From: Prorocentrum cordatum
Lineage: Eukaryota
Assembly: GCA_963575745.1 (NCBI GenBank)
Contig: CAUYUJ010000126.1
Coordinates: forward strand, 372,001-436,000
Direction of reading: 5' to 3'
DNA length: 64,000 nt
Shown here: positions 1 through 64,000 of the stretch, in pieces
How positions within the stretch are numbered: the stretch's first letter is position 1
Layout: the number at the start of each line of letters is the position of its first letter
Notes under the pieces: generated by a model
The model's database searches: none
The model's input: the letters and a program-made list of their open reading frames with translations, nothing else
Told to the model about the DNA's origin: nothing
Made by a program: the position numbers and the translations under genes

Positions 1-260
1 TGGCCCACGAGAGCCCAAGACGGCCCACGAAACGCTTTAAGATGCCCCGAGGATGGCCGAAAAGGCCTCCAAAAGGTATTCCAGGAAGGCCCGAAGAGGT
101 CCAAATCATTGATTCCCTCAGGTTTTTGAAGGATGTTCGCATTTGTTTCTTTTCGGCCTTCCGACGGCCCAAGAGCCCCCAATATCGCCCCGAGATAGCC
201 CAAGATGCCCCTCCTCCTTCTCCTCCTCCTCCTCCTCCTCCTCCTCCTCCCGGTCTTCCC
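1..260. repeat. Dispersed 'cccaagacggccc' repeat family fragment followed by (TCC)n
   Basis: Same motifs recur at ~19100-19600 and 20380-20600, and inverted at 43200-44100. Confidence 0.7.
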
Positions 261-941
261 CGCCATTCTCCCCCAAGTGTTCCCTGAAAGGTTTCCACTA
301 CGGCTGGGAGGACGCATGGTCCGCTAGCTTGGCAGAGTTCTTGCCACAACGCCAGGCCACGTGGGCGATTCCACAGGGCAGGGGCGGCGGTGACTCGCGG
401 TAGGCGTCCCCGATCCATACAGACTCCCACTCGGCCGCGCAACCGGCCGGTGGCCACCGGATCTGGGAGGTCACATCCTGCCGGTGGGGGAACAATCCGG
501 CATCAGCATGTTTCGTCTCGGCACGGGCGGTCCGTCGTCGGCGCTTCAGACTGCGCGGCAGGAGAAGGACGTGGCGCACATCCCGCGCGAAAAGCCGACA
601 TGCCGTCCTCGCCCTTGGCGCCACGGCAGCTTGCTCTGGAGAACGATTGGGTCCCCGCCTGGGCGCGGCGTACGTCCTTCGCACGCAGCTTCGTCGACGC
701 GCGAGCGGACGAACGAGTCGTTCGTGCCTCGGCGCCGCGACGCAATCTCTTCGGCCGCCCTTCTGGAGGGAGTTCCCAGCCTGGAACATGTCCCGATCCC
801 TATGCCGGGCACCTCCTCGTCACGATGCCGATCTCAGGGACCCCCTTTATCTCTGGAGGGCGAACCCCTGAGACCGTCATCGCCTCTTGGCGTGTCGATC
901 TTAGGCATAGGGATACGCTCGAGGCTGGTGAGGCAGGGGCC

Positions 942-973
942 GCGCGAGCGGGCGACGCGTCGCCCGCTCGCGC
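942..973. other. Perfect 32-bp palindrome
   Basis: gcgcgagcgggcgacg|cgtcgcccgctcgcgc. Confidence 0.9.
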
Positions 974-2342
974 AGTGAGGCCCCGTGCGCGGCTCCCGCG
1001 GAAGCGGCGCTCCCGCGCGGGGCGCCGCGCACGGCGCGCTCGCCGAGAGCGGCCGCGGCAGCGGCCGCGGCCGCGGGGCCGCGGCAGCGGGCGGACGAGG
1101 CTCCGACCTCGCCCGCGGGGGCGCGTTGTCTTCGGCGTGGCCCTCTTCGGAGGGGGCTGCCGCTCCGCGCCCGCCCCCCTGGCGCGGCCCGCGCAGCTTC
1201 AGAAGCCGTCGGAGGCGAGGTCGCGCGCGCGACGGCCTGCCCTCTGCAGGGTGGGGCCGCGAGCCAGTCCCAACATCAGGCTGTGCCGCGAGTGATTATT
1301 TTATGTTGAGGGAGGGAGAGCGGGACCAGGCGGGGCCCTCCGACTTGCTCGGCTTGGCTGGCTTGCTCCTCTGCACGTGCTCGTCCCTCCCTCTCAACCC
1401 TCCTCCCTCCTCCTCACTCTTACTCCTCTTCATCCTCCACCCCGTCCTCCTTGCAAACTCTATCCTCCACCCCGTCCTCCTTGTAAACATATTTGACCCT
1501 TGGGCATGCTCCATCAGGATTCGAGATCCCTGAGGTAAAGACCCATGTAGACCCTGATTCGTTGGGCTTAAGTCGAGAAGCAACCAAATTCGGCCGACAA
1601 ATAATCATGGGAGACTCTGTGTAAAACCGATTGTATTGCAGTACGTTGCCTGTGCTCTTCTCTTTGACCTTCTCCCCCATACAGGGAAGCTGGCTCTAGC
1701 CAGGCCGGGAACGCAAGCTACCTCATCGACGCGCGTGGGCCGAATACCCCACAACATCCATCAAGCACGGAGGTGGAGACAGGAAGACTATGGGACCTGC
1801 CTCCGCCGTCAAAAGTAAAGCACCAGATCAAGGGTGGAGCAATCGCATATCCATTACCTTCTCCCCCTTCCCCAAAGACCGAGGCATGTGCACAAATGAG
1901 CGGGGGGCGAGACCATGGAGCGTACAGGAAGAAAATGAAGGGGCCCAGGGGCACACAACTAAATGGACAAAGCTCCCAGGATTTCCCATATTTCCCACAT
2001 TTCCTGGATGCTCGTCCTCTGAACCACATCCCATCTTTCCCATCTATTCTCATGGGGATCGACGGTTGTTTGCGTCTGCGTTTCTTCTCCCTCCTGAGTG
2101 GTCCAGCATGACGTGTCGGTAATCTCCTTCTGGCGCGAGATGCCCCTGGCCAGGAGGGGGGAGGCAGGGAGGGAGGGAGAAGGGAGAGAGAAGAGGGAAA
2201 GGGAGGGGGGGGGGGGCGTGGGAGCAGGGGAGGAGGGGCGCCAAGGGGGGAGCGCCTGGTCCTCCCCCCTCCCCCCTGGGCGCCCCCGAGGACTGGCCCG
2301 GGGCCGCCGGCGCAAGGGACGGAGCGGCGGGCGGCAGCGTGC

Positions 2343-2394
2343 CTGCTCCACCCTCTCGAGGTAGAAGTCGTTCTCCCTGCGCGCCTGCGAAATC
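2343..2394 (-). CDS. ESF2: ESF2/ABT1 exon (ISQARRENDFYLERVEQ)
   Basis: 52 nt; acceptor cgag|G, likely donor CAG|gc. Confidence 0.9.
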
Positions 2395-5300
2395 CTCGGA
2401 AGTCAAAAGGGCTATCTTGCCAAAAGGTGCGCGTTTCGGTTCCGTGCGCGCAGCTTCTCGTGAGATGATGCGATGTGCTCCTCGAGGGCCCTCGCCGGGG
2501 AAAAATGCACACGTCCGAGCAATGCCAGGAGGTTCTTTGCTGCTAGAACCATCCTGGCATCACCTCGCCGAAGTCGGCCGTCAGGGAAAGGAGAAGGTCG
2601 GGAAGGCACACCAGGGAGGTGCTACTCGCGTCCGCCTCCGCAGTCAAAGAGCCCCCAGAAGGTGGCACACCTCCCCAAAAAGAGCGCAGGAGGGAGGACG
2701 GAGGAGGAGGGCGGAGAACTCATGGTGCCCGCTACAGGCGATAGGGCGCCTACGCGAAGGGAAATGTTCCCTTTTTGCTGGCGGGCTGACCTCCTCGAAA
2801 AGAATGGCTACCTGATGGGGCCATGGGGCCCTTCACAGGCCACTGTGATTGAAGGGGCCCCAGGACACAAACAAATAGACACAAATTCCAAGATTTCCAA
2901 TATTTCGCATATCTTCTCAATTTTCATCCACCCCTCCACTTTCCATGTCTATTGGCTTTTTCCTGGGAGTATACGTCTGTGTGTGTGTGTGTGTCTATGT
3001 TTCACTCCCGAATGGCATGATGTGTGGGGAATCTCCTTCAGCTACCCGGTCTCCCAGGGTGGCGCTACGGACGTGGCGTGAGATGCCCCTGGCCAGGAGG
3101 GTGGAGGCAGGGAGGGAGGGAGGAAGGAGAGAGAAGAGGGAGAGAGAGAGGGAGGGGGAGGGGGCGCGGGAGGAGGGGAGGAGGGGCGTGAGGGGGTGAT
3201 GGGGAGCGGGGAGGGCGAGTAGGGAAACCGAGGCGAGGAAGGCGATGTGAGGTAAGCCCCGATGCGCGGGAAGCACGAGGGAGGGAGGCAGACGGCAGAC
3301 ATGTATGTGAATTGAAGGGGGAGGGCACATCGGGAGAACGCGGGGGTGGGTGGGAGGGGGGGAGAGGAGGGGAAGAGGGAGGTCGTGGGAGGTGAAGGAG
3401 GGAGAGGAGGGGAAGGGGGAAGTGGGATGAAGGGGAGAAACAAAACACATCCGCGCGGATACCCGAATGCTTCTGGCTATGCAGCTGCTGCTGTGCCTCT
3501 TCGACTGACGAGCGGCTCGGTGCCACGACGGCTCGAGCATTGGGAAACAACGATAATCGTCGCAACTCTCGTGAACCTCACCCACAAGAGAGAATACCGC
3601 GAGGAAAACAACCTCCCGAAAAGACACACAGGAGCCTCAGAGCAAACGAGGGCCCTCGCAGAAGCCCTCACGGCTTCCAAGAAGCCTTCCTGGGAGCCCT
3701 CCTGGAAGCCTCCAGGCCCTCGGGGCCCCCGCCTTCTGTGAAGCGCGCCGCCTTCTTGGACGGCCCCCCCCCTCGCGCCACCCCCTCGTGCGCGCCCCCA
3801 ATCTCAGGGAGGGGAAAAAACACACAGACACAATGAATCGGCGATTCCCAGAAAATATGGGAAAATATGGGAAGTGGGGGGGAAGACAAAATCCCAGAAA
3901 ATGTAGGAAAATATGGGAAATAGTTTTATTTGTGTGTATTTATTTGTGTGTCCTGGGGCCCCTTGACAATCCTCGGCTTGGCTCGCCCACAAAAAAAACA
4001 GGGCGGGGGGCGGGCGGGCGGCCGTCCTCTGCTGGAGCCTCGCCTTCCGCACCTGCCGGTTGTAGATGGAGCCTGGGCTCGTCGGGTGGCGGAGTTGCAG
4101 CGCGGCAGGGCCGCGGTGAGGATGGTTTATCCGACTCCTATCCTCGCTGACATGGCCTTTGGCCCCACTGGCCGACTTGCCCCCCTGGGTGGGGACACGC
4201 GTTCTGCTTGGGCTTCGCGGGGTTTATCCCCACCTGGGCGGGTGACCCAGGGTGCGACTGAGGTACCATGGCCCAGTGGGGATGAGGATCCGCCAGACGG
4301 CGCCGACGCGAAGATGCGCGGTGGGAAGGCAGGCGAGACGAGGCCAGGACCAGAACAGAATTGGACCGGAGTAACATCGGGGATCTCGGCTGTGGACGGT
4401 GAGTCGGGCGCCGCGGCGGCTTCAGAGCGCTCTGGAACGCTCTGGAACGATCTGTCGCGGTCCTGGGTCCGCCCGAGTTCTGCTCCCGCCACTCCGAGGG
4501 GAACGATCGGGAAGGCCTGGCTCGGAGGGGGAACATTGAGCTCGAAGCGGCAATACATCGCCGACAGACCGGGGGGAGCAACCAGGGCCCTTTCGGCGAG
4601 GAGTGGGCGTTTGGGTGTCCCCGTTCCCCCCCCCGGGCCTCCTTACCTCCGCCGCCCATCGTGGCCCTGGCCCTCGTCTGCCCACTCCGTACCTCCCGCA
4701 CCACCCCTTCCCTCGACCTCCTCGCTCTCCGCCTCTTCCTCTCTCATCCCCGATTCCGTGCGGAGGGGGGCTGCCGGCGGGTCCTCCTCGGTAGGGGAGA
4801 GGGAAAAAAAAGGAGAGGTTGAGGCTTCGCGCGCTGAGAGCCAGGCCGAAAGCAAGCCGCAATGGGGCTTGGTATCGATATTGGTGTCCCCTGGGACCCT
4901 CGCAGAATCCGACCAACCACACAGACCATGGTAAGCGAAAGCAAGGTTCGAATAGAGCTCGAGAGGGATGCTTGACGCGGAGTAGTTACGCGGAGGAAGA
5001 GGCCAACATTGAGAGAAGATGCGAAGGAGGAGCTGAGGACGGAACCTTCCTTCAGCTGGTGCCACTTGAACCGGGGCAAGTAGCGGATGTTCCTCAACTT
5101 CGCACATACAAAAAACAACACGCGACGATCACTGCGTGCGCACGCCAAACCGCTGCTATGAACCGCTTTTACGTTCTGCCATCGTGCTCTGGGAACCGTG
5201 GCCCAGCCGCGCGCACACCTGCTTCTCAAACGACAACTGCGTCAACCTGCTTCCTGGCAGCAGTGCGCGCAAGACAAGCACGCATGCATGCGTCCTCGTC

Positions 5301-8300
5301 TGCCTTCAAGCCCTTGGGATCAGCACTGCGGGCAACACTGCTCAGCACAGGACACTGGATGCATCCATGCGACAGCACTAGCACAAGGTGGTGAAGTATC
5401 CGAGTGTCCGCCAGTCCTGACTCCTTTGCGACAGCATCGGTCTCCCCTCGCACGCGCGAGCGTATTTGAGCGAGCAATCATCAACTTGGCGCAATGGGAT
5501 GGACTAGTGCAGCTCACCATCTTGACAATTGGCATGGGCAGCTCTCTCACGACAATCCCCTGAATCAAAAAGCAACGAGACGCGCACCACATGTCGTCCC
5601 GGTAGTAATTGTGCCTGCTCGCAGGGAAGAGAGCAACAACAACGCCCTTCTGTGAGACCATGACAACTGCTGGAGTCCGATTATAGGCCGTGAACACGGC
5701 AAGTCGAGACGATCCCCTCTTCGACAGCACGCGAACCTCTGGGTTGAACCAGTAAATGCATAGTAGAGAAGCGAACCACCAGTAATGACTTAGCACACAT
5801 GCCTCAATTCACTTGACCCCGTGCCGCCGCCTGCATCTTTCGCCCCGTCTCCGTGCTCCTTGCCCTGATGAGCACCTTGCAACACGGCCGGATTAACCAC
5901 CAAATGATAATTTAACTATGGCATGGCTGTTATATGCCAATCACACGTCTTGTGCCAAAGATATCCCGAAATGGCCTCAGGAGTCTCCGAGATTGCCAGG
6001 GACGGCCCCAGGGTGACCCCAACATCGCCCATGATGGCCACTACAAAGCCCCAAGACGACCCAACGAGGCCCACGATGGACCCCAAAGGCCTCAACATTG
6101 CACAGCTATTGCCACTGATGGTGGCCAGAAGGTGGCCCCAGAGGCCCCCAAAGTGGCCCAGAGGGGCTCCAGCATAGAACCACAGACACGCCGGACGGAA
6201 AAAGTTGGTAGGACCATGCAGCAGGAAGGCGTTGGCAATAGATTGGGCGTCCGCCCGCCCACTGAAGACAAAGGAAACAGGAACACCACTCGATCCTCGA
6301 AGCATGAAGGTGCCTACAAGAGATTGGAATCTGGGAATCCAGAAACACCTACTTTCAACGACCAACGTGCAATGGTTAGATGAAGGCCTCCTGGATGGGG
6401 CCCGAATAGATGAGGTCGGAGGACCGCGCCGCATCGCCGATGCATCGGCGATGCATCGGCGATGCATCATCGCCGTCAGCGATGCATCGGCGCTATCGGC
6501 GTGGAGAAAAACGCGCTTCACATCGAGCCGCATCGCCGATGCATCGGCGATGCGGAACGGTCTTCCGACCCCATCAACTCGGACCCCATCTGGGATACCT
6601 AGACGAATGGCGAGGCACGTCCAAGAAACAGGGCGTTATGTGGTGGTCGCAGTGCTTCAGCGGCAAGCACAAGGAAGAAACGAGGAGGGGGCGGGACTTC
6701 TCAGAGTCGGGCTTGTGGTCATGGGGGGGTGACCAAAATGGGGGTAATGGGGGGTGACCAACATGAGGGTGAAGAACAAGCAAGCCCTAAATCAGGGCTC
6801 CCAACTTCGCGCTTCGCGCTGCGCGAAGCGCGAACAACTTCGCGTTTTTGCGCCGAACCCCCTTGGGACAAGGCGAGGGGCTCGCGAAGCGCGATGCGCG
6901 CATAACTTCGCGCGTTTGAAGCCCAGCGGATTCGAATTATCCCAGTGCGACCCTACCTAGGAGTTGGAGCCCCTAGGAAAGCAGCATTAGTAACTGTAAA
7001 GATAAGCTAAACCTAAGCTAAAGCTAAGCTGAAGCTAAGCTAAAGCTAAGGGACTTGGCGAGGACGTTGGCATCGAATTCCTGCGGTTTGAGAGGATCCC
7101 GAACTTGAGGGGAAATTGAACGAAATTCTTAAAGTCAGAGAGGGTTGTGAATCTAAGGGGGCCTGGACAGGAACTTGACTGCGAATTCCCAACGTTAGAG
7201 AAGGTCCTGAAGCTGAGGGGGGGGGGAGAGTTGGCGAGGAGCTTGAAAGCGAATCCCAGGGCCTGGAGACGACTCTGAAGCCGAGGGGAGTTGGCGGGGA
7301 ATTTGAAAGCGAATTCCTGGAGTTATGGGGGGGGTGCTGGGGCTGAGGGGAGTTGGCGAGAAAGTCGACAGCGAATTCCTGAAGTTAGAAACGACTGTGA
7401 TGCTTTGGGGGTTTGGCGAGAAATTTGAAAGCGAATTCCTGGATTGAGAAAGGAGATTATCAGGCTGAGGGGGGTCGGCGAGGAATTTGAAACCAAATTC
7501 CTGGAGTTGGGGGGCGCTCTGAAGCTGAGGGGAGTTGGCGACGAATTTGAAGGCGAATTCCTGGAGTCAGAAAGGATTATGACGCCGAGGGGGGTCGGCG
7601 AGGAATTTGAGCGCGGGTTCCTGGAGTCCGCGAGGCTTCTGATGCTGAGTGAAGTCGACGGGGGATTTGAAAGCGAATTCCTGGAGAGCTGAAGGGGCTT
7701 GGCGAGGAATTTGGACAATCCTCTCATCTGTCATCTCGCCAACTCCCAGCAGCATCACAATCCTCTCTAACTCCAGAAATTCGCTCTCGAATTCCTCGCC
7801 AACTCCTCTCAGCTTCAGAATCTCCGGTAAACCCAGGAATTCAAAATTAAAAATCCTCGCCAAAACCCCATCAGCTTCAGAATCCTCTCGAACTCCAAGA
7901 ATGTCCTTTCAAATTCCTGGCCAACCACCCATCGACTTCGGAATCCTCTCTGGCTCCATGAATTCGCTGTCAAATTTCTCGCCGACCCCACAGCAGCCCA
8001 GAATCCCCCCTAAATCCAAGAATTCGCTTTCGAACTCCCCCCAGCTTCAAAATCCTCTCTAACGTCCGGAATTCGCTTTCACATTCCTCGCCAACCCACC
8101 CCTGCTTCAGAATTCTCTTCGCCCCCAGTAATTCGCTTTCACATTCCTCACCGGATCCCCCCCCCCAGCTTCGGGATCCTCTCTGACTCCAGGACTTCGC
8201 TTTCAAATTCCTCGCCAGGCCGCCTCAACTTCAGAATCCTCTAACTCCAGGAATTCGCTTTCCAATTCCTTTCCAACCCCCCTCAGATTGAGAATCCTCT

Positions 8301-11300
8301 CTAACTCCAGGTATTCGCTTCCGCATTCCACGCCAACTCCCCTCAGCTTCAGATATCCTCTCCGGCTCCAGGAAGTCGCCGTCAACTTCCTCGCCGACCC
8401 CCCTCAGCTTCAGAATCCTCTCTAACTCCAAGAATTCGCTCTCAAATCCCTCGTCGGCCCCCTCGGCGTCAGAATCCTCTCCGGCTCCAGGAATTCGCGC
8501 TCAAATTCCTCGCCGACCCATCTCAGCGCCAGAGCCCGCTCTAACTCCAGGAACTCGATGTCAACATCCTCGCCAAACCCCCCATCAGCTACATAATTCT
8601 CTCTAACTTCAGGAATTCGCTTTCACAGTCCTCGCCAACTCTCTTCAGCCTCAGAATCCTATCTTCGTTCAAGAATCCCTCGCCAGACCTACTCAGCTTC
8701 AGAATCCTCTCTAACCCCAGGAATTCGCATTCATATTCCTCGCAAACTCCCCTCAGCTTCAGGATCCTATCGCCAAGAATTCGCTTTCAAATTCCTCGCC
8801 AGGCCCCCGCCAGCTTCAGGGTCCTCTCTAACTCCAGGAATTCGCTTTCAAATTCCTCGCAAACTCACCTCAACTTCAGAATCCTCTCTAACTCAGGATT
8901 TCGCCTTCGAGTCCCTTGCCAACTCCACTCAACGTCATAAGTCCCCATTGCGGCGACGCTCGACAGCGATGCCACCCAAGAGAGAGGACGGCACCCAATC
9001 GGCGTTGGACGAGGCCGCGGCCGGACGCCCCCCGAGCCGAATTGCCGACCCGCCACGTCGACCGACGCTTGCGGGTGGAGCGTCAGAGCGCCGGCCGCGC
9101 ACATGGGCACCATGCCCCCCATCAAGGGTGGCGGGAGGGAGAAAACGAAACCGCGACCGCGGACGCGTCCGCCGCACTATGGCGAACGGACACGCCGCGC
9201 GCCGCCCCAGAGGTCAACCAAAGCTGCGCTATGGCAAGCAGAGGAGACTCCCTGGGCGGACGCCCTACCCCCAGAGTGCCACTATGGGCAGGTAGGGCGC
9301 CACATGCATGACTGGGTACTTGATATCCCGCCCCGCGGCCAGGCCGCAGAGTGGAGACGACGCGACCGCGCGCGGAGGTGAGGAGAGCAGGAGAGGACCC
9401 CGACGCACGGCCGCGCGGCATGCGAGCAAGCCCGCGGGAGCCAGGCCCGCCCGACGGAACGGCGCGTGGCTGGTGGTCACGCAGCCGCCCGCCGTCGCGC
9501 TCTGCGACGCTGGCGGGGCGCTTCCACCGCCACTGTCGACTTATGACTTGCAATGACAAGTTATTACTGCCCCATAAGTCTCCAATGCGGCGACGCTCGA
9601 CAGCGATGCCACCCAAGAGGGAACGACGGCGCCCAATCAGCGTTGGGCGAGGCCGCGGCCGGACGCACCCCGAGCCGAATTGCCGACCCGCCACGTCGAC
9701 CGACGCTGGCGGGTGGCGCGTCAGGGCGCAGGCCGAAGCACACGGGTAACATACCCATCGCCGCGGTCCTAGGCGCTGAGGCCGACGCGCTGCCCCCGCG
9801 GGCCCGCGACGCCCAGCGGGCCCGCGAGACCCAATTCCAGGCAGGGACACGGACGCAGGACCGCAGCACTAGATGGAGCGGGCGTCGCAGCCCGCGAGCG
9901 AGAGAGCGCGACAGGGACCGGGCGAGACCGAGACCGCGCAGGCCAAACGCTTGGCGTCGCTGGACGCCGCAAGAACTCCTGCCTCTGGCACGTCGTCGCT
10001 GAACGACGCGGCGAAATGCGCTTCGGCGATGGCCTGGTGCTCAAACTTCTCGACGTCAAGATATCGCATCCATGCCGGCATCTGCCAGTCCCCGGCCTTG
10101 AGGAGATCGGTCACACGACCGCCGAATGCGACGATGTCCTGAGCGTGGCCCCTTCTGAACGAGCGGGTACCGTAGGCGTCGGCGTTGCCTATGCCCACGT
10201 GACGCAGCGCTGCGCCGAGCGCATGGCGGACGCTCCTGGCGCGCCAGCCAGCCCGCGGGGCGCCACCTGCGGGCCGAGAATTCAGCCACGCGCCCAAGGC
10301 GTGCACTGGGCACGTGGCGCGAGAACGATTGCACCAGCACTCGCGCACGATCGTCGACCGCCTCTCGCGATTCTTGCGTCTGGCGAGAGAAAGAACGGCG
10401 GTCTCCTCGTCAATGGACAGACCGGCGCGCAGCTGCGAGGCGTCGGTCAGCGAGGCGGCGCGCTGGATGATGAGCGCTTCGGAAGGTAGACGAAGAAGGA
10501 ACGCAAAGGACACGGCGAAAAGCATGCCCAGGCCGCTTCCCGCTGGCAACGCACCCGGGCGTTCCAGCGGCCGCTCAAGCATAGCCAAGCGGATTTCCAT
10601 GCGTGGCCGCGCGGACCATCCTGAGCGCTTCTCGCTGGCCAGCTTCGCCCTGGCCAGTGACGCGCGCGCGATCGCCGCGCCCGACGCCCGCGCGACGTGG
10701 CAGGCTTTCTTGAAGCGAGAAAGATAATTGCAAAACGCTGCCCGACAGCGAGACGTCGTTGACCAGAGAAGGAGGCCGTCAACTGACGGCGGAAGTTCGC
10801 TGCCCCTGGGCTGCAATACTTCCCTCGCGAACCTCGCTCAGCATTCAAAACTGCCGCTGAATTGCGGGATCGACCGAGGGCGCGACCCGACCAGAGCGCT
10901 GATACGAGCCGCCTGCGCCCACGCCCGCCCGCCCCTCCGCGGGCGAGGCGATAGCGGCGCGCGCTCTCGCGATCTCGCTGCGAGGGTCGCCCATCTGGCG
11001 CTCGAAGCCAGACAGCGCTGCCTGAATGGATTGGCGCACGCAAGCAACGGAATCCACGGCTTTGCTGCGGCTGCGCCGTCGTCGGGACCGCGGCCCGGCT
11101 GGCGGTGGTCCCGGACGCGGCGCGGGCCTCGGGCCGCCCTGCGCGCGCGGCAACGAAACCGGCTGCTGCGCGCGGACCGCGTACCGGGCGAAACAACCGC
11201 GGCGACGCGCCGCGCGAGGTGGCCGGGGTCGCGCGCCCCGAGTGCTCGACGACGAAGACTCGGAGCTAGATGACCCACCATACGGGGAGCTGTCCCGGGC

Positions 11301-14300
11301 CGCGCAGCACCGGCGACCCCCGGCCCGGTGGCCTGGCGAACCGCCGCGCGACACCCGGCGTCGAGCCGACCCTGGGCGAACAACCGTCTTCTTCCGCGCA
11401 CGTGGCACGGCCACAAACGGCCCGGTGACCTGCGACGCCGTCGTGGCGACGCCGCATGATGCGCGGGAAAAAAACGAAGCGGGGCGCGGGGTGCCTTCCG
11501 CGAGGGGAACACTGCAATTTCCCTTGACACGTGAGCCACACAGCGACCTCACGGAGTTTGCCATGCGAGACCTGCGCGACCGCTTGCAGCGCGCGCCTCC
11601 GCCCGACTGCGGCAGCAGCTGCCGCTGGGCAGTCCCAGCAGTGGCCGAGAGGTGGGCGCCGCCCAGAAAATCCTCGAACTGCGCGCAATCGAGATGCCGC
11701 ATCGCCCTTATCCCGTTCGACCACAGACAAGAACAAACCGCGACAATCTGATCGCGCGGCACATCGCCCAGCGCTTCGCACAACTGAGCCTCGAGCGTCT
11801 CGCGCGACATACTCAGGGAAAAAGAAAAACGCGCGCCTGGAAGATTCGCTCGCCCGTTACTTGCAATGAGCGCGGGCGTCGCTTTGCCCGGGGCTCAACG
11901 CGCGCCGACGCCGGCGGCGAAGACGGTCAACGCCCCCCTTGCTTGTTCGCGGCCAGTGCGAAGCCGCTCACAAACACGAACCAGCCCGACGCGGCCGAGA
12001 GGGCCGCCGCTCGCGCCTCGCGCCCCCTTGCACGCGCCCCGGGACGCGCGCTGGCGCGCGCCGCTGCGTGCCACAAGGAAGAAACGCAGAAGCACCATTG
12101 AAATTGCGAAGCGCTTCGAACCAGCGCGGGCCCTCCTCGGGCGCGCGGGCGCACCGAAAAAGAAAGCATTGGCCCCGGCTGGGCAGGTCGGCGACGTTGG
12201 CCTCTGCGGGCGCTCGCAAAAACCACGCGTCGGCGTCGAGCGCGGCCAGCCGAAGCCAGACGGCGTGCACCAGGCGCGCGTGATCGAACGCTTTGGCGCC
12301 CGCCCGGCGCAGCGAGCGCTCTGCGCCGACGTTGCCCGAGCAAATGCGGATCGGACGGCCGCGCGCGCGATGCGCGAAAGCTGAAAAGCCGAGGGAAACT
12401 GCGGCAAGCTCCAGCGCCATGATTTGCGCGCCCGAGCGCTTGGCGAGCGCTCCCCAGTTCTTTTGGGGGCGGGGCGTCGACCCAGAACAGGCGGCCGTCA
12501 ATCGGCAGCACGGCCGCCAGGCGTGCCGGATTCGAGGCGGCGTCGGCGAGCAGCACGCACGCGCGACCCCCCTGCGGCGCGACGGAGGGGCGCTACGGGA
12601 TGACGCGCCACATCCGGAGCCTGAACACTTGTAGCCGCCATGACAGAGCAACTAAAAGTTCATCCCCGACGCGGCCGCTGCGGTTGTTCTCCTGAGCGTA
12701 GAGAGGGCGCAACATTGCGCGGCCGAGCCAATTCCACGCGCACTGGCACGTCCACGCGAGCGCACGGGCGAGCTTTGCTGCTTCGCCGGCTGGCAACGAC
12801 CGCGACTCGATCGCGCCGTTGTACCGGGCGCACCACTTCGCAACCTTCTTAGGGCACGGCCACAGCGCATCTTGGCCGGGCGAGCAATGATAGACAATGC
12901 CTAGAACCGTAACGCGCGAGCCACATTCGAGCTTTCCCTCCGCGATTGCCGATTGGCCAAGGATCGCCCGTACCAGGCGCGCAAACGCGCGCATGGAATG
13001 CCCGCGGCGGATTCCCCGCGCCCGGCGCCGAAGAAATCGTCGACATAACGCGCGATCGGTGGACGCAGTTGCAACGCACAGGAATGCCGCGCCCATCCGA
13101 TTCCAACCGTGGACCGATGCCACTGAACCGAACGGCAGTCCGATGCGCGTCGAAATGACCGGGTGCCCGTTGTGCGCGAAGACCGAGGTAGCCACCCATC
13201 GGTCCTCGGGGCGCACTGGCAGGCGCCTGCGCGCTGCATCAATGTCAGCCTTCAAGATCGCGGGACAAACGCCCGCTGCATATTGAAACGCTGTGAGAAG
13301 TGCAATGAAGGTGTCCGCGCCATCGACGCGCAATTTCTCGTTGGTGCAGACGCACGCGTTGGCGCCGCTCCTAGACCAGTCGTCTACGGCGCGGATCTTC
13401 ACGGATCCGTCGGGGCGCTCGCCCAGACGCACGGCGAAGCGCTTCGCCCACCGCCCGCGCGCCTCCTGCCACGGCGCGGGCGCGACTGGCGGGGCCCTGC
13501 GACCGCGCTCCGCATCGGCGCGCGTGAGTGTGCGAAATTCAGCGGACAGCGGATCCTCGCGCAGCGTGCGCAGGACCTCAGCGTTGTGCTCCGGCGCGGT
13601 TCGCCACAAAACATGATCGGACTCTGCGGCTTCCACGCGAAATGGCGCGCCGTCGCCGGTGAACGGCAGCTCGCCCAGAATCGGAAAACCGGCGCGCAAC
13701 GATTCGACCACCGCGGGGTCTGCATGCGTCGCCTCACTCAGAAATTCGGCCAACAATGGGCCGTTCACGTCGAATTCGATGAGCCGGCTGACGGCGCTGT
13801 CGGCTGCGCCGCTGCGCCAACGTTTTCGAGGGGCCAGAGCGCTCGAGCTCGCGCCCCCTGGCCTCGATGCGCGAGATAGTCGCCTCGCGCTCCTGGATCG
13901 CGCGATCCGCGGTCCTCTCGGCTTCCCAGCGGATGGCTTCTTGCAAATCCGGCGCCAACTCGCGCCGCGCGTCAGCGGGCGCGCATGCGGCCCCGCGGGC
14001 GTCGTCCTCGGCCCGCGCCAAGAATTCGACGCAAGTCGCGTCGGCCGCCTCCGTTTTCCCGGCGATAGCTTCCCGCCATGCACCCGGGCGCGGCGGCGGT
14101 GGAGGCGGCGGCGGATGGCGACGCGCGCCGTCCTGGCGAACGCGCGGCATCGCGGACGGCGAGGCTGCGCCGCGCGAACGCGCGCCGCGCCGCGAACGCT
14201 GCCGCCATTGGGGGAAAGCGCGCCCGCCGAGAAACATCGGCAACGTCGCCGCACCGCGCGCGCTTCGCCGACATGGCTAAACTGGCGGCCCCGCCGCCCT

Positions 14301-17300
14301 CTAACCGCGCTGGCGAACGCGCGGACGCGACGCAAGCATGCGCCGTCGCGCGCCTCTGGAGGCGCGCAGCGCGAAGAGAACATGACCGGGCGCGCCTACT
14401 CGCGAAGAATACCGCGCACCGCGACACCCGGGCGCAGCCGGTCACCAAGGGCAAGTGACAACGCACGGGGATATGCATCCCGGAACCGCGCGCTGCGTGG
14501 TTCGCCCGCTCGATTTGTTGCTCGTCGCGGCTTCGCACGACCTGCGCAAGCCGTCATTGCCGGTTGCTGCCCGGCCTATACTGGTCGCGGAGGTGTCTGG
14601 GGCCCGCGCGCCCCGTCGGACGGGGCGCGAAGGCCGCGACCGCGGACGCGTCCGCCGCGCGATGGCGAACGGACGCGCCGCGCGTCGCCCCAGAGGTCAA
14701 CCAAAGCTGCGCCTTGGCAAGCAGAGGAGACACCCTGGGCGGACGCCCTACCCCCAGAGTGCCACGATGGGCAGGTAGGGCGCCACATGCATGACCGGGT
14801 ACTTGATATCCCGCCCCGCGGCCAGGCGGCAGAGTGGAGACGACGCGACCGCGCGCGGAGGTGAGGAGAGCAGGAGAGGACCCCGACGCACGGCCGCGCG
14901 GCATGCGAGCAAGCCCGCGCGGGAGCCAGGCCCGCCCGACGGAACGGCGCGTGGCGGGTGGTCACGCAGCCGCCCGCCGTCGCGCTATGCGACGCCGGCG
15001 GGGCGCTTCCCCCGCCACTGTCGATTTATGACTTGCAATAAAAAGATGTTAGTGCCCCATAATCCTCCCGAACACCAAAAAGTCGCGTTCAAATTGCTCG
15101 CCGACCCCCCTCAGCTTGAGAGTCTTCTTAAATTCCAGGAATTCGCTTTCAAATTCCTCGCCAACTACCCTCTGCTTCAGTATCCAATCGAACTCACGGA
15201 GTTCGCATTCAAATTCCTCGTCAACTCTCCTCAGCTTCAGAGTCCTCTCTAAGTCAAGGAGTTCGCTTTCGAATTCCTCGCCGACCCCCCTCAGCGTCAG
15301 AATCTATGATAATTCCTGGAATTCGCCTCCAAATCCCTCGCCAACTCCCCTCAGCTTAAGAATCACCTCTAACCCGAGGAATTCGCTTTCAAATTCCTCG
15401 CCAACTCCCCTCAGCTTCACATTCCTCTCTAACCTGGCATGTATACGTTACAGACGTATGTCATGTTTGTCTATTTCCACGAGTGCATGGAACGTTTGAT
15501 ATATTTCCGCGCGGGACGCTTAGACCACCGCCCACAGAGAATTCGCAATATTGAACTATACGTCTTCATGTTTTCTCACATGTTCACACGGTTTCCGAAT
15601 TAACCACATGTTTTGGGATATCTACCCTCGCGGAATGCCAGAAGCTCCCGCAGCAAAATTATGGAACCACAGACATGTGAAATGCATCGCTTCATGTGTT
15701 TTATAAATGTCAGATGCTTATTATATGCTTCGATATCTGTCCTCGCGGAATGCCAGGGACCCCCGCCGCAACAACATGAAACAACAACTTGAATCTACGT
15801 GTGTTGGAATGTTCTCGTGATGTGTTGATGTTATGGTGTTGCTATTGTTTGCTACTCTCCCTCTCGGGATGCCACAACTTCCACCAACCAAAACTTTAAA
15901 CAATATCGGAAACATGTGTTGTCACTACGTGTTGTGTTTCAATATGTGTTGCTAGTGTTTGCTATTGTGTGATGTCTTTCCTTTCGGCATGCCAGAAGCT
16001 CCGCCGACCCAAAATATATGACAATAGTTTACACTATACATGTTGCACAGTTGTTTGTTGTTGCTAGATACGTGTGATATTTCTGATGCGTGGAAACCGC
16101 TGTAAACATATGATTGCCTATGTTTTGGTATTTTTCATGATTGTTGAAATAATTGATATTTGTTCGGTCTGCCATAGGCTCCGCCAACCAAATGATCAGC
16201 ATAGCTTGAAGTATATGTTTATCGTGTATATATATGGGTTTATTGACCATGTGTTGCTAACTTTGTTTATTGTGATCATGAGTCGCTTCGTGTGATGCCC
16301 GGAATTTCGCGCGCCAAAGAAATTCCATTGTTGGAGCCTGCTGTCTGAGGCCCGGAGATTATGACCCTTCCCCCTGCATCTCCAGACTCCCTCTGATCCT
16401 CCTGAGCCAATCTCAAATCTGACAGCATGCAGCAGGTCACAAGCAAACAACTCCACCCTCTCCCCCTCATCCTCCTTGTCATCATCCTCCACAGGCTCCG
16501 AGTTGGGGTTTTATTCAACCAATAGGTATTCCCCTTCAACCCCTAAGGACTGTCTGATGAAGTTCCGCCCGCTTGTATACCTGGACGATGGGTCACTCAT
16601 CCTGCGCGATCATCAAAAAATTGGAGAGTGTTACTTCGATCCAGCACAAAGCAGGGGGGGAGGGGGGGGGGGCAATCAGAGCGAGATCTCTTCGTCACCT
16701 CGCTTGGGCTGCGATCCACCCGGGCCCCCTGACAGGGCCCCCTTCCACAGAACTGTCACCAAGCCTGAGCGCCAGGCCAGAGTCACGAGGTCCCTGGGGC
16801 GCCAGGGCACCGTCAACAAAATTCAAACTGTGCCCTGCTGATATTTCCCATATTCTCGTCATCCTCCTCGTCCTCCTCCTCGACATCTAATCCTCGTGCT
16901 CCTCATCCCCACCCGTGTCACCTCGGAGGGCAGTGAGTGGGGGGGCGCGCGCGCCTCTTTCGGCCTCCGATGGTGGTGCCGTTGAGCCTCGGCGGCCAGC
17001 ATGACGAAGACAGCGTCAATGTCAGAGGCAAGAACGGCTGAACAGCGACAGCAACGAAAAGCAGCGAGGGACACGTATCATATATGTATATATATATATA
17101 CATTCTTATGACGAGAGAGATAGAGGAAACAAAACAAAAGAGGCGGAGATATTCATGAGGACGTCATGCCATCAACAGTTCAACACTGCTTCCTTATACA
17201 CTTACGTCAATGCATCCATACATACATGCATACATACAGACAGTCAGACATGTATACATACACGTACACACATACACACATACACACATACACACATACA

Positions 17301-20300
17301 CAATCACATGCACATGCACATACACATGCACATACATACACACACACATACATACATATGTATAGCCCTTCACGTATAGTACATGCGAGCATGTACATAT
17401 ACGAGAGCGCGTGATCCACCGCCGCTTTACTGTGGAACATTCGTCCCCCTCGTCCTCCGGAACCCGGGGTTCCCCACCGCCCCCCCCCTCCCCCGAAAAT
17501 TCCCCCCTGCTCAAAACCCCCCCTCCCCCCCCGCTTCCCCCAGCCCCCCCCCCCTATCCCCTCAACCCCTCTTCTCACCCCCCCCCTCTCCGGAAAACGT
17601 GGGAGGGGGGTCACTACCGGTTCGAACCCCCCACCCCCCCTCCAGGAAACCGGGGGGGTCACTACCTGTTCGACCCCCCCCCATCGCCCCCAGCAAAAGA
17701 CTTGCGGGTCCCCACCACCGTCCTCACCACTGCCCTCACCACTGTCCCCACCACCACCGTCCCCACCACTGTCCCACTGTCCCCACTGTTCCAACCACTG
17801 TCCCCACTGTCCCCACCAATGCCCCTACCACGGTCGCGCTGTCCCCACTATCCCCGCCACTGTCCCCACCGCGGTCCCACTCTCCCAACTGTCCGCACCA
17901 CTGTCCCACTGTCTCCACTGTCCCCACCACTGTCCCACTGTCCCCACTACCCCCGCCGCTGCTCACTATTCCCACCACTGTCCCACTGTCCCACTGTCCC
18001 CACCACTTTCCTCACTGTACACTGTCCCATTGTCCCACCACCGTCCTCACCACCGCCCTCGCCAGATCCCACCATCACCGTCCCCATCACTGTCCCATTG
18101 TCCCCACCACTGTCCCAGTGTCCCCTCACCACTGTCCCCACCACCACCGTCCCCACCATTGTCCCACTGTCCCCACTGTCCCCCCAACTGTCCCACTGTC
18201 CCCACTGTTCCCACCACTGTCCCCACTTTCCCCACCAGTGCCCCCACCACTGTCGCACTGTCCCCACTGTCCCCACCAATGTCCCCACCACGATCCCACT
18301 TTCCCCACTGTCCCCACCACTGTCCCACTGTCCCACTGTTCCCAATGTTCCCACCGTCCCCACCGCTGTCCCACTGTGCTGCCCCACTGTCCCCACTGTT
18401 CCCATCACCGTCCCACTGTCCCCAGTCCCCACCACTCTCCACATTGTAAAATTGTCCCACCACAGTCCTCACCACCGCCCTCACCACTGTCCCCACCACC
18501 ACCGTCCCCACCACTGTTCCACTGCTGTCCCCACCACTGTCCAACTGTCACCATTACCCCCGCCAATGTCCCACTGTCTCCAATCCCCATCACTGTCCCC
18601 ACTGTCCCCGCCAGTGCCCCCACCACTGCCGCACTGCCTCCACTGTTCAAACTAGTAGTGACCCCCCCTTTTCATGATGGACAGGGGGGAGGGGGAAGGA
18701 GGGGGGGGAACCCCCAGTGACGCCCATCGGTTTTCGACAGGGGGGGGGGACGGGGTGGAACCCCCCAGTGACCCTCCCTGGTTTTCTGCCAGCAATTCCA
18801 CACATATGCATATTGTTGCAAAACCGCCTGCCCCCGCTCGCCAGGGATGGAAAGGCGTGCGAAACATTCGGCTGTTCCTTCCCCGTCTCCCCCTCGGCAA
18901 GGGTCCAAAATCGTGTTTGCGGGGGGGGATCCCGGGCTCACAGCGGGGGGGTCGGCCCCCCAACGCACCCTTGGGGCTTCAGGAGCCTCCAAATGTACAC
19001 CCCGCGCCTTCCACGACACCTAAGATGCCACTTCAGCTGGCCTCTAATACGCCGAAGAGTTATTATAATGTATCAAAATGGCTTACAGGCCGCCCACGCT
19101 GCCTCAAAGACGCCCCAACAAGGCTCCATGAGGACCCCTACGATGGCCCCAAGAAACAAAAACCGCCCCACATTTTACAACCCCAAAAACATGCTCACCA
19201 GACTTTTGCGCCTTGAGCGCTTCCAAGGTGGACCACAGGGCTCCCAAGATCGTCCAAAGTTCGGCCCAAGACGGCCCACGCAAATACGACCCAACAAACC
19301 CCGAGAGGCCCAAACTGGCCCCATGGGCTCCCAAGACGGCCAAAGAGAACTCCAATACAGGCCCCCCCCAAAAAATCCGAACTGACATATCGAGCCTTCC
19401 CCCCAAGATGGCCCCGAGAACCCCCCCAGAAGCATCTCCAGCCGCCCCCGCGAGGCCCCAAGAGCCCTCCAAGAGACCCAAGAAACACAACAAACGCCCC
19501 CGTATGCTTCGAAACACGCTCCAAGCGGCTGCCGAGAGGCACCCGACGAGACTCCAACATGCCTCCAAGAGGCGCCCCAAACGCTTTCGAACAAAACACA
19601 CAAGCATTCACAAACCCTCCGAACCACAACCAAAGCTGCGGCGGGACTTACCCCACACACCTGCTGAATTGCCACACGTTTGTCCCATTACGTTCGCCGC
19701 CAGCCTTTTCAAGCTTCTGTCCCCGCACCACTGCTTAAAATTACCTTGGCGACGTACCCAACCCCTGCGCAATTCGGGGCAGGAGTAGCTTGGGAGATTT
19801 GACGAGAAGGCGGCGACGTGACATGGACGCATATACTTCTGCGAGCGGCATTCGGAAGGTTCGCAGGTCCCCAATCAAGGGAAAAACGATGAGTAACTAC
19901 CCTATGCGGATAACTATGCGGATCCCTATCAAAACCTCTCTGGGGATCCATATGCGCGTCCCTTTGCGGATCACTATACGGATCACTATGCGGATGTCTA
20001 TGCGAGCTGCCATGCGGATCCCTATGCGGATCCCTATGTGGATCCCTGTGCGGATCCCTATGCGGATGCCTCTGGGGATCCCTATGCCGATCCCCACGCG
20101 GATACCTCTATGCGGATCCCTATGCAGATCCCTATGCGGATCCCAACAAGGATCCCTGGGAATCACACTGCGGATCCCTATGCGGATCCCGATGGATATC
20201 TCTGTGCGATCCCCATGCGGATCCCTATGCGGATATCTCCGCGGATGCCTATGCGGATCCCTACTCGGGTTCCCATGCGGCTCCATATGCGCACGGCGGT

Positions 20301-23300
20301 AGTGCCGGGAGCGCACTGGGGGCCGGAGCATTACTTTCTGGGGGCGTTCTGGCCAAAGCAATAAAGAAACACGCTAAGGATGGCCCAAGACAGCCCAAGA
20401 GACTCAAAAGACGTCCCCAAGACATCCTCCACGAGGGCCCGAAAAAGCAAAAATTACTGGTTTTCAGGAGGTGTTTGAAGAATTTGGGCATTTGCTTCTT
20501 TTCGGCCTCCCGACAGCCCAAGACGGCCCAAGAGGCCCCCGAGATCGCCCCAAGATTTCCCCAAAGGCCTCCAAGATGACCATGGCCCAAGAAGCCTTCT
20601 CCTCCACGGCCCAGGCACGGTTGTGAGCTGGGCCTATGACCACTGGACCCGCCACCCCTTTCTGCCTGCAAAGTGGTGCACGGCGTGCCGAATCTGCACC
20701 TAGACAGACCTTCCTTTGAAACCTTCCAAACGGACCCCGAATGACTCCGGCTCAACCCGCAAGCCACCCGGAACCATGCGTTAAACCGGCTCGCATCGCC
20801 TTTCCCGCCCGAGATGGCCCCAAAACGGCCATATTGGCCCCATATGGCCTCCATGACGGTGCCAAGACGCCTCCAGGAAGGCCAAGGTGAACCCCAAGGA
20901 GGGCCCACGATGCCACAAAGACGGCCAAAAATGACTCCAACACCACGCGAATGACTGTATGAAATAAACTTGTCCGTCGCCGGGGGCGCTGCCCCAAGGC
21001 GCCTGTAAAGTTTGTACCTTGACGCGCCACCGTGTAAGGGTGTAAGCTTCCCAGCCGCCCTGGAACAGGCGCCCCCGGCAGCGAACAAATACATTGTATA
21101 CCTTTCTTCGCCCATGAAATCACGGCACAAGATGCCCTCCAGATGGCCCGCAAGGAGCTCCAAGAGGGCCCAAGACGAACCTCCAGGCGGGGTGGCGCTG
21201 TGGGGCGGCAGGGGGCGCCGTGTCGGCAGTGCACAACGCATACTGGACGCGGCACGACAGGGCTCCCCTCGGATGCAAAGCAGTTGACTGGTGTAGAACG
21301 CATGGTACCGAATGGTCCTCCTCCTCCTCCTCCTCCTCCTCCTCCCTCCCTCCCTTCCTTCTCCTATTCCGAGAGAGAGAGAGAGAGAAACAGAGAGAGA
21401 GAGAGACAACAAAAAACTCCGACGGTAGGACCCCGCATGTGAATATGTTTAACTTGCCTGGGGATCTCCTCCTCCTGCCCCTCCCTCTCCCACCTACTCC
21501 TGCCTCCTCCTTCTCCTCCTGCCTGCTCCTCCTCCTGCCTCAACCCCTGCCTCCTCCTCCTCCCCCCCACTCCATCATCGACACTGGCCCTCAGAAGACT
21601 CATCCTTTCCTCCTCCTCCTCCTCCTCCTCCTCCTCCTCCTCCTCCTCCTCCTCCTCTTTGTTCCCTATCCCTCTCCCTCCTCCTCCTCCTCCTCTGCCT
21701 CCTCCTCCTCCTCCTCCACTTCTCCTGTAAAGGAACTCCTCCAAGTCGCACCCCGAAGCCACTTTTTAGGGCGGGCGGGGCGTTTCGCCTGAGACTTTCT
21801 CAACACGTATGACTCTGAAGCTTAGCTTAACAAGCGACAACGGTTTCACAGATGGAGGGCGGGTGGTGTTCAAAATGAGGCTCACGCCTTAGCACCGCGC
21901 ACATTCGTTTTAAACCTCTGCCAGAATTTCACGGATTGAGGGCGGGTAATTTTCGATATGTGGTTCTCGCCTTAGCGCCGCGCGCGTTCGCTTTAAACAT
22001 TTGCAAGAGCTTCACGGATTGAGGGCGGGCGGTTTTCAAAATGTGGCTCTCGCCTCAGCGCCGCGCACGTTCGCTTTAAATACTTGCAAGAGCTTCACGG
22101 ATTGAGGGCGGGTCATTTTCAAAATGCGGCTCTCGCCTTAGCGCCGCGCGCATTCGCTTCAAACATTTGCAAGAGTGTCACGGATTGAGGGCGGGTCGTT
22201 TTCAAAATGTGGCTCTCGCCGTAGCGCCGCGCACATTCGTTTTAGCATGTGCAAGAGTGTCACGGATTGAGGGCGGGTCGTTTCCAAAAAGTTGCTCTCG
22301 CCGTAGCGCCGCGCACATTCGTTTTCAAACTTTGCAGGAGTGTCCCAGATTCCCTAGATCAGCGTACAACAAATTGTGTTTGAGAAGGATTCAGGATTAT
22401 GCGGGTGCAACAATTATTTTGACTCGCGGTGCTGAAGTCCCAGAATTGGCCCTCTTGCACGACTCCAGATCGTCAAGACGAAAAAGTCAGCTTGATACGT
22501 GGCGTTGAAATCCCGAGAACAGTTTGCTGGCATGCTTCAGGATCTTCAACCAGTTGTCTTCCAGTTCCGCTACTGGAAATGAACCATTGTGGGGGCCCGT
22601 GGAGAGGAAGCTTGAAGGGAGGGTTACTTCCAACATCGTTCATGACTCTTGGTTTTACACTGGTCCTCCTCCAACTCCTCCTGCTGCCTCCTCCTTATGC
22701 CTCCTGCCTCCTCCTGAGGCCTCCTGGGGCCATCTGGAGCCATCTGGGCCTCCCGGGACCTCGTGGGGCCTCCTAGGGCATTCCTCCTCCTCCTCATCAT
22801 CCTCCTCCTCATCCTCCTTCTCCTCCTCCTCCTCCTCCTCTCCTCCTCATCGTCCTGTTCCCCCTCTGCCTCCGCCTCCTCTTCCTCCTTCTCTTTCTCG
22901 TCCTGCATCCTCCTCCTCCTCCTCCGACCTCCTCCTCCTCCTCCTCCTCCTCCCTCCTCTTCCTTCCTCCTTCCCCCATCCTCCCCCTCCCCCTCCTACC
23001 CGCGCTCCTCCCCTCCCCCTCCACCCCTCCTCCTCTCCTCCCCCTCCCCCTTCCCTCCCCCTCCCCCTCGCCCCTCCCCCCCCCCCTCCGCCCTCCGCCC
23101 CTCCCCGGCCCTCCCCGGCCCCTCCCCCGCCCCTGCCTCCATCCCGTCCCCTCCCCCTCCCCCGGCTCCTTCCCCTTCCTCCTCCTCCAGCCTCCTCTCC
23201 TCCCCCGCCTCCTCCTCCTCCTCCTCCTCCTCCTCCCTCCTCCTCCTCCTCCTCCCTCTCCTCCTCCTCCTCCTCCTCCTCCTCCCCTCCTCCTCCTCCT

Positions 23301-26300
23301 CCTCCTCCTCCTCCTCCTCCTCCCTCCACCTCCTCCGCTCCTCCTCCTCTCCCCTCCTCCTCCTTCCTCCTTCCTCCTCCTCCCTCCCTCCTCCTCCTCC
23401 TCCTCCTCCTCCCCTCCTCCTCCTCCTCCTCCTCCTCCTCCTCCTCTCCTCCTCCTCCCGCCTCCTCCTCCTCCTCCTCCTCCTCCTCCGTCCTCCTCTC
23501 CCCCTCCCCCTCCCCGCTCCCCCTCCCCCTCCCCTCCCCCTCCTCCTCCTCCTCCTCCTCCTCCTCCTCCTCCTCCCTCTCCTCCTCCTCCTCCTCCTCC
23601 TCCTCCTCCACCTTCCTCCCTCACCTCCTCCTCCTCCTCGCCTCCTCCTCCTCCTCCCCTCCTCCTCTCCTCCTCTCCTCCGCCCCCCCGCCTCCTCCCC
23701 CTCCTCCTCACGCCTCCTCATCTCTTCTCCTCCTCCTCCTCCTCCTCCTCCTCCTCCTCCTCCCCCTCCTCCTCCTTAGTCAGCATCATCTTTGGTCGTT
23801 GTAAGGCACCCGTGCATCCTTCTGTACCCGTGAGGGGTTCGGGTCCTTACTTGGAAGGCCTCGATGTTGGGATTTGCGCCTCCGGGCCCTTCCTGGAAGA
23901 CCCAGAAGCACCCATCTTCCTCGATCCAAATAAACTTACAGCACCCCTAACTCCCTTGGTTACAGCGACGAGCGTGGGCTGGGGCGAACCTCATCCCCCA
24001 GCCACGCCGAGGAGGATGAGATTGGGACAACCCCGTCGATTCACGGTATCCCAGCAGCGAGAGCGATCCCCGAGCAGGAGTCCCCCCCCAAACGCGCAGA
24101 GAGGAGTAGTAAGGTTGTCGCAGTAGTTGCCAGGTTGGTAGTGCGCAAGCCATAAGTTATACCGAAGGACAATACAATGCGGTTGTGATGTGATGCTATG
24201 CGACCCGCATTCCAGCCTTCCAGCCCTTATGCCCTATGGCCTATAGGGCGGTCCTCCTCGAGGGCAGGCGTATGGGACACGCAGTCCCAGCTATGGGCCA
24301 TGGGACACACGGCCCTGATAAATTTAATGGGACGCACAGTCCCTGTTAGGGGACACACAGCCCTGGCAAATGGGACGCGCAATCCTGGCAAATGGGACGC
24401 GCAGTCTCGATTATGGGACACACAGATTCGGTTGATGGGACACGCAGTTCCCGCGCATTGGAGGATGTCCCATGCAAGTATGGAAGAGGCGTCTCTTGCC
24501 TGGTATTGCGTTATCTGGTCTCCTCCTCCTACTGCTCCTCTTCCTCCTCCTATTCCTCCTCCTCCTGCTTCTGGCCCCGTCCCCCAGCCACGTCCTGGAG
24601 GGGTAGCCAGGTAGGTTCATGCTTTGACATCTAGATTGGCCGAAAACGGTCCTCCAGCGTTGCGCTTGATCGAAGGGGGGGCAATCTTGTTAACATCTAG
24701 CTTGGCCGAAAACGATCGCCCAGCATTGCGTTTGAGTAGGTTAGCTCGCTCTGAAACAGTCATCCCACGAAGTGGGATAAATCATGCGCAGCCTCATTAG
24801 GACTGAGAGCGTCGCGATGGGGGTGCGGGAGTTATTGTGAAGAGTGTTCCGTAGCTGCTCGGTTCCCTCCTCCTCCCCTTCGCCCTTCCCCTATTCCTTC
24901 ACCTCCTCCTCCTTCTGGCCCCGTCTCCCAGCCACGTCCTGGAGGGGTAGCCAGGTAGGTTCATGCTTTGACATGTTGATAGTTCGCAGACCATTCTAGG
25001 CCGTAACAGGCCTGGGGTTTGAGCAGTAGCACGCGGGCCAGAGGTGGCCGCATCAGGCATGGGGGTGGGGGGCTTACCAGCCACCGTACAAAGGGCCCGC
25101 GTGTAGGCCATGGGTGGCCATAGGCCGTGCAGTGGAGGGCATTGGCGCGAGTGGTGCACAGTATGGGCGTGGTAGTAGGCGCATCTGAGTAAGTGTTGCA
25201 GCCATGGGAGTACGGGGATTGGCACGGGGCAGCTAAGTGTGCTTCACAGTCGTGGTGCGGCCCTCCTCCGGGAAGAGGCCAGGCAATTGTAAACCATCCT
25301 GCTTCACAGCCGTGGGGGGACCTTACTCGTGCATTCCAGGTTACATCCCACTTGAATCAGCATTGCATATCAAACAACATGCACCACGCAATGTAACATG
25401 ATTCAGGGTTGCAGATAATTCAGTGCGTTCTGATGTTTGAATCGGATTTGCAATTGAACATAGCATGCCACCATTGTTAGGGCACGAAGCGGTTGAAGAA
25501 GGGGCGGGTACCGCCACGGTTGTTCACACGTGATCGGATAGGGTATCGCGTATCGAGTGAATGATCATCCATGGCGATCGTGCGCCTAGCGCCTGTACAG
25601 CGTAGGTCCACCACTGCTGCGGTGCCCCTTGGTTGGTTAGAGCATGCGGACGGTGTTGAAAGTGTTTGGGGGGATTACGTCATGAGGCTACGCTTAACAA
25701 AATGGGGTCCCCCCTGCTCGAAAGGGGGGGAACTTTGCTAACATCTAGATTGGCCGAAAACGGTCCTCCAGCGTTGCGCTTGATCGAAGGGGGGGGCAAT
25801 CTTGTTAACATCTAGCTTGGCCGAAAACGATCGCCCAGCATTGCGTTTGAGTAGGTTAGCTATGAAACAGTCATCCCACGAAGTGGGATAAATCATGCGC
25901 AGCCTCATTAGGACTGAGAGCGTCGCGATGGGGGTGCGGGAGTTATTGTGAAGAGTGTTCCGTAGCTGCTCGGTTCCCTCCTCCTCCCCTTCGCCCTTCC
26001 CCTATTCCTTCACCTCCTCCTCCTTCTGGCCCCGTCTCCCAGCCACGTCCTGGAGGGGTAGCCAGGAAGGTTCATGCTTTGACATGTTGATAGTTCGCAG
26101 ACCATTCTAGGCCGTAACAGGCCTGGGGTTTGTCCAGTAGCACGCGGGCCAGAAAAGGCCGCATCAGGCATGGGGGCGGGGGGCTTACCAGCCACCGTAC
26201 AAAGGGCCCGCGTGTAGGCCATGGGTGGCCATAGGCCGTGCAGTGGAGGGCATTGGCGCGAGTGGTGCACAGTATAGGCGTGGTAGTAGGCGCATCTGAA

Positions 26301-29300
26301 TAAGTGTTGCAGCCATGGGAGTACGGGGATTGGCACGGGGCAGCTAATTGTGCTTCACAGTCGTGGTGCGGCCCTCCTCCGGGAAGAGGCCAGGCCGTTG
26401 TAAACCATCCTGGTTCACAGCCTTGGGGGGACCTTACTCATGCATTCCAGGTTACATCCCACTTGAATTAGCATTGCATGTCAAACAGATTGCACCACGC
26501 AAGGTAGCATGATGTATGTTGCAGGTACTTTAGTGCTTTCTGATGTTTGAGTTGGAATTCGAATTCAACATAGCATGTTACCACTGATAGGGCACGAAGC
26601 GGTAAAACATCACCCGTGCCTGAAACGACAGCCATGACAATTCTCCTCCTCCTCCTCCTCCTCCTCCTCCTCCTCCTCCTCCTCCTCCTCCTGCCCCCCC
26701 TTCCTCCCCGCCGCCTCCTGCCTCCTCCCCCCTCCCCCTCCCCGCGCCCATCCCCTCCCCGCCCTCCCCCGGCCCCGCACCCGGCCCAATCCCTCCCCAC
26801 CCCCATCCCTTCTCCACCCCTCCTCCTCCTCCTCCTCCTCCTCCTCCTCCTCCTCCTCCTCCCCCTCCCTCACTCCCTCCCTCCCTCCCTCCCTCCCGTC
26901 CCTCCCTCCCCCCGCCTCCCTCCTCCCTCCTCCCTCCTCCCTCCTCCCTCCTCCCTCCTCCCTCCATCCCTCCTCCCTCCTCTCTTCCTCTCCTCCTCCC
27001 ACCTCCTCGTCCCTCTTCCTCCTCCCTCCGTCCCTCTCCTCCTCCCTCCTCCCTCCTCCCACCTCCTCCCTCCTCCCCCTCCCTCCTCCCTCTCCCTCCT
27101 CACTCTCCCTCCTCGCCTCCTCCACCTCCCTCCTCCTCTCCTCCCATCCTCCCTCCTCCCTCCTCCTTCCTCCCTCCTCCCACCTCCCTCCTCACCCCTC
27201 GGTTTGGGCACCGTGGTGGCTCACCGATTATGATATCTCTCCGGGAGGGGCAGAGGATATTTGTCGGAGTATGTCAGATTCGCATGGTTTTGTGGGATGA
27301 CATGCACATGGCTGCCGCAGATGTGTTTCACAGTGTGGATCCCCAGGAGCGGAAAACTATGTTAAACGTTGATGATCAAACTTGTTAATATTGGGGGTTT
27401 GGGCACATGCGCGCCTAATTGTTGGGCTTCCAAGAGAAACGGCTTTTGAAACTGATGAACGAAGTACACGGAAATTACGATGGAAGGCGGCGGCCATGTG
27501 CGTTTCCCCTTAGAAATACGTGTGATGGTAAAGGGGGGCACACACCGTAGCGTCCGTGCTCAAGTGGGGAACGCGCGACGGGGTGGGCACATGCCGCGGC
27601 CTCGGTGGCGGCGAGGTGTGCTTTCGCCAGCGCCAGAGGTTATCGAGGTCTGCATCTCTGAGGAGGAGCAACAGGAGTCATCGTCTTCTGCAGCTNNNNN
27701 NNNNNNNNNNNNNNNNNNNNNNNNNNNNNNNNNNNNNNNNNNNNNNNNNNNNNNNNNNNNNNNNNNNNNNNNNNNNNNNNNNNNNNNNNNNNNNNTCCTC
27801 CTCCTCCTCCTCCTCCTCCTCCTCCTCCTAGTGGCTCCTAGTGACTCCGTAGCTGTCCGTTACCGCTGAGCGATAAGACAGCCAAAAAAACAGTGCAGAG
27901 GCAAGGACCGACATGGGTCCAGGCGGTGGCGGACGACTTGCCCGTCTGAACATTCCACCTGAGAGGAGCAGACCTCCCGAAGCTCGCCCCTGAGCTGGGG
28001 TCCACTCCGTTCCTGAGCATTCTGAGACTATTCGCTGCGTCACGGTTGCGAGGACCGCCTTGGCACACAGACCCCAGGAGCTGGGACCGAGCGGACCCGA
28101 ACGCTCCGCAGCCCGCGCACCAGGCCACACGACCCCCTCCGAGCCAGAGCCTGTGGCTCCGATGCGCAGTCCTCGCAACCCCCGGCGGACCGCCGCAAGG
28201 CGTAAAAGCTATGTGTCCTCGTGCGGACTCTCTCGCCGCACGTCGCACACCTGTACTGCTTGCCCGTTTTCTCGATCAAGTGCCCGTTGGGCTCGGGAAT
28301 TAACTGCAAAACCTGGGGCTTGGGCCTTCTAGGCCTCCGTGCCCGCGCAACATCAGGGAAACCTTTCACCGAAAGGTCGTTCATGACCTCGGCTATCAAC
28401 CAGGCCGATTGTTTGACTAAGCTCGCATTCTGCTTGAGCTGAGCCTTAATCAGAGGGTTCGTGGGATGAGCTCGGGCCCCTAGCTTGGCCAGCTCATCGG
28501 CCCGCCTGTTGCCCCTCCACCCCCACTCACACACTCCTTGCCTGCGGGCCTGACCGAGGGAGAGGTGAGACCTCACCCTACGTACCGAAATCAGATCACG
28601 TCCCAGAACCTCCGATGAACTGAACACCTCCTTCCACAGCTGTGAATACGCAACATCCTCCAAGTTCTGTTCTGGGCCGAACCCCCAAATATCCTCTACC
28701 ATCTTGCATCCCGCAATCACATCAAGCCCCATGCGGTCCCGCCAGGCGCAACGCCACGAGTAGAGCGCGCACCTCCCCCGCCCCGGCAAGCTGCACGACA
28801 TGTGGCAGGGGGCCGCACGCCGAGCCGACAATGCGCCCGCCCTGCGCGACCGCGACCACCGCCCACCCCGCACGCGCCAGGGAGGGATGATCTTGATCAT
28901 ATCCTGATCCGTCGAGGCACACTCGTCTGTCGAGCACCCCGTTCGGCGGGGCCACGCCCCACTTGTAACCCGCTTGCTAGCACGGCGTGGGCCGCGCCCA
29001 CCCCACGCAGGGGAACAGCGCCCTCGTGTGGAGCGCCTCCGTGCCTGGTACAACTGGTGTGTCCAGCAGCTCCTGAACATCGGGATCTCGAATTCGGGGT
29101 TGATGGGCAGGGCAGCGAAACCTGTGCAAAGCTGAACCGACCTCCTCTTGGCACAGCAAACACCGGTTGTCTACGACTCCCCTGTCCTGGCACAGCTTAT
29201 CATGCGTCTGGTGCCCGCCTGCGACCGCGCCCGCGAGACCCGCTGCCGCCTGCCACCTGCCCTTGGCCCTGAGGTCCCTGAGCACATCGATGACGGGTCC

Positions 29301-32300
29301 CAGCAGTGGCCCCTCGTCGAGGCCTTCGACGCGCCCACCCCCAAGACTCCTGGCCAAGGCTCCCGAACGCACCTTTCCAGAACCATCTTCAGAGAGCGTC
29401 CTCCAAGATATTCCAAGTCGATCTCTAACCCAGAGTTGGTCACGAACAGGTTCCAGGCCCTCGGTTCCAGGCCTATCCGTCTGAGGGTCAAGACGACCGC
29501 ACCTGCAGGACCTCGCACCTGGCTCCAGTCGAAGTCCTGCTTGTCTCTGAAAAAATGAAAGCTCTGCTGCATCGCCTTGGGCTCCGCCCACCTGCTTGCT
29601 CCGTACTGCCTGCCCCCGCATGGGCAGCGGCAACAAATTCGAGTCGAAAGCGGGGTCTCCCTTGGGCTCCTCGCTGAGCAAGAATTCCAGGGTCCTGCCC
29701 CTGCCCTCGGGGGCCCCAAAAACTGCAGCTCGCACCGCACTCCTGATCTGCTGGAGTTTCGAAGTGGCCACCCCATTCACTCTAGCTCCGTAGGTAGTCG
29801 AGGCCAAGCCTCCCGCTCTCGCAACCCTCATCATTCCTCTCCTGGAACTCCTGAGCCCGCGGATCCGACCCTGACGCCCCTTGAGGCGCCTCAGCCTAGC
29901 CTGCAGCACTTTGGACCCGCGGGTACCCGTTTTAGCCATAGTTTGGTCGCACCCCAAATTCCTTCCTGAAAGCGCCCCTTCGAAGTTCCACTTCCGAAGC
30001 TTTAGCCTGACCTCCACCTGCGACGAATGTCCTGGCGACTGTGATGTGATATCGTCGACGACGTTGTATATGCCTATGCTACCGAAATGCTCTCTGGTCG
30101 CGTCCAGCGGGTCTAACAACAGGCAACTGAGCCAGCTGGCGGCTTCTCCGCAGCCTGCTAGGATATCTTGGTCGACCTCCGCAATCAATATCAACGCGCA
30201 CACTCCTAAGATACTGATGATCCTCTTGCCGCGGCACAGAGACAGCTTCAAGCGGAGTCGAATGAGGTCATATTTGCGTTTGACCACAGCTCGAGCCAGA
30301 AGGGAATGATTCACCTTCTCGTAGGCCTTGGTTAAATCCACCAGGCCGCATGCCGAACAACCTCCTGCGCTGAGATGATGTTCGACCACTAGACTCTGCC
30401 CCAATACCGCTCTCTCGCAACTTCTACCCGGAATTCCATACATGTAAGGCCTTCTGACAGAGGCCTCCCGCGCACGGATCTCGGGTCGATCTAACTTCGA
30501 GAAGACTCTGATTGGGGCGGGCAACAGGCCTATCGGTCGAAAACCTCCTTCAGGCTTACCAAACATCGCGAGGACCGTGGCCAGCATCAAGGCGGGATAC
30601 GTCCCAAGACACCCCATCCACACCCAGAGCTCTCCCAACACCTCGAGGATCCCATCCGTGGCCTTGTCGAGGTCCCTGGGCCTGAGCATGTCGATCCCGC
30701 ACGCCGTGAACCTCTTAAACCTCCCGGCAGCAGCCCTGATCTCGACGGGGGACTTCGGGGGGCCCACGGGGTGTTTGAGCTCGCAACCTTGTTCCTGCGC
30801 CTGCTTACCTAACTCGCTAGTGAGGTGCTCGATGGGATCGGGAAGACTCCTAGCAGCCTCTGGAGGGGTCCAATGCCTAAGCCAATAACCGTACAGGTCG
30901 TCCACCTTCTCCTGCGGGCCCATCGGTACTCTCGGGGCATCAGACTTCTCGGCGCCTGCTGGGGCCTCGGGAATCCAACCTATGGGAACTTGGCTGCACT
31001 TGTGTGCTTGGCCCCCTTCCGTTGGCCACTGCTTGCTTGACCCACTCGTGCCGCTGCCTGGACCGCTCTGCGCCAAGCGATATCTCCAGTGACTGCGAAA
31101 AACGACCAGCTTCTTCGCTCCAGCGTCGAAGCAGTACCACATCTGCACTCAACAACTCCCTGGTGGAAGGCCTCCAGCCTTCCCCATCTTGCTGCTCTCG
31201 AAGCTGGTGAGGGCCCCGTCGAATCTGTCTCAGGATCCCCGAAGTGTTAGCCTTCTCCCACCCCGAAGCGCTACTCCTGAGGTAAACCAACTCCTGGGGC
31301 CAAATCTCGACTCTCTTCCATCCTCTGCTCCGAGTGCAGCCTACAGGGTACTTGCCTCCAGAGGTCTTCAAGGCTGGCACCATCCTAAACTCGGGTTCCT
31401 TGGACCTCCCCAAATAATACTTCTGATCCGTGACCCGATGGTACTCGCCAGAGCTCCACATCTAGAGCCCCAATAAACTGCTCATATCAACGATCCAGAG
31501 CCTCCTTTCCGCCTTGCTGCCTTGCCTGTGCTAGCAGCTGGCGGTAGTCGCGGGGCTCGGGCCTCGGGCCCACGACAACCTCATTGGGAAAGGCGGCAGG
31601 CTTCTCGAGCACCCTGACCTCGTGCTCCATGGGCTTGCCCTTAAACTGCACGATGGCAGGCCAGTGCGGCTTGGTGGTTGCCTTCCTATTGAGATGGCAA
31701 GAGTGCACGTTCGCCGCAAGACCTGCTGACATCACAAAGTAGTCGATCGTCCTCCAGACCTTGGCTGTCGACTTACATGTGCACGTGGTGGGATGTACAA
31801 CCTGCCCCCCAAGTTTACCAGCCTACCCCATCTCCTTGACACGCTCAGGAGAAACATCCCCGTCGCCTCCCAAGATGAACGGAAGCCCCCAGCTGTGCAA
31901 ACGTTCACCTAGACGACTAAGGATTTGACCCCCCTCAGGTCCTAGTGGATCGGCATCAGGAAGGTATACCGAGCCCGGGATAAGCCCTCCTGGTGCGAAA
32001 GTATTGATACAGCGCCAGGACTGGCGATGAGGTGCCGGCAGCTCTCGGACTGATGTTAGCGGCAGCCCCATGCCGATGTGCCTCTTGCACGCTACTACAA
32101 CTCCAGACGACAGCCCACCTGCGTCCGTAGCTATCGATGGCGAAACACTCGCATGCCATCCTAGACCTCGCAATGTTTGCTCACGCTCCTGCTGCTCTCT
32201 CGACTCGACAGTGATCTCCTGCAGAATAGCTACGCTAGACTGGCATTCCTCCCGAGATACTGCTTCGCCGACTTCCAGGATGTTGTGTTGCACGTTTCTA

Positions 32301-34637
32301 CCGAGAACCCCCGCCCTGGTCAGCCCTGGAAACTGAGCCTGCCTGCTGACGCTTAAGCTTCCTAGGATGGGTCTTACTTAGATAAAACCTCTGCGGCAAA
32401 GTTGCCCCCCAGGCAGGGCAATTCGGCACCTGCCTGGGGCAGAAGAAAGGCGGGCGACCAAGCGGCTGCAGCGGCATGGTCAGCGGCGGAGGGGGGAAGA
32501 ATGTCCCTGGTGGTGCGCCAAAAGGAGAACCCTCCCGCACCCGACGTGCGGCCCAGGCCTCCGCGCCACCTGACTCGGACGAGCCCCGTCCCCACACCCC
32601 ACCCCGCTACCCACCCGACCGTCCGCCCCCTGCGGATGTCTGGCCTGCGGCTGCGCCTCCAGCGCTGCCTGCAAAGCCCTTGCCTCCTGCTGGCGCGGCC
32701 TTGCCACCGCGGGCCAGGGCCGCCCGAGCGACCTGGCGCACGTCGCTCGGCCGCTGCTGGCCATCAGCAGCAGCACTAGTAGATGCTGGCACAGCGTCAG
32801 CCGCGGCGCCAGGCGAAGGCTGTGGGCCTCCCGCCTCGGCGCCCTCGCCCCCCCCCGCGGTGGGGGCGCCTCCGCCCTGTCCGCCAGGTGGCACGCCGTC
32901 GGCCGCCACGGCCGTCTTGCGCTTCTTGGCGGAGAGCCGCTCGACGTGCTCCTCGTGCTCCTTGGTGAGGTTCTCCGCAAACGACTTCGCGGAGCCAAAC
33001 AGCTTCTGCGCCAGCTCCGCGACCCCACGCTGCATATTCTCCTTCCTCTCGGCAGCCTGCTTCTGGCCCTCCTCGGTGGCCTCGTACAGCTTCGGGTCGA
33101 CCAGGCCGAAGAGCGTCTCACACTCCCCCAGGTCGAAGCAGCTGAGGTCGCCCTCCAACAGCTTGGACAACGGCACGCGAGGATGGGGGGTCGCTCGGCG
33201 CTCCCACCACGTTCGTGTGCAGGTGGCCCAGCAGCTCCTTGCACTGGCCGTCCGCCACCTCGAGATCGCTGCTGAGCGACTCCACCAACTGCGTCTGCTA
33301 CTGCAGCGCCGCATGCATGCGCTCGAACTTGGTGACCTCATGCTTGAGCCTCCCCATCGAGCTGCAGGACCCGCTGGTGGGCCTGCTGGGCCTGGGTATG
33401 CAGCGACGCCGTCAGCGGCTCCATGGCGAGCCGCTTCTTGTACTCTCGGATCCCCGTGTACTTGTCCACCATGGTTTGGTCCCCGATCTTGCTCGCGAGC
33501 TCGACCAAGTTGTTGACCTCCTCGATGGACAGCTCCAGCTCCTTGCTCTTGATGCCAGGCGGCGGCTGCAAACCCGCCGCCCGCGGTGCCAGCCCTGGTG
33601 GGCTGTCGTTGTCTGTCCCGACGGAATCGGCGCTCTCGTCTGACGCAGCCTCATCCCATGACTTCTTGCAACGCTTGCAGAACCACTGCGACCAGGGCGT
33701 CTTTTTGCACGCACAGTGCTGGCAGCGCCACGTATGAACGTGTTTGCCTCGTGGCCTGCTTGCTTCACGCTCACGACCTTCTGCTGCTTCTGCTGCGCGT
33801 CCTTTGCCCCCGTCATGTTGCCCAAACTGTCTCCACGCCATTGCACGCACGGGCGAAAGAATCCTGGTCTTGTCTGTGACGGGAAAGTCATACGCCTGAA
33901 ACTGGTAATCGTGAAGAATGGCCCTCACCCTTAGCAGGGCTGCTGGTCGAGGGTCGTGCGGGTCACTCGACCACCTTGGGCCAGAACGGCCTTGAGCCAA
34001 ATGGCTTGAGCCAACATGGCTACGGACCTCCTCCTCCAACTCCTCCTCCTCCTCCTCCTCCTCCTCCTCCTTCCTCCTCCTCCTCCTCCACCTCCTCTCC
34101 TCCTCCTCTCCTCTCCTCCTCCTCCTCCTCCTCCTCCTCCTCCTCCTCCTCCTCCTCCTCTTGCTCCTCCACCTGCCTCCTCCTCTCTCCTCCTCCTCCT
34201 CCTCCTCCTCTCCTCATCCTCCTCCTCCTCCTCCTCCTCTCCTCCTCCTCCTCCTCCTCTCCTCCTCCTCCTCCTCCTCCTCCTCCTCCTCCTCTCCTCC
34301 TCCTCCTCATCCTCCTCCTCCTCCTCCTCCTCCTCCTCCTCCTCCTCCTCCTCCTCCTCCTCTTCCTCCTCCTCCTCCCTCCTCCTCCTCCTCCTCCTCC
34401 TCCTCCTCCCTCCTCTCCTCCTGCTCCTCCTGCTCCTCCTGCTCCTCCTCCTCCTCCTCCTCCTCCTCCTCCTCTCCTCCCCTCCTCCTCCTCCTCCTCC
34501 TTATCATCATCATCATCATCATCATCATCCATCATCATCATCATCATCTCATCATCATCATCATCATCATCTCATCATCATCATCATCATCATCATCATC
34601 ACTATCATCATCATCATCATCATCAGCATCATCATCG

Positions 34638-34700
<63 letters not shown>

Positions 34701-34764
34701 ATCATATCATCATCATCATATCATCATCATCATCATCATCAGCATCACATCATCATCATCATCA

Positions 34765-34801
<37 letters not shown>

Positions 34802-34855
34802 CACCACCCACCACCACCACACCACCACCACCACCACCACCACCACCCACCACCC

Positions 34856-34910
<55 letters not shown>

Positions 34911-34917
34911 GCATCAG

Positions 34918-34964
<47 letters not shown>

Positions 34965-36056
34965 CCCTCCTCCTCGTCCTCGTCCTCGTCCTCGTCCTCT
35001 TCCTCGTTCACGTCCTCGTCCTCGTCCTCGTCCTCAACCTCGTCGTCGTCCTCGTCCTCGTCCTCGTCTTCCTCGTCGTCCTCGTTCGGGCGGCGCGCCG
35101 AGACAGACGGCCCGCCGCGCAAGTGGGTGCGGTTCCTCGTCGTCCTCGTCCTCGTCCCCGTCCTCGTTCTCGTCCTCGTCCTCCTCCTCCTCCTCCTCCT
35201 CCTCCTCCTCCTCCTCCTCCTCCTCCTCCTCCTCATCCTCCTCCTCCTCCTCTTCTTATTAATATTCTTATTATTAGTATTATTATTGTTCTTCTTCGTT
35301 TTCTCATTCTTCTGTTTCTTCTTCTTCTTCTTACTATTATTCTTCCTCATATTATTATTATTATTATTATTGTTATTATTGTTATTGTTCGTCTTCTTCT
35401 TCTTCCTCCTCTTCTTCCTCTTCCTCCTCCTCCTCCTCCTCCTGCTCCTGCTCCTGCTCCTCCTCCTCCTCCTCCTCCTCCTCCTCCTCCTCCTCCTCCT
35501 CCTCCTCCTCGTGCGGAAAACGACCTGGAACAAACGCAAGACGTGCCCGCTACGCGCCGGAGGACGACCCAAAGGAAACGCGCACCAGCGGACGACACGG
35601 AGAAAGCACGTGAGGTGCTGGCCTCATAGGGAGGGGGCTGCGGCCTGAGACTTCCTCGCAATTCACTCATAGACGAGGCTCCCGCCGTATACTTCCTCTA
35701 TAATCAGGTTTCAGGAGCCCCAAAAAGACGACGGTTACAGGGAACCGATGACCCGCCTCGGATTAGAACATGAAGTGCGGGCCCCATGGAGAGGGGGTTC
35801 CCGCCTGAGACTTTCTCGCAATTCACTCACAGACAAGTCTCCCGCCATATACTTCCTCCGTATTCAGGCCTCAGGCGCCCAAAAGTGACGACACTTACAG
35901 GAGGCCGATGACCCGCCTCGGATTCGAACATGAAGTGCGGGCCCCATCGGGAGGGGGCTCACGCCTGAAACTCCCTCGCAACTCACTCACACACGAGGCT
36001 CCCGCCCGAGACGACACACATGCGAGTGATGATCATGATGATGTGAGTGATGATGC

Positions 36057-36103
<47 letters not shown>

Positions 36104-38172
36104 GTGATGATGATCCGGCTCCAACAAGGAGGGTCGCCACCGAATCCCAGTCGCCCACCTCAAACTAGATTACGTCGGGGTGCCTCGGCCTGGCGATCGC
36201 GAGCGGTCGCGGAGCGGGGGAGGCGGGCCGAAATCGGCCTGTGCTCCACTTTTGATGGGTGGAGCCCTCGCGTCATTCTCTTCGAAAGCTCCTTAACTCT
36301 CTCTGAGGGGGGTGACCTAGGCACGGCTCGACTAGGCCCTTCGCTCGCGTGGACGACGTGTGGGCCACGCGACCCCCCCCCCCCCCGGGCGGCACAACGC
36401 GTGTGAACGGTCGAAACGTAGTTGCCACCAGGGGGGGAACTCTTCCCAGAGACTGGCAGCCGAACTCGGTTGCCCCCCTGGTGGTCCAATGCTGTTGCTG
36501 GTGCCTCCGCCCTTTGGGGCCTGCTGCTGCTGCTTCTGCACAGGCTGCTGCTCCTCCTCACTCCTGCCCCCCCCTCCCCCGCTCGCGGCCGCGGCGGCAG
36601 CTCCTGCCATCAGCGCCGCGACGGCGAAGCCTGGCCTCCCCGCCTGACCCTCCCCTCCAGAGGGCGGCGGGCAAACACTGGCTGGGATCGGGGTGCCTCG
36701 GGAGGAGCAGGCGAAGTAACTCCAGGAGACAACCCCGGAATCTGACACAATGGTGGAGCCGTGTCGCTGGCGTGGCCTGGCCGCACATGCATCACACGAC
36801 GCGTGGCTCCTCTGCTTGCAATCTGGCACCTGGTGGCGGCCAGGCCAGGAGGGTTGAACCCGTCCTCGGCCCTGAGCCAACAATCTCCCTCCTGCGCCGC
36901 CGTCCCAGCCCACCGACCCAAGCTCATTCCCAACTCATCGGCGATAGCGGCAGCTCCAGCGGGCGCGGGCCAAAAGGGGTGACAACTCGCGCCTTCTTTT
37001 GCACGGGCATCTGCACAACTGTTACCTTGACGCTGCCAGAGAGTGATGACGCCACGGTGCACCTCATTCATGGAAGCGTGTCCTTTCACTTTGGTTATCT
37101 GGATATGCTCACAGCCAACGTCGCCCGCGCGACGCCAGGAAAACTGCCAGATCTCACGGTGTGGTCTGTTACATCCTGTGGACCACTCCTCGCCACCCTC
37201 CCAACCGACAAGCAAGTCACTGAACAAATTGACTGGGGGCAAAGCATGCGCCAGCGCCTCAGCCGCGGCCAGCAACTCGCCTGCTCCCGACTCCTGGGGC
37301 CAGGGCCACGGCACTGGGCCGTAGATGCTGGAGAGCTCAGCGCCCGTGGGGTCGGTGGCGCAAGCTGCCCAGCCCGCGCGCGCCATGATGTGGTCCTGGA
37401 CCCTGGAGGCGGAGCCGTCCAAGAACACCTCGCCATGTAGGGGTTCTCCAGCTCTTGGCCCGACTGTGCGGACCATGCGCACGGCGAGCGGCGGGGGGTG
37501 GTCGCACTGGGCACCTCGACCACAGGGCGTGCTCGTCGCCGGCGTCGTGAGTGCCCCCAGAGCTCAGGAAGTGGTCGGGTTCGGGTCGTCTACCTTCCAC
37601 TGCCTGCGCATGCCGTCCAGCGCGGGGCAGGCCCAAGCCAGGGGCCTGAGGGTCCCCTTCGCCTCGCAGTCCACAGGGCAGCGCCCTGAGCTCGCCAGCG
37701 GCGGGGAGGCCTCGGAACGCCGCTGCACAGGCCAGAGGCAGCCGACGACGGCATTCCTGGCCGAGAACCAGCGTGCCGTCCATGCTGGGCTGCCCTGCGC
37801 CCTGCAGAGTCTGCGGCGCAGGCCCCTCACGGCGGCGTCCCGCCAGAGCTTCCTGATGAAGGCGGCCTGGACCTCTCGGCCGAGGGCGTGCTTGTCGATG
37901 GCCCCAAGGTCGATGGGGCGCTGCAGGTCGTCCGTCCAGCGCCTGATGTGGTCGGCCCTCCCGCCCAGACATAGGGCGGCAAGGACCGTGGCCGCTGCGG
38001 GGCCCCTCGCCACCAGGCCCTCGGTCCCCGCTGAGGCCAGGCGGCCGCGGGCCGCCGCGAAGGCGGAGCCGAGGGCCCGCCTGTCGGCATCCAGCGCCAG
38101 CTGCACCCCCTTGGCACATGCCACGATGGGTGTCACGATGTGGTCGTATAGGGGGTCGTCGCATGGCCTCTC

Positions 38173-38229
<57 letters not shown>

Positions 38230-38497
38230 AATGGAGGTGATGATTGACATGATGATTGAGATGATGATTGAGATGATGATTGAGATGATGATGGTGATGA
38301 TGATGATGACGATGATGATGATGATGATGAGGCCAGGGTTGATGATGGTGTGTGAGTGATTGAGTGCGTGATGGTGCGATCGTGTGTGGTGAGAAAGTGA
38401 CTGATGACGATGGTGCGAATGATTGAGTGAATGAGTATGCGAAGGGAGAAGAAGCTGAAGGTGTTATGATAATGATGCTGATGATGATGATGATGAC

Positions 38498-38560
<63 letters not shown>

Positions 38561-38883
38561 ACGTGAGTGATCGAGCGAGTGAACGTGCGAAGGCAGAAGA
38601 GGAGAGGGGGTGAGGTGACAGGACTGCGCGGGGTGTCCGGAGAAAGCAAGAACCCTACTTAGGATGTGGGGAAAAAACAAAACATGGAGAGAGAGAGAGA
38701 GAGATAGATGGGGAGAAAGAGAGAGAGAGAGAGGGAGAGGGAGAGAGAGGCAGAGAGAGAGGGAGAAACGAGAGAGAGATAGAGAGGGGAGACACAGACA
38801 GAGAATGACAAGGTCATGATGGCCCCGACCGCCGAGCCCCCCGCGTCAGCGCCACGCGCTTGGCCAGCCGGCGCTCGGCGAAC
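2343..38883 (-). CDS. ESF2: ESF2/ABT1 family pre-rRNA processing protein, partial spliced gene model (6 exons found; 5' exons and final 3' exons not identified)
   Basis: Exons 38883-38845, 16987-16955, 5614-5588, 5092-5046, 4072-4027 and 2394-2343 join in frame to (E)FAERRLAKRVALTLNGTTIGGRKRHNYYRDDMWNIRYLPRFKWHQLKEGSIYNRQVRKARLQQRISQARRENDFYLERVEQ. This matches the ESF2/ABT1 signature (AKRVAxxLNGxxIGGKKR..DDxWNIKYLPxFKWxxL..RL..ISQAKRENxFY) as recalled from family knowledge. All acceptors are AG|G. Confidence 0.93.
2852..3964. mobile_element. Non-autonomous TIR element (~1.1 kb) in an ESF2 intron; shorter related copy at ~1938-2305
   Basis: Inverted termini AAGGGGCCCCAGGACACA ... TGTGTCCTGGGGCCCCTT. 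The internal block gagatgcccctggccaggagg-(purine tract) is shared with ~2135-2240. No exact TSD seen. Confidence 0.65.
4027..4072 (-). CDS. ESF2: ESF2/ABT1 exon (SIYNRQVRKARLQQR)
   Basis: 46 nt; acceptor ccag|G; a non-canonical donor AG|ga is needed to keep frame with the next exon. Confidence 0.9.
5046..5092 (-). CDS. ESF2: ESF2/ABT1 exon (NIRYLPRFKWHQLKEG)
   Basis: 47 nt; acceptor tgag|G, donor G|gt. Confidence 0.94.
5588..5614 (-). CDS. ESF2: ESF2/ABT1 exon (HNYYRDDMW)
   Basis: 27 nt; acceptor gcag|G, donor TG|gt. Confidence 0.92.
6390..6594. mobile_element. MITE-like element (~200 bp) with ~35-bp imperfect TIRs and internal palindromes
   Basis: Left gatggggcccgaatagatgaggtcggaggaccg versus the reverse complement of the right end, gatggggtccgagttgatggggtcggaagaccg. 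Internal gcatcgccgatgcatcggcgatgc palindromes at 6431-6454 and 6528-6555. Confidence 0.7.
6793..6975. mobile_element. Possible hAT-type MITE
   Basis: Ends cagggctcccaact / agttggagcccct; internal ttcgcg/cgcgaa repeats; no TSD found. Confidence 0.4.
7050..8935. repeat. ~60-bp satellite in fold-back arrangement (orientation flips near 7715)
   Basis: Unit ~ctcagcttcagaatcctctctaactccaggaattcgctttcaaattcctcgccaactccc; reverse-complement units at 7050-7710, forward units at 7720-8935. Confidence 0.9.
9869..11810 (-). pseudogene. Tyrosine recombinase with N-terminal extension, disrupted
   Basis: LARRKNR, CWC..TCPVHAL, YGT(R)SFRRGHAQ and AGDW....MRYLD in ORF 9869-10816. Upstream ORF 10845-11810 appears to be the N-terminal part of the same gene. 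Confidence 0.88.
11968..14300 (-). pseudogene. DIRS-type reverse transcriptase - RNase H, frameshifted
   Basis: KIRAVDDWSRSGAN, KADIDAA.RRLPV, LPFGSVASVHGWNR and YVDDFFG (alternative frame near 13040); RNase H motifs LLADAA, IMALELAAV, S(G)NVGA and EANVADLPSR. Confidence 0.9.
15063..15432. repeat. Continuation of the ~60-bp satellite interrupted by the YR retrotransposon
   Basis: Same unit and orientation as 7720-8935. Confidence 0.9.
15600..16200. repeat. Degenerate ~115-bp tandem repeat, AT-richer
   Basis: Recurring cctcgcggaatgccagaagctcc-like motif near 15628, 15741, 15861, 15983 and 16165. Confidence 0.55.
16955..16987 (-). CDS. ESF2: ESF2/ABT1 exon (LNGTTIGGRKR)
   Basis: 33 nt; acceptor cgag|G, donor AG|gc. 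Confidence 0.92.
17440..18960. repeat. Element with inverted C-rich/G-rich ends enclosing a CCCACTGTC-type minisatellite
   Basis: ggggggtcactac at ~17605 and ~17652 versus gtagtgaccccccc at ~18655; central ccactgtcc repeats at 17710-18650. Confidence 0.7.
19000..20960. repeat. 'cccaagacggccc' dispersed repeat family with an embedded 12-bp minisatellite (gcggatccctat)n at ~19900-20290
   Basis: Tandem periodicity visible directly; motifs shared with 1-220. Confidence 0.75.
21830..22340. repeat. ~62-bp tandem repeat, ~8 copies
   Basis: Unit cacggattgagggcgggt..ttttcaaaatgtggctctcgcc.tagcgccgcgcacattcg. Confidence 0.9.
22780..23775. repeat. (TCC)n / C-rich low-complexity tract
   Basis: Direct inspection. 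Confidence 0.95.
24627..26603. repeat. Long direct repeat pair (~870 bp each; ~24627-25494 and ~25741-26603)
   Basis: Both copies start acatctagattggccgaaaacggtcc and end gggcacgaagcggt; ~245-bp spacer. Confidence 0.88.
26640..27195. repeat. (TCC)n/(CTCC)n low-complexity tract
   Basis: Direct inspection. Confidence 0.95.
27696..27795. other. Assembly gap (N run)
   Basis: N bases. Confidence 1.
27900..32400 (-). pseudogene. LINE ORF2 APE endonuclease - RT - RNase H, multiply disrupted
   Basis: Motifs spread over ORFs 31823-32293, 31487-31735, 28977-31148, 28722-28955 and 28040-29080. Confidence 0.9.
32400..33841 (-). pseudogene. LINE ORF1 (zinc-finger-like motif, helical region), frameshifted near 33340
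   Basis: ORF-track pieces 33338-34039 and 32607-33341; likely start MAWRQFG at 33841. Confidence 0.65.
33975..34026 (-). other. Dinoflagellate spliced leader (22 nt) plus two tandem relict leaders
   Basis: The minus strand reads TCCGTAGCCATGTTGGCTCAAG (34026-34005; one mismatch to DCCGTAGCCATTTTGGCTCAAG), then CCATTTGGCTCAAG (34004-33991) and GCCGTTCTGGCCCAAG (33990-33975). Confidence 0.92.
34027..35510. repeat. Compound microsatellite (TCC)n-(CAT)n-(CAC)n-(TCGTCC)n-(TAT)n
   Basis: Direct inspection. Confidence 0.95.
35615..36010. repeat. Degenerate tandem repeat (~160-bp period, ~2.5-3 copies)
   Basis: ccgatgacccgcctcggatt.gaacatgaagtgcgggccccat and ctcgcaattcactca recur. Confidence 0.8.
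36114..38172 (-). mobile_element. 5'-truncated LINE of a second family (post-RT region plus RNase H) embedded in (GAT)n
   Basis: RNase H motifs VFLDGSA, RAGWAAC, QESGAGE, LFSD, KVKGH, QGNSCADARAKEGA in ORF 36610-37482; a Cys motif CPVDC..WACP upstream; (GAT)n on both flanks. Confidence 0.88.
38845..38883 (-). CDS. ESF2: ESF2/ABT1 exon ((E)FAERRLAKRVALT)
   Basis: 39 nt; acceptor cgag|G, donor AC|gc; phase fits the next exon. Confidence 0.9.
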
Positions 38884-39089
38884 CTCGGCGGGCCGCGGCG
38901 AGGGGTGCGCCCCAGGGCCGCGGCCGGGGGGCTTGGGATGCCGGCGGCGAGTGGTGCAGGCAGGTCTGGCACCGTTGAAGGAGAGAGCTTTGCAACAAGC
39001 GCTGGGGAGCCACTTCACACGACTCCCGTCCCGAACGCACCACTTGCCAATGTCAAGGTCGGGGGGGACGGAGTACCTTGATTATCTCC

Positions 39090-39990
39090 AGCTCGGTCGC
39101 TGGTGCTGTACAATTCTTATTCCAACCGGAAGACGTCGACGAAGGCAGACGAAGATCCGTTCAGAGCGAGATAGATCGGACATCTCCAAAAGCTGGCGGG
39201 CTTTTTTGCTTGACACCATGCATCCCTGCGTCTTGGGGGTCGCCCACACAGGACCTGAAAGTACAAGGCACCAGCCTCGCTGGACTCCTCCCGCCCCCTG
39301 CCCCCTCCCTTCCCAACGTACCCTGCCCCTGCCCTTCCTGAATCTCTTGAGGCGGCCCAAGACGGCCCAAGGTTCAGTAACAGTACAGCGCCTGGAGGTT
39401 CATGCCCCCTCAGCAGCATCTCATGCGTTCGAACGGAAGAGCGAGCGAGAGGCGAGCAGAGAGGCGTTTCACCCTGGACTCCTCGGAGTCCACAGTCTCT
39501 CGAGCTCGCACTGTACTCAGCCCACGACTTCGTAGATGCATCTGATATATGAAAAAAAGTTGCTCTCGCCGAACGGTTGTTCAACTAGAGTGTTTATAAC
39601 TCGCACGAAAAGTGTGGCGAAGTACTGGTGCTCCACAATTGTTCTTCCTAGCGAGAAGACTTCGACGAAGGCAAGACGAAGTCCGTTCAGAGCGAGAAAT
39701 ATCGGACATCTCCAAAAGCTGGCGGGCCAGCGCCTGGAGGTTCCTGCGCCCAGGATGGAGGTTCCTGCCCCCTCAGCAGCATCTCGTGCATTCGCACGGA
39801 ATGGCGAGCGAGAGGCGAGCAGAGAGACGTTTCACCCCGGACTCCTCTGAGTCCACAGTCTCTCGAGCTCGCACTGTACTACGCCCACGACCCCGTGGAT
39901 GCATCTGACGTATGAACCGTCGAGCGGTCGTTCAACCATAAAACCAACCACGAAGGTATTCTCGCCGAGCGGTCGTTCAACCGTAAAGTC
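39090..39990. repeat. Local duplicated segments (~350-530-bp offsets)
   Basis: tggtgct..acaatt.tt..tcc..gaagac.tcgacgaaggcagacgaag..ccgttcagagcgaga..atcggacatctccaaaagctggcgggc appears twice (39100, 39627); ttcaccc.ggactcctc.gagtccacagtctctcgagctcgcactgtact appears twice. Confidence 0.8.
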
Positions 39991-40784
39991 TACACATCGC
40001 ACAAGAACTATACCGTAGTGACATTATAAACTAGTTATGGCTGCGAAGAAACCGGGCATCTGCGGCACGTGCAGCGATAATAATAGCCGCAAGATGGAGA
40101 GACCCAGAAAAAGTTCCAAGCAGCGCACAGCGCGAGAAGGGAATTCGTGCCGAGGTCCAGGCTTCCTCGCCACAAGCTCGGCCCAGACGGGTACGGCGTC
40201 GAATTCGAGAGAGTGCTCGGAGGCCCACGGCAGATCTAAAGCGTCGTATTACTTCGAGCATGCGCGTTTTAGAACAGCCGAGGGCGACCAGAATGCACAT
40301 GGAACGCAGAGCGGGGAGGGGAGCGCTGAGCGAGGGCCGCAATCAGGACGGCCTCCTCCCCTCCCTGAAACTCAAACCAGGGGCCAGGGCAAAGACACCC
40401 TTCTGCTCGCATCTGGAAGGATGAAGAGGAAGAGCACATGTGGAAGACGAAGGCAGGGACAGGTATGAGAGAGAGGTATATATATATACATAGATGTATA
40501 TATAGACATGTGGCACGTTTGTGTTTGAAGCAGGAAGACACCATGACGGCGGCATCGGAGGTGGAGAAGGGGAAGCTGGGGCGGCGCCGCCAGGGCGTGC
40601 CTAAGAGAAGGGGACGAGGAGAAGGATAGCTGCTGGGAGTGAACTGCAATAGCGAGGTCGCACTCGAGCGAAAGTGGGGTTGTCACACCTTGCGATGTGT
40701 GTACCAGGGCCCCCCAGGAATCCTCAGGAGGCCCGACTTGGTTACCCGAAGAGACTCCAGGAGGCCCTAGGATTGTGAGTGTTG

Positions 40785-41141
40785 TGTGGGTGTGGGTGTG
40801 GGTGTGGGTGTGGGTGTGGGTGTGGGTGTGGGTGTGGGTGTGTGGGTGTGTGGGTGTGTGGGTGTGTGGGTGTGTGGGTGTGTGGGTGTGGGTGTGTGGG
40901 TGTGTGGGTGTGTGGGTGTGTGGGTGTGTGGGTGTGTGGGTGTGTGGGTGTGTGGGTGTGTGGGTGTGTGGGTGTGTGGGTGTGTGGGTGTGTGGGTGTG
41001 TGGGTGTGTGGGTGTGTGGGTGTGTGGGTGTGTGGGTGTGTGGGTGTGTGGGTGTGTGGGTGTGTGGTGTGTGTGGTGTGTGTGGTGTGTGTGGTGTGTG
41101 TGGTGTGTGTGTGTGTGTGTGGTGTGTGTGTGTTGTGTGTG

Positions 41142-41180
<39 letters not shown>

Positions 41181-41227
41181 GTGTGTGTTGTGTGTGTTGT
41201 GTGTGTGTTGTGTGTGTGTTGTGTGTG

Positions 41228-41270
<43 letters not shown>

Positions 41271-41329
41271 GTGTGTGTGTTTGTGTGTGTTGTGTGTGTT
41301 GTGTGTGTTGTGTGTGTTGTGTTGTGTTG

Positions 41330-41364
<35 letters not shown>

Positions 41365-41440
41365 GTTGTGTGTGTGTGTGTTTGTGTGTTTGTGTGTGTT
41401 GTGTGTGTTGTGTGTGTGTGTGTTGTGTGTGTTGTGTGTG

Positions 41441-41473
<33 letters not shown>

Positions 41474-41542
41474 GTGTGTGTTGTTGTGTTGTGTGTGTTG
41501 TTGTGTGTGTGTGTGTGTTGTGTGTGTTGTGTGTTGTGTGTG

Positions 41543-41627
<85 letters not shown>

Positions 41628-41930
41628 GTGTGTGTGTGTGTTGTGTGTGTGTTGTGTGTGTGTGTGTGTGTGTGTGTGTTGGGTGTGTTGTGTCTGTTGT
41701 GTGTGTGTTGTGTGTGTTGTGTGTGTTGTGTGTGTTGTGTGTGTGTTGTGTGTGTTGTGTGTGTGTGTTGTGTGCGTGTGTTGTGTGCGTGTGTTGTGTG
41801 CGTGTGTTGTGTGCGTGTGTTGTGTGCGTGTGTTGTGTGCGTGTGCGTGTGCGTGTGCGTGTGCGTGTGCGTGTGCGTGTGCGTGTGCGTGTGCGTGTGC
41901 GTGTGCGTGTGCGTGTGCGTGTGCGTGTGC

Positions 41931-41969
<39 letters not shown>

Positions 41970-42000
41970 TGTGTGTGTGTATGTGTGTGATGTGTGCTCT
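40785..42000. repeat. Compound (GT)n-type microsatellite
   Basis: (GGGTGT)n, (GGGTGTGT)n, (GT)n, (GCGTGT)n. Confidence 0.97.
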
Positions 42001-43199
42001 GTGTTGTGCGTGTTTCCTGTGCGTTGTAGATGTCGTGTGTGCTATGTTTGTCTAGCGTGTGATGTGTTGGGTGTGATTTGCCTCTCTGTGTGCGCATGTA
42101 CTTCTGAAGCGCTAGGGGCCCCAGGAGGCCCCTGGCGGCCTCAGGAAACCCCAGGAGACCCCAGGAGGCTCCAGGAAACCCCAAGAGGCCGCAGGAGGCC
42201 CCAGGAGGCCCCAGGAGGTTCCAGGAGACTCCCCGGGGCGGGGTCTGGGGTACCAGAAGGTACAGAAAGCCCCAGGAGGCCCCAGGAAGTTCCAGGAGGC
42301 CCCCAGGAGGCTCCGAAGCGGGGTCTGGGGTACCAAAAGGTACGTCGGGGCTCGATGTTGGAAGGTTGTCTCAGGCGAAACAGCCATTATCTGAGAATCG
42401 GGGTCAAAACCATTGAAAGTACTGTGTGTGTTTGAAGGTTGTATGTAAAAATGTTGAAATCCCCATGCGTTTTTGGACCCTGACGTCACGATTTGTGTGA
42501 GGGGCGCCACCGATTTGCAGAATGTCGAGAATATCCCTAGCGAAGCGCCCAGACAAATCGCGAACGATGCGGCGCGTACGCACCAATCGCCTCTGAGCTC
42601 TACTCCCTCGGAGAGGCGCGTATGAATATATATATATATATATATATGTATACCAGAACCACGCGCGCGCTTAGGTTCAAGTCGCACTTGCGTCCAGTCT
42701 TAACATTGGCAATGTCGCCACGGCTACGACTTCTTTTTGCGCCATCACCGCGTCCACGATCACTTCCGATTCCATGCCCATTCTGGGCATGACCACCTTT
42801 TTCCACGACGATTGCACTTTCCGCGACCATTGTAACGGCCATGCGTTCAATCTCCGCCTGTACCACCACCAATACCACGACCATTTCCACTGCCACTGCC
42901 GCGACCACCACGACCACCATCATCACCACCACGGCCAGTGCCACCGCGTCTACCATCGCAATCATCAGTAACACCACGATCGGCGCGCGAACTGCAGTCA
43001 TCTCCACCTGGACACCATCCGGGGCTGTCCTGGGTGAGGAGAGAAAGGTCGGCACGCCCGCCTTGGGGTCGGGTTGCCACCATCCTTTTTTGGTGGGCCT
43101 GGGGCCGGTTCAGGGACACCGGTGGCCGAGAACGGCCTGAGGAAGCGAAGAGTTGCCTGGAAGCTTCGGGAGCGGCAAAAGTACCCGAGGGCGTCCGGT

Positions 43200-44100
43200 C
43201 AGAGGGTTGCGTGGGGCCTCTTGGGGGCCTCTCGGGGGTATGTTGGAAGGTTCTTGGAAGCCTGCAAGGCCGCTAGGGGGCCCCCTCTGGGGGCCTCTCG
43301 GGGCCGAAGGCCACATCGTAAAAACAAATGAAAAGCAACGATTTTGGCCTCGTGAGGCCATCTCGGGTCGCCTCTCGGAGTTCTCTGGGGGGAATTTTGG
43401 AGGCCTGTGGGGCTGTTTGGGGGCCTCCTGGGCGCCTCTTGGGGCTCCTGGGGGCCCGAGGGCCCCCACAGTCCATTCGGGTCCTCCCCGTCTTGGGGGC
43501 CTCTTGGGCCGTCTTGGGCGGCTCTTGGGCCGTCTTGCGGGCGCGCTTGGGGGTCCCTGGGCTGTCTTGGAACTCTCTTGGGCCGTCCTGGGGCTCCCTT
43601 CGGGTCCTCTTGGGCTGTTTTGGGGCCCCCTCTGGGGGCCTCCAGGGCCGTCTTGGAGCGTCGGAAAACTGGAAAAGCGAGACAGCAAAAAACATTTGAC
43701 AAACACCTGAAAATTAACGATTTTGGCCTCGCGAGGCCATCTTGGAACGCCTCTCGAAGCTCTCCGGGGGGGTATCTTGGAGGCCTCTGGGGCTGCTTGG
43801 GGGCCTCCTGGGCGCCTCTTGGGGCTCCTGGGAGCTTCTTGGGGCCGAGGGCCCGCACAGTCCATTCGGGTCCTCCCCGTTTCGGGGCCTCTTGGGCCGT
43901 CTTGGAACCCGCGGGGGGGGGCCTCCTGCGCCGTCTAGAAGCGCTCTTGGGCCGTCATGGGGCTTCATTGGGGCCCTGTTAAACCGTTTTGGTGAAGCGC
44001 CGGAAAGCGGGAAAAGCGAGAAAGCAAAAAAACATAACAAACAATGAAAATCAACGATTTTGGCCTCGTGAGGCCATCTTGAAACGCCTCTCGGAGTTCT
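43200..44100. repeat. ~340-390-bp tandem units of the 'cccaagacggccc' family, reverse orientation
   Basis: aacgattttggcctcg.gaggccatct recurs at ~43337, ~43716 and ~44053. Confidence 0.8.
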
Positions 44101-44174
44101 GCATCTACTGCATGGAGTAATTGAAATTACCAGCGCCCCCCGAACTACAGCTGACGGAAGAGAAGGAGGGGCGT

Positions 44175-44400
44175 GACGCCCCAGATCACCTAGGAGCGAA
44201 ATGCCCCCAGCCAGACGCGGGGCGAAATGCTCCAGGGGGGCGGAGTGCCCCAGATCATACAGGGGCGAAATGCTCGAGTCAGATACGGGGCGAAATGCTT
44301 CTTCAAGGGGCGCAATGCCCCAGATCCCGCAGGGGCGAAATGCTCCAGATCACGCGGGGGCGAAATTCTCCAGCCAGATACACGGCGAAATGCTCAAGGA
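44175..44400. repeat. Short ~30-bp repeat array (cagat...ggggcgaaatgctc), possibly subterminal to the 44-54 kb block
   Basis: About 8 copies of gcgaaatgc-like cores. Confidence 0.75.
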
Positions 44401-45039
44401 AGCGTAAAACTCAAACCAGTCGGAGGCGAAACAATCCCAGGCCAACGAGGGACCTCCAGGGGAGCACAGCACGACCGTTTGATCCATATCCTGGTCCTTT
44501 TTCCGCTTCCGCGGTTCGTTCCTCTGTCGTGCTCCGCCCCCTCTTCTTGTCTTCCTCTCTCCGTCGCCCCCGCCTGCTCGCCCCTCCTTCCTCGCCCGCG
44601 TTTTTTTTTTGGCGTTGCAGCCCATTATGGCCCGAGCCTGCCTCGACGCAGAACTCGCGGCGCAGCTTCCACGCGCCCGCGCGGCAGCAATGCCGATGAT
44701 GTTCCACCTCGCCCCCTGGTGCGCCGCCAAGGCGCAGCCCCCCTTCCTCGACAAACACAACGCCGACGGCGGTTCAGCGGGGCGCGGTGTGCGACGGGGT
44801 AATCGGTGTCGCGCCCCGTTTCAACCTGGAGGCTCTCGTGACCTCCAGAACTGCCTCCACTCCTTACCCCGCGAGCGGTTCCACTGGGCCTGCGACAAAC
44901 AAGACTTCGACGCCCAGGTGGTCCGCGAGATCGGCGGGGACGCGCGGAGCATGGCCACGGACGCTCCTGCGGCGCGGGCAGCGAGGCTCCTGCAACCAAA
45001 AACAACAGCACACGCACACACCAAACACTAAACAACAAA

Positions 45040-47900
45040 CGTGACAGAGAACCACGAGCTCAAAGAAGCAGCCGCGCTTGATGAAACAACGTACGTTGTT
45101 ACCGCCCTCCACGTTTTTCTGGCCGCGACGCCTAGGATTCCTTCGACAAAACGGACCCTGCCGCAACCGACGCGCGCATCCCCGCCGCCGCCAGCCCGGG
45201 CGAGAGCCGCGAACTCAATGAAACAGCCGTACTTGATGGGGGAAAAAACATCGCCACTACCCCCCGTGTGAAAAGTGTCGCGGGACTGTAGATTCCTTCG
45301 GAAAAATAGCCACCGCCGCAACCGACGCGCGCGCCCCGACCATCAGAGGCCCGAGCGAAAGCCAAGAGCTCAATGAAGCAGCCGTGCTTGATGGAAAACC
45401 AAAAAAACGTCGTCACCGCCCTCCCTGTTTCTCTGGCCGCGACACCTTGGATTCCTTCGACAGAAAGGCCGCTGCCGCAATCGACGCGCGCCTCCCGACC
45501 GCCGGCGACCCGAACGAGAGCCGCGAGTAAAGCAGCCGTGCTTGCTGAAAGAAACACATCGTTACCGCCCTCTTTGTTTTTTTGGCCGCGATGCCCTGGA
45601 ATCCTTGGGCAAAACGGACCACGGCCGCAACCGACGCGCGCGCCCGCGCCGCCAGAGACCCGAACGAAAGCCACGAGCTCAATAAAGCAGCCGTGTTTGA
45701 TGAAAAAAACACATCGTTACTGCCCTCCGTGCATTCGTAGGCGCGAGACTGTGGATTCCTTCGGCGGAAACGGCCGCGGCCGCAACCGACGCGCGCACCC
45801 CGACCGCCAGGGGCCCGAACGACAGCCACCAGCTCAATGAAGCAGCCGTGCTTGATTTAAAAACGTACATTGTTACCTCTCCTTGTTTCTCTGGCCGCGA
45901 CACCTTGGATTCTTTGGGCAGAAAGGCCGCTGCCGCAATCGACGCGCGCCCCCCGACCTCCGGCGACCCGAACGAGAGCCACGAGCTCACTAAAGCAACC
46001 GTGCTTGGTTGGAAAAAATAACATCGTTACCGCCCCCCTTGTTTTTCTGGCCGCGATATTTCGGATTCCTTACGCAAAACGGACTACTGCCGCAACCGGC
46101 GCGCGCGGCTCGACCGCCAGAGACCTCCTGCAAACGACAACAGCGCGCACACACCAACACAAACCACAACAACATAAACTGCGAGGCTCTTGCATCTCGC
46201 CATCCAGACAACTGCGCTGCACGGGTCCGCAAAAGGTCGGCTTCTTCTCGGTGGATGGCACCAATATGTCCTACTGCCACATCGGGGGCGTATCCATCCA
46301 GTCGCGGCGCAAGTCGGCGCTCGCGGGAAACTACGCGCGTTCTTTCATCACCCGAGAACGCCACGTCCGCATCGCCGCGGAGTCAGGCGAGGTGATGGGC
46401 CCGAAACAGGCGTCGCTTTACTCTGGCGTGAACAAGGCTGGCCAAGATCTGGAGCGCTCCGTGGCCCACGCCGACTACGGCGTCGTCCCATGTAGCCCCC
46501 GTGGCGTCAATATATGTTGTTATGACGACATCACTGACGACGCCCCGTACGACGCCATGAAGTCCGCGCCCGCGCGGGCAGATTCCGACGCGCAGGCCGC
46601 GGCCGAGCACGCGATCGAGCGCGCGAAGAGGCGCGGCGCGCCTGAGCCCAACGACGTCTCGATCGCAATCGGCGCCGTCGGGGCTTGGCGACAGGGCGAA
46701 TGTCATCAAGAATGCCTTCCTCACCCTCCTTGTCTTCCACCTCCTCCATCGCCCCCGCCCCCACCTCGCTCTCGCCCTCGTCATCGCCCTCCCCTGCCCC
46801 ATCCTCCTCCTCCTCGCCCTCCTCGCCCCCCCCCTCCCTCCGCCCCCGTCGACCTCCTGTCCTTCCACCTGAAGATGCAAGGGCCAATGCCGCGGACCGC
46901 GCGTGCATCTCGACCGCCAGGGGCCCGAGCGAGAGCCACGAGCTCAATGACGCAGCCGTGATTGATGAAAACACACATCGTCACCGCTCCCCGCGCTACT
47001 CTGGCCGCGACACCTTGGATTCCTTACGCAGAAAGGCCGCTGCCGCAACCGACGCGCGCCTCCCGACCGCCAGAGACCCGAACGAGAGCCACGAACTCAA
47101 TGAAACAACCGTGCTCGATGAAACCCACACGCACATCGTTACCGCCCTCCTTGTTTTTCTGGCCGCGACACCTTGGACTCCTCGCGCAAACGGACCGCTG
47201 CCGCAACCGACGCGCGCGCCCACCGCCAGCGACCCGAACGAGAGCCACGAGCTCAATAAAGCAGCCGTGCTCGATGGACACATCGTTACCGCCCTCCGTG
47301 TCTCTCTGGCCGCGACACCTTGGAACCCTTGCGCAAACTGATCACTGCCGCAACCGACGCGTTCATCCCGACCGCCAGAGACTCGAACGAGAGCCACGAG
47401 CTCAATCGCGCAGCCGTGCTTGATGAAAAAAACACATCGTCACCGCCCTCCGTGTCTCTCTGGCCGCGACACCTTGGATTCCCCGCGCAAGCGGACCACT
47501 GCCGTCACCGACGCGCGCGCCCCCACCGCCGGCGACCCGAACGAGAGCCACGAGCTCAATAAAGCAGCCGTGGTTATTCTTTTGAAGAAAAAACGTCACC
47601 GCGGCGCTTCTTGTTTTTCTGGCCGCGACACCTTGGAACCCTTGCGCAAACTGACCACTGCCGCAACCGACGCGTGCATCCCGACCGCCAGAGACCCGAA
47701 CGAGAGCCACGAGCTCAATCGAGCAGCCGTGCTTGATGAAAACACACACACACACATACACACACACACACACACCGTCACCGCCCTCCGTGTCTTTCTG
47801 GCCGCGACACCATGGAATCCTTAAGCAAATCGCCCACCGCCGCAACCGGCACTTTTGCCGCGACCGCTTGAGGTCCTGAAGAGACCCGCCGGCGAAATCG
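45040..47900. repeat. Two arrays of a ~120-bp tandem repeat (45040-46130 and 46890-47900) separated by a coding-like segment
   Basis: Unit gagccacgagctcaat.aagcagccgtgcttgatg..acacatcg.taccgccctcc..ctggccgcgacaccttgga..gccgcaaccgacgcgcgc. Confidence 0.9.
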
Positions 47901-47972
47901 AGCAGCCGTAGCTGCTCAGAAACATGCTGTAGCAGCCGGACGCGCCGCGGGATCCTGGGCTCCGACAGACGC

Positions 47973-47988
47973 GCCATTTTGGCTCAAG
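47973..47988 (+). other. Relict spliced leader upstream of the helicase ORF
   Basis: GCCATTTTGGCTCAAG, an exact match to the 3' 16 nt of the dinoflagellate SL, ~70 nt before ATG 48057. Confidence 0.85.
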
Positions 47989-48056
47989 GCGTCTGTCGCT
48001 CCTGCGGGCAACAGGCGCGCTGACGTTAACGCCCTCCCCTGCAAGGCTTCCAAGCG

Positions 48057-50453
48057 ATGGCCGCCCGCGGCGTTGTCGCCGACGCTGCCAACGTGCCCGC
48101 CCAAGAAATGAAGTCGCTCGGCGTCCACGCGCGCGTCGAGGCCATGACGAGCGACGTGCTCGCTGCGTCGTGGGGCAGGGCGAAGGGCTTGGAGAAGGCG
48201 ACCCCCCTTGGCAAATCGAAGACCGATGGCAGTCTCGACCGCAAAGGCTCGGTCGACGTTAACGACCTGCCCGTCCAGCCATGGAACGCTCGCCGCAACG
48301 GGCCCCTGAAGTCCGTTGTCGACATCGTCACTGACGTCGGCGCCGCCGAGATGGCCGCTGTGGACTGGACTAAGATCAAAGACATTATCGCGGGAAGCAA
48401 GTACAAGGAATTTCCGCCGCCCCGAGGCAGAGCCCCCATGCACGACGAATCTTGCCGTCGCGCAGAGGGTCGCAGACGGACTCCCGATCATCGCGAAGTG
48501 GATTCAATTCGTTGGCGGCGAGAAGTGCACGTTTTGGACTGGCGCGAGGACGTGCTCAACTCTCCTCGCGCGATGCAGATTATCTTCGAACGCCTCGGTG
48601 GTGTCCAAGCGCGATGCCGGGACTTCGCGAGCGCACCCGCGCCCAGAGCTGGCGGCGGCGACGTCGACGTCAATCAGACGAAGCAGGAGCTCGCGGAGGG
48701 CATCCACAACATAATGAAAGAAGCCCCACGCACAAATGCCGACTGCGAACAGCTGGAGTGGGTTGAGTGCGAGCTGGTGGATCCTGTGTCGCCAATTCAC
48801 GACCTGAGGCGGGAGCTCATCAACGCGGTCCTCATGGTGCTGCGGGGCCGCGCCCACTCCGCCAACAAGCTGGAGTACTACCCCGTCCTACTCCCAGATG
48901 TCCGCGACGAGTACCAGGGCGCCATGCGGCGCGCCATGGAGACGCTGGACGCCAACGCCGCCCTGTGCGCGGGCGAGGCCGGCTTCGGCAAAACGCCATT
49001 CATGATGGCGATGGCCATGGCCAGCGACAGGCGCAACCCCGACCCTGAGAGCAGGGCGACTGGCCGCGCCGACGCGGCGGCCGCCGCGCGGGCAGCTCCG
49101 GGCATGGATGTTCTCCGCGGTGAAGTCGGACAGCGCTGGGCCCCTTGCATCTTCGACGACGGTGACCTGGCGGAGCAGAGGCCGAAGGTGTTGAAAACAT
49201 TCGTCGGCCCCACTCAGGCGGAGGCCTTGACGTACGTCAGGTGGGGGGCGGCGCGATTCGCTCGCGGGCAGGCTCGCTGCGGCGGGGAGAACGGATGCGA
49301 CGCCAGTGCAGCGCCGACAGCTACGCAGTGGACGCTGGCATCCACGGGCGCCGACGCCGCCCAGAAGACGACCGCCATCTTGACCGACGTGCCCAAGCCG
49401 ACGTTCCCGAATAACTTCTCGCCGAGCAATGTCGGCGCAATGCTGAAACGCAGCGCCGCATTCTAGAACGCCCCGGCCGACGCGTTCTTCAGGCTCGCTT
49501 GCGCCCGGAGCGGCGCAGAAAAAGCTCCCGTTGATGGGCGGGCACCTCAGGCCCGAGGCGGGCACGACGCCGCGCCCCCCCTGGCCCGCGGGGCCACGCG
49601 CGACGAGGAGGAGTTCGACAGGGTCGTGGCACACGAGAAGAAGATGGCCATGGATATCATGGCTACGCGCGGCGTCGAGCACGGCGCGGCGCCCCCGCGG
49701 GGGCCGCGGGCCCGCCCAGCGGGGGGGCCCGCGCGAGCGCTGCCGCGCCGCCGCCGCCGAGCTCGGCCGGGCGGATCGTTCTGGGCGACCAAGAAAGCCG
49801 CGCGATTGAACGTGCAGGCCGCCCCCCCATGGCGCCCCCGCGCCTGCGTCCAAAATCCGCATCTGCACCGCGCCCCCGCCCCCGTTCGTTTTGCTGCCCC
49901 CTGGCGCCGTTCCCCCGCGTCGCTTTTTCGCCCCAAGGGATTCGGGGCGGCGGCGGCTTGCGCGCCCATCCGCCTGGCTCGAGGGCGAGGGGGGCCCGTT
50001 CGGCTTTGGCGGCCCCATGAACGGCGAGCAAGCGGAGGCGCCCGATTAAGCGGGGGCCTTCCGAGATCCCCAGCCACAACTTGCGCCAGAGCGGCCCCGT
50101 CGAGTTGGACGTCTGCAGCCCCTCCCCGTTGAAGAATTCGAAGCTCGAGTCGGGCGCCCCCCCCGCTGAAGGAGGCGAAGCTCGAGCCGGGCTCCGGCGA
50201 CGTGGCGGGGCAGGGCGAGTTCGGGAAGAAGCCGCCGAAGCCGCGCAAGCTCTCCCTGGCCCTGGGGGGCATCGTGGCTCGCGAGCTGGAAGGCGCGGCG
50301 GGGCTCTCGCCAGACTCTGACGTCGCGGCGGAGCAAGGCGCCGCGTCTCTCACCCAGTCCCTGGAGGAGGTCGTGGATCGGGAGCTGAGCCGCGCGGCGG
50401 GCCGCGGCGGCCCGTCGAGCAGCGGCGGCGGCGACGGCGCGGACTCGGGCTGA
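48057..50453 (+). pseudogene. Superfamily 3 (AAA+) helicase/ATPase-like gene resembling the CRESS-virus Rep helicase domain, degenerate (stop at 49464, frameshifts downstream)
   Basis: Walker A GEAGFGKT, Walker B CIFDD, a B'-like KTF...YVRWG segment, motif C-like N (GGEN) and Arg-finger-like GAMLKR. Coding-like sequence continues to ~50453. Confidence 0.7.
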
Positions 50454-51233
50454 GCGGCGTTCGCTGGACGCGTTGCCCGCCGCGGGGGCGGGCGGCGCTG
50501 GGAGCGGAGAGGGGCGGGCCGCCGGGCGCGTAGATGGGGGGTGGGCTGGGAGAGTCGCGTTGTAATTTCATTGCCAATGTGGCGCATTGGGGCGGGGCTG
50601 ACAGCCATGCTACCGTGGGGAAAGAAGACGCGCGCAGAAGCTTATCACCTTGACATCCATGCCAGTTGTCGCATATCGCTGGATGGATGCACGTAGCACG
50701 CGATGCCGCCAGGGCGGTTGTCTCTCACTCCCGGTCGCGCGGTCGCGGCGAGATTGGCTCGACGCCTGCGATCGCGCGCCCTCGGCGCCGCCCTAAACGC
50801 TCAACATGATTGACGACCAATTGGTCGAGTGAGATGGCCGCCCACGGCGATGCCCGACGCGATCGCCAACGCCTCCAAAAGCAGAACGAAGCGGGCGTCG
50901 ACTCTCTGCGTACCATCGCGAGTGATGCTCGCTGAAGTACCAGGCCTTCCAGGAGTTGCTGCCCCTGTGGCGGGCGCGTTCTCTGCTGTGCGACGAAATC
51001 CGCGCGCGCGTCGCCTCCTTCCTGGTTCTCGTCGAGCCGTCGCGGGCGTAGATTCCACCAGCGGCGCTGGCCCGCGCGGACAACGACCCTGCGTCGCCGC
51101 GCGTCTGCTGCTTAGCGAGCACGACCCGCAGGGCTCCGACCAACCGATCGGCGGCCGAGGCCATGAGCGGGGAGCGCAGAGAGAGAAATCTATATATATA
51201 TAGAGAGAGAGAAGGGGAGACAAAAAGAGGAGA

Positions 51234-51273
<40 letters not shown>

Positions 51274-51314
51274 AAGAATATATATATATATATATAAGAC
51301 AGAGAGAGAGAGAG

Positions 51315-51353
<39 letters not shown>

Positions 51354-52427
51354 AGAGAGAAAGAGAGAAAGCGAGGGAGAGAAAGGCGTGGAAAGGGGAT
51401 GAAGGGCAGGGCGCGAGCGATAGTGAGCCGACGCACCAGTCAGAGACTCCCCCACTGGATGCGCCCCGCCGCGTCGGCGGCCGGCTTCCCCGCCGACGCC
51501 GCGCCCGCCTCGCAGGAGGGCGCCCAGCCGCGGGCCAAGTGGCGCCTGATGGAGACGCAGATGTTTTGCATCTGCGACGAACTGGAGGACCCGCTCGCGG
51601 AAAGCGCAGCCTGATCGGCTGCCGATCAACCGGTCGATCGACGCCGTCCGAGCGCTGCCTGATCGCCCGTGCCCGCAGGGCGCTCGAGCGGGCATCGACA
51701 GCGCCAGATCCATCTGCCGCGGTCGATCGAGAGGCCCGTCGGGGCTTGCCCCTGAGGACGTCAGGTCGAAAATGGCGACGCTCGACGATGCCATCGAAAT
51801 CCTGAGCAACACGCGGTCGCGGGCGACGCGGGCGCGAGCCGGGCGCCATTGCTCTCCGCGGATGCGGCGCGGTTTGGGCGGAGGGCGAGGCGGGGGCGGG
51901 GACGCGGGCACGGGCGTGTAGATGGGGAGGGGCGCAGAGATTCGCATTTCAATGTCATAACAAATGCCAGGCATTGGGGGCGGGTTTAACGACCAGCAGT
52001 CACGGCGCCCCACGCCGATCGCGCGCGGCGTGCTGAAACGCTTCGCGCAATCGTCATCTCCGCCGTCTGCACTGCCGCCGTCGCCATTGCCATCGCCTTC
52101 TAGTCATCCGCCGCTGCTGACAGGGTCATCGCCGATTGGGGACAGGGCGTCTGGAAGGAGGGGCCTGGACGGGCGTTTCGGCATCGGGCCCCATCGCCGA
52201 CCTGTCGGCGATGCGTCGCCGAGCCCGCTTCGTCTTTTCCGTGAATCCAGGGCGCAGTTCTGCAGGTCGAGCAACTAGCTTTCGTTGGCGCATTGATCTC
52301 CGTGTGTCGGGGCGCCCGATCTATGCCAGACCTGCGCGCTGCGCATGAACGGCCAAGAGCATTAGCGCGCCCGGGGACAAGGCGCGCCTGCCCGCCCCTG
52401 GCCAGGGTCGCCGGCCAGCGCCGCGCC

Positions 52428-53699
52428 ATGGCGACACGGCGCGGCTTCCCCGCGCCTAGCCGAGGCAAGGCGCGCGCCGCCCTGAAGACGGGGAAGACGA
52501 AGCGGAAAGCACCGAAGCACGCGGGGAAGACATTGGCGAAGAAGCCGGCGTCGAACCAGAGCGCGAGGGAGGCGCCCCACGTGCGGCGCGGCAAGAACTT
52601 GCACATCCAGACTGGAGCGCGCTGCTTCCAAGAGGAACGCGTTCGAATTCATTCGCGCAAATGGCCGCGAGATCGTCGACATGTGGCTCGAGGGCCAAGT
52701 CTTGGAGAAATTGGGAGGCCAGACGTGATCCTTCTGCGAGAAAGGAATCCTCGGCCCCCTGAAGGACGTCCTGGACCGCGGACCTCGGCGCCGCTGCAAT
52801 CGCAGGGCCTGCCACAAGTTCTTCTTGCCCCAGAGCGGGCGCGTGGTCTTCAGCAGCGGCTCTGGCGCTGCCGCGGTGCCCTTGCAGGAACAGTCCGCCG
52901 TGCTGTTCGCCGTCGCGAACGACGCGCCCCTCGCCAAGATCCGCGCGCCCACGGGCAAGAACCACAGGGCGATCGAGGGCGTGGGAAAGTTCAATGATGC
53001 GCGCCGAAAAATGACGCGCTGCAAAAGAAGAAGCTGGTTACTCTTGGAGGAAAGGGGCGGATGAGGTCGACGCCGATGAGGTCGACCTCAGGGGCGAACG
53101 ACCTCTTGACCACGCGGAGCGAGCTGAGAACGAGCGGGTCCAGCGGGAGCAGTGGGGCGGTGCCATCGAGAGAGGCAACCGCAAGACATTGGTTCTGACG
53201 CGCCTCAAGCCAAGTCTCACCAAGCAGAGGGCGCCAGGCCCACGGGGCGATGCGCTTGCCAGATTGGACGCCGCTCGCTCACAAGAACTTGATCAACGGG
53301 AGCGTTGTACTCCGCGCGGGCGGGGCAGAAACGCACGAGGCCAAGGTCGAAAGGATGCTCCGCGACCACGTCGCGCACCCGAGGAAGCGGCTCATGAAGA
53401 ATGGCAAGCCCGTGGAGAAGAACGGCCGCCAGGTGCGGGTGAAACCCACGCACGCCAAGAAGTTGCAACCTGAACTTCCTGGCGGACGAATCCTCTAGCG
53501 CAAGGGTGGGACCCAGATCATCGACAGGTTATGGCAGCACTTGCGCGGCTTCATCAAGACCAGAAAGAGTTCGGTGGGCTCGATGTCATTGAACGCCAGG
53601 GTCCGATACGCCCAGTGGGCGTACTGGCACGTAAACGAGGACCTGTCGCTGGAGACTGACAAGATGCTCGGCCGCCTGAGGGGGAATGACACCGCGTAG
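52428..53699 (+). pseudogene. Merlin / IS1595 (ISXO2)-type DDE transposase, degenerate
   Basis: Stitched frames give a basic N-terminus, a Zn-ribbon remnant (T*SFC...RCNRRAC), VDADE, WGGAIERG, VVLRAGG (inferred from LHTDG), HVAH, GTQIIDRLWQHLR and RVRYAQWAYW. Confidence 0.75.
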
Positions 53700-53799
53700 C
53701 GGTGTTTGCTTGTGGACTGCAAGCATTGGGGCGCGAGGCAGAGCGCTTATGAGTAGGCGATGTCGCGCACGAAACCACAAACGCATTGCGCAACGGAGA

Positions 53800-54240
53800 A
53801 ATCTCGGAGCTCACGAAACCTAGCCAGGTGCTTCTCTTGTGCCGGCGCTCAGGAAACTGTGCGAAGCATGTTGTTTGGTGTTCTATTGTTTGGTGGCTCA
53901 CGATACCTGGCAAAGCATTGGTAGGTTTGTTTTATTTAGTATGAGAGCCCACAAACAAAAAGCCAAGCGTTGTTGTTTGTGTTGTTGTTTTTCTCTGGTC
54001 TGGGAATTCAGGGAACCTGGCCAGGCGTTGGTGTGTCTGGTTTTTCTGGTCCGGGATCTCAGAAAACCTGGTCAGGCGTTGGTGTGTTTTGTTATTCTGG
54101 TCTGGGATCTCAGAAAACCTGGCCAGACGTTGCTTTGTCTGGTAATTCTGGTCTGGGAGCTCAGGAAAGCTGGCCAGGCGTTGGTTGTTCTAGTTGTTGA
54201 TGTGTTGTTCTGGCCTGGGAGCTCACGAAACCTAGCATGG
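53800..54240. repeat. ~45-bp tandem repeat downstream of the transposase
   Basis: ttctggtctgggatctcagaaaacctggccaggcgttgg, about 6 copies. Confidence 0.8.
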
Positions 54241-54265
54241 TGACTGTGTGGCTTGTACACAAACC

Positions 54266-55318
54266 AAAAATTAGCCTGACGAAAGACCCAACCATACGTA
54301 GTTGTGAATACCGCAATTGTGGATATATATTCCTCGGTGGCGCTCCCTATGGGGCCACGAAACGTGTGAGGGGTGTGCCGAAATGGGGGTGGAACCGCAT
54401 GCGAGCGCAGCCACTGGGGCGTTCGGTGGAGCTCCCTGTGGGGCCACGAAACGTGTGAGGGGTGTGCCGAAAAGAGGGGTGGAACCGCATGCGAGCGCAG
54501 ACGCTGGGGCCTTCGGTGGAGCTCTCTATGGGGCCACGAAACGTGTGAGGGGTGTGCCGAAATGTGGGGGAAGATCCGCATGCGAGCGAAGCCACTGGGG
54601 CGGTCGGTGGAGCTCCCTATGGGGCCACGAAACGTGTGAGGGGTGTGCGAGAATGGGGGGTGGAACCGCATGCGAGCGCAGCCACTGGGGCGTTCGGTGG
54701 AGCTCCCTATGGATCCACGAAACGTGTGAGGGGTGAGCCGAAATGTGGGGTGGAACCGCATGCGAGCGCAGCCACTGGGGCGTTCGGTGGAGCTCCCCGT
54801 GGGGCCACGAAACGTGTGAGGGGTGTGCGGAAAAGGGGGGTGGAACCGCATGCGAGCGCAGACGCTGGGGCCTTCGGTGGAGCTCTCTATGGGGCCACGA
54901 AACGTGTGAGGGGTGTGCCGAAATGGGGGTGGGTGGGAGTGGAACCGCATGCGAGCGCAGCCACTGGGGCGTTCGGTGGAGCCCCCTATGGGGCCACGAA
55001 GCGAGTGAGGGGTGTGCAAGAATGGAGGGTGGAACCGCATGCGAGCGCAGCCACTGGGGCCTTCGGTGGAGCTCCTTATGGGGCCACGAAACGTATGAGG
55101 GGTGTGCCGAAATGAGGGGTGGAACCGCATGCGAGCGCAGCCACTGGGGCGTTCGGTGGAGCTCCCTATGGGGCCACGAAACGTGTGAGGGGTGTGCGAG
55201 AATGGGGGGTGGAACCGCATGCGAGCGCAGCCACTGGGGCCTTCGGTGGAGCTCCCTTTGGGGCCACGAAACGTGTGAGGGGTGTGCCGAAATGGGTGCA
55301 GGGGACGCATGCTGATGG

Positions 55319-55386
<68 letters not shown>

Positions 55387-55725
55387 GTAATGGTGATGGT
55401 GATGATGCGGAGGATGATGATGATTATGATGATGATGATGATTATGATGATGTTGATGGTGATGATGAGGAGGAGGAGGATGACAATGATGATGATGGTG
55501 GCGATAACGGCGATGATGATGGCGATGATGGTGATGATGACGATGATGACGATGATGACGACGACGATGATGACGATGACGATGACGACGATGATGGTGA
55601 TGATGATGATGATGACGATGATGATGATGACGGGAGGAGGGAGGAGGGGGGAGGGAGGAAGGAGGCGGGAACGCGGGGCACCGTCTCTTCAAAACGAGGA
55701 CCCAACACCACAGGATGGTTGGGAA
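54266..55725 (-). mobile_element. Helentron/DINE-like non-autonomous element copy 1 carrying a ~90-bp satellite and (GAT)n
   Basis: Ends aaaattagcctgacgaaagacccaaccat and accgtctcttcaaaacgaggacccaacaccacaggatggttgggaa. Confidence 0.7.
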
Positions 55726-56061
55726 TGAGATCATATGTTGTCATTCCTCCCAGACCTCTGTCCGAGTTCTCTTTGCAAGGTTGTAATGGTAGTTCCCCTC
55801 GCCTGTGTGCAGCGTTGCGCCAGCGAGGAAGGGGCGGGAAGAGGCGAGGACAGACAGGCAGCTTGAACGTTCATGTCAGACCCCACCAAAAGGTGAATAT
55901 TGGGGGGGTGCGGCCATACATATATATATATATATATACAGAGAGAGAAGGCGCGCCTATGTATATTTATATGCATATATGTACATATATATATATATAG
56001 ATGCATAGCGAGAGAGGGACATGTATAGAGACAGAGAGAAAAAGAGAGAGAGAGAGAGCGC

Positions 56062-56093
<32 letters not shown>

Positions 56094-56129
56094 GAGAGCG
56101 AGAGAGCGAAGGTGAGAGAGAGGGGGAGG

Positions 56130-57616
56130 AAAAATTAGCCTGGCGAAGGACCCAACCATATGCAATTGTGAATACTGTTGTTGTGTGCTCCGCATTCGGA
56201 GGAGCTCCCTTCTAGGGCCACGAAGCGTGTGAGGGGTGTGCCAAAAGTTGTCTGGTGGGAGCATGCGAAACCAGCCCTTGGGGCCGTCGGTAGAATTCCT
56301 TATGAGGCCACGAAACGCGTGAGAGGTGTGCCGAAATAGGTGCGGTGGGCGCATGCGAACGCAGCCACTGGGGCCGTCGGTGGAGCTCCCTATGGGGCTG
56401 CGAACGGTGATGGGTGTGCCGAAATGGGTGCGATGGGCGCATGTGAACGCAGCCACTGGCGCCGTCGGTGGAGCTCCCTGTGGGGCCACGAAACACGTGA
56501 TGGGTGTCCCGGAATGTGAGTGGGTGACGCATGCGGGCGGTGGCACTGGGGCCTTCGTTGGAGCTTCTTATGGGACCACGAAACGTGTGAGGGGTGTGAC
56601 AACATGGGTGTGGGTGGCGCATGCGGGCGGTGGCACTGGCGCCTTCGGTGGAGCTCCCTATGGGGCCACGAACAAGTGAGGGGGGTGCCGAAATAGGGCG
56701 GCGCCGCCATGCGAACTGCGCCATGGGGCCCTTAGGTGGAGCTCCGTATGGGGCCACGCAACGTGTGAGAGGAGTGTCAAACTGAGGCGGCGCCGCCATG
56801 CGCAGCTTGCCACTGGGACCGTAGGTGGAGCTCTCTATATGTGCCCACGAAACGCGGGAGGGGTGTGACGAAAGGGGGCGGCGCCGCCATGTGAACTGCG
56901 CCATGGGGCCCTTAGGTGGACCTCCCTATGGGGCCCCGAAACGTGTGAGAGGAGTGCCGAAATGGGGCGGCGCCGCCATGCGAACTGCGCCACTGGGACC
57001 TTAGATGGAGCTCCCTATGGGGCCACGAAACGTGTGAGGGGTGTGCCAAAATGGGGCGGCGCCGCCATGCGAACTGCACCACTGGGACCTTAGATGGAGC
57101 TCCCTATGGGGCCACGAACCGTGTGAGTGGTGCGCCAAAATGGGGGGCGCCCCCATGCGAACCGCACCACTGGGACCGTAGGTGGAGCTCCCTATGGGGC
57201 CACGAACCGTGTGAGGGGTGCGCCAGACTGGGGCGGCGCCGCCATGCGAACTGCACCACAAGGACCTCAGATGGAGCTCCCTATGGGGCCACGAACCGTG
57301 TGAGGGGTGTGCCAAAATGGGGCGGCACCGCCATGCGAACTGCACCACTGGGGCGTTCGGTGGAGCTCCCTGTGGGGCCACGAAACGTGTGAGGGGTGTG
57401 CCAAAATGGGGCGGCGCCGCCATGCGAACTGCACCACTGGGACCTTGGGGGGGCTTCGTATGGGGGCACGAACCGTGTGAGGGGTGCGCCAAATTGAGGG
57501 TGACGAGAGGAGAAAGGATGGGGAAGGAGGAGGAAGGAGGGGGAGGAGGAGGAGAGGAGGGACGCGGGCCACCGTCTCTTCAAAACGAGGACCCAACACC
57601 ACAGGATGGTTGGGAA
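56130..57616 (-). mobile_element. Helentron/DINE-like element copy 2 with a variant ~90-bp satellite
   Basis: Same two terminal motifs as copy 1. Confidence 0.7.
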
Positions 57617-57884
57617 AAGCTCACCATGAACTTCCATCCGCTCCAGCGGGCCCAAGCCAGCCCCAAGACGGCCCAAGATGGTCTCAGGACCGCCCAAGAG
57701 GCCTCATTGGTCCTCCTTCCTCCTCCTCCTCCTGCTCCTCCTCCTCCTCCTCCTCCTTCCTCCTCCTCCTGCTCCTCCTCCTCGTCCTCGTCCTCGTCCT
57801 CCCTCCTCTCTCCTCCTCCTCCTCCTCCTCCTCCTCCTCCTCCTCCTCCTCCTCCTCCTCCTCCTCCTCCTCCTCCTCCTCCTC

Positions 57885-60177
57885 CCTCCCTATGGGACCA
57901 CGAAACGTGTGCGGGGTGTGCCAAAATGGGGCGGCGGCGCCATGCGAATTGCGCCTGAGATGGAGCTCCCTGTGGGGTCACGGAACGTGTGAGGGGTGTG
58001 CCAAAATGGGGCGGCGGCGCCATGCGCACTGCGCCACGGGGACCTTAGGTGGAGCTCCCTATGGGGCCACGAAACGTGTGAGGGGTGTGCCGAAATGGGG
58101 CGGCACCGCCTATGGGGCCACGAAACGTGTGAGGGGTGCGCCAGAATTGGGGGTGGAACCGCATGCGAGCGCAGCCACTGGGGCCTTCGGTGGAGCTCCC
58201 TATGGGGCCACGACTCGTGCGAGGGGTGTGCCAGAATTGGGGGTGGAACCGCATGCGAGCGCAGCCCTGGGGCCTTCGGTGGAGCTCCCTATGGAGCCAC
58301 GAAACGTGTGAGGGGTGTGCCAGAATTGGGGGTGGAACCGCATTCGAGCGCAGCCACTGGGGCGTTCGGTGGAGCTCCCTGTGGGGCCACGAAACGTGTG
58401 AGGGGTGTGCCGAAAAGAGGGGTGGAACCGCATGCGAGCGCAGACGCTGGGGCCTTCGGTGGAGCTCTCTATGGGGCCACGAAACGAGTGAGGGGTGTGC
58501 CGAAATGGGGGGGTGGAACCGCATGCGAGCGCAGCCACTGGGGCGTTCGGTGGAGCTCCCTATGTAGCCACGAAACGTGTGAGGCCACCGCAAATGGGGG
58601 AAGGCCACGAAACGTGTGAGGGGTGTTGGGGGTGGAACCGCATGCGAGCGCAGCCACTGGGGCCTTCGGTGGAGCTCCCTATGGTAGCCACGAAACGTGT
58701 GAGGAGTGCGCCAAATTGGGGGTGGAACCGCATGCGAGCGCAGCCACTGGGGCCTTCGGTGGAGCTCCCTATGGGGCCACGAAACGTGTGAGGGGTGTGC
58801 CGAGAATGGGGGGTGGAACCGCATGCGAGCGCAGCCACTGGGGCGTTCGGTGGAGCTCCCTATGGGGCCACGAAACGTGTGAGGGGTGTGCCGAATGAGG
58901 GGTGGAACCGCATGCGAGCGCAGCCACTGGGGCCTTCGGTGGAGCTCCCTATGGGGCCACGAAACGAGTGAGGGGTGTGCCGAAATGGGGGGGTGGAACC
59001 GCATGCGAGCGCAGCCACTGGGGCGTTCGGTGGAGCTCCCTGTGGGGCCACGAAACGTGTGAGGGGTGTCCGAGAATGGGGGGTGGAACCGCATGCGAGC
59101 GCAGCCACTGGGGCGTTCGGTGGAGCTCCCTATGGAGCCACGAAGCGTGTGAGGAGTGCGCCAGAATTGGGGGTGGAACAGCATGCGAGCGCAGCCACTG
59201 GGGCCTTCGGTGGAGCTCCCTATGGGGCCACGACTCGTGTGAGGGGTGTGCCAGAATTGGGGGTGGAACCGCATGCGAGCGCAGCCACTGGGGCCTTCGG
59301 TGGAGCTCCCTATGGAGCCACGAAACGTGTGAGGGGTGTGCCGAAATGGGGGGTGGAACCGCATGCGAGCGCAGCCACTGGGGCGTTCGGTGGAGCTCCC
59401 TGTGGGGCCACGAAACGTGTGAGGGGTGTGCCGAAAAGAGGGGTGGAACCGCATGCGAGCGCAGACGCTGGGGCCTTCGGTGGAGCTCTCTATGGGGCCA
59501 CGAAACGAGTGAGGGGTGTGCCGAAATGGAGGGGTGGAACCGCATGCGAGCGCAGCCACTGGGGCGTTCGGTGGAGCTCCCTATGGGGCCACGAAACGTG
59601 TGAGGGGTGTGCCGAAATGGGGGGTGGAACCGCATGCGAGCGCAGCCACTGGGGCCTTCGGTGGAGCTCCCTGTGGGGCCACGAAACGTGTGAGGGGTGT
59701 GCCGAAAAGAGGGGTGGAACCGCATGCGAGCGCAGACGCTGGGGCCTTCGGTGGAGCTCCCTATGGGGCCACGAAACGTGTGAGGGGTGTGCCGAGAATG
59801 GGGGTGGAACCGCATGCGAGCGCAGCCACTGGGGCGTTCGGTGGAGCTCCCTATGGAGCCACGAAACGTGTGAGGGGTGTGCCGAAATGTGGGGTGGAAC
59901 CGCATGCGAGCGCAGCCACTGGGGCGTTCGGTGGAGCTCCCTGTGGGGCCACGAAACGTGTGAGGGGTGTGCCGAAATGGGGGGGGGAACCGCATGCGAG
60001 CGCAGCCACTGGGGCGTTCGGTGGAGCTCCCTATGGGGCCACGACACGAGTGAGGGGTGTGCGAGAATGGGGGGTGGAACCGCATGCGAGCGCAGCCACT
60101 GGGGCCGTCGGTGGAGCTCCCTATGGAGCCACGAAACGTGTGAGAGGTGTGCCGAAATGGGTGCAGGGGACGCATGC

Positions 60178-60218
<41 letters not shown>

Positions 60219-60550
60219 CTGCTGATGCTGATGGTAATGGTGATGGTGATGATGCGGAGGAGGATGATGATTATGATGATGATGATGCTGATGATGATGA
60301 TGAGGAGGATGACAATGATGATGATAGTGGCGATAACGGCGATGCTGATGGCGATATGGTGATGATGACGATGATGACGATGCTGACGACGACGATGATG
60401 ACGATGACGATGACGACGATGATGGTGATGATGCTGACGATGATGATGATGGCGGGAGGAGGGAGGAGGGGGGAGGAGGAGGAGAGGAGAGGAGGACGCG
60501 GGGCACCGTCTCTTCAAAACGAGGACACAACACCACAGGATGGTTGGGAA
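57885..60550 (-). mobile_element. Helentron/DINE-like element copy 3 (one terminus missing), long homogeneous ~90-bp satellite array
   Basis: Right terminus ...caccacaggatggttgggaa; shares the same (GAT)n block as copy 1. Confidence 0.65.
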
Positions 60551-60615
60551 AACCATACCTCGGAAACCAAACCCTGCAGATCATACAAAGCGACTGCTGT
60601 AACGCACTGCCTGTG

Positions 60616-61955
60616 TTCCCCAGCCATCCTGTGGTGTTGGGCCCTCGTTATAAAGAGACGGTCCCCGCATCCCTCCTCTCCTCTCCTCTCCTCTCCTCTC
60701 CTCTCCTCTCCTCTCCTCTCTTCCTCCTCCTCCTCCTCCTCCTCCTCCTCCTCCTCCTCCGCCGTCTCATCCACTCCTCGTCCCTCCGTCTCCTCCTCCT
60801 CCTCCTCCTCCTCTTCCGCCTCCTCCTCCTCCTCCTCCTCCTCCTCCTTCTCCCACTTTGGCACACCCAATCACACGCTCCGTGGCCCAATGGGGAACTA
60901 CACCTAAGGCCCTAGTGGCTGCACCAGCATGCCGCCACCCCATCATGGTGGCATGCCCATCGCACGCTTCGTGGCCCCATAGGAAGCTCCACCTGAGGCC
61001 TCAATGGCTGCCCCCGCATGTCGCCAACCCCTCACTTTGGTACACCCCTCACACGCTCCGTGGCCACACAAGGAGCTCCACCACCTGAGGCCTCAATGGC
61101 TGCGCCCGCATGCCGCCACCCCCTCATTTTGGCACACCCCTCGCACGCTCCGTGTCCCCATAGGGAGCTCCACCCAAGGTCCCAGTGGCTGCGCCCGCAT
61201 GACGCCACCCCTTCATGTTCGCACACCCCTCGCACGTTTCGTGGCCCCATAAAATACTACACATGAAGCCTCAGTGGCTGCGCCCGCACCCTGCCACCCC
61301 CTCATTTCGGCACACCCCTCACACGCTTGGTGGCCCCACAAGGAGCTCCACCTAAGGCCCCAACGGCTGCGCTCGCATGCCGCCACCCTTTCATTTATGC
61401 ACACCCCTCTCACACGCTTCCTGGCCCCATACGGAACTCCACCTAAAGCCCACAGTGACTGCGCCCGCATGCCGCCACCCCCTCACTGTGGCGCACCCCT
61501 CACACGTTTCGTGGCCCCATAGGAAGCTCCACCGATGGCCCTAGTGGCTGCGCCCGCATGCTGCCACCCCCTCATTTCGGCACACGCCTCACGCGTGTCG
61601 TGGTCCCATAGGGAGCTCCACCTAAGGACTCAGCGCTCACATGTCGCCACCCCCATTACTTTGGCGCACTCCGCACACGTCTCGTGGCCCCATAAAAAAA
61701 GGGGTTCCACCTAAAAACCCAGCGGTTGCGCCCGCATGCGGCCACCCCCTCACTCTGACACACCCATCACACGTTCATGGCCCCACAGGGAGCTACACCT
61801 AAGGCTCCATGCGTCCGCATGCTGCCACCCCCTCATTTTGGCACACACCCCACCTGCCTTCACGCAGCCCGGCTCCGTCGGGAGCTCCACCGAAGGCGGT
61901 TCTCACGCTGGCGGCACTCACAACTGCATATGGTTGGGTCCTTCGCCAAGATATT
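60616..61955 (+). mobile_element. Helentron/DINE-like element copy 4, inverted and more diverged
   Basis: Starts ttccccagccatcctgtggtgttggg and ends atggttgggtccttcgccaagatatt. Confidence 0.68.
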
Positions 61956-62219
61956 GACTTACAGAGCACCGCGTAATCGCATGTCTGGCGAAAGGCACAG
62001 CACGGAGGATCGGTTGAAATCAACACTGGCTCGACGGGGCACCACGCACCGAAGACATCCTGACTACCATCGCACGGTTCGGAAATTACCCAGGCGAAGG
62101 ACCGTGGGTACCACCGCGGTGAAAACCGCAATCGGTTGAGCTCCCGACGGGGCCGCGGAACGCCATGCAGGCGCTGCCGCTGGGGCAGGTCGCAAGTGGG
62201 GATGCGGGGGTCAGCCCAG

Positions 62220-62820
62220 AACAGGGTGTGCCAAAATGAGGGGGTGGCGGCATGCGGGCGCAGCCACTGGGGCCTTGGGTGGAGCTCCCTATGAGGCCAC
62301 AAAACGTATGAGGAGTGTCACAAAAATGAAGGGGGCGGCATGCGAGCGCAGCCGTTGGGGCCTTAGGTGGAGCTAGTTCGGTAATGCTCCTTATGGGATC
62401 ACGAAGCGTGGGAAGGGGTGTGCCAAACTGAAGAGGTGGCAGCATGCGGGCGCCGCCACTGAGGCCTTAGGTGGAGCCCCCCGCCACGAAACGTGTCAGG
62501 GGTGTGCCAAAGTGAGGGGGTGGAGGCATGCGGGCGCAGCCATTGGGTCCTTCGGTGGTGCCTCCGATGTGACCACGAAACGTGTCAGGGGTGTGCCAAA
62601 ATGAAAGGGGGGCGGCATGCAGGCGCAGCCATTTGGGCCTTATGTGGCGCCCCCTTATAGGGACAACGAAACGTGCGAGGGGTGTGCCAAAATGAGGTGG
62701 TGGCGGCATGCGGGCGCAACCACTGCGGGCCTTAGGTGGAGTTCCGTATGGGGCCAAGAAACGTGTGAGGGGTATACCAAAATGGAGGGGTGGCGGCATG
62801 CGGTCGCAGTCACTGATGCG
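62220..62820. repeat. Further diverged ~90-bp satellite units
   Basis: ggggtgtgccaaaatgagggggtggcggcatgcgggcgcagccactgg repeats. Confidence 0.85.
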
Positions 62821-63199
62821 TGCTTTAGCTGTGTTTCCAGGCTCGCGCGGCGCGAGCTCAGGTGCAGGCGGCCCAGTCGGCCACCATGGGCGCTGGCGGG
62901 AGGCGCAAGCCTGTGGAGGAGGGAAGCAGAGCGGCCAAAGAACAGGCGAGCCACAAGGGCCAAACCGCCGCCGCCCTGCCAGCCCCAAAATTCAGACCAA
63001 CATCTCATCTCGTTCCCGGCGGACTTGGTTCTTTCCCGGTGAACTATGTTGTTTCCCGGCGCGGCGCCGGGAGAGAGTTCAGTTTGGTGTGGCTTTTGAA
63101 AACAAGCCTCGCGCGTCGGTTTTCGAAAAAGCCGCTGGCACCGTAATGGTTGGCACCTTAGCTTCGCAGGGGACAAGCCGGGAAAGAGTCCACATGTGA

Positions 63200-63264
63200 A
63201 CACTACGACTACTAATACCACGACCACCACTACTAGCGCTACTACTAATACTACGACTACTACG

Positions 63265-63296
<32 letters not shown>

Positions 63297-63528
63297 CACC
63301 ACCACCACCACCACCACCACCACCACTCCTCCTCCTCCTCCTCCTCCTCCTCTTCCTCCTCCTCCTCCTCCTCCTCCTCCTCCTCCTCCTCCTCCTCCTC
63401 CTCCTCCTACTCCTACTCCTANNNNNNNNNNNNNNNNNNNNNNNNNNNNNNNNNNNNNNNNNNNNNNNNNNNNNNNNNNNNNNNNNNNNNNNNNNNNNNN
63501 NNNNNNNNNNNNNNNNNNNNNGACTACG

Positions 63529-63586
<58 letters not shown>

Positions 63587-63688
63587 ATACTACTACAACG
63601 ACTACGACTACGACTACGACTACGACTACGACTACTAGTACTATTTCTTCTTCTACTACCACTACTACTACTACTGCTGCTACTACTG

Positions 63689-63719
<31 letters not shown>

Positions 63720-63810
63720 CACTACCACTACCACTACCACTACAACTACCACTACGACTACTGTTACTACTACTACTACTACTACCACACCTACTACACC
63801 TACTACTTCG

Positions 63811-63853
<43 letters not shown>

Positions 63854-63854
63854 T

Positions 63855-63902
<48 letters not shown>

Positions 63903-63905
63903 ACT

Positions 63906-63965
<60 letters not shown>

Positions 63966-64000
63966 GACTACTACTACTACGACTACTACGACTACTACGA
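63200..64000. repeat. (TAC)n/(CAC)n/(TCC)n microsatellite with an assembly gap at 63422-63521
   Basis: Direct inspection. Confidence 0.97.

Follow-up and report, generated by a model that had tools for sequence, protein, structure and literature searches.

A GTG-to-GCG hotspot in dead transposon genes of Prorocentrum cordatum: a possible mirror image of CpG decay, unless sequencing error produced it

The question raised by this locus is whether its decayed mobile elements change from A/T to G/C and, if so, whether the change is confined to silenced repeats. Both were proposed in the initial annotation of the 64,000-nt stretch of Prorocentrum cordatum DNA analysed here (the window; GC 0.607), where a mutator resembling a reversed RIP was suggested from a few motifs. 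In our study, T>C denotes T>C and A>G on both strands, and C>T denotes C>T and G>A. For element genes the amino-acid-changing sites were counted and the dead codons were polarised against homologues. Multi-step codons, the frameshifted RT segment 12904-13089, P0016, P0017, five transitional 90-bp units, one weak unit and the 160-bp repeat were left out of the counts, and the 51-bp repeat was omitted from the satellite spectrum. The control regions were the 60-bp (7230-8931, also 15083-15433), 83-bp (21843-22341) and 89/90-bp (54334-62815) satellites, the 155-bp repeats (45047-47830) and duplications, among them one of 868 bp (24627-26603; 94.7% identity).

Ngaro/PAT-type retroelements are defined by a tyrosine recombinase (YR), RT, RNase H and split direct repeats. 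A dead element of this Ngaro/DIRS-like kind was found at 8936-15068 on the minus strand, inserted in the 60-bp satellite. Its repeats stand in the order A1-genes-B1-A2-B2, as in the Ngaro/PAT type; A1 (14634-15068, minus) pairs with A2 (9151-9583) at 94.5% identity and B1 (9573-9756, minus) with B2 (8936-9117) at 89.7%. The YR, RT and RNase H regions each have homologues, and the homologous relatives score below the cut-off against RVT_1. The ORF at 9872-10930 (minus strand, one stop) gave no match in the Pfam search and is presumably the YR, judged by its motif. The RT and RNase H region (12154-13819, minus) is frameshifted and was held out as a test region. The dinoflagellate Ngaro/DIRS-like elements described in the accessible text of PMC5890265 and PMC11572971 likewise have all four features; the class is reported there with high hmU in Amphidinium carterae, and we found no decay spectrum for such elements in that text. 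As a difference from those known elements, no DNMT domain was detected here by Pfam search. A second CGCG-rich zone (44600-53700) holds the 155-bp repeats, a Rep-like ORF, further DNA and a dead transposase (52400-53696, plus strand), whose broken frames had no Pfam match. The transposase has homologues, with LHTDG conserved among them (n=37), and it is labelled Merlin/IS1595-like on what we take to be the family signature. For the Rep/SF3-helicase-like ORF (48057-49463), which follows an SL relic within 47974-50450 (plus), a close homologue for polarising was sought and not found. A LINE-like element (28400-31300, minus) has a weak RVT_1 match and no homologue at E<=1e-30. Viral and genome collections yielded no loci related to the YR, Merlin or Rep-like ORFs (15 pattern matches were discarded as short chance matches), and the sequencing-run search gave one DNA run, with a small share, and no RNA run among the matches listed.

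All the motifs named in the initial annotation are present, and relatives back their ancestral residues. In the YR, HSFRRG has become RSFRRG (codon CGC, 10163-10165, minus strand), with His in 14 of 15 aligned relatives and Arg in one distant relative. RNase H SDN reads SGN (GGC, 12334-12336; Asp in 10/10 homologues covering the site) and RVP reads RAP (GCG, 12211-12213; Val in 9/9). In the transposase LHTDG reads LRAGG (53310-53324), where H, T and D are kept by 35, 32 and 36 of the 37 homologues, and an additional Y>H lies nearby (Y in 36/37). Among three stacked SL relics (33975-34025, minus), the third (33975-33989) differs by A>G, T>C and T>C from the sequence that we take to be the leader, and the first differs from it by T>G. 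The family consensus thus has the ancestral residues and not the changed ones.

Counting without hand-picking bore out the proposed drift toward G/C. The dead YR element and Merlin-like transposase together show T>C at 34/370 sites against C>T at 12/602 (p=5e-7), on both strands. Per site, T>C prevails in the polarised spectra, which are neither symmetric nor C>T-dominated. At positions conserved in four relatives, 40 of 248 YR residues have changed; T>C (16/190, or 16 of 38 single-step changes) exceeds C>T (6.3/304), and the deeply conserved YR sites alone, a small sample, gave 5/75 against 3/116. As the coding strand of the YR carries 8 A>G and 8 T>C, the effect is at the DNA level. The Merlin-like transposase gave 11/64 against 2/98. 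Dead transposon genes here really do decay from A/T to G/C, and residues which selection had kept on A/T-rich codons therefore drift to G/C after a copy dies. Among transversions, T>G and C>A stood at 5.8/280 and 4/497 in element genes (p=0.18) and at 62/2787 and 65/4682 in satellites.

The bias is not, however, limited to silenced repeats, as had been supposed. A:T>G:C is about 1.6-3.5 times more frequent per site than G:C>A:T in the repeats here. It acts mildly on the satellites (T>C 178/2787, C>T 165/4682), where the equilibrium GC* is 0.61-0.64, close to the window GC, with two satellite sets at only 0.54, and it recurs in near-intact relatives from other assemblies (21/191 against 10/294). 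The high GC therefore needs no repeat-specific mutator. Singleton-only satellite counts are symmetric (T>C 25/2671, C>T 43/4634), which counts against a strong bias; they were set aside because the singleton filter removes recurrent sites. Among relatives, cluster 10 has C>T above T>C (12.3/321 vs 7/326) and cluster 7 has four events with T>C in 0. Fourfold sites of the window and the near-intact relative L001 are symmetric (24:21), and among the X1 contigs 165 differences are A>G/T>C and 178 are C>T/G>A. Of the 532 rows of the contig comparison 40 were listed, and 9 single-contig edge rows were dropped from these; of the remaining 31 multi-contig rows, 11 imply T>C in the window, 3 of them at GTG, and 8 imply C>T.

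Only one narrower change, GTG>GCG (CAC>CGC on the other strand), sets the dead element genes in this window apart. In the pooled genes it occurred at 17 of 43 sites, compared with 17/327 for other T>C (p=3e-9), i.e. the T of GTG or the A of CAC changed about 8 times as often as other T's, on both strands (in coding-strand terms, 9 are A>G and 8 T>C). About half of the T>C changes lie at GTG, and the reverse GCG>GTG was seen once in 100 sites. The trinucleotide was picked after inspection of the YR (8/21, p=4e-5) and Merlin (6/11, p=0.002), as one of 16 contexts; the held-out RT/RNase H region gave 3/11 vs 4/105 (p=0.018), and the hotspot thus recurs in three gene regions of two elements. After removal of the sites noted previously, the YR still gave 7/20 vs 8/169 and Merlin 4/9 vs 4/52. 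The hotspot was weaker with L001 codons as ancestral context (5/19 vs 10/143, p=0.018). It was absent from 17 close relatives from other assemblies (1/20 vs 18/164), and synonymous sites compared with L001 had no GTG excess (29 C/10 T, resembling the overall 207/82). In the terminal repeats of the YR element no clear hotspot was seen (3/16 vs 9/123, p=0.14). These repeats differ at 27/544 sites, or ~2.5% per copy as against ~7% in the YR; some of the change in the YR may therefore be older than the insertion. In one distant relative cluster V>A, H>R, C>R or W>R made up 5 of 10 T>C-class changes against a fraction of 0.16 expected (p=0.014); in two other clusters they made up 3/6 and 0/7.

The controls had no such hotspot. 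In satellites GTG changed at 27/510 sites (5.3%) vs 91/1516 (6.0%) at TpC/TpT, with a TpA excess of only ~2-fold (28/219); in duplications the figures were 3/39 vs 31/450, the 868-bp pair alone giving GTG/GCG differences at 1/30 vs 11/300, and in the 155-bp repeats, inside the CGCG-rich zone, GTG>GCG reached only 3/46. Composition points in the same direction. GCG/GTG is 1517/259 (~6) in element zones vs 251/133 (1.9) in GC-matched controls, with 6.1 in the YR element, 2.7-7.0 by segment in the second zone, 6.0 in the stretch with the Rep-like ORF, and 1.3, without GCG enrichment, in the LINE-like element. When one segment is compared between the dead copy and L001, GCG/GTG is 152/23 in the former and 120/35 in the latter, with no change in HCG/HTG (1.9 vs 2.2). 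The idea of a mutator acting on silenced repeats is thus partly supported, by this hotspot and not by the general bias. The claimed saturation in CGCG is present in both zones (9150-15030 and 44600-53700), at ~2-2.5 times the mononucleotide expectation and only 1.1-1.2 times the dinucleotide expectation, and is partly a family trait. CGCG as a pure decay product was rejected, L001 being equally rich (CpG o/e 1.31, 27 CGCG per kb). In satellites CpG is spared, with C>T at 21/1234 vs 125/2433 at CpC/CpT.

Fungal RIP destroys catalytic codons by transitions that depend on sequence context and fall on repeats. The likeness holds for context, for the loss of catalytic codons and for directional transitions exceeding the reverse per site. 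Unlike in RIP, the direction here is opposite, the density is far lower (~40% of one trinucleotide and ~7% of amino-acid-changing sites), no mutation class is near-exclusive, transversions and C>T are plentiful, and duplicated DNA as such is not targeted. In methyl-CpG decay one short context mutates by transition far above the rest, and the pattern here is its mirror image, in which TpG>CpG is gained and CpG loss suppressed. In Bigelowiella natans, integrated viral DNA undergoes TpA-directed A:T>G:C hypermutation, proposed as a RIP-like defence (bioRxiv 10.64898/2026.01.13.699255). Both systems show T>C/A>G on both strands in a fixed context. In Bigelowiella the changes are concentrated on selfish or foreign DNA, and the same may hold here, where the hotspot lies in two transposons and the LINE-like element has no GCG enrichment. 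Bigelowiella targets TpA only, ~1000-fold over an AT-biased background, as measured in mutation-accumulation lines, whereas here GTG/CAC exceeds other T>C ~8-fold over a GC-biased background, as inferred from two dead elements. In honeybee, gBGC as described in the available text of PMC4406589 likewise favours weak-to-strong transitions and creates and protects CpG (o/e >1), genome-wide and tied to recombination; here the strong effect requires a 5' G and is seen in element genes, not in satellites of the same zone.

We tentatively favour, at rather less than even confidence, two superimposed effects, namely a general A:T>G:C bias and a GTG hotspot arising through T:G repair that favours C:G, with marks confining the hotspot. 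We infer that the hotspot most likely arises where T:G or hmU:G mispairs in marked elements are repaired in favour of C. In dinoflagellates much thymine is replaced by hmU and most CpG is methylated. Near-universal CG methylation would make a repair necessary that undoes 5mC deamination, and a repair bias resolving T:G to C:G would be the simplest single cause. Where a TpG step receives a wrong G opposite its T or hmU, such repair may excise the T that stood there first and so establish a new CpG, and hmU and CH methylation concentrated on transposons could confine the strong version to marked elements; the outcome would be a slow 'reverse CpG decay' rather than a RIP-like burst. TDG is described in the accessible part of PMC3488261 as excising T or hmU opposite G. 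For other dinoflagellates the available portions of PMC5890265 and PMC11572971 give mCG at ~64-70% and report that transposons, Ngaro among them, are enriched in mCH and hmU, and in that of PMC11071213 no sequence preference of hmU was found in Breviolum. It is less probable, and on balance doubtful, that a mutator guided by chromatin marks (hmU or methyl-CH) converts CAC/GTG to CGC/GCG on silenced transposons and virus-derived DNA as genome defence; it would destroy His, Val, Trp and Cys codons while creating methylatable CpG. Such a defence would run counter to both RIP and CpG decay, and the dinoflagellate 'fifth base' would then leave its mark in the mutations.

Ordinary genome-wide drift to host GC, by mutation bias or by CpG-favouring gene conversion as in honeybee, is unlikely. 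The GTG excess would then reflect neighbouring bases, exaggerated by low counts and by ancestral-codon inference. This reading agrees with the satellite GC* near 0.607, the symmetric fourfold sites, the differences among the X1 contigs, the transition- and CpG-favouring fixation bias reported in the accessible text of PMC4406589, and the 2.7-fold element bias that persists after GTG is removed. Similarly diverged satellites and duplications without GTG excess, the GCG/GTG of 1.9 in GC-matched non-element DNA and the repeat of the excess in the held-out region nevertheless argue against it. A sequencing or assembly artefact, in which modified bases (hmU in GTG, mC in CAC) are miscalled by a long-read base-caller and survive polishing in repeats, is rather improbable. 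The hotspot was seen only in copies of this assembly and lies where modifications are expected, but the general T>C bias appears in other assemblies, the distant cluster has the excess of T>C-class residue changes given above, and the terminal repeats keep 13 GTG sites in both copies with 3 differing, where an error rate of 40% per copy would make more of them differ.

Quite improbable is a host DNA adenine deaminase (ADAT/TadA-like) acting on the A of YAC in DNA that is foreign or silenced, with CAC>CGC and TAC>TGC as the products. It would be akin to the Bigelowiella hypermutation in transition class and strand symmetry (10.64898/2026.01.13.699255), and early TadA-derived editors favour YAC in the available text of PMC12703980. 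GTA/GCA differs at 7/10 unpolarised sites between L001 and the window, four changes fall within eight codons of the transposase, and TpA o/e is low in element genes (0.23-0.34) and the Rep-like gene (0.31). It is, however, equally low in non-element DNA at 36-38 kb (0.33), polarised GTA changed at only 1/7 sites, and the sparing of CpG is left unexplained. TpA was rejected as the main target in element genes, as 1 of 17 opportunities had changed in the YR and Merlin, whereas TpA is the only target in Bigelowiella. A>G RNA editing or reverse-transcriptase error fixed at retroposition has very little probability. The SL relics indicate mRNA recycling and the Merlin coding strand carries 8 A>G vs 3 T>C, but Merlin is a DNA transposon with His-rich conserved sites, rates per opportunity are strand-symmetric, and RNA-level editing was rejected on the symmetry of the changes in the YR and at GTG.

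Unless sequencing error accounts for it, the hotspot suggests that selfish DNA may be subject to CpG decay in mirror image. A real hotspot would make this only the second system known, besides Bigelowiella, in which A:T>G:C changes are directed at selfish DNA, and the sequence context would be new; in the case of base-calling error, long-read dinoflagellate assemblies would show falsely dead transposons. The signature is defined by GTG>GCG in element genes and CpG protection in satellites, so that the effect of hmU and methylation on the sequence can be addressed by simply counting in genomes and modification maps already available. Despite the heavy CpG methylation of dinoflagellates, CpG is spared and not lost in the parts of the window examined. 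In the satellites C>T is low at CpA too (19/1015), which CpG-specific repair does not predict.

The dead element genes of the window were found to change toward G and C, a direction which the initial annotation had proposed from hand-picked motifs. Every one of its named changes is present. The ancestral His of the tyrosine recombinase (9872..10930, minus strand) is found in 14/15 relatives, the RNase H Asp and Val in 10/10 and 9/9 of the homologues covering these sites, and the H, T and D of the Merlin/IS1595-like transposase gene (52400..53696, plus strand) in 35, 32 and 36 of 37 homologues, respectively. The third spliced leader (SL) relic shows three A>G/T>C differences from the leader sequence. 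The recombinase sits in a 6.1-kb Ngaro/DIRS-like element (8936..15068, minus strand) whose split direct repeats follow the Ngaro/PAT order. For an unpicked count, all relative-conserved residues were taken (unanimous columns of four relatives of 73-79% identity for the recombinase, columns at least 80% conserved for the transposase), the nearest ancestral codon was inferred and changes were divided by opportunities. In the recombinase, T>C/A>G reached 16/190 against 6.3/304 for C>T/G>A, with each transversion class at 1-2% and eight A>G and eight T>C changes on the coding strand; the transposase gave 11/64 against 2/98. Pooled with the RT/RNase H region (12154..13819, minus strand), the counts were 34/370 and 12/602 (p=5e-7), and the GC-ward direction of decay is real.

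About half of the T>C changes in the recombinase and transposase, from the only two elements polarised, fall in GTG (CAC on the other strand), a context selected post hoc, which changed at 14/32 sites against 13/222 elsewhere. By itself, the recombinase gave 8/21 for GTG and 8/169 for other T>C, the transposase 6/11 and 5/53, and the held-out RT/RNase H region 3/11 and 4/105, whereas the opposite change, GCG>GTG, was found at 1/100. The hotspot persists once the sites of the initial annotation are dropped. The GCG/GTG ratio reaches 6.1 for the retroelement, 6.0 for a Rep-like gene, 7.0 for 50.5-52.3 kb and 3.8 for the transposase, compared with 1.9 in two GC-matched non-element stretches; when only the homologous segment is counted, the dead copy has 6.6 and L001, a near-intact relative, 3.4, the remaining CpG contexts being unchanged. 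No hotspot was found in satellites of comparable divergence (GTG 27/510), in 155-bp repeats within the CGCG-rich zone (3/46) or in control duplications (3/39 vs 31/450). Within the window, the hotspot is directional, context-bound, symmetric between strands and restricted by sequence class.

Other comparisons limit it. With L001 codons as context, GTG changed at 5/19 and other T>C at 10/143, while close recombinase relatives from other assemblies gave 1/20 and 18/164, and hotspot-compatible changes in distant clusters were 5/10, 3/6 and 0/7. The terminal repeats of the element (GTG 3/16, other T>C 9/123) diverge at 27/544 sites, less than the recombinase divergence implies, and therefore some recombinase changes may predate the present insertion. 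The LINE-like element at 28.4-31.3 kb has no GCG enrichment.

The broad drift is ordinary for the Prorocentrum cordatum genome. Satellite copies, which are non-independent, showed T>C at 178/2787 and C>T at 165/4682 against their own consensus, and 179/6816 and 181/11192 on trees; the implied equilibrium GC is 0.61-0.64, near that of the window (60.7%), with two sets reaching only 0.54, and singletons by themselves are symmetric. In 17 close relatives of the recombinase, taken from other assemblies, T>C/A>G reached 21/191 and C>T/G>A 10/294, for which selection for mild changes may be partly responsible. Fourfold sites are balanced between the window copy and L001 (24:21), and the near-intact L001 is CpG-rich too. 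Contigs of sequencing run X1 differ from the element by 165 A>G/T>C and 178 C>T/G>A, over 1698 A/T and 3813 G/C bases. By these comparisons, active and dead DNA are both subject to a modest GC-ward bias, toward which codons formerly kept A/T-rich relax. The proposed directional mutator of silenced repeats is partly supported: the narrower GTG>GCG hotspot is particular to the dead element genes, but the broad drift also extends to active DNA. Satellite C>T is lower at CpG (21/1234) than at CpC/CpT (125/2433), despite the 64-70% CG methylation of other dinoflagellates (PMC5890265; PMC11572971). In pooled satellites, T>C peaks at TpA (28/219), and C>T is rare when a purine follows and frequent when a pyrimidine follows. 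L002, a distant recombinase locus, has 46% GC and a CpG o/e of 0.59, and in distant cluster 10 C>T exceeds T>C; the bias is therefore host-dependent.

As to the cause of the hotspot, we tentatively favour repair resolving T:G toward C:G. Such resolution would explain both protected and gained CpG, and T:G pairs from replication would form the substrate of the C-favouring repair. T or hmU opposite G is a substrate of TDG (PMC3488261), and replication gives rise to T:G pairs (PMC12073362). Such repair does not account for the 5' G preference. In mammals, non-CG methylation favours CAC. In Amphidinium and Symbiodinium, transposons, among them Ngaro elements, carry elevated hmU and CH methylation (PMC5890265; PMC11572971). 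Ordinary drift or gene conversion is a rather unlikely source; the pattern resembles the CpG-favouring conversion of honeybee (PMC4406589). A base-calling artefact is improbable, and slightly more so is a YAC-preferring adenine deaminase (an early TadA-derived editor favours this motif; PMC12703980), while editing at the RNA level has very little probability.

The A:T>G:C hypermutation of Bigelowiella works in a similar mode, but its target, TpA, is not the context of the present hotspot (10.64898/2026.01.13.699255). RIP was rejected, since duplication as such does not attract the changes and their density is low. No decay spectrum of dinoflagellate transposons was found in a literature search whose coverage left out most subscription journals. 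Of the two effects, it is the hotspot that merits counting across the genome and verification in reads.

With its SL relics, satellites and long simple repeats, the window is probably dinoflagellate nuclear DNA; for comparison, the GC content of one published GC-rich dinoflagellate genome is 59.7% (PMC10666404). A 60-bp satellite (7230-8931 and 15083-15433) flanks the retroelement, which is inserted within it, and its left array flips orientation near 7700. The 89/90-bp satellite (54334-62815) falls into no fewer than three subfamilies; it contains inversions and higher-order repeats, and (ATG)n and (CCT)n tracts are scattered through it. An 868-bp direct duplication (24525-26603) looks nearly identical in its first part and is diverged in its last, which suggests partial conversion or a collapsed join. 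The LINE-like element (28400-31300, minus strand) has an open frame of 723 codons, with VVDD in the RT site and an end that resembles RNase H; a search for a close homologue found none. A frame-broken gene-like region (32300-34025, minus strand) lies behind three stacked SL relics. GCG-rich stretches at 300-2000 and 50500-52300 (GCG/GTG 3.1 and 7.0) are perhaps further element relics. A possible degenerate SL relic with three mismatches (44622-44636, plus strand) follows an AG exactly where the second CGCG-rich zone (44600..53700) begins. At 47974-50450 (plus strand), a perfect 15-base SL relic precedes the Rep-like ORF. In a language-model comparison, the neighbours of this ORF are Rep/SF3 helicases from CRESS viruses and plasmids (named matches score 0.89, a lead only); it is possibly a virus-derived gene, trans-spliced and then retro-copied.

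What the first reader, a model, noticed from the sequence alone, without database searches (positions are those of the whole stretch)
27830..34026. Full-length LINE whose 5' end is a spliced leader plus two relict leaders: a possibly promoter-less, trans-splicing-dependent retrotransposon
Seen: the element begins exactly at a 22-nt dinoflagellate SL, directly abutting the (TCC)n flank, followed by two progressively decayed SL relics. The first relic starts right after the SL-internal AG (CCGTAG|CCAT). The element lies in an intron in the same orientation as the host ESF2 gene. Known: tandem relict SLs mark repeated cycles of trans-splicing and retroposition in dinoflagellate genes. Inference: this LINE may solve the 5'-end/promoter problem by riding host read-through transcription and being re-capped by trans-splicing at its own SL-derived AG, with at least three recorded cycles.
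Basis: partly seen in the sequence, partly recalled or inferred. Interest (0 to 1): 0.85.

Follow-up and report, generated by a model that had tools for sequence, protein, structure and literature searches.

The report
LINE retrotransposon capped by spliced-leader relics
A dead but end-to-end copy of a dinoflagellate LINE retrotransposon starts with a genomic copy of the spliced leader plus two decayed leader relics, which suggests that these elements are copied from trans-spliced RNA over repeated cycles.

Summary
The core observation holds, on the minus strand. The element's 5' end (34026) is a 22-nt DinoSL with one mismatch. Two truncated, increasingly decayed relics follow it, and a (GGA)n/(TCC)n microsatellite lies directly upstream.

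Downstream lie an ORF1-like region, then AP-endonuclease, reverse transcriptase and RNase H. This is the full layout of a large LINE family. The copy itself is inactive: it has at least four frameshifts and one in-frame stop.

A metagenome scan for the SL|relic junction found two further LINEs with SL/relic arrays at their 5' ends (L029, L065). They come from other sources, L065 has an intact 1049-aa ORF2, and my RT profile did not detect it. The arrangement is therefore probably general, not a one-off.

Not verified:
- the ESF2 host gene, the intron location and the shared orientation;
- any SL-LINE transcript (no RNA run was listed);
- dependence on host read-through transcription, which remains an inference.

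This copy has no pyrimidine tract upstream of its acceptor AG.

Verdict: partly supported. It is a new variant of two known things, dinoflagellate mRNA recycling and co-transcribed LINEs. Interest is moderate to high.

The parts
34027..35500 (.). Upstream flank (relative to the minus-strand element). A long, purine-rich (on minus) microsatellite tract of (GGA)n/(GAG)n and related triplets, i.e. (TCC)n on plus. It abuts SL position 1.
   Evidence: the 40 nt upstream are 5% pyrimidine
34005..34026 (-). Unit 1: full 22-nt DinoSL, TCCGTAGCCATGTTGGCTCAAG, with 1 mismatch (T>G in the T-run).
   Evidence: only match in the window, 0 expected. The same CCATGTTGG variant is quoted as a non-canonical DinoSL in Polarella (PMC7245778, passage).
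33991..34004 (-). Unit 2: relict SL CCATTTGGCTCAAG. It starts right after the SL-internal AG and has one T deleted.
33975..33990 (-). Unit 3: older relict SL GCCGTTCTGGCCCAAG, 12 of 15 to CCATTTTGGCTCAAG.
33842..33974 (-). 5' UTR between the SL array and the first long-ORF ATG (33841).
   Evidence: Several diverged X1 contigs cover 33704-33780, just inside the ORF1 start, so that region is repeated.
32610..33841 (-). ORF1-like region: CxxC...CxxC zinc-finger-like motif, predicted coiled-coil-like stretch, Gly/Ala-rich tail. Split over two frames (frameshift near 33340). No Pfam family.
   Evidence: diverged contig copies in X1/X2 at 33106-33649
31391..32377 (-). ORF2 N-terminal AP-endonuclease region, with an in-frame TAG at 31823-31825.
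   Evidence: tblastn of relatives' endonuclease regions (P0007, P0008, P0009, P0013, P0017); Pfam Exo_endo_phos E=0.036
29402..31016 (-). Reverse transcriptase domain, with the VDD of the catalytic motif retained.
   Evidence: invariant V364 D365 D366
28376..29207 (-). RNase H region, in a different frame from the RT.
   Evidence: P0001, P0008, P0013, P0017, P0018; relatives carry Pfam RNase_H
27830..28275 (-). C-terminal ORF2 segment (a third frame) and a very short 3' end, ...CACTAGGAGCCACT. There is no poly(A).
   Evidence: P0005 aa 1248-1327 of 1350 at 28197-27949
27696..27829 (.). 3' flank: (TCC)11 (27796-27829), then a 100-N assembly gap (27696-27795).

Best explanation
This is a degenerate but 5'-complete copy of an autonomous non-LTR retrotransposon. 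Its layout is ORF1, then AP-endonuclease-RT-RNase H, with no poly(A), like the published SymbioLINEs. It lies in a dinoflagellate genome, inserted in a (GGA)n/(TCC)n microsatellite.

Its 5' terminus is a DNA copy of the 22-nt spliced leader followed by two relict leaders. I infer the following mechanism:
1. The LINE pre-mRNA is SL trans-spliced like other dinoflagellate mRNAs.
2. Target-primed reverse transcription copies the RNA to its very 5' end, so the new copy begins with the SL.
3. In the next round, a transcript that starts upstream of the copy is trans-spliced at the AG inside the genomic SL. This leaves a CCAT...CAAG relic behind a fresh SL.

One full SL plus two relics therefore records three successive cycles of splicing and retrotransposition in this lineage.

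Trans-splicing discards everything upstream of the acceptor, so a daughter copy cannot inherit an upstream promoter. Continued propagation should then depend on transcription entering from the flank (polycistronic or read-through). In that model the SL defines and caps the 5' end, as HDV-like ribozymes do for R2 and L1Tc.

Shown: the anatomy, family membership, the decay gradient, and recurrence in two other LINEs.
Inferred: trans-splicing of the LINE RNA, and dependence on flanking transcription.
For: SL array:
- The array is highly non-random and abuts the flank at SL position 1.
- Units 2 and 3 lack the first 7 nt, as expected for splicing at the internal AG.
- Identity falls 5'>3': 21/22, 14/15, 12/15.

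Family and anatomy:
- The RT ORF has 1376 relatives at E<=1e-3 among 1.84 billion representatives.
- Of 9 relatives scanned, 6 have RVT_1, 4 have Exo_endo_phos and 2 have RNase_H.
- Relatives map collinearly over 32245-27949.
- The element has no LTRs or internal repeats.
- It is multi-copy and diverged in an independent DNA run: 237 X1 contig pieces, split 15/27/69/126 by likeness class.

Recurrence, among 119 metagenome loci fetched with the SL|relic junction:
- L029 has 83 nt of non-SL flank, a full SL with 1 mismatch and one relic. Then come a 673-aa ORF1-like frame and an ORF homologous to the pre-RT region of family members (E=6e-9 and 4.9e-6).
- L065 has a pyrimidine-rich flank ending in AG, three relics, ORF1 (458 aa) and an uninterrupted 1049-aa ORF2. 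The ORF2 carries Exo_endo_phos_2 and RVT_1 (E=5e-16).
- These are 2 of the 9 loci with at least 3 kb downstream of the SL.

Literature (passages read):
- The relic-SL recycling model (PMC3229502; PMC7245778).
- SymbioLINEs lack poly(A) and have conserved UTRs (PMC5890265).
- The GO term 'RNA-dependent DNA replication' is enriched among DinoSL-relict genes (PMC5585692).
Against: - No SL-LINE transcript was seen.
- No other 5'-complete copy of this same family could be examined. No genome is held, there is no other copy in the window, and the protein scans of metagenome and viral contigs were empty.
- Only 2 of 119 SL|relic loci are recognisably LINEs. None of the 71 transcript-like loci was recognised as one. 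These are short (median 1.2 kb downstream over all 119 loci), and ORF1s are too divergent to detect.
- This copy's upstream 40 nt are 5% pyrimidine, a poor 3' splice-site context.
- A lineage that always spliced at the first AG should accumulate many relics, yet only 1-3 are seen. Loss must therefore also occur, by a downstream acceptor or by 5' truncation. This is inferred, not shown.
- An internal or SL-derived promoter has not been excluded.
Confidence: 0.72

Rival explanations
1. The SL relic array is itself the element's portable core promoter. The TTTT/TTTG motif of DinoSL has been proposed to replace the TATA box for retrogenes. On this reading each retrotransposition hands the LINE a fresh promoter, so it is not promoter-less and does not need host read-through.
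For: The hypothesis is in print for retrogenes (PMC6050394 passages; PMC5585692 figure legend; PMC9651163 discussion). All three LINE arrays keep the T-run/TTGG core: CCATGTTGG, CCATTTGG and CCGTTCTGG here, and intact CCATTTTGG in L029 and L065.
Against: If initiation were downstream of the relic, the relic would not be in the RNA and could not be inherited. Yet here decayed older relics are inherited behind younger ones. The same counter-argument is raised in PMC6050394. Unit 1 of this copy has the T-run broken (CCATGTTGG).
Confidence: 0.15
2. This is a one-off chimera. During reverse transcription the LINE enzyme switched template from the LINE RNA 5' end to an SL-bearing RNA, or the LINE landed next to a pre-existing SL/relic array of a retrogene. 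On this reading the SL says nothing about how the family propagates.
For: LINE enzymes make 5' chimeras with small RNAs in mammals (abstract in a search listing only, 10.1101/2025.02.02.635956). Only one copy of this family could be inspected. SL relics occur elsewhere in the window (47974-47988).
Against: The units are truncated exactly at the splice AG and decay 5'>3'. This fits serial splicing, not template jumps, which would add whole SLs or SL RNA with its intron part. Two unrelated LINE loci show the same arrangement at the same place, upstream of ORF1. No host coding sequence lies between the array and ORF1.
Confidence: 0.08
3. The element is a site-specific LINE that inserts into SL RNA genes and borrows their promoter, as SLACS, CZAR and CRE do in trypanosomatids.
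For: An SL sequence lies directly at the element's 5' end.
Against: The full 22-nt exon is present, followed by relics, not a partial SL-gene exon. Upstream is about 1.5 kb of microsatellite, not an SL-gene promoter. No remainder of an SL gene follows the 3' end. The endonuclease is of the AP type. No Rfam family matches. The features I attribute to SLACS/CZAR are recalled, not checked in a call.
Confidence: 0.03

Closest known systems
Dinoflagellate mRNA recycling / retrogenes with relict DinoSL (Slamovits & Keeling 2008; Jaeckisch 2011; Song 2017)
   Same: A genomic DinoSL followed by relics truncated at the internal AG, with older relics more decayed. The inference of repeated cycles of trans-splicing, reverse transcription and reintegration is also the same (passages).
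   Different: Here the recycled RNA is that of an autonomous LINE encoding its own endonuclease, RT and RNase H, not a host gene. The cycles are the element's own replication. In my searches I found no paper that describes this. Song 2017 only reports that RT-related GO terms are enriched among relict-bearing genes.
SymbioLINE elements of Symbiodiniaceae (de Mendoza et al. 2018, PMC5890265)
   Same: ORF1 plus an ORF2 with Exo_endo_phos, RVT_1 and RNase_H. No poly(A) tail. Many diverged subfamilies (passages).
   Different: ORF1 here has no DNMT domain (no Pfam hit). That paper's main text and the 3 supplement files held mention no spliced leader at the 5' UTR. TSDs could not be read here.
Co-transcribed LINEs that cut out their own 5' end with an HDV-like ribozyme (R2; L1Tc/ingi)
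   Same: Functional analogy: the element RNA is released from a longer host co-transcript, and its exact 5' end is regenerated each cycle (PMC4035085 and PMC3185411, abstracts in a search listing).
   Different: No ribozyme was detected at the 5' end (Rfam). The host's SL trans-splicing would do the processing, and it adds a cap-bearing leader that is then copied into DNA. By contrast, L1Tc has an internal promoter (Pr77) and makes unspliced transcripts (PMC1874656 abstract).
SLACS / CZAR / CRE, SL-gene-specific LINEs of trypanosomatids (recalled, not checked in a call)
   Same: A LINE physically associated with spliced-leader sequence.
   Different: Those elements insert into SL RNA genes at a fixed site and use a restriction-like endonuclease. 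This element carries a retro-copied SL exon plus relics, lies in a microsatellite, and has an AP-type endonuclease.

Membership tests
Non-LTR retrotransposon (LINE), APE-RT-RNase H type | Reverse transcriptase domain with the catalytic (Y)xDD motif | tested here: met
   RVT_1 E=2.2e-4, below the Pfam cut-off. There are 1376 relatives at E<=1e-3, and RVT_1 occurs in 6 of 9 relatives scanned. V364 D365 D366 are invariant in a 16-sequence alignment.
Non-LTR retrotransposon (LINE), APE-RT-RNase H type | AP-type endonuclease N-terminal to the RT in the same ORF | tested here: met
   tblastn of relatives' endonuclease regions hits 32245-31391 at E 1e-13 to 1e-17. Pfam Exo_endo_phos is only E=0.036 on the window copy, but it is present in 4 of 9 relatives.
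Non-LTR retrotransposon (LINE), APE-RT-RNase H type | No long terminal repeats | tested here: met
   Self-blastn of the 6197-nt element gave no hits other than the identity match.
Non-LTR retrotransposon (LINE), APE-RT-RNase H type | Target-site duplication flanking the insertion | tested here: inconclusive
   Both flanks are (TCC)n, and the 3' flank runs into a 100-N gap. Any duplication is indistinguishable from the microsatellite.
Non-LTR retrotransposon (LINE), APE-RT-RNase H type | Intact ORFs (an active copy) | tested here: not met
   ORF2 is spread over 3 frames with an in-frame TAG at 31823-31825, and ORF1 over 2 frames. This bears on activity, not on family membership.
DinoSL-recycled retrocopy | Genomically encoded DinoSL at the 5' end of the transcribed unit | tested here: met
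   34026-34005, 21 of 22 identical, 0 matches expected by chance.
DinoSL-recycled retrocopy | Tandem relics that start after the SL-internal AG (CCAT...) and decay 5'>3' | tested here: met
   Units at 34004-33991 (14/15) and 33990-33975 (12/15).
DinoSL-recycled retrocopy | Transcripts carrying a new SL spliced onto the relic | not testable with these tools
   No run on record as RNA was listed. Only DNA contigs could be laid.
SL-gene-targeting LINEs (SLACS/CZAR type) | Insertion inside an SL RNA gene, with gene remnants on both sides | tested here: not met
   Microsatellite lies on both sides. There is no Rfam match.
Ribozyme-processed co-transcribed LINEs (R2, L1Tc) | HDV-like ribozyme at the element's 5' end | tested here: not met
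   An Rfam E-value scan of 33700-34200 gave only a chance snoRNA hit at E=3.

The most novel reading that the evidence does not exclude
Dinoflagellate LINEs as a class have given up an internal promoter. They replicate as passengers of host polycistronic transcription, and the host's own SL trans-splicing cuts out, caps and marks their RNA. The SL-internal AG that each copy carries is a built-in, self-renewing acceptor for the next round. The same machinery copies SL-capped RNA to its first base, so these LINEs, rather than the Ty1/copia elements favoured in print, would be the engine behind the genome-wide recycling that made about a fifth of dinoflagellate genes retrogenes.
Probability: 0.35. 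Interest if true: 0.8.

Novelty: new variant of a known kind. Interest (0 to 1): 0.6.

Why it matters
Two open questions in dinoflagellate genome biology are which retroelement performs the massive mRNA recycling, and how genes or elements that land without a promoter get expressed. The mini-review PMC6050394 says the first is unknown and leans towards Ty1/copia.

LINEs that carry SL relic arrays on their own 5' ends show that non-LTR machinery copies SL-capped RNA to its first base, and does so over repeated generations. This gives a concrete, countable marker for ranking active lineages: relic number, relic decay and flank context per copy.

It would also add a third solution to the LINE 5'-end problem, beside internal promoters and 5' ribozymes. 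Here host trans-splicing would regenerate the exact 5' end from a co-transcript.

Tried and rejected
- Whole-genome census: impossible, no genome is held for this window.
- Other copies in the window: none by blastn. The tblastx hits were low-complexity noise, except an RNase H fragment at about 37 kb.
- RNA evidence: no RNA holder listed. This says nothing about expression.
- Laying four DNA runs: it showed a multi-copy, diverged family. The contigs are short and break at the microsatellites, so it gave nothing about 5' ends. High-depth contigs at 33984-34014 are only SL-like k-mers from elsewhere.
The single RT protein then found no relative in metagenome contigs or viral contigs.
- SL|relic pattern in other collections: 0 in viral contigs. 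In genome contigs there was 1 locus, with the SL facing off the contig end, so it is unusable.
- A profile from A1 and a jackhmmer search with the ORF1s and ORF2s of L029 and L065 and the window ORF1 found no further LINE among the 119 loci.
- ESF2 host gene: Pfam scans of the 150 longest and 150 shorter flank ORFs (14-27.7 kb and 35.6-50 kb) gave no RRM or ESF2-like hit. Short dinoflagellate exons could easily escape this, so the result is 'cannot tell', not 'absent'. ORFs in 1-14 kb and 50-64 kb were listed but not scanned.
- SL RNA gene or 5' ribozyme: rejected.
- LTR element: rejected.
- Earlier findings of this scan: two look-ups returned nothing.


Full report
**1. What is in the sequence**

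- Read 5'>3' on minus, 34026-34005 is TCCGTAGCCATGTTGGCTCAAG. This is the 22-nt dinoflagellate spliced leader (DCCGTAGCCATTTTGGCTCAAG) with one T>G change.
- A search with the 21-nt core at up to 3 mismatches finds only this site in 64 kb. None is expected in 100 dinucleotide-preserving shuffles.
- It is followed without a gap by CCATTTGGCTCAAG (34004-33991). That is the SL from position 8 onward, starting just after the internal AG, with one T missing.
- Next comes GCCGTTCTGGCCCAAG (33990-33975), matching 12 of 15.
- The 15-nt relic motif has 13 matches in the window at up to 3 mismatches, against 1.81 expected. Three of them are these adjacent units.
- Identity thus falls 21/22, 14/15, 12/15 from 5' to 3'.
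- The same CCATGTTGG variant as unit 1 is quoted in the Polarella genome paper as a reported non-canonical DinoSL (PMC7245778, passage). The 'mismatch' may therefore be a leader variant rather than decay.

Flanks:
- Immediately upstream of SL position 1 is a purine-rich triplet microsatellite ((GGA)n and related) that runs for about 1.5 kb.
- The 3' end (...CACTAGGAGCCACT at 27830) abuts (AGG)11 on minus, and then a 100-N assembly gap at 27696-27795.
- The element therefore sits in a (GGA)n/(TCC)n tract. No target-site duplication can be read.

**2. What the body is**

Pfam is weak on this copy:
- RVT_1 scores E=2.2e-4, below the curated cut-off.
- Exo_endo_phos scores E=0.036.

Relatives make the identity clear:
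- The 723-aa RT frame has 1376 relatives at E<=1e-3, 456 at 1e-10 and 20 at 1e-30, among 1.84 billion representatives.
- Of 9 relatives scanned, 6 carry RVT_1, 4 carry Exo_endo_phos and 2 carry RNase_H.
- Long relatives map collinearly on the minus strand:

| Segment | Window coordinates |
|---|---|
| Endonuclease | 32245-31391 |
| RT | 31016-29402 |
| RNase H | 29207-28376 |
| C-terminal piece (residues 1248-1327 of a 1350-aa relative) | 28197-27949 |

- The VDD of the catalytic motif is invariant in a 16-sequence alignment.
- There are no terminal or internal repeats.
- Between the SL array and ORF2 lies an ORF1-like region (33841 to about 32610). It has a CxxC...CxxC motif and no Pfam family.

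The layout is therefore complete from leader to 3' end. It matches the APE-RT-RNase H, poly(A)-less SymbioLINE type (PMC5890265, passages).

The copy is dead:
- ORF1 is split over two frames.
- ORF2 is split over three frames.
- There is an in-frame TAG at 31823-31825.

In an independent DNA run, 237 contig pieces lay on the element. By likeness they split into 15 at 99% or more, 27 at 95-99%, 69 at 90-95% and 126 below 90%. The family is therefore multi-copy and diverged.

**3. Is the SL array an accident of this copy?**

I could not inspect other copies of the same family:
- No genome is held.
- No second copy lies in the window.
- The protein-based scans of metagenome and viral contigs were empty.

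I therefore asked the converse question: among DNA that carries an exact SL|relic junction, are there LINEs? In 71 of them the junction sits at a contig end, as in transcripts. Two loci are LINEs.

L029 (3188 nt):
- It has 83 nt of non-SL flank.
- Then TCCGTAGCAATTTTGGCTCAAG (1 mismatch) and one exact relic.
- Then a 673-aa ORF1-like frame.
- Then an ORF homologous to the pre-RT region of family members (tblastn E=6e-9; phmmer E=4.9e-6; Pfam Exo_endo_phos_2 only E=0.06). The contig ends there.

L065 (4889 nt):
- It reads ...GTTTTCTTCGTCGTCGTCCACACCAG | CCATTTTGGCTCAAG | CCATTTTGGCTCAAG | ACATTTGGCTCAAG.
- Then a 458-aa ORF1.
- After one stop codon, in the same frame, comes an uninterrupted 1049-aa ORF2 with Exo_endo_phos_2 and RVT_1 (E=5e-16).
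- My RT profile for the window's family does not hit it, so it is at least a distant LINE and probably from another clade.

These are 2 of the 9 loci that extend at least 3 kb downstream of the junction. No further LINE was recognised among the 119. Most loci are too short to reach ORF2, and ORF1s are too divergent to be recognised.

Leader arrays on LINE 5' ends therefore recur in different LINE lineages and different source organisms.

**4. Mechanism**

The published recycling model explains the array directly (passages in PMC3229502, and PMC7245778):
1. An SL-capped RNA is reverse-transcribed and integrated.
2. The new locus is transcribed from upstream.
3. A new SL is spliced at the AG inside the genomic SL.
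4. This leaves a CCAT...CAAG relic. Older relics have had more time to decay.

For a LINE this is simply its own replication cycle. A full SL plus two relics records three cycles.

One consequence follows by logic rather than by data. Sequence upstream of the acceptor never enters the mature RNA. A daughter copy therefore cannot inherit an upstream promoter and must be transcribed from whatever lies upstream of its landing site.

That is how R2 and L1Tc behave with their 5' HDV-like ribozymes (abstracts in the listing). Here no ribozyme or SL-RNA family is detectable, and the host's trans-splicing would do the job.

Only 1-3 units are seen in each of the three elements. Gain of relics must therefore be balanced by loss, through splicing at a downstream AG or small 5' truncations. 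L065 lacks the first 7 nt of its first unit. This balance is my inference.

**5.

- The ESF2 host gene, the intron location and the shared orientation could not be verified. Pfam scans of 300 flank ORFs found no RRM-like hit. Short exons could escape such a scan.
- What I did find upstream on the same strand is a second LINE fragment, an RNase H part at 38136-36988.
- The only other relic-bearing unit is 14 kb away on the opposite strand. It has an exact CCATTTTGGCTCAAG at 47974-47988, about 70 nt before the ATG of a 478-aa ORF.
- The 40 nt upstream of this copy's acceptor are 5% pyrimidine, against 55% and 62% in L029 and L065. This copy is badly placed to be spliced again.
- It is a fossil that records the process. 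It is not evidence that this locus is riding a host transcript.

**6. Rivals**

- *SL-derived TTTT-box promoter.* This idea is in print for retrogenes (PMC6050394). It would make the array a portable promoter. It predicts initiation downstream of the relic, which fits poorly with older relics being inherited behind younger ones.
- *One-off template switch, or landing beside a pre-existing array.* This is made unlikely by the exact truncation at AG, the decay gradient and the two independent LINEs.
- *SL-gene-targeting element of the SLACS/CZAR kind* (features recalled, not checked). This is contradicted by the flanks and by the AP-type endonuclease.

**7. Novelty**

Five full-text searches and passages from eleven papers turned up no description of LINEs whose genomic 5' ends carry DinoSL arrays.

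- The closest hint is that the GO term 'RNA-dependent DNA replication' is enriched among relict-bearing genes (PMC5585692).
- The SymbioLINE paper mentions no leader in its main text or in the three supplement files held.
- The retrogene mini-review states that the retroelement responsible for retroposition is unknown, and it favours Ty1/copia.
- Supplements of the other papers were not searched and might list RT genes with relics.

I rate this a new variant of known kinds, a LINE that is itself subject to SL recycling. The interest is real because it makes two open questions countable: which machinery recycles mRNAs, and how promoter-less insertions are expressed.

Noticed in passing
window 47974-47988 (+) and ORF 48030-49463 (+): An exact relict SL (CCATTTTGGCTCAAG) lies between a 9-nt inverted repeat (GACAGACGC...GCGTCTGTC), about 70 nt upstream of the ATG of an uninterrupted 478-aa ORF with no Pfam family. 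It is probably a retrogene, on the strand opposite to the LINE.
   Followed up: partly
window 36988-38136 (-): [quoted passage not shown] It covers the post-RT and RNase H part (Pfam RNase_H E=4.9e-4; tblastn to P0005 and P0001).
   Followed up: partly
window 54300-60300 (also 61081-62655 inverted): A large array of an 89-90-bp satellite. On the minus strand, some units contain CCATTTTGGCACACC or CCATTTTGGCGCACC, sharing the 10-nt core of the spliced leader. This gave 6 of the 13 relic-motif matches at 3 mismatches. Whether it is SL-derived or coincidental is unknown.
   Followed up: no
window 34027-35600; 21300-23700; 36000-36120; 38100-38600; 40760-41500; 63175-63970: The window is exceptionally rich in long triplet and dinucleotide microsatellites: (TCC)n, (ATC/GAT)n, (TG)n and (GA)n. 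Assembly gaps of 100 N at 27696-27795 and 63422-63521 both sit in such tracts.
   Followed up: no
L005 (9323 nt), SL|relic at 3918-3942 (+), ORF 4857-6821: This metagenome contig has an SL|relic junction followed by a 655-aa ORF. The ORF combines a DnaJ domain with an RNase H/RVT_3 domain, an unusual pairing. An 833-aa ORF with no family follows.
   Followed up: no
L065 3370-3372: In this intact-looking LINE, ORF1 (458 aa) and ORF2 (1049 aa) are in the same frame and separated by a single stop codon. This suggests ORF2 is expressed by read-through or reinitiation.
   Followed up: no
window 34005-34026 (-): The single difference from canonical DinoSL (CCATGTTGG) is the same variant as a non-canonical DinoSL reported from Polarella (PMC7245778 passage). 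It could be a minor leader variant rather than a mutation.
   Followed up: no
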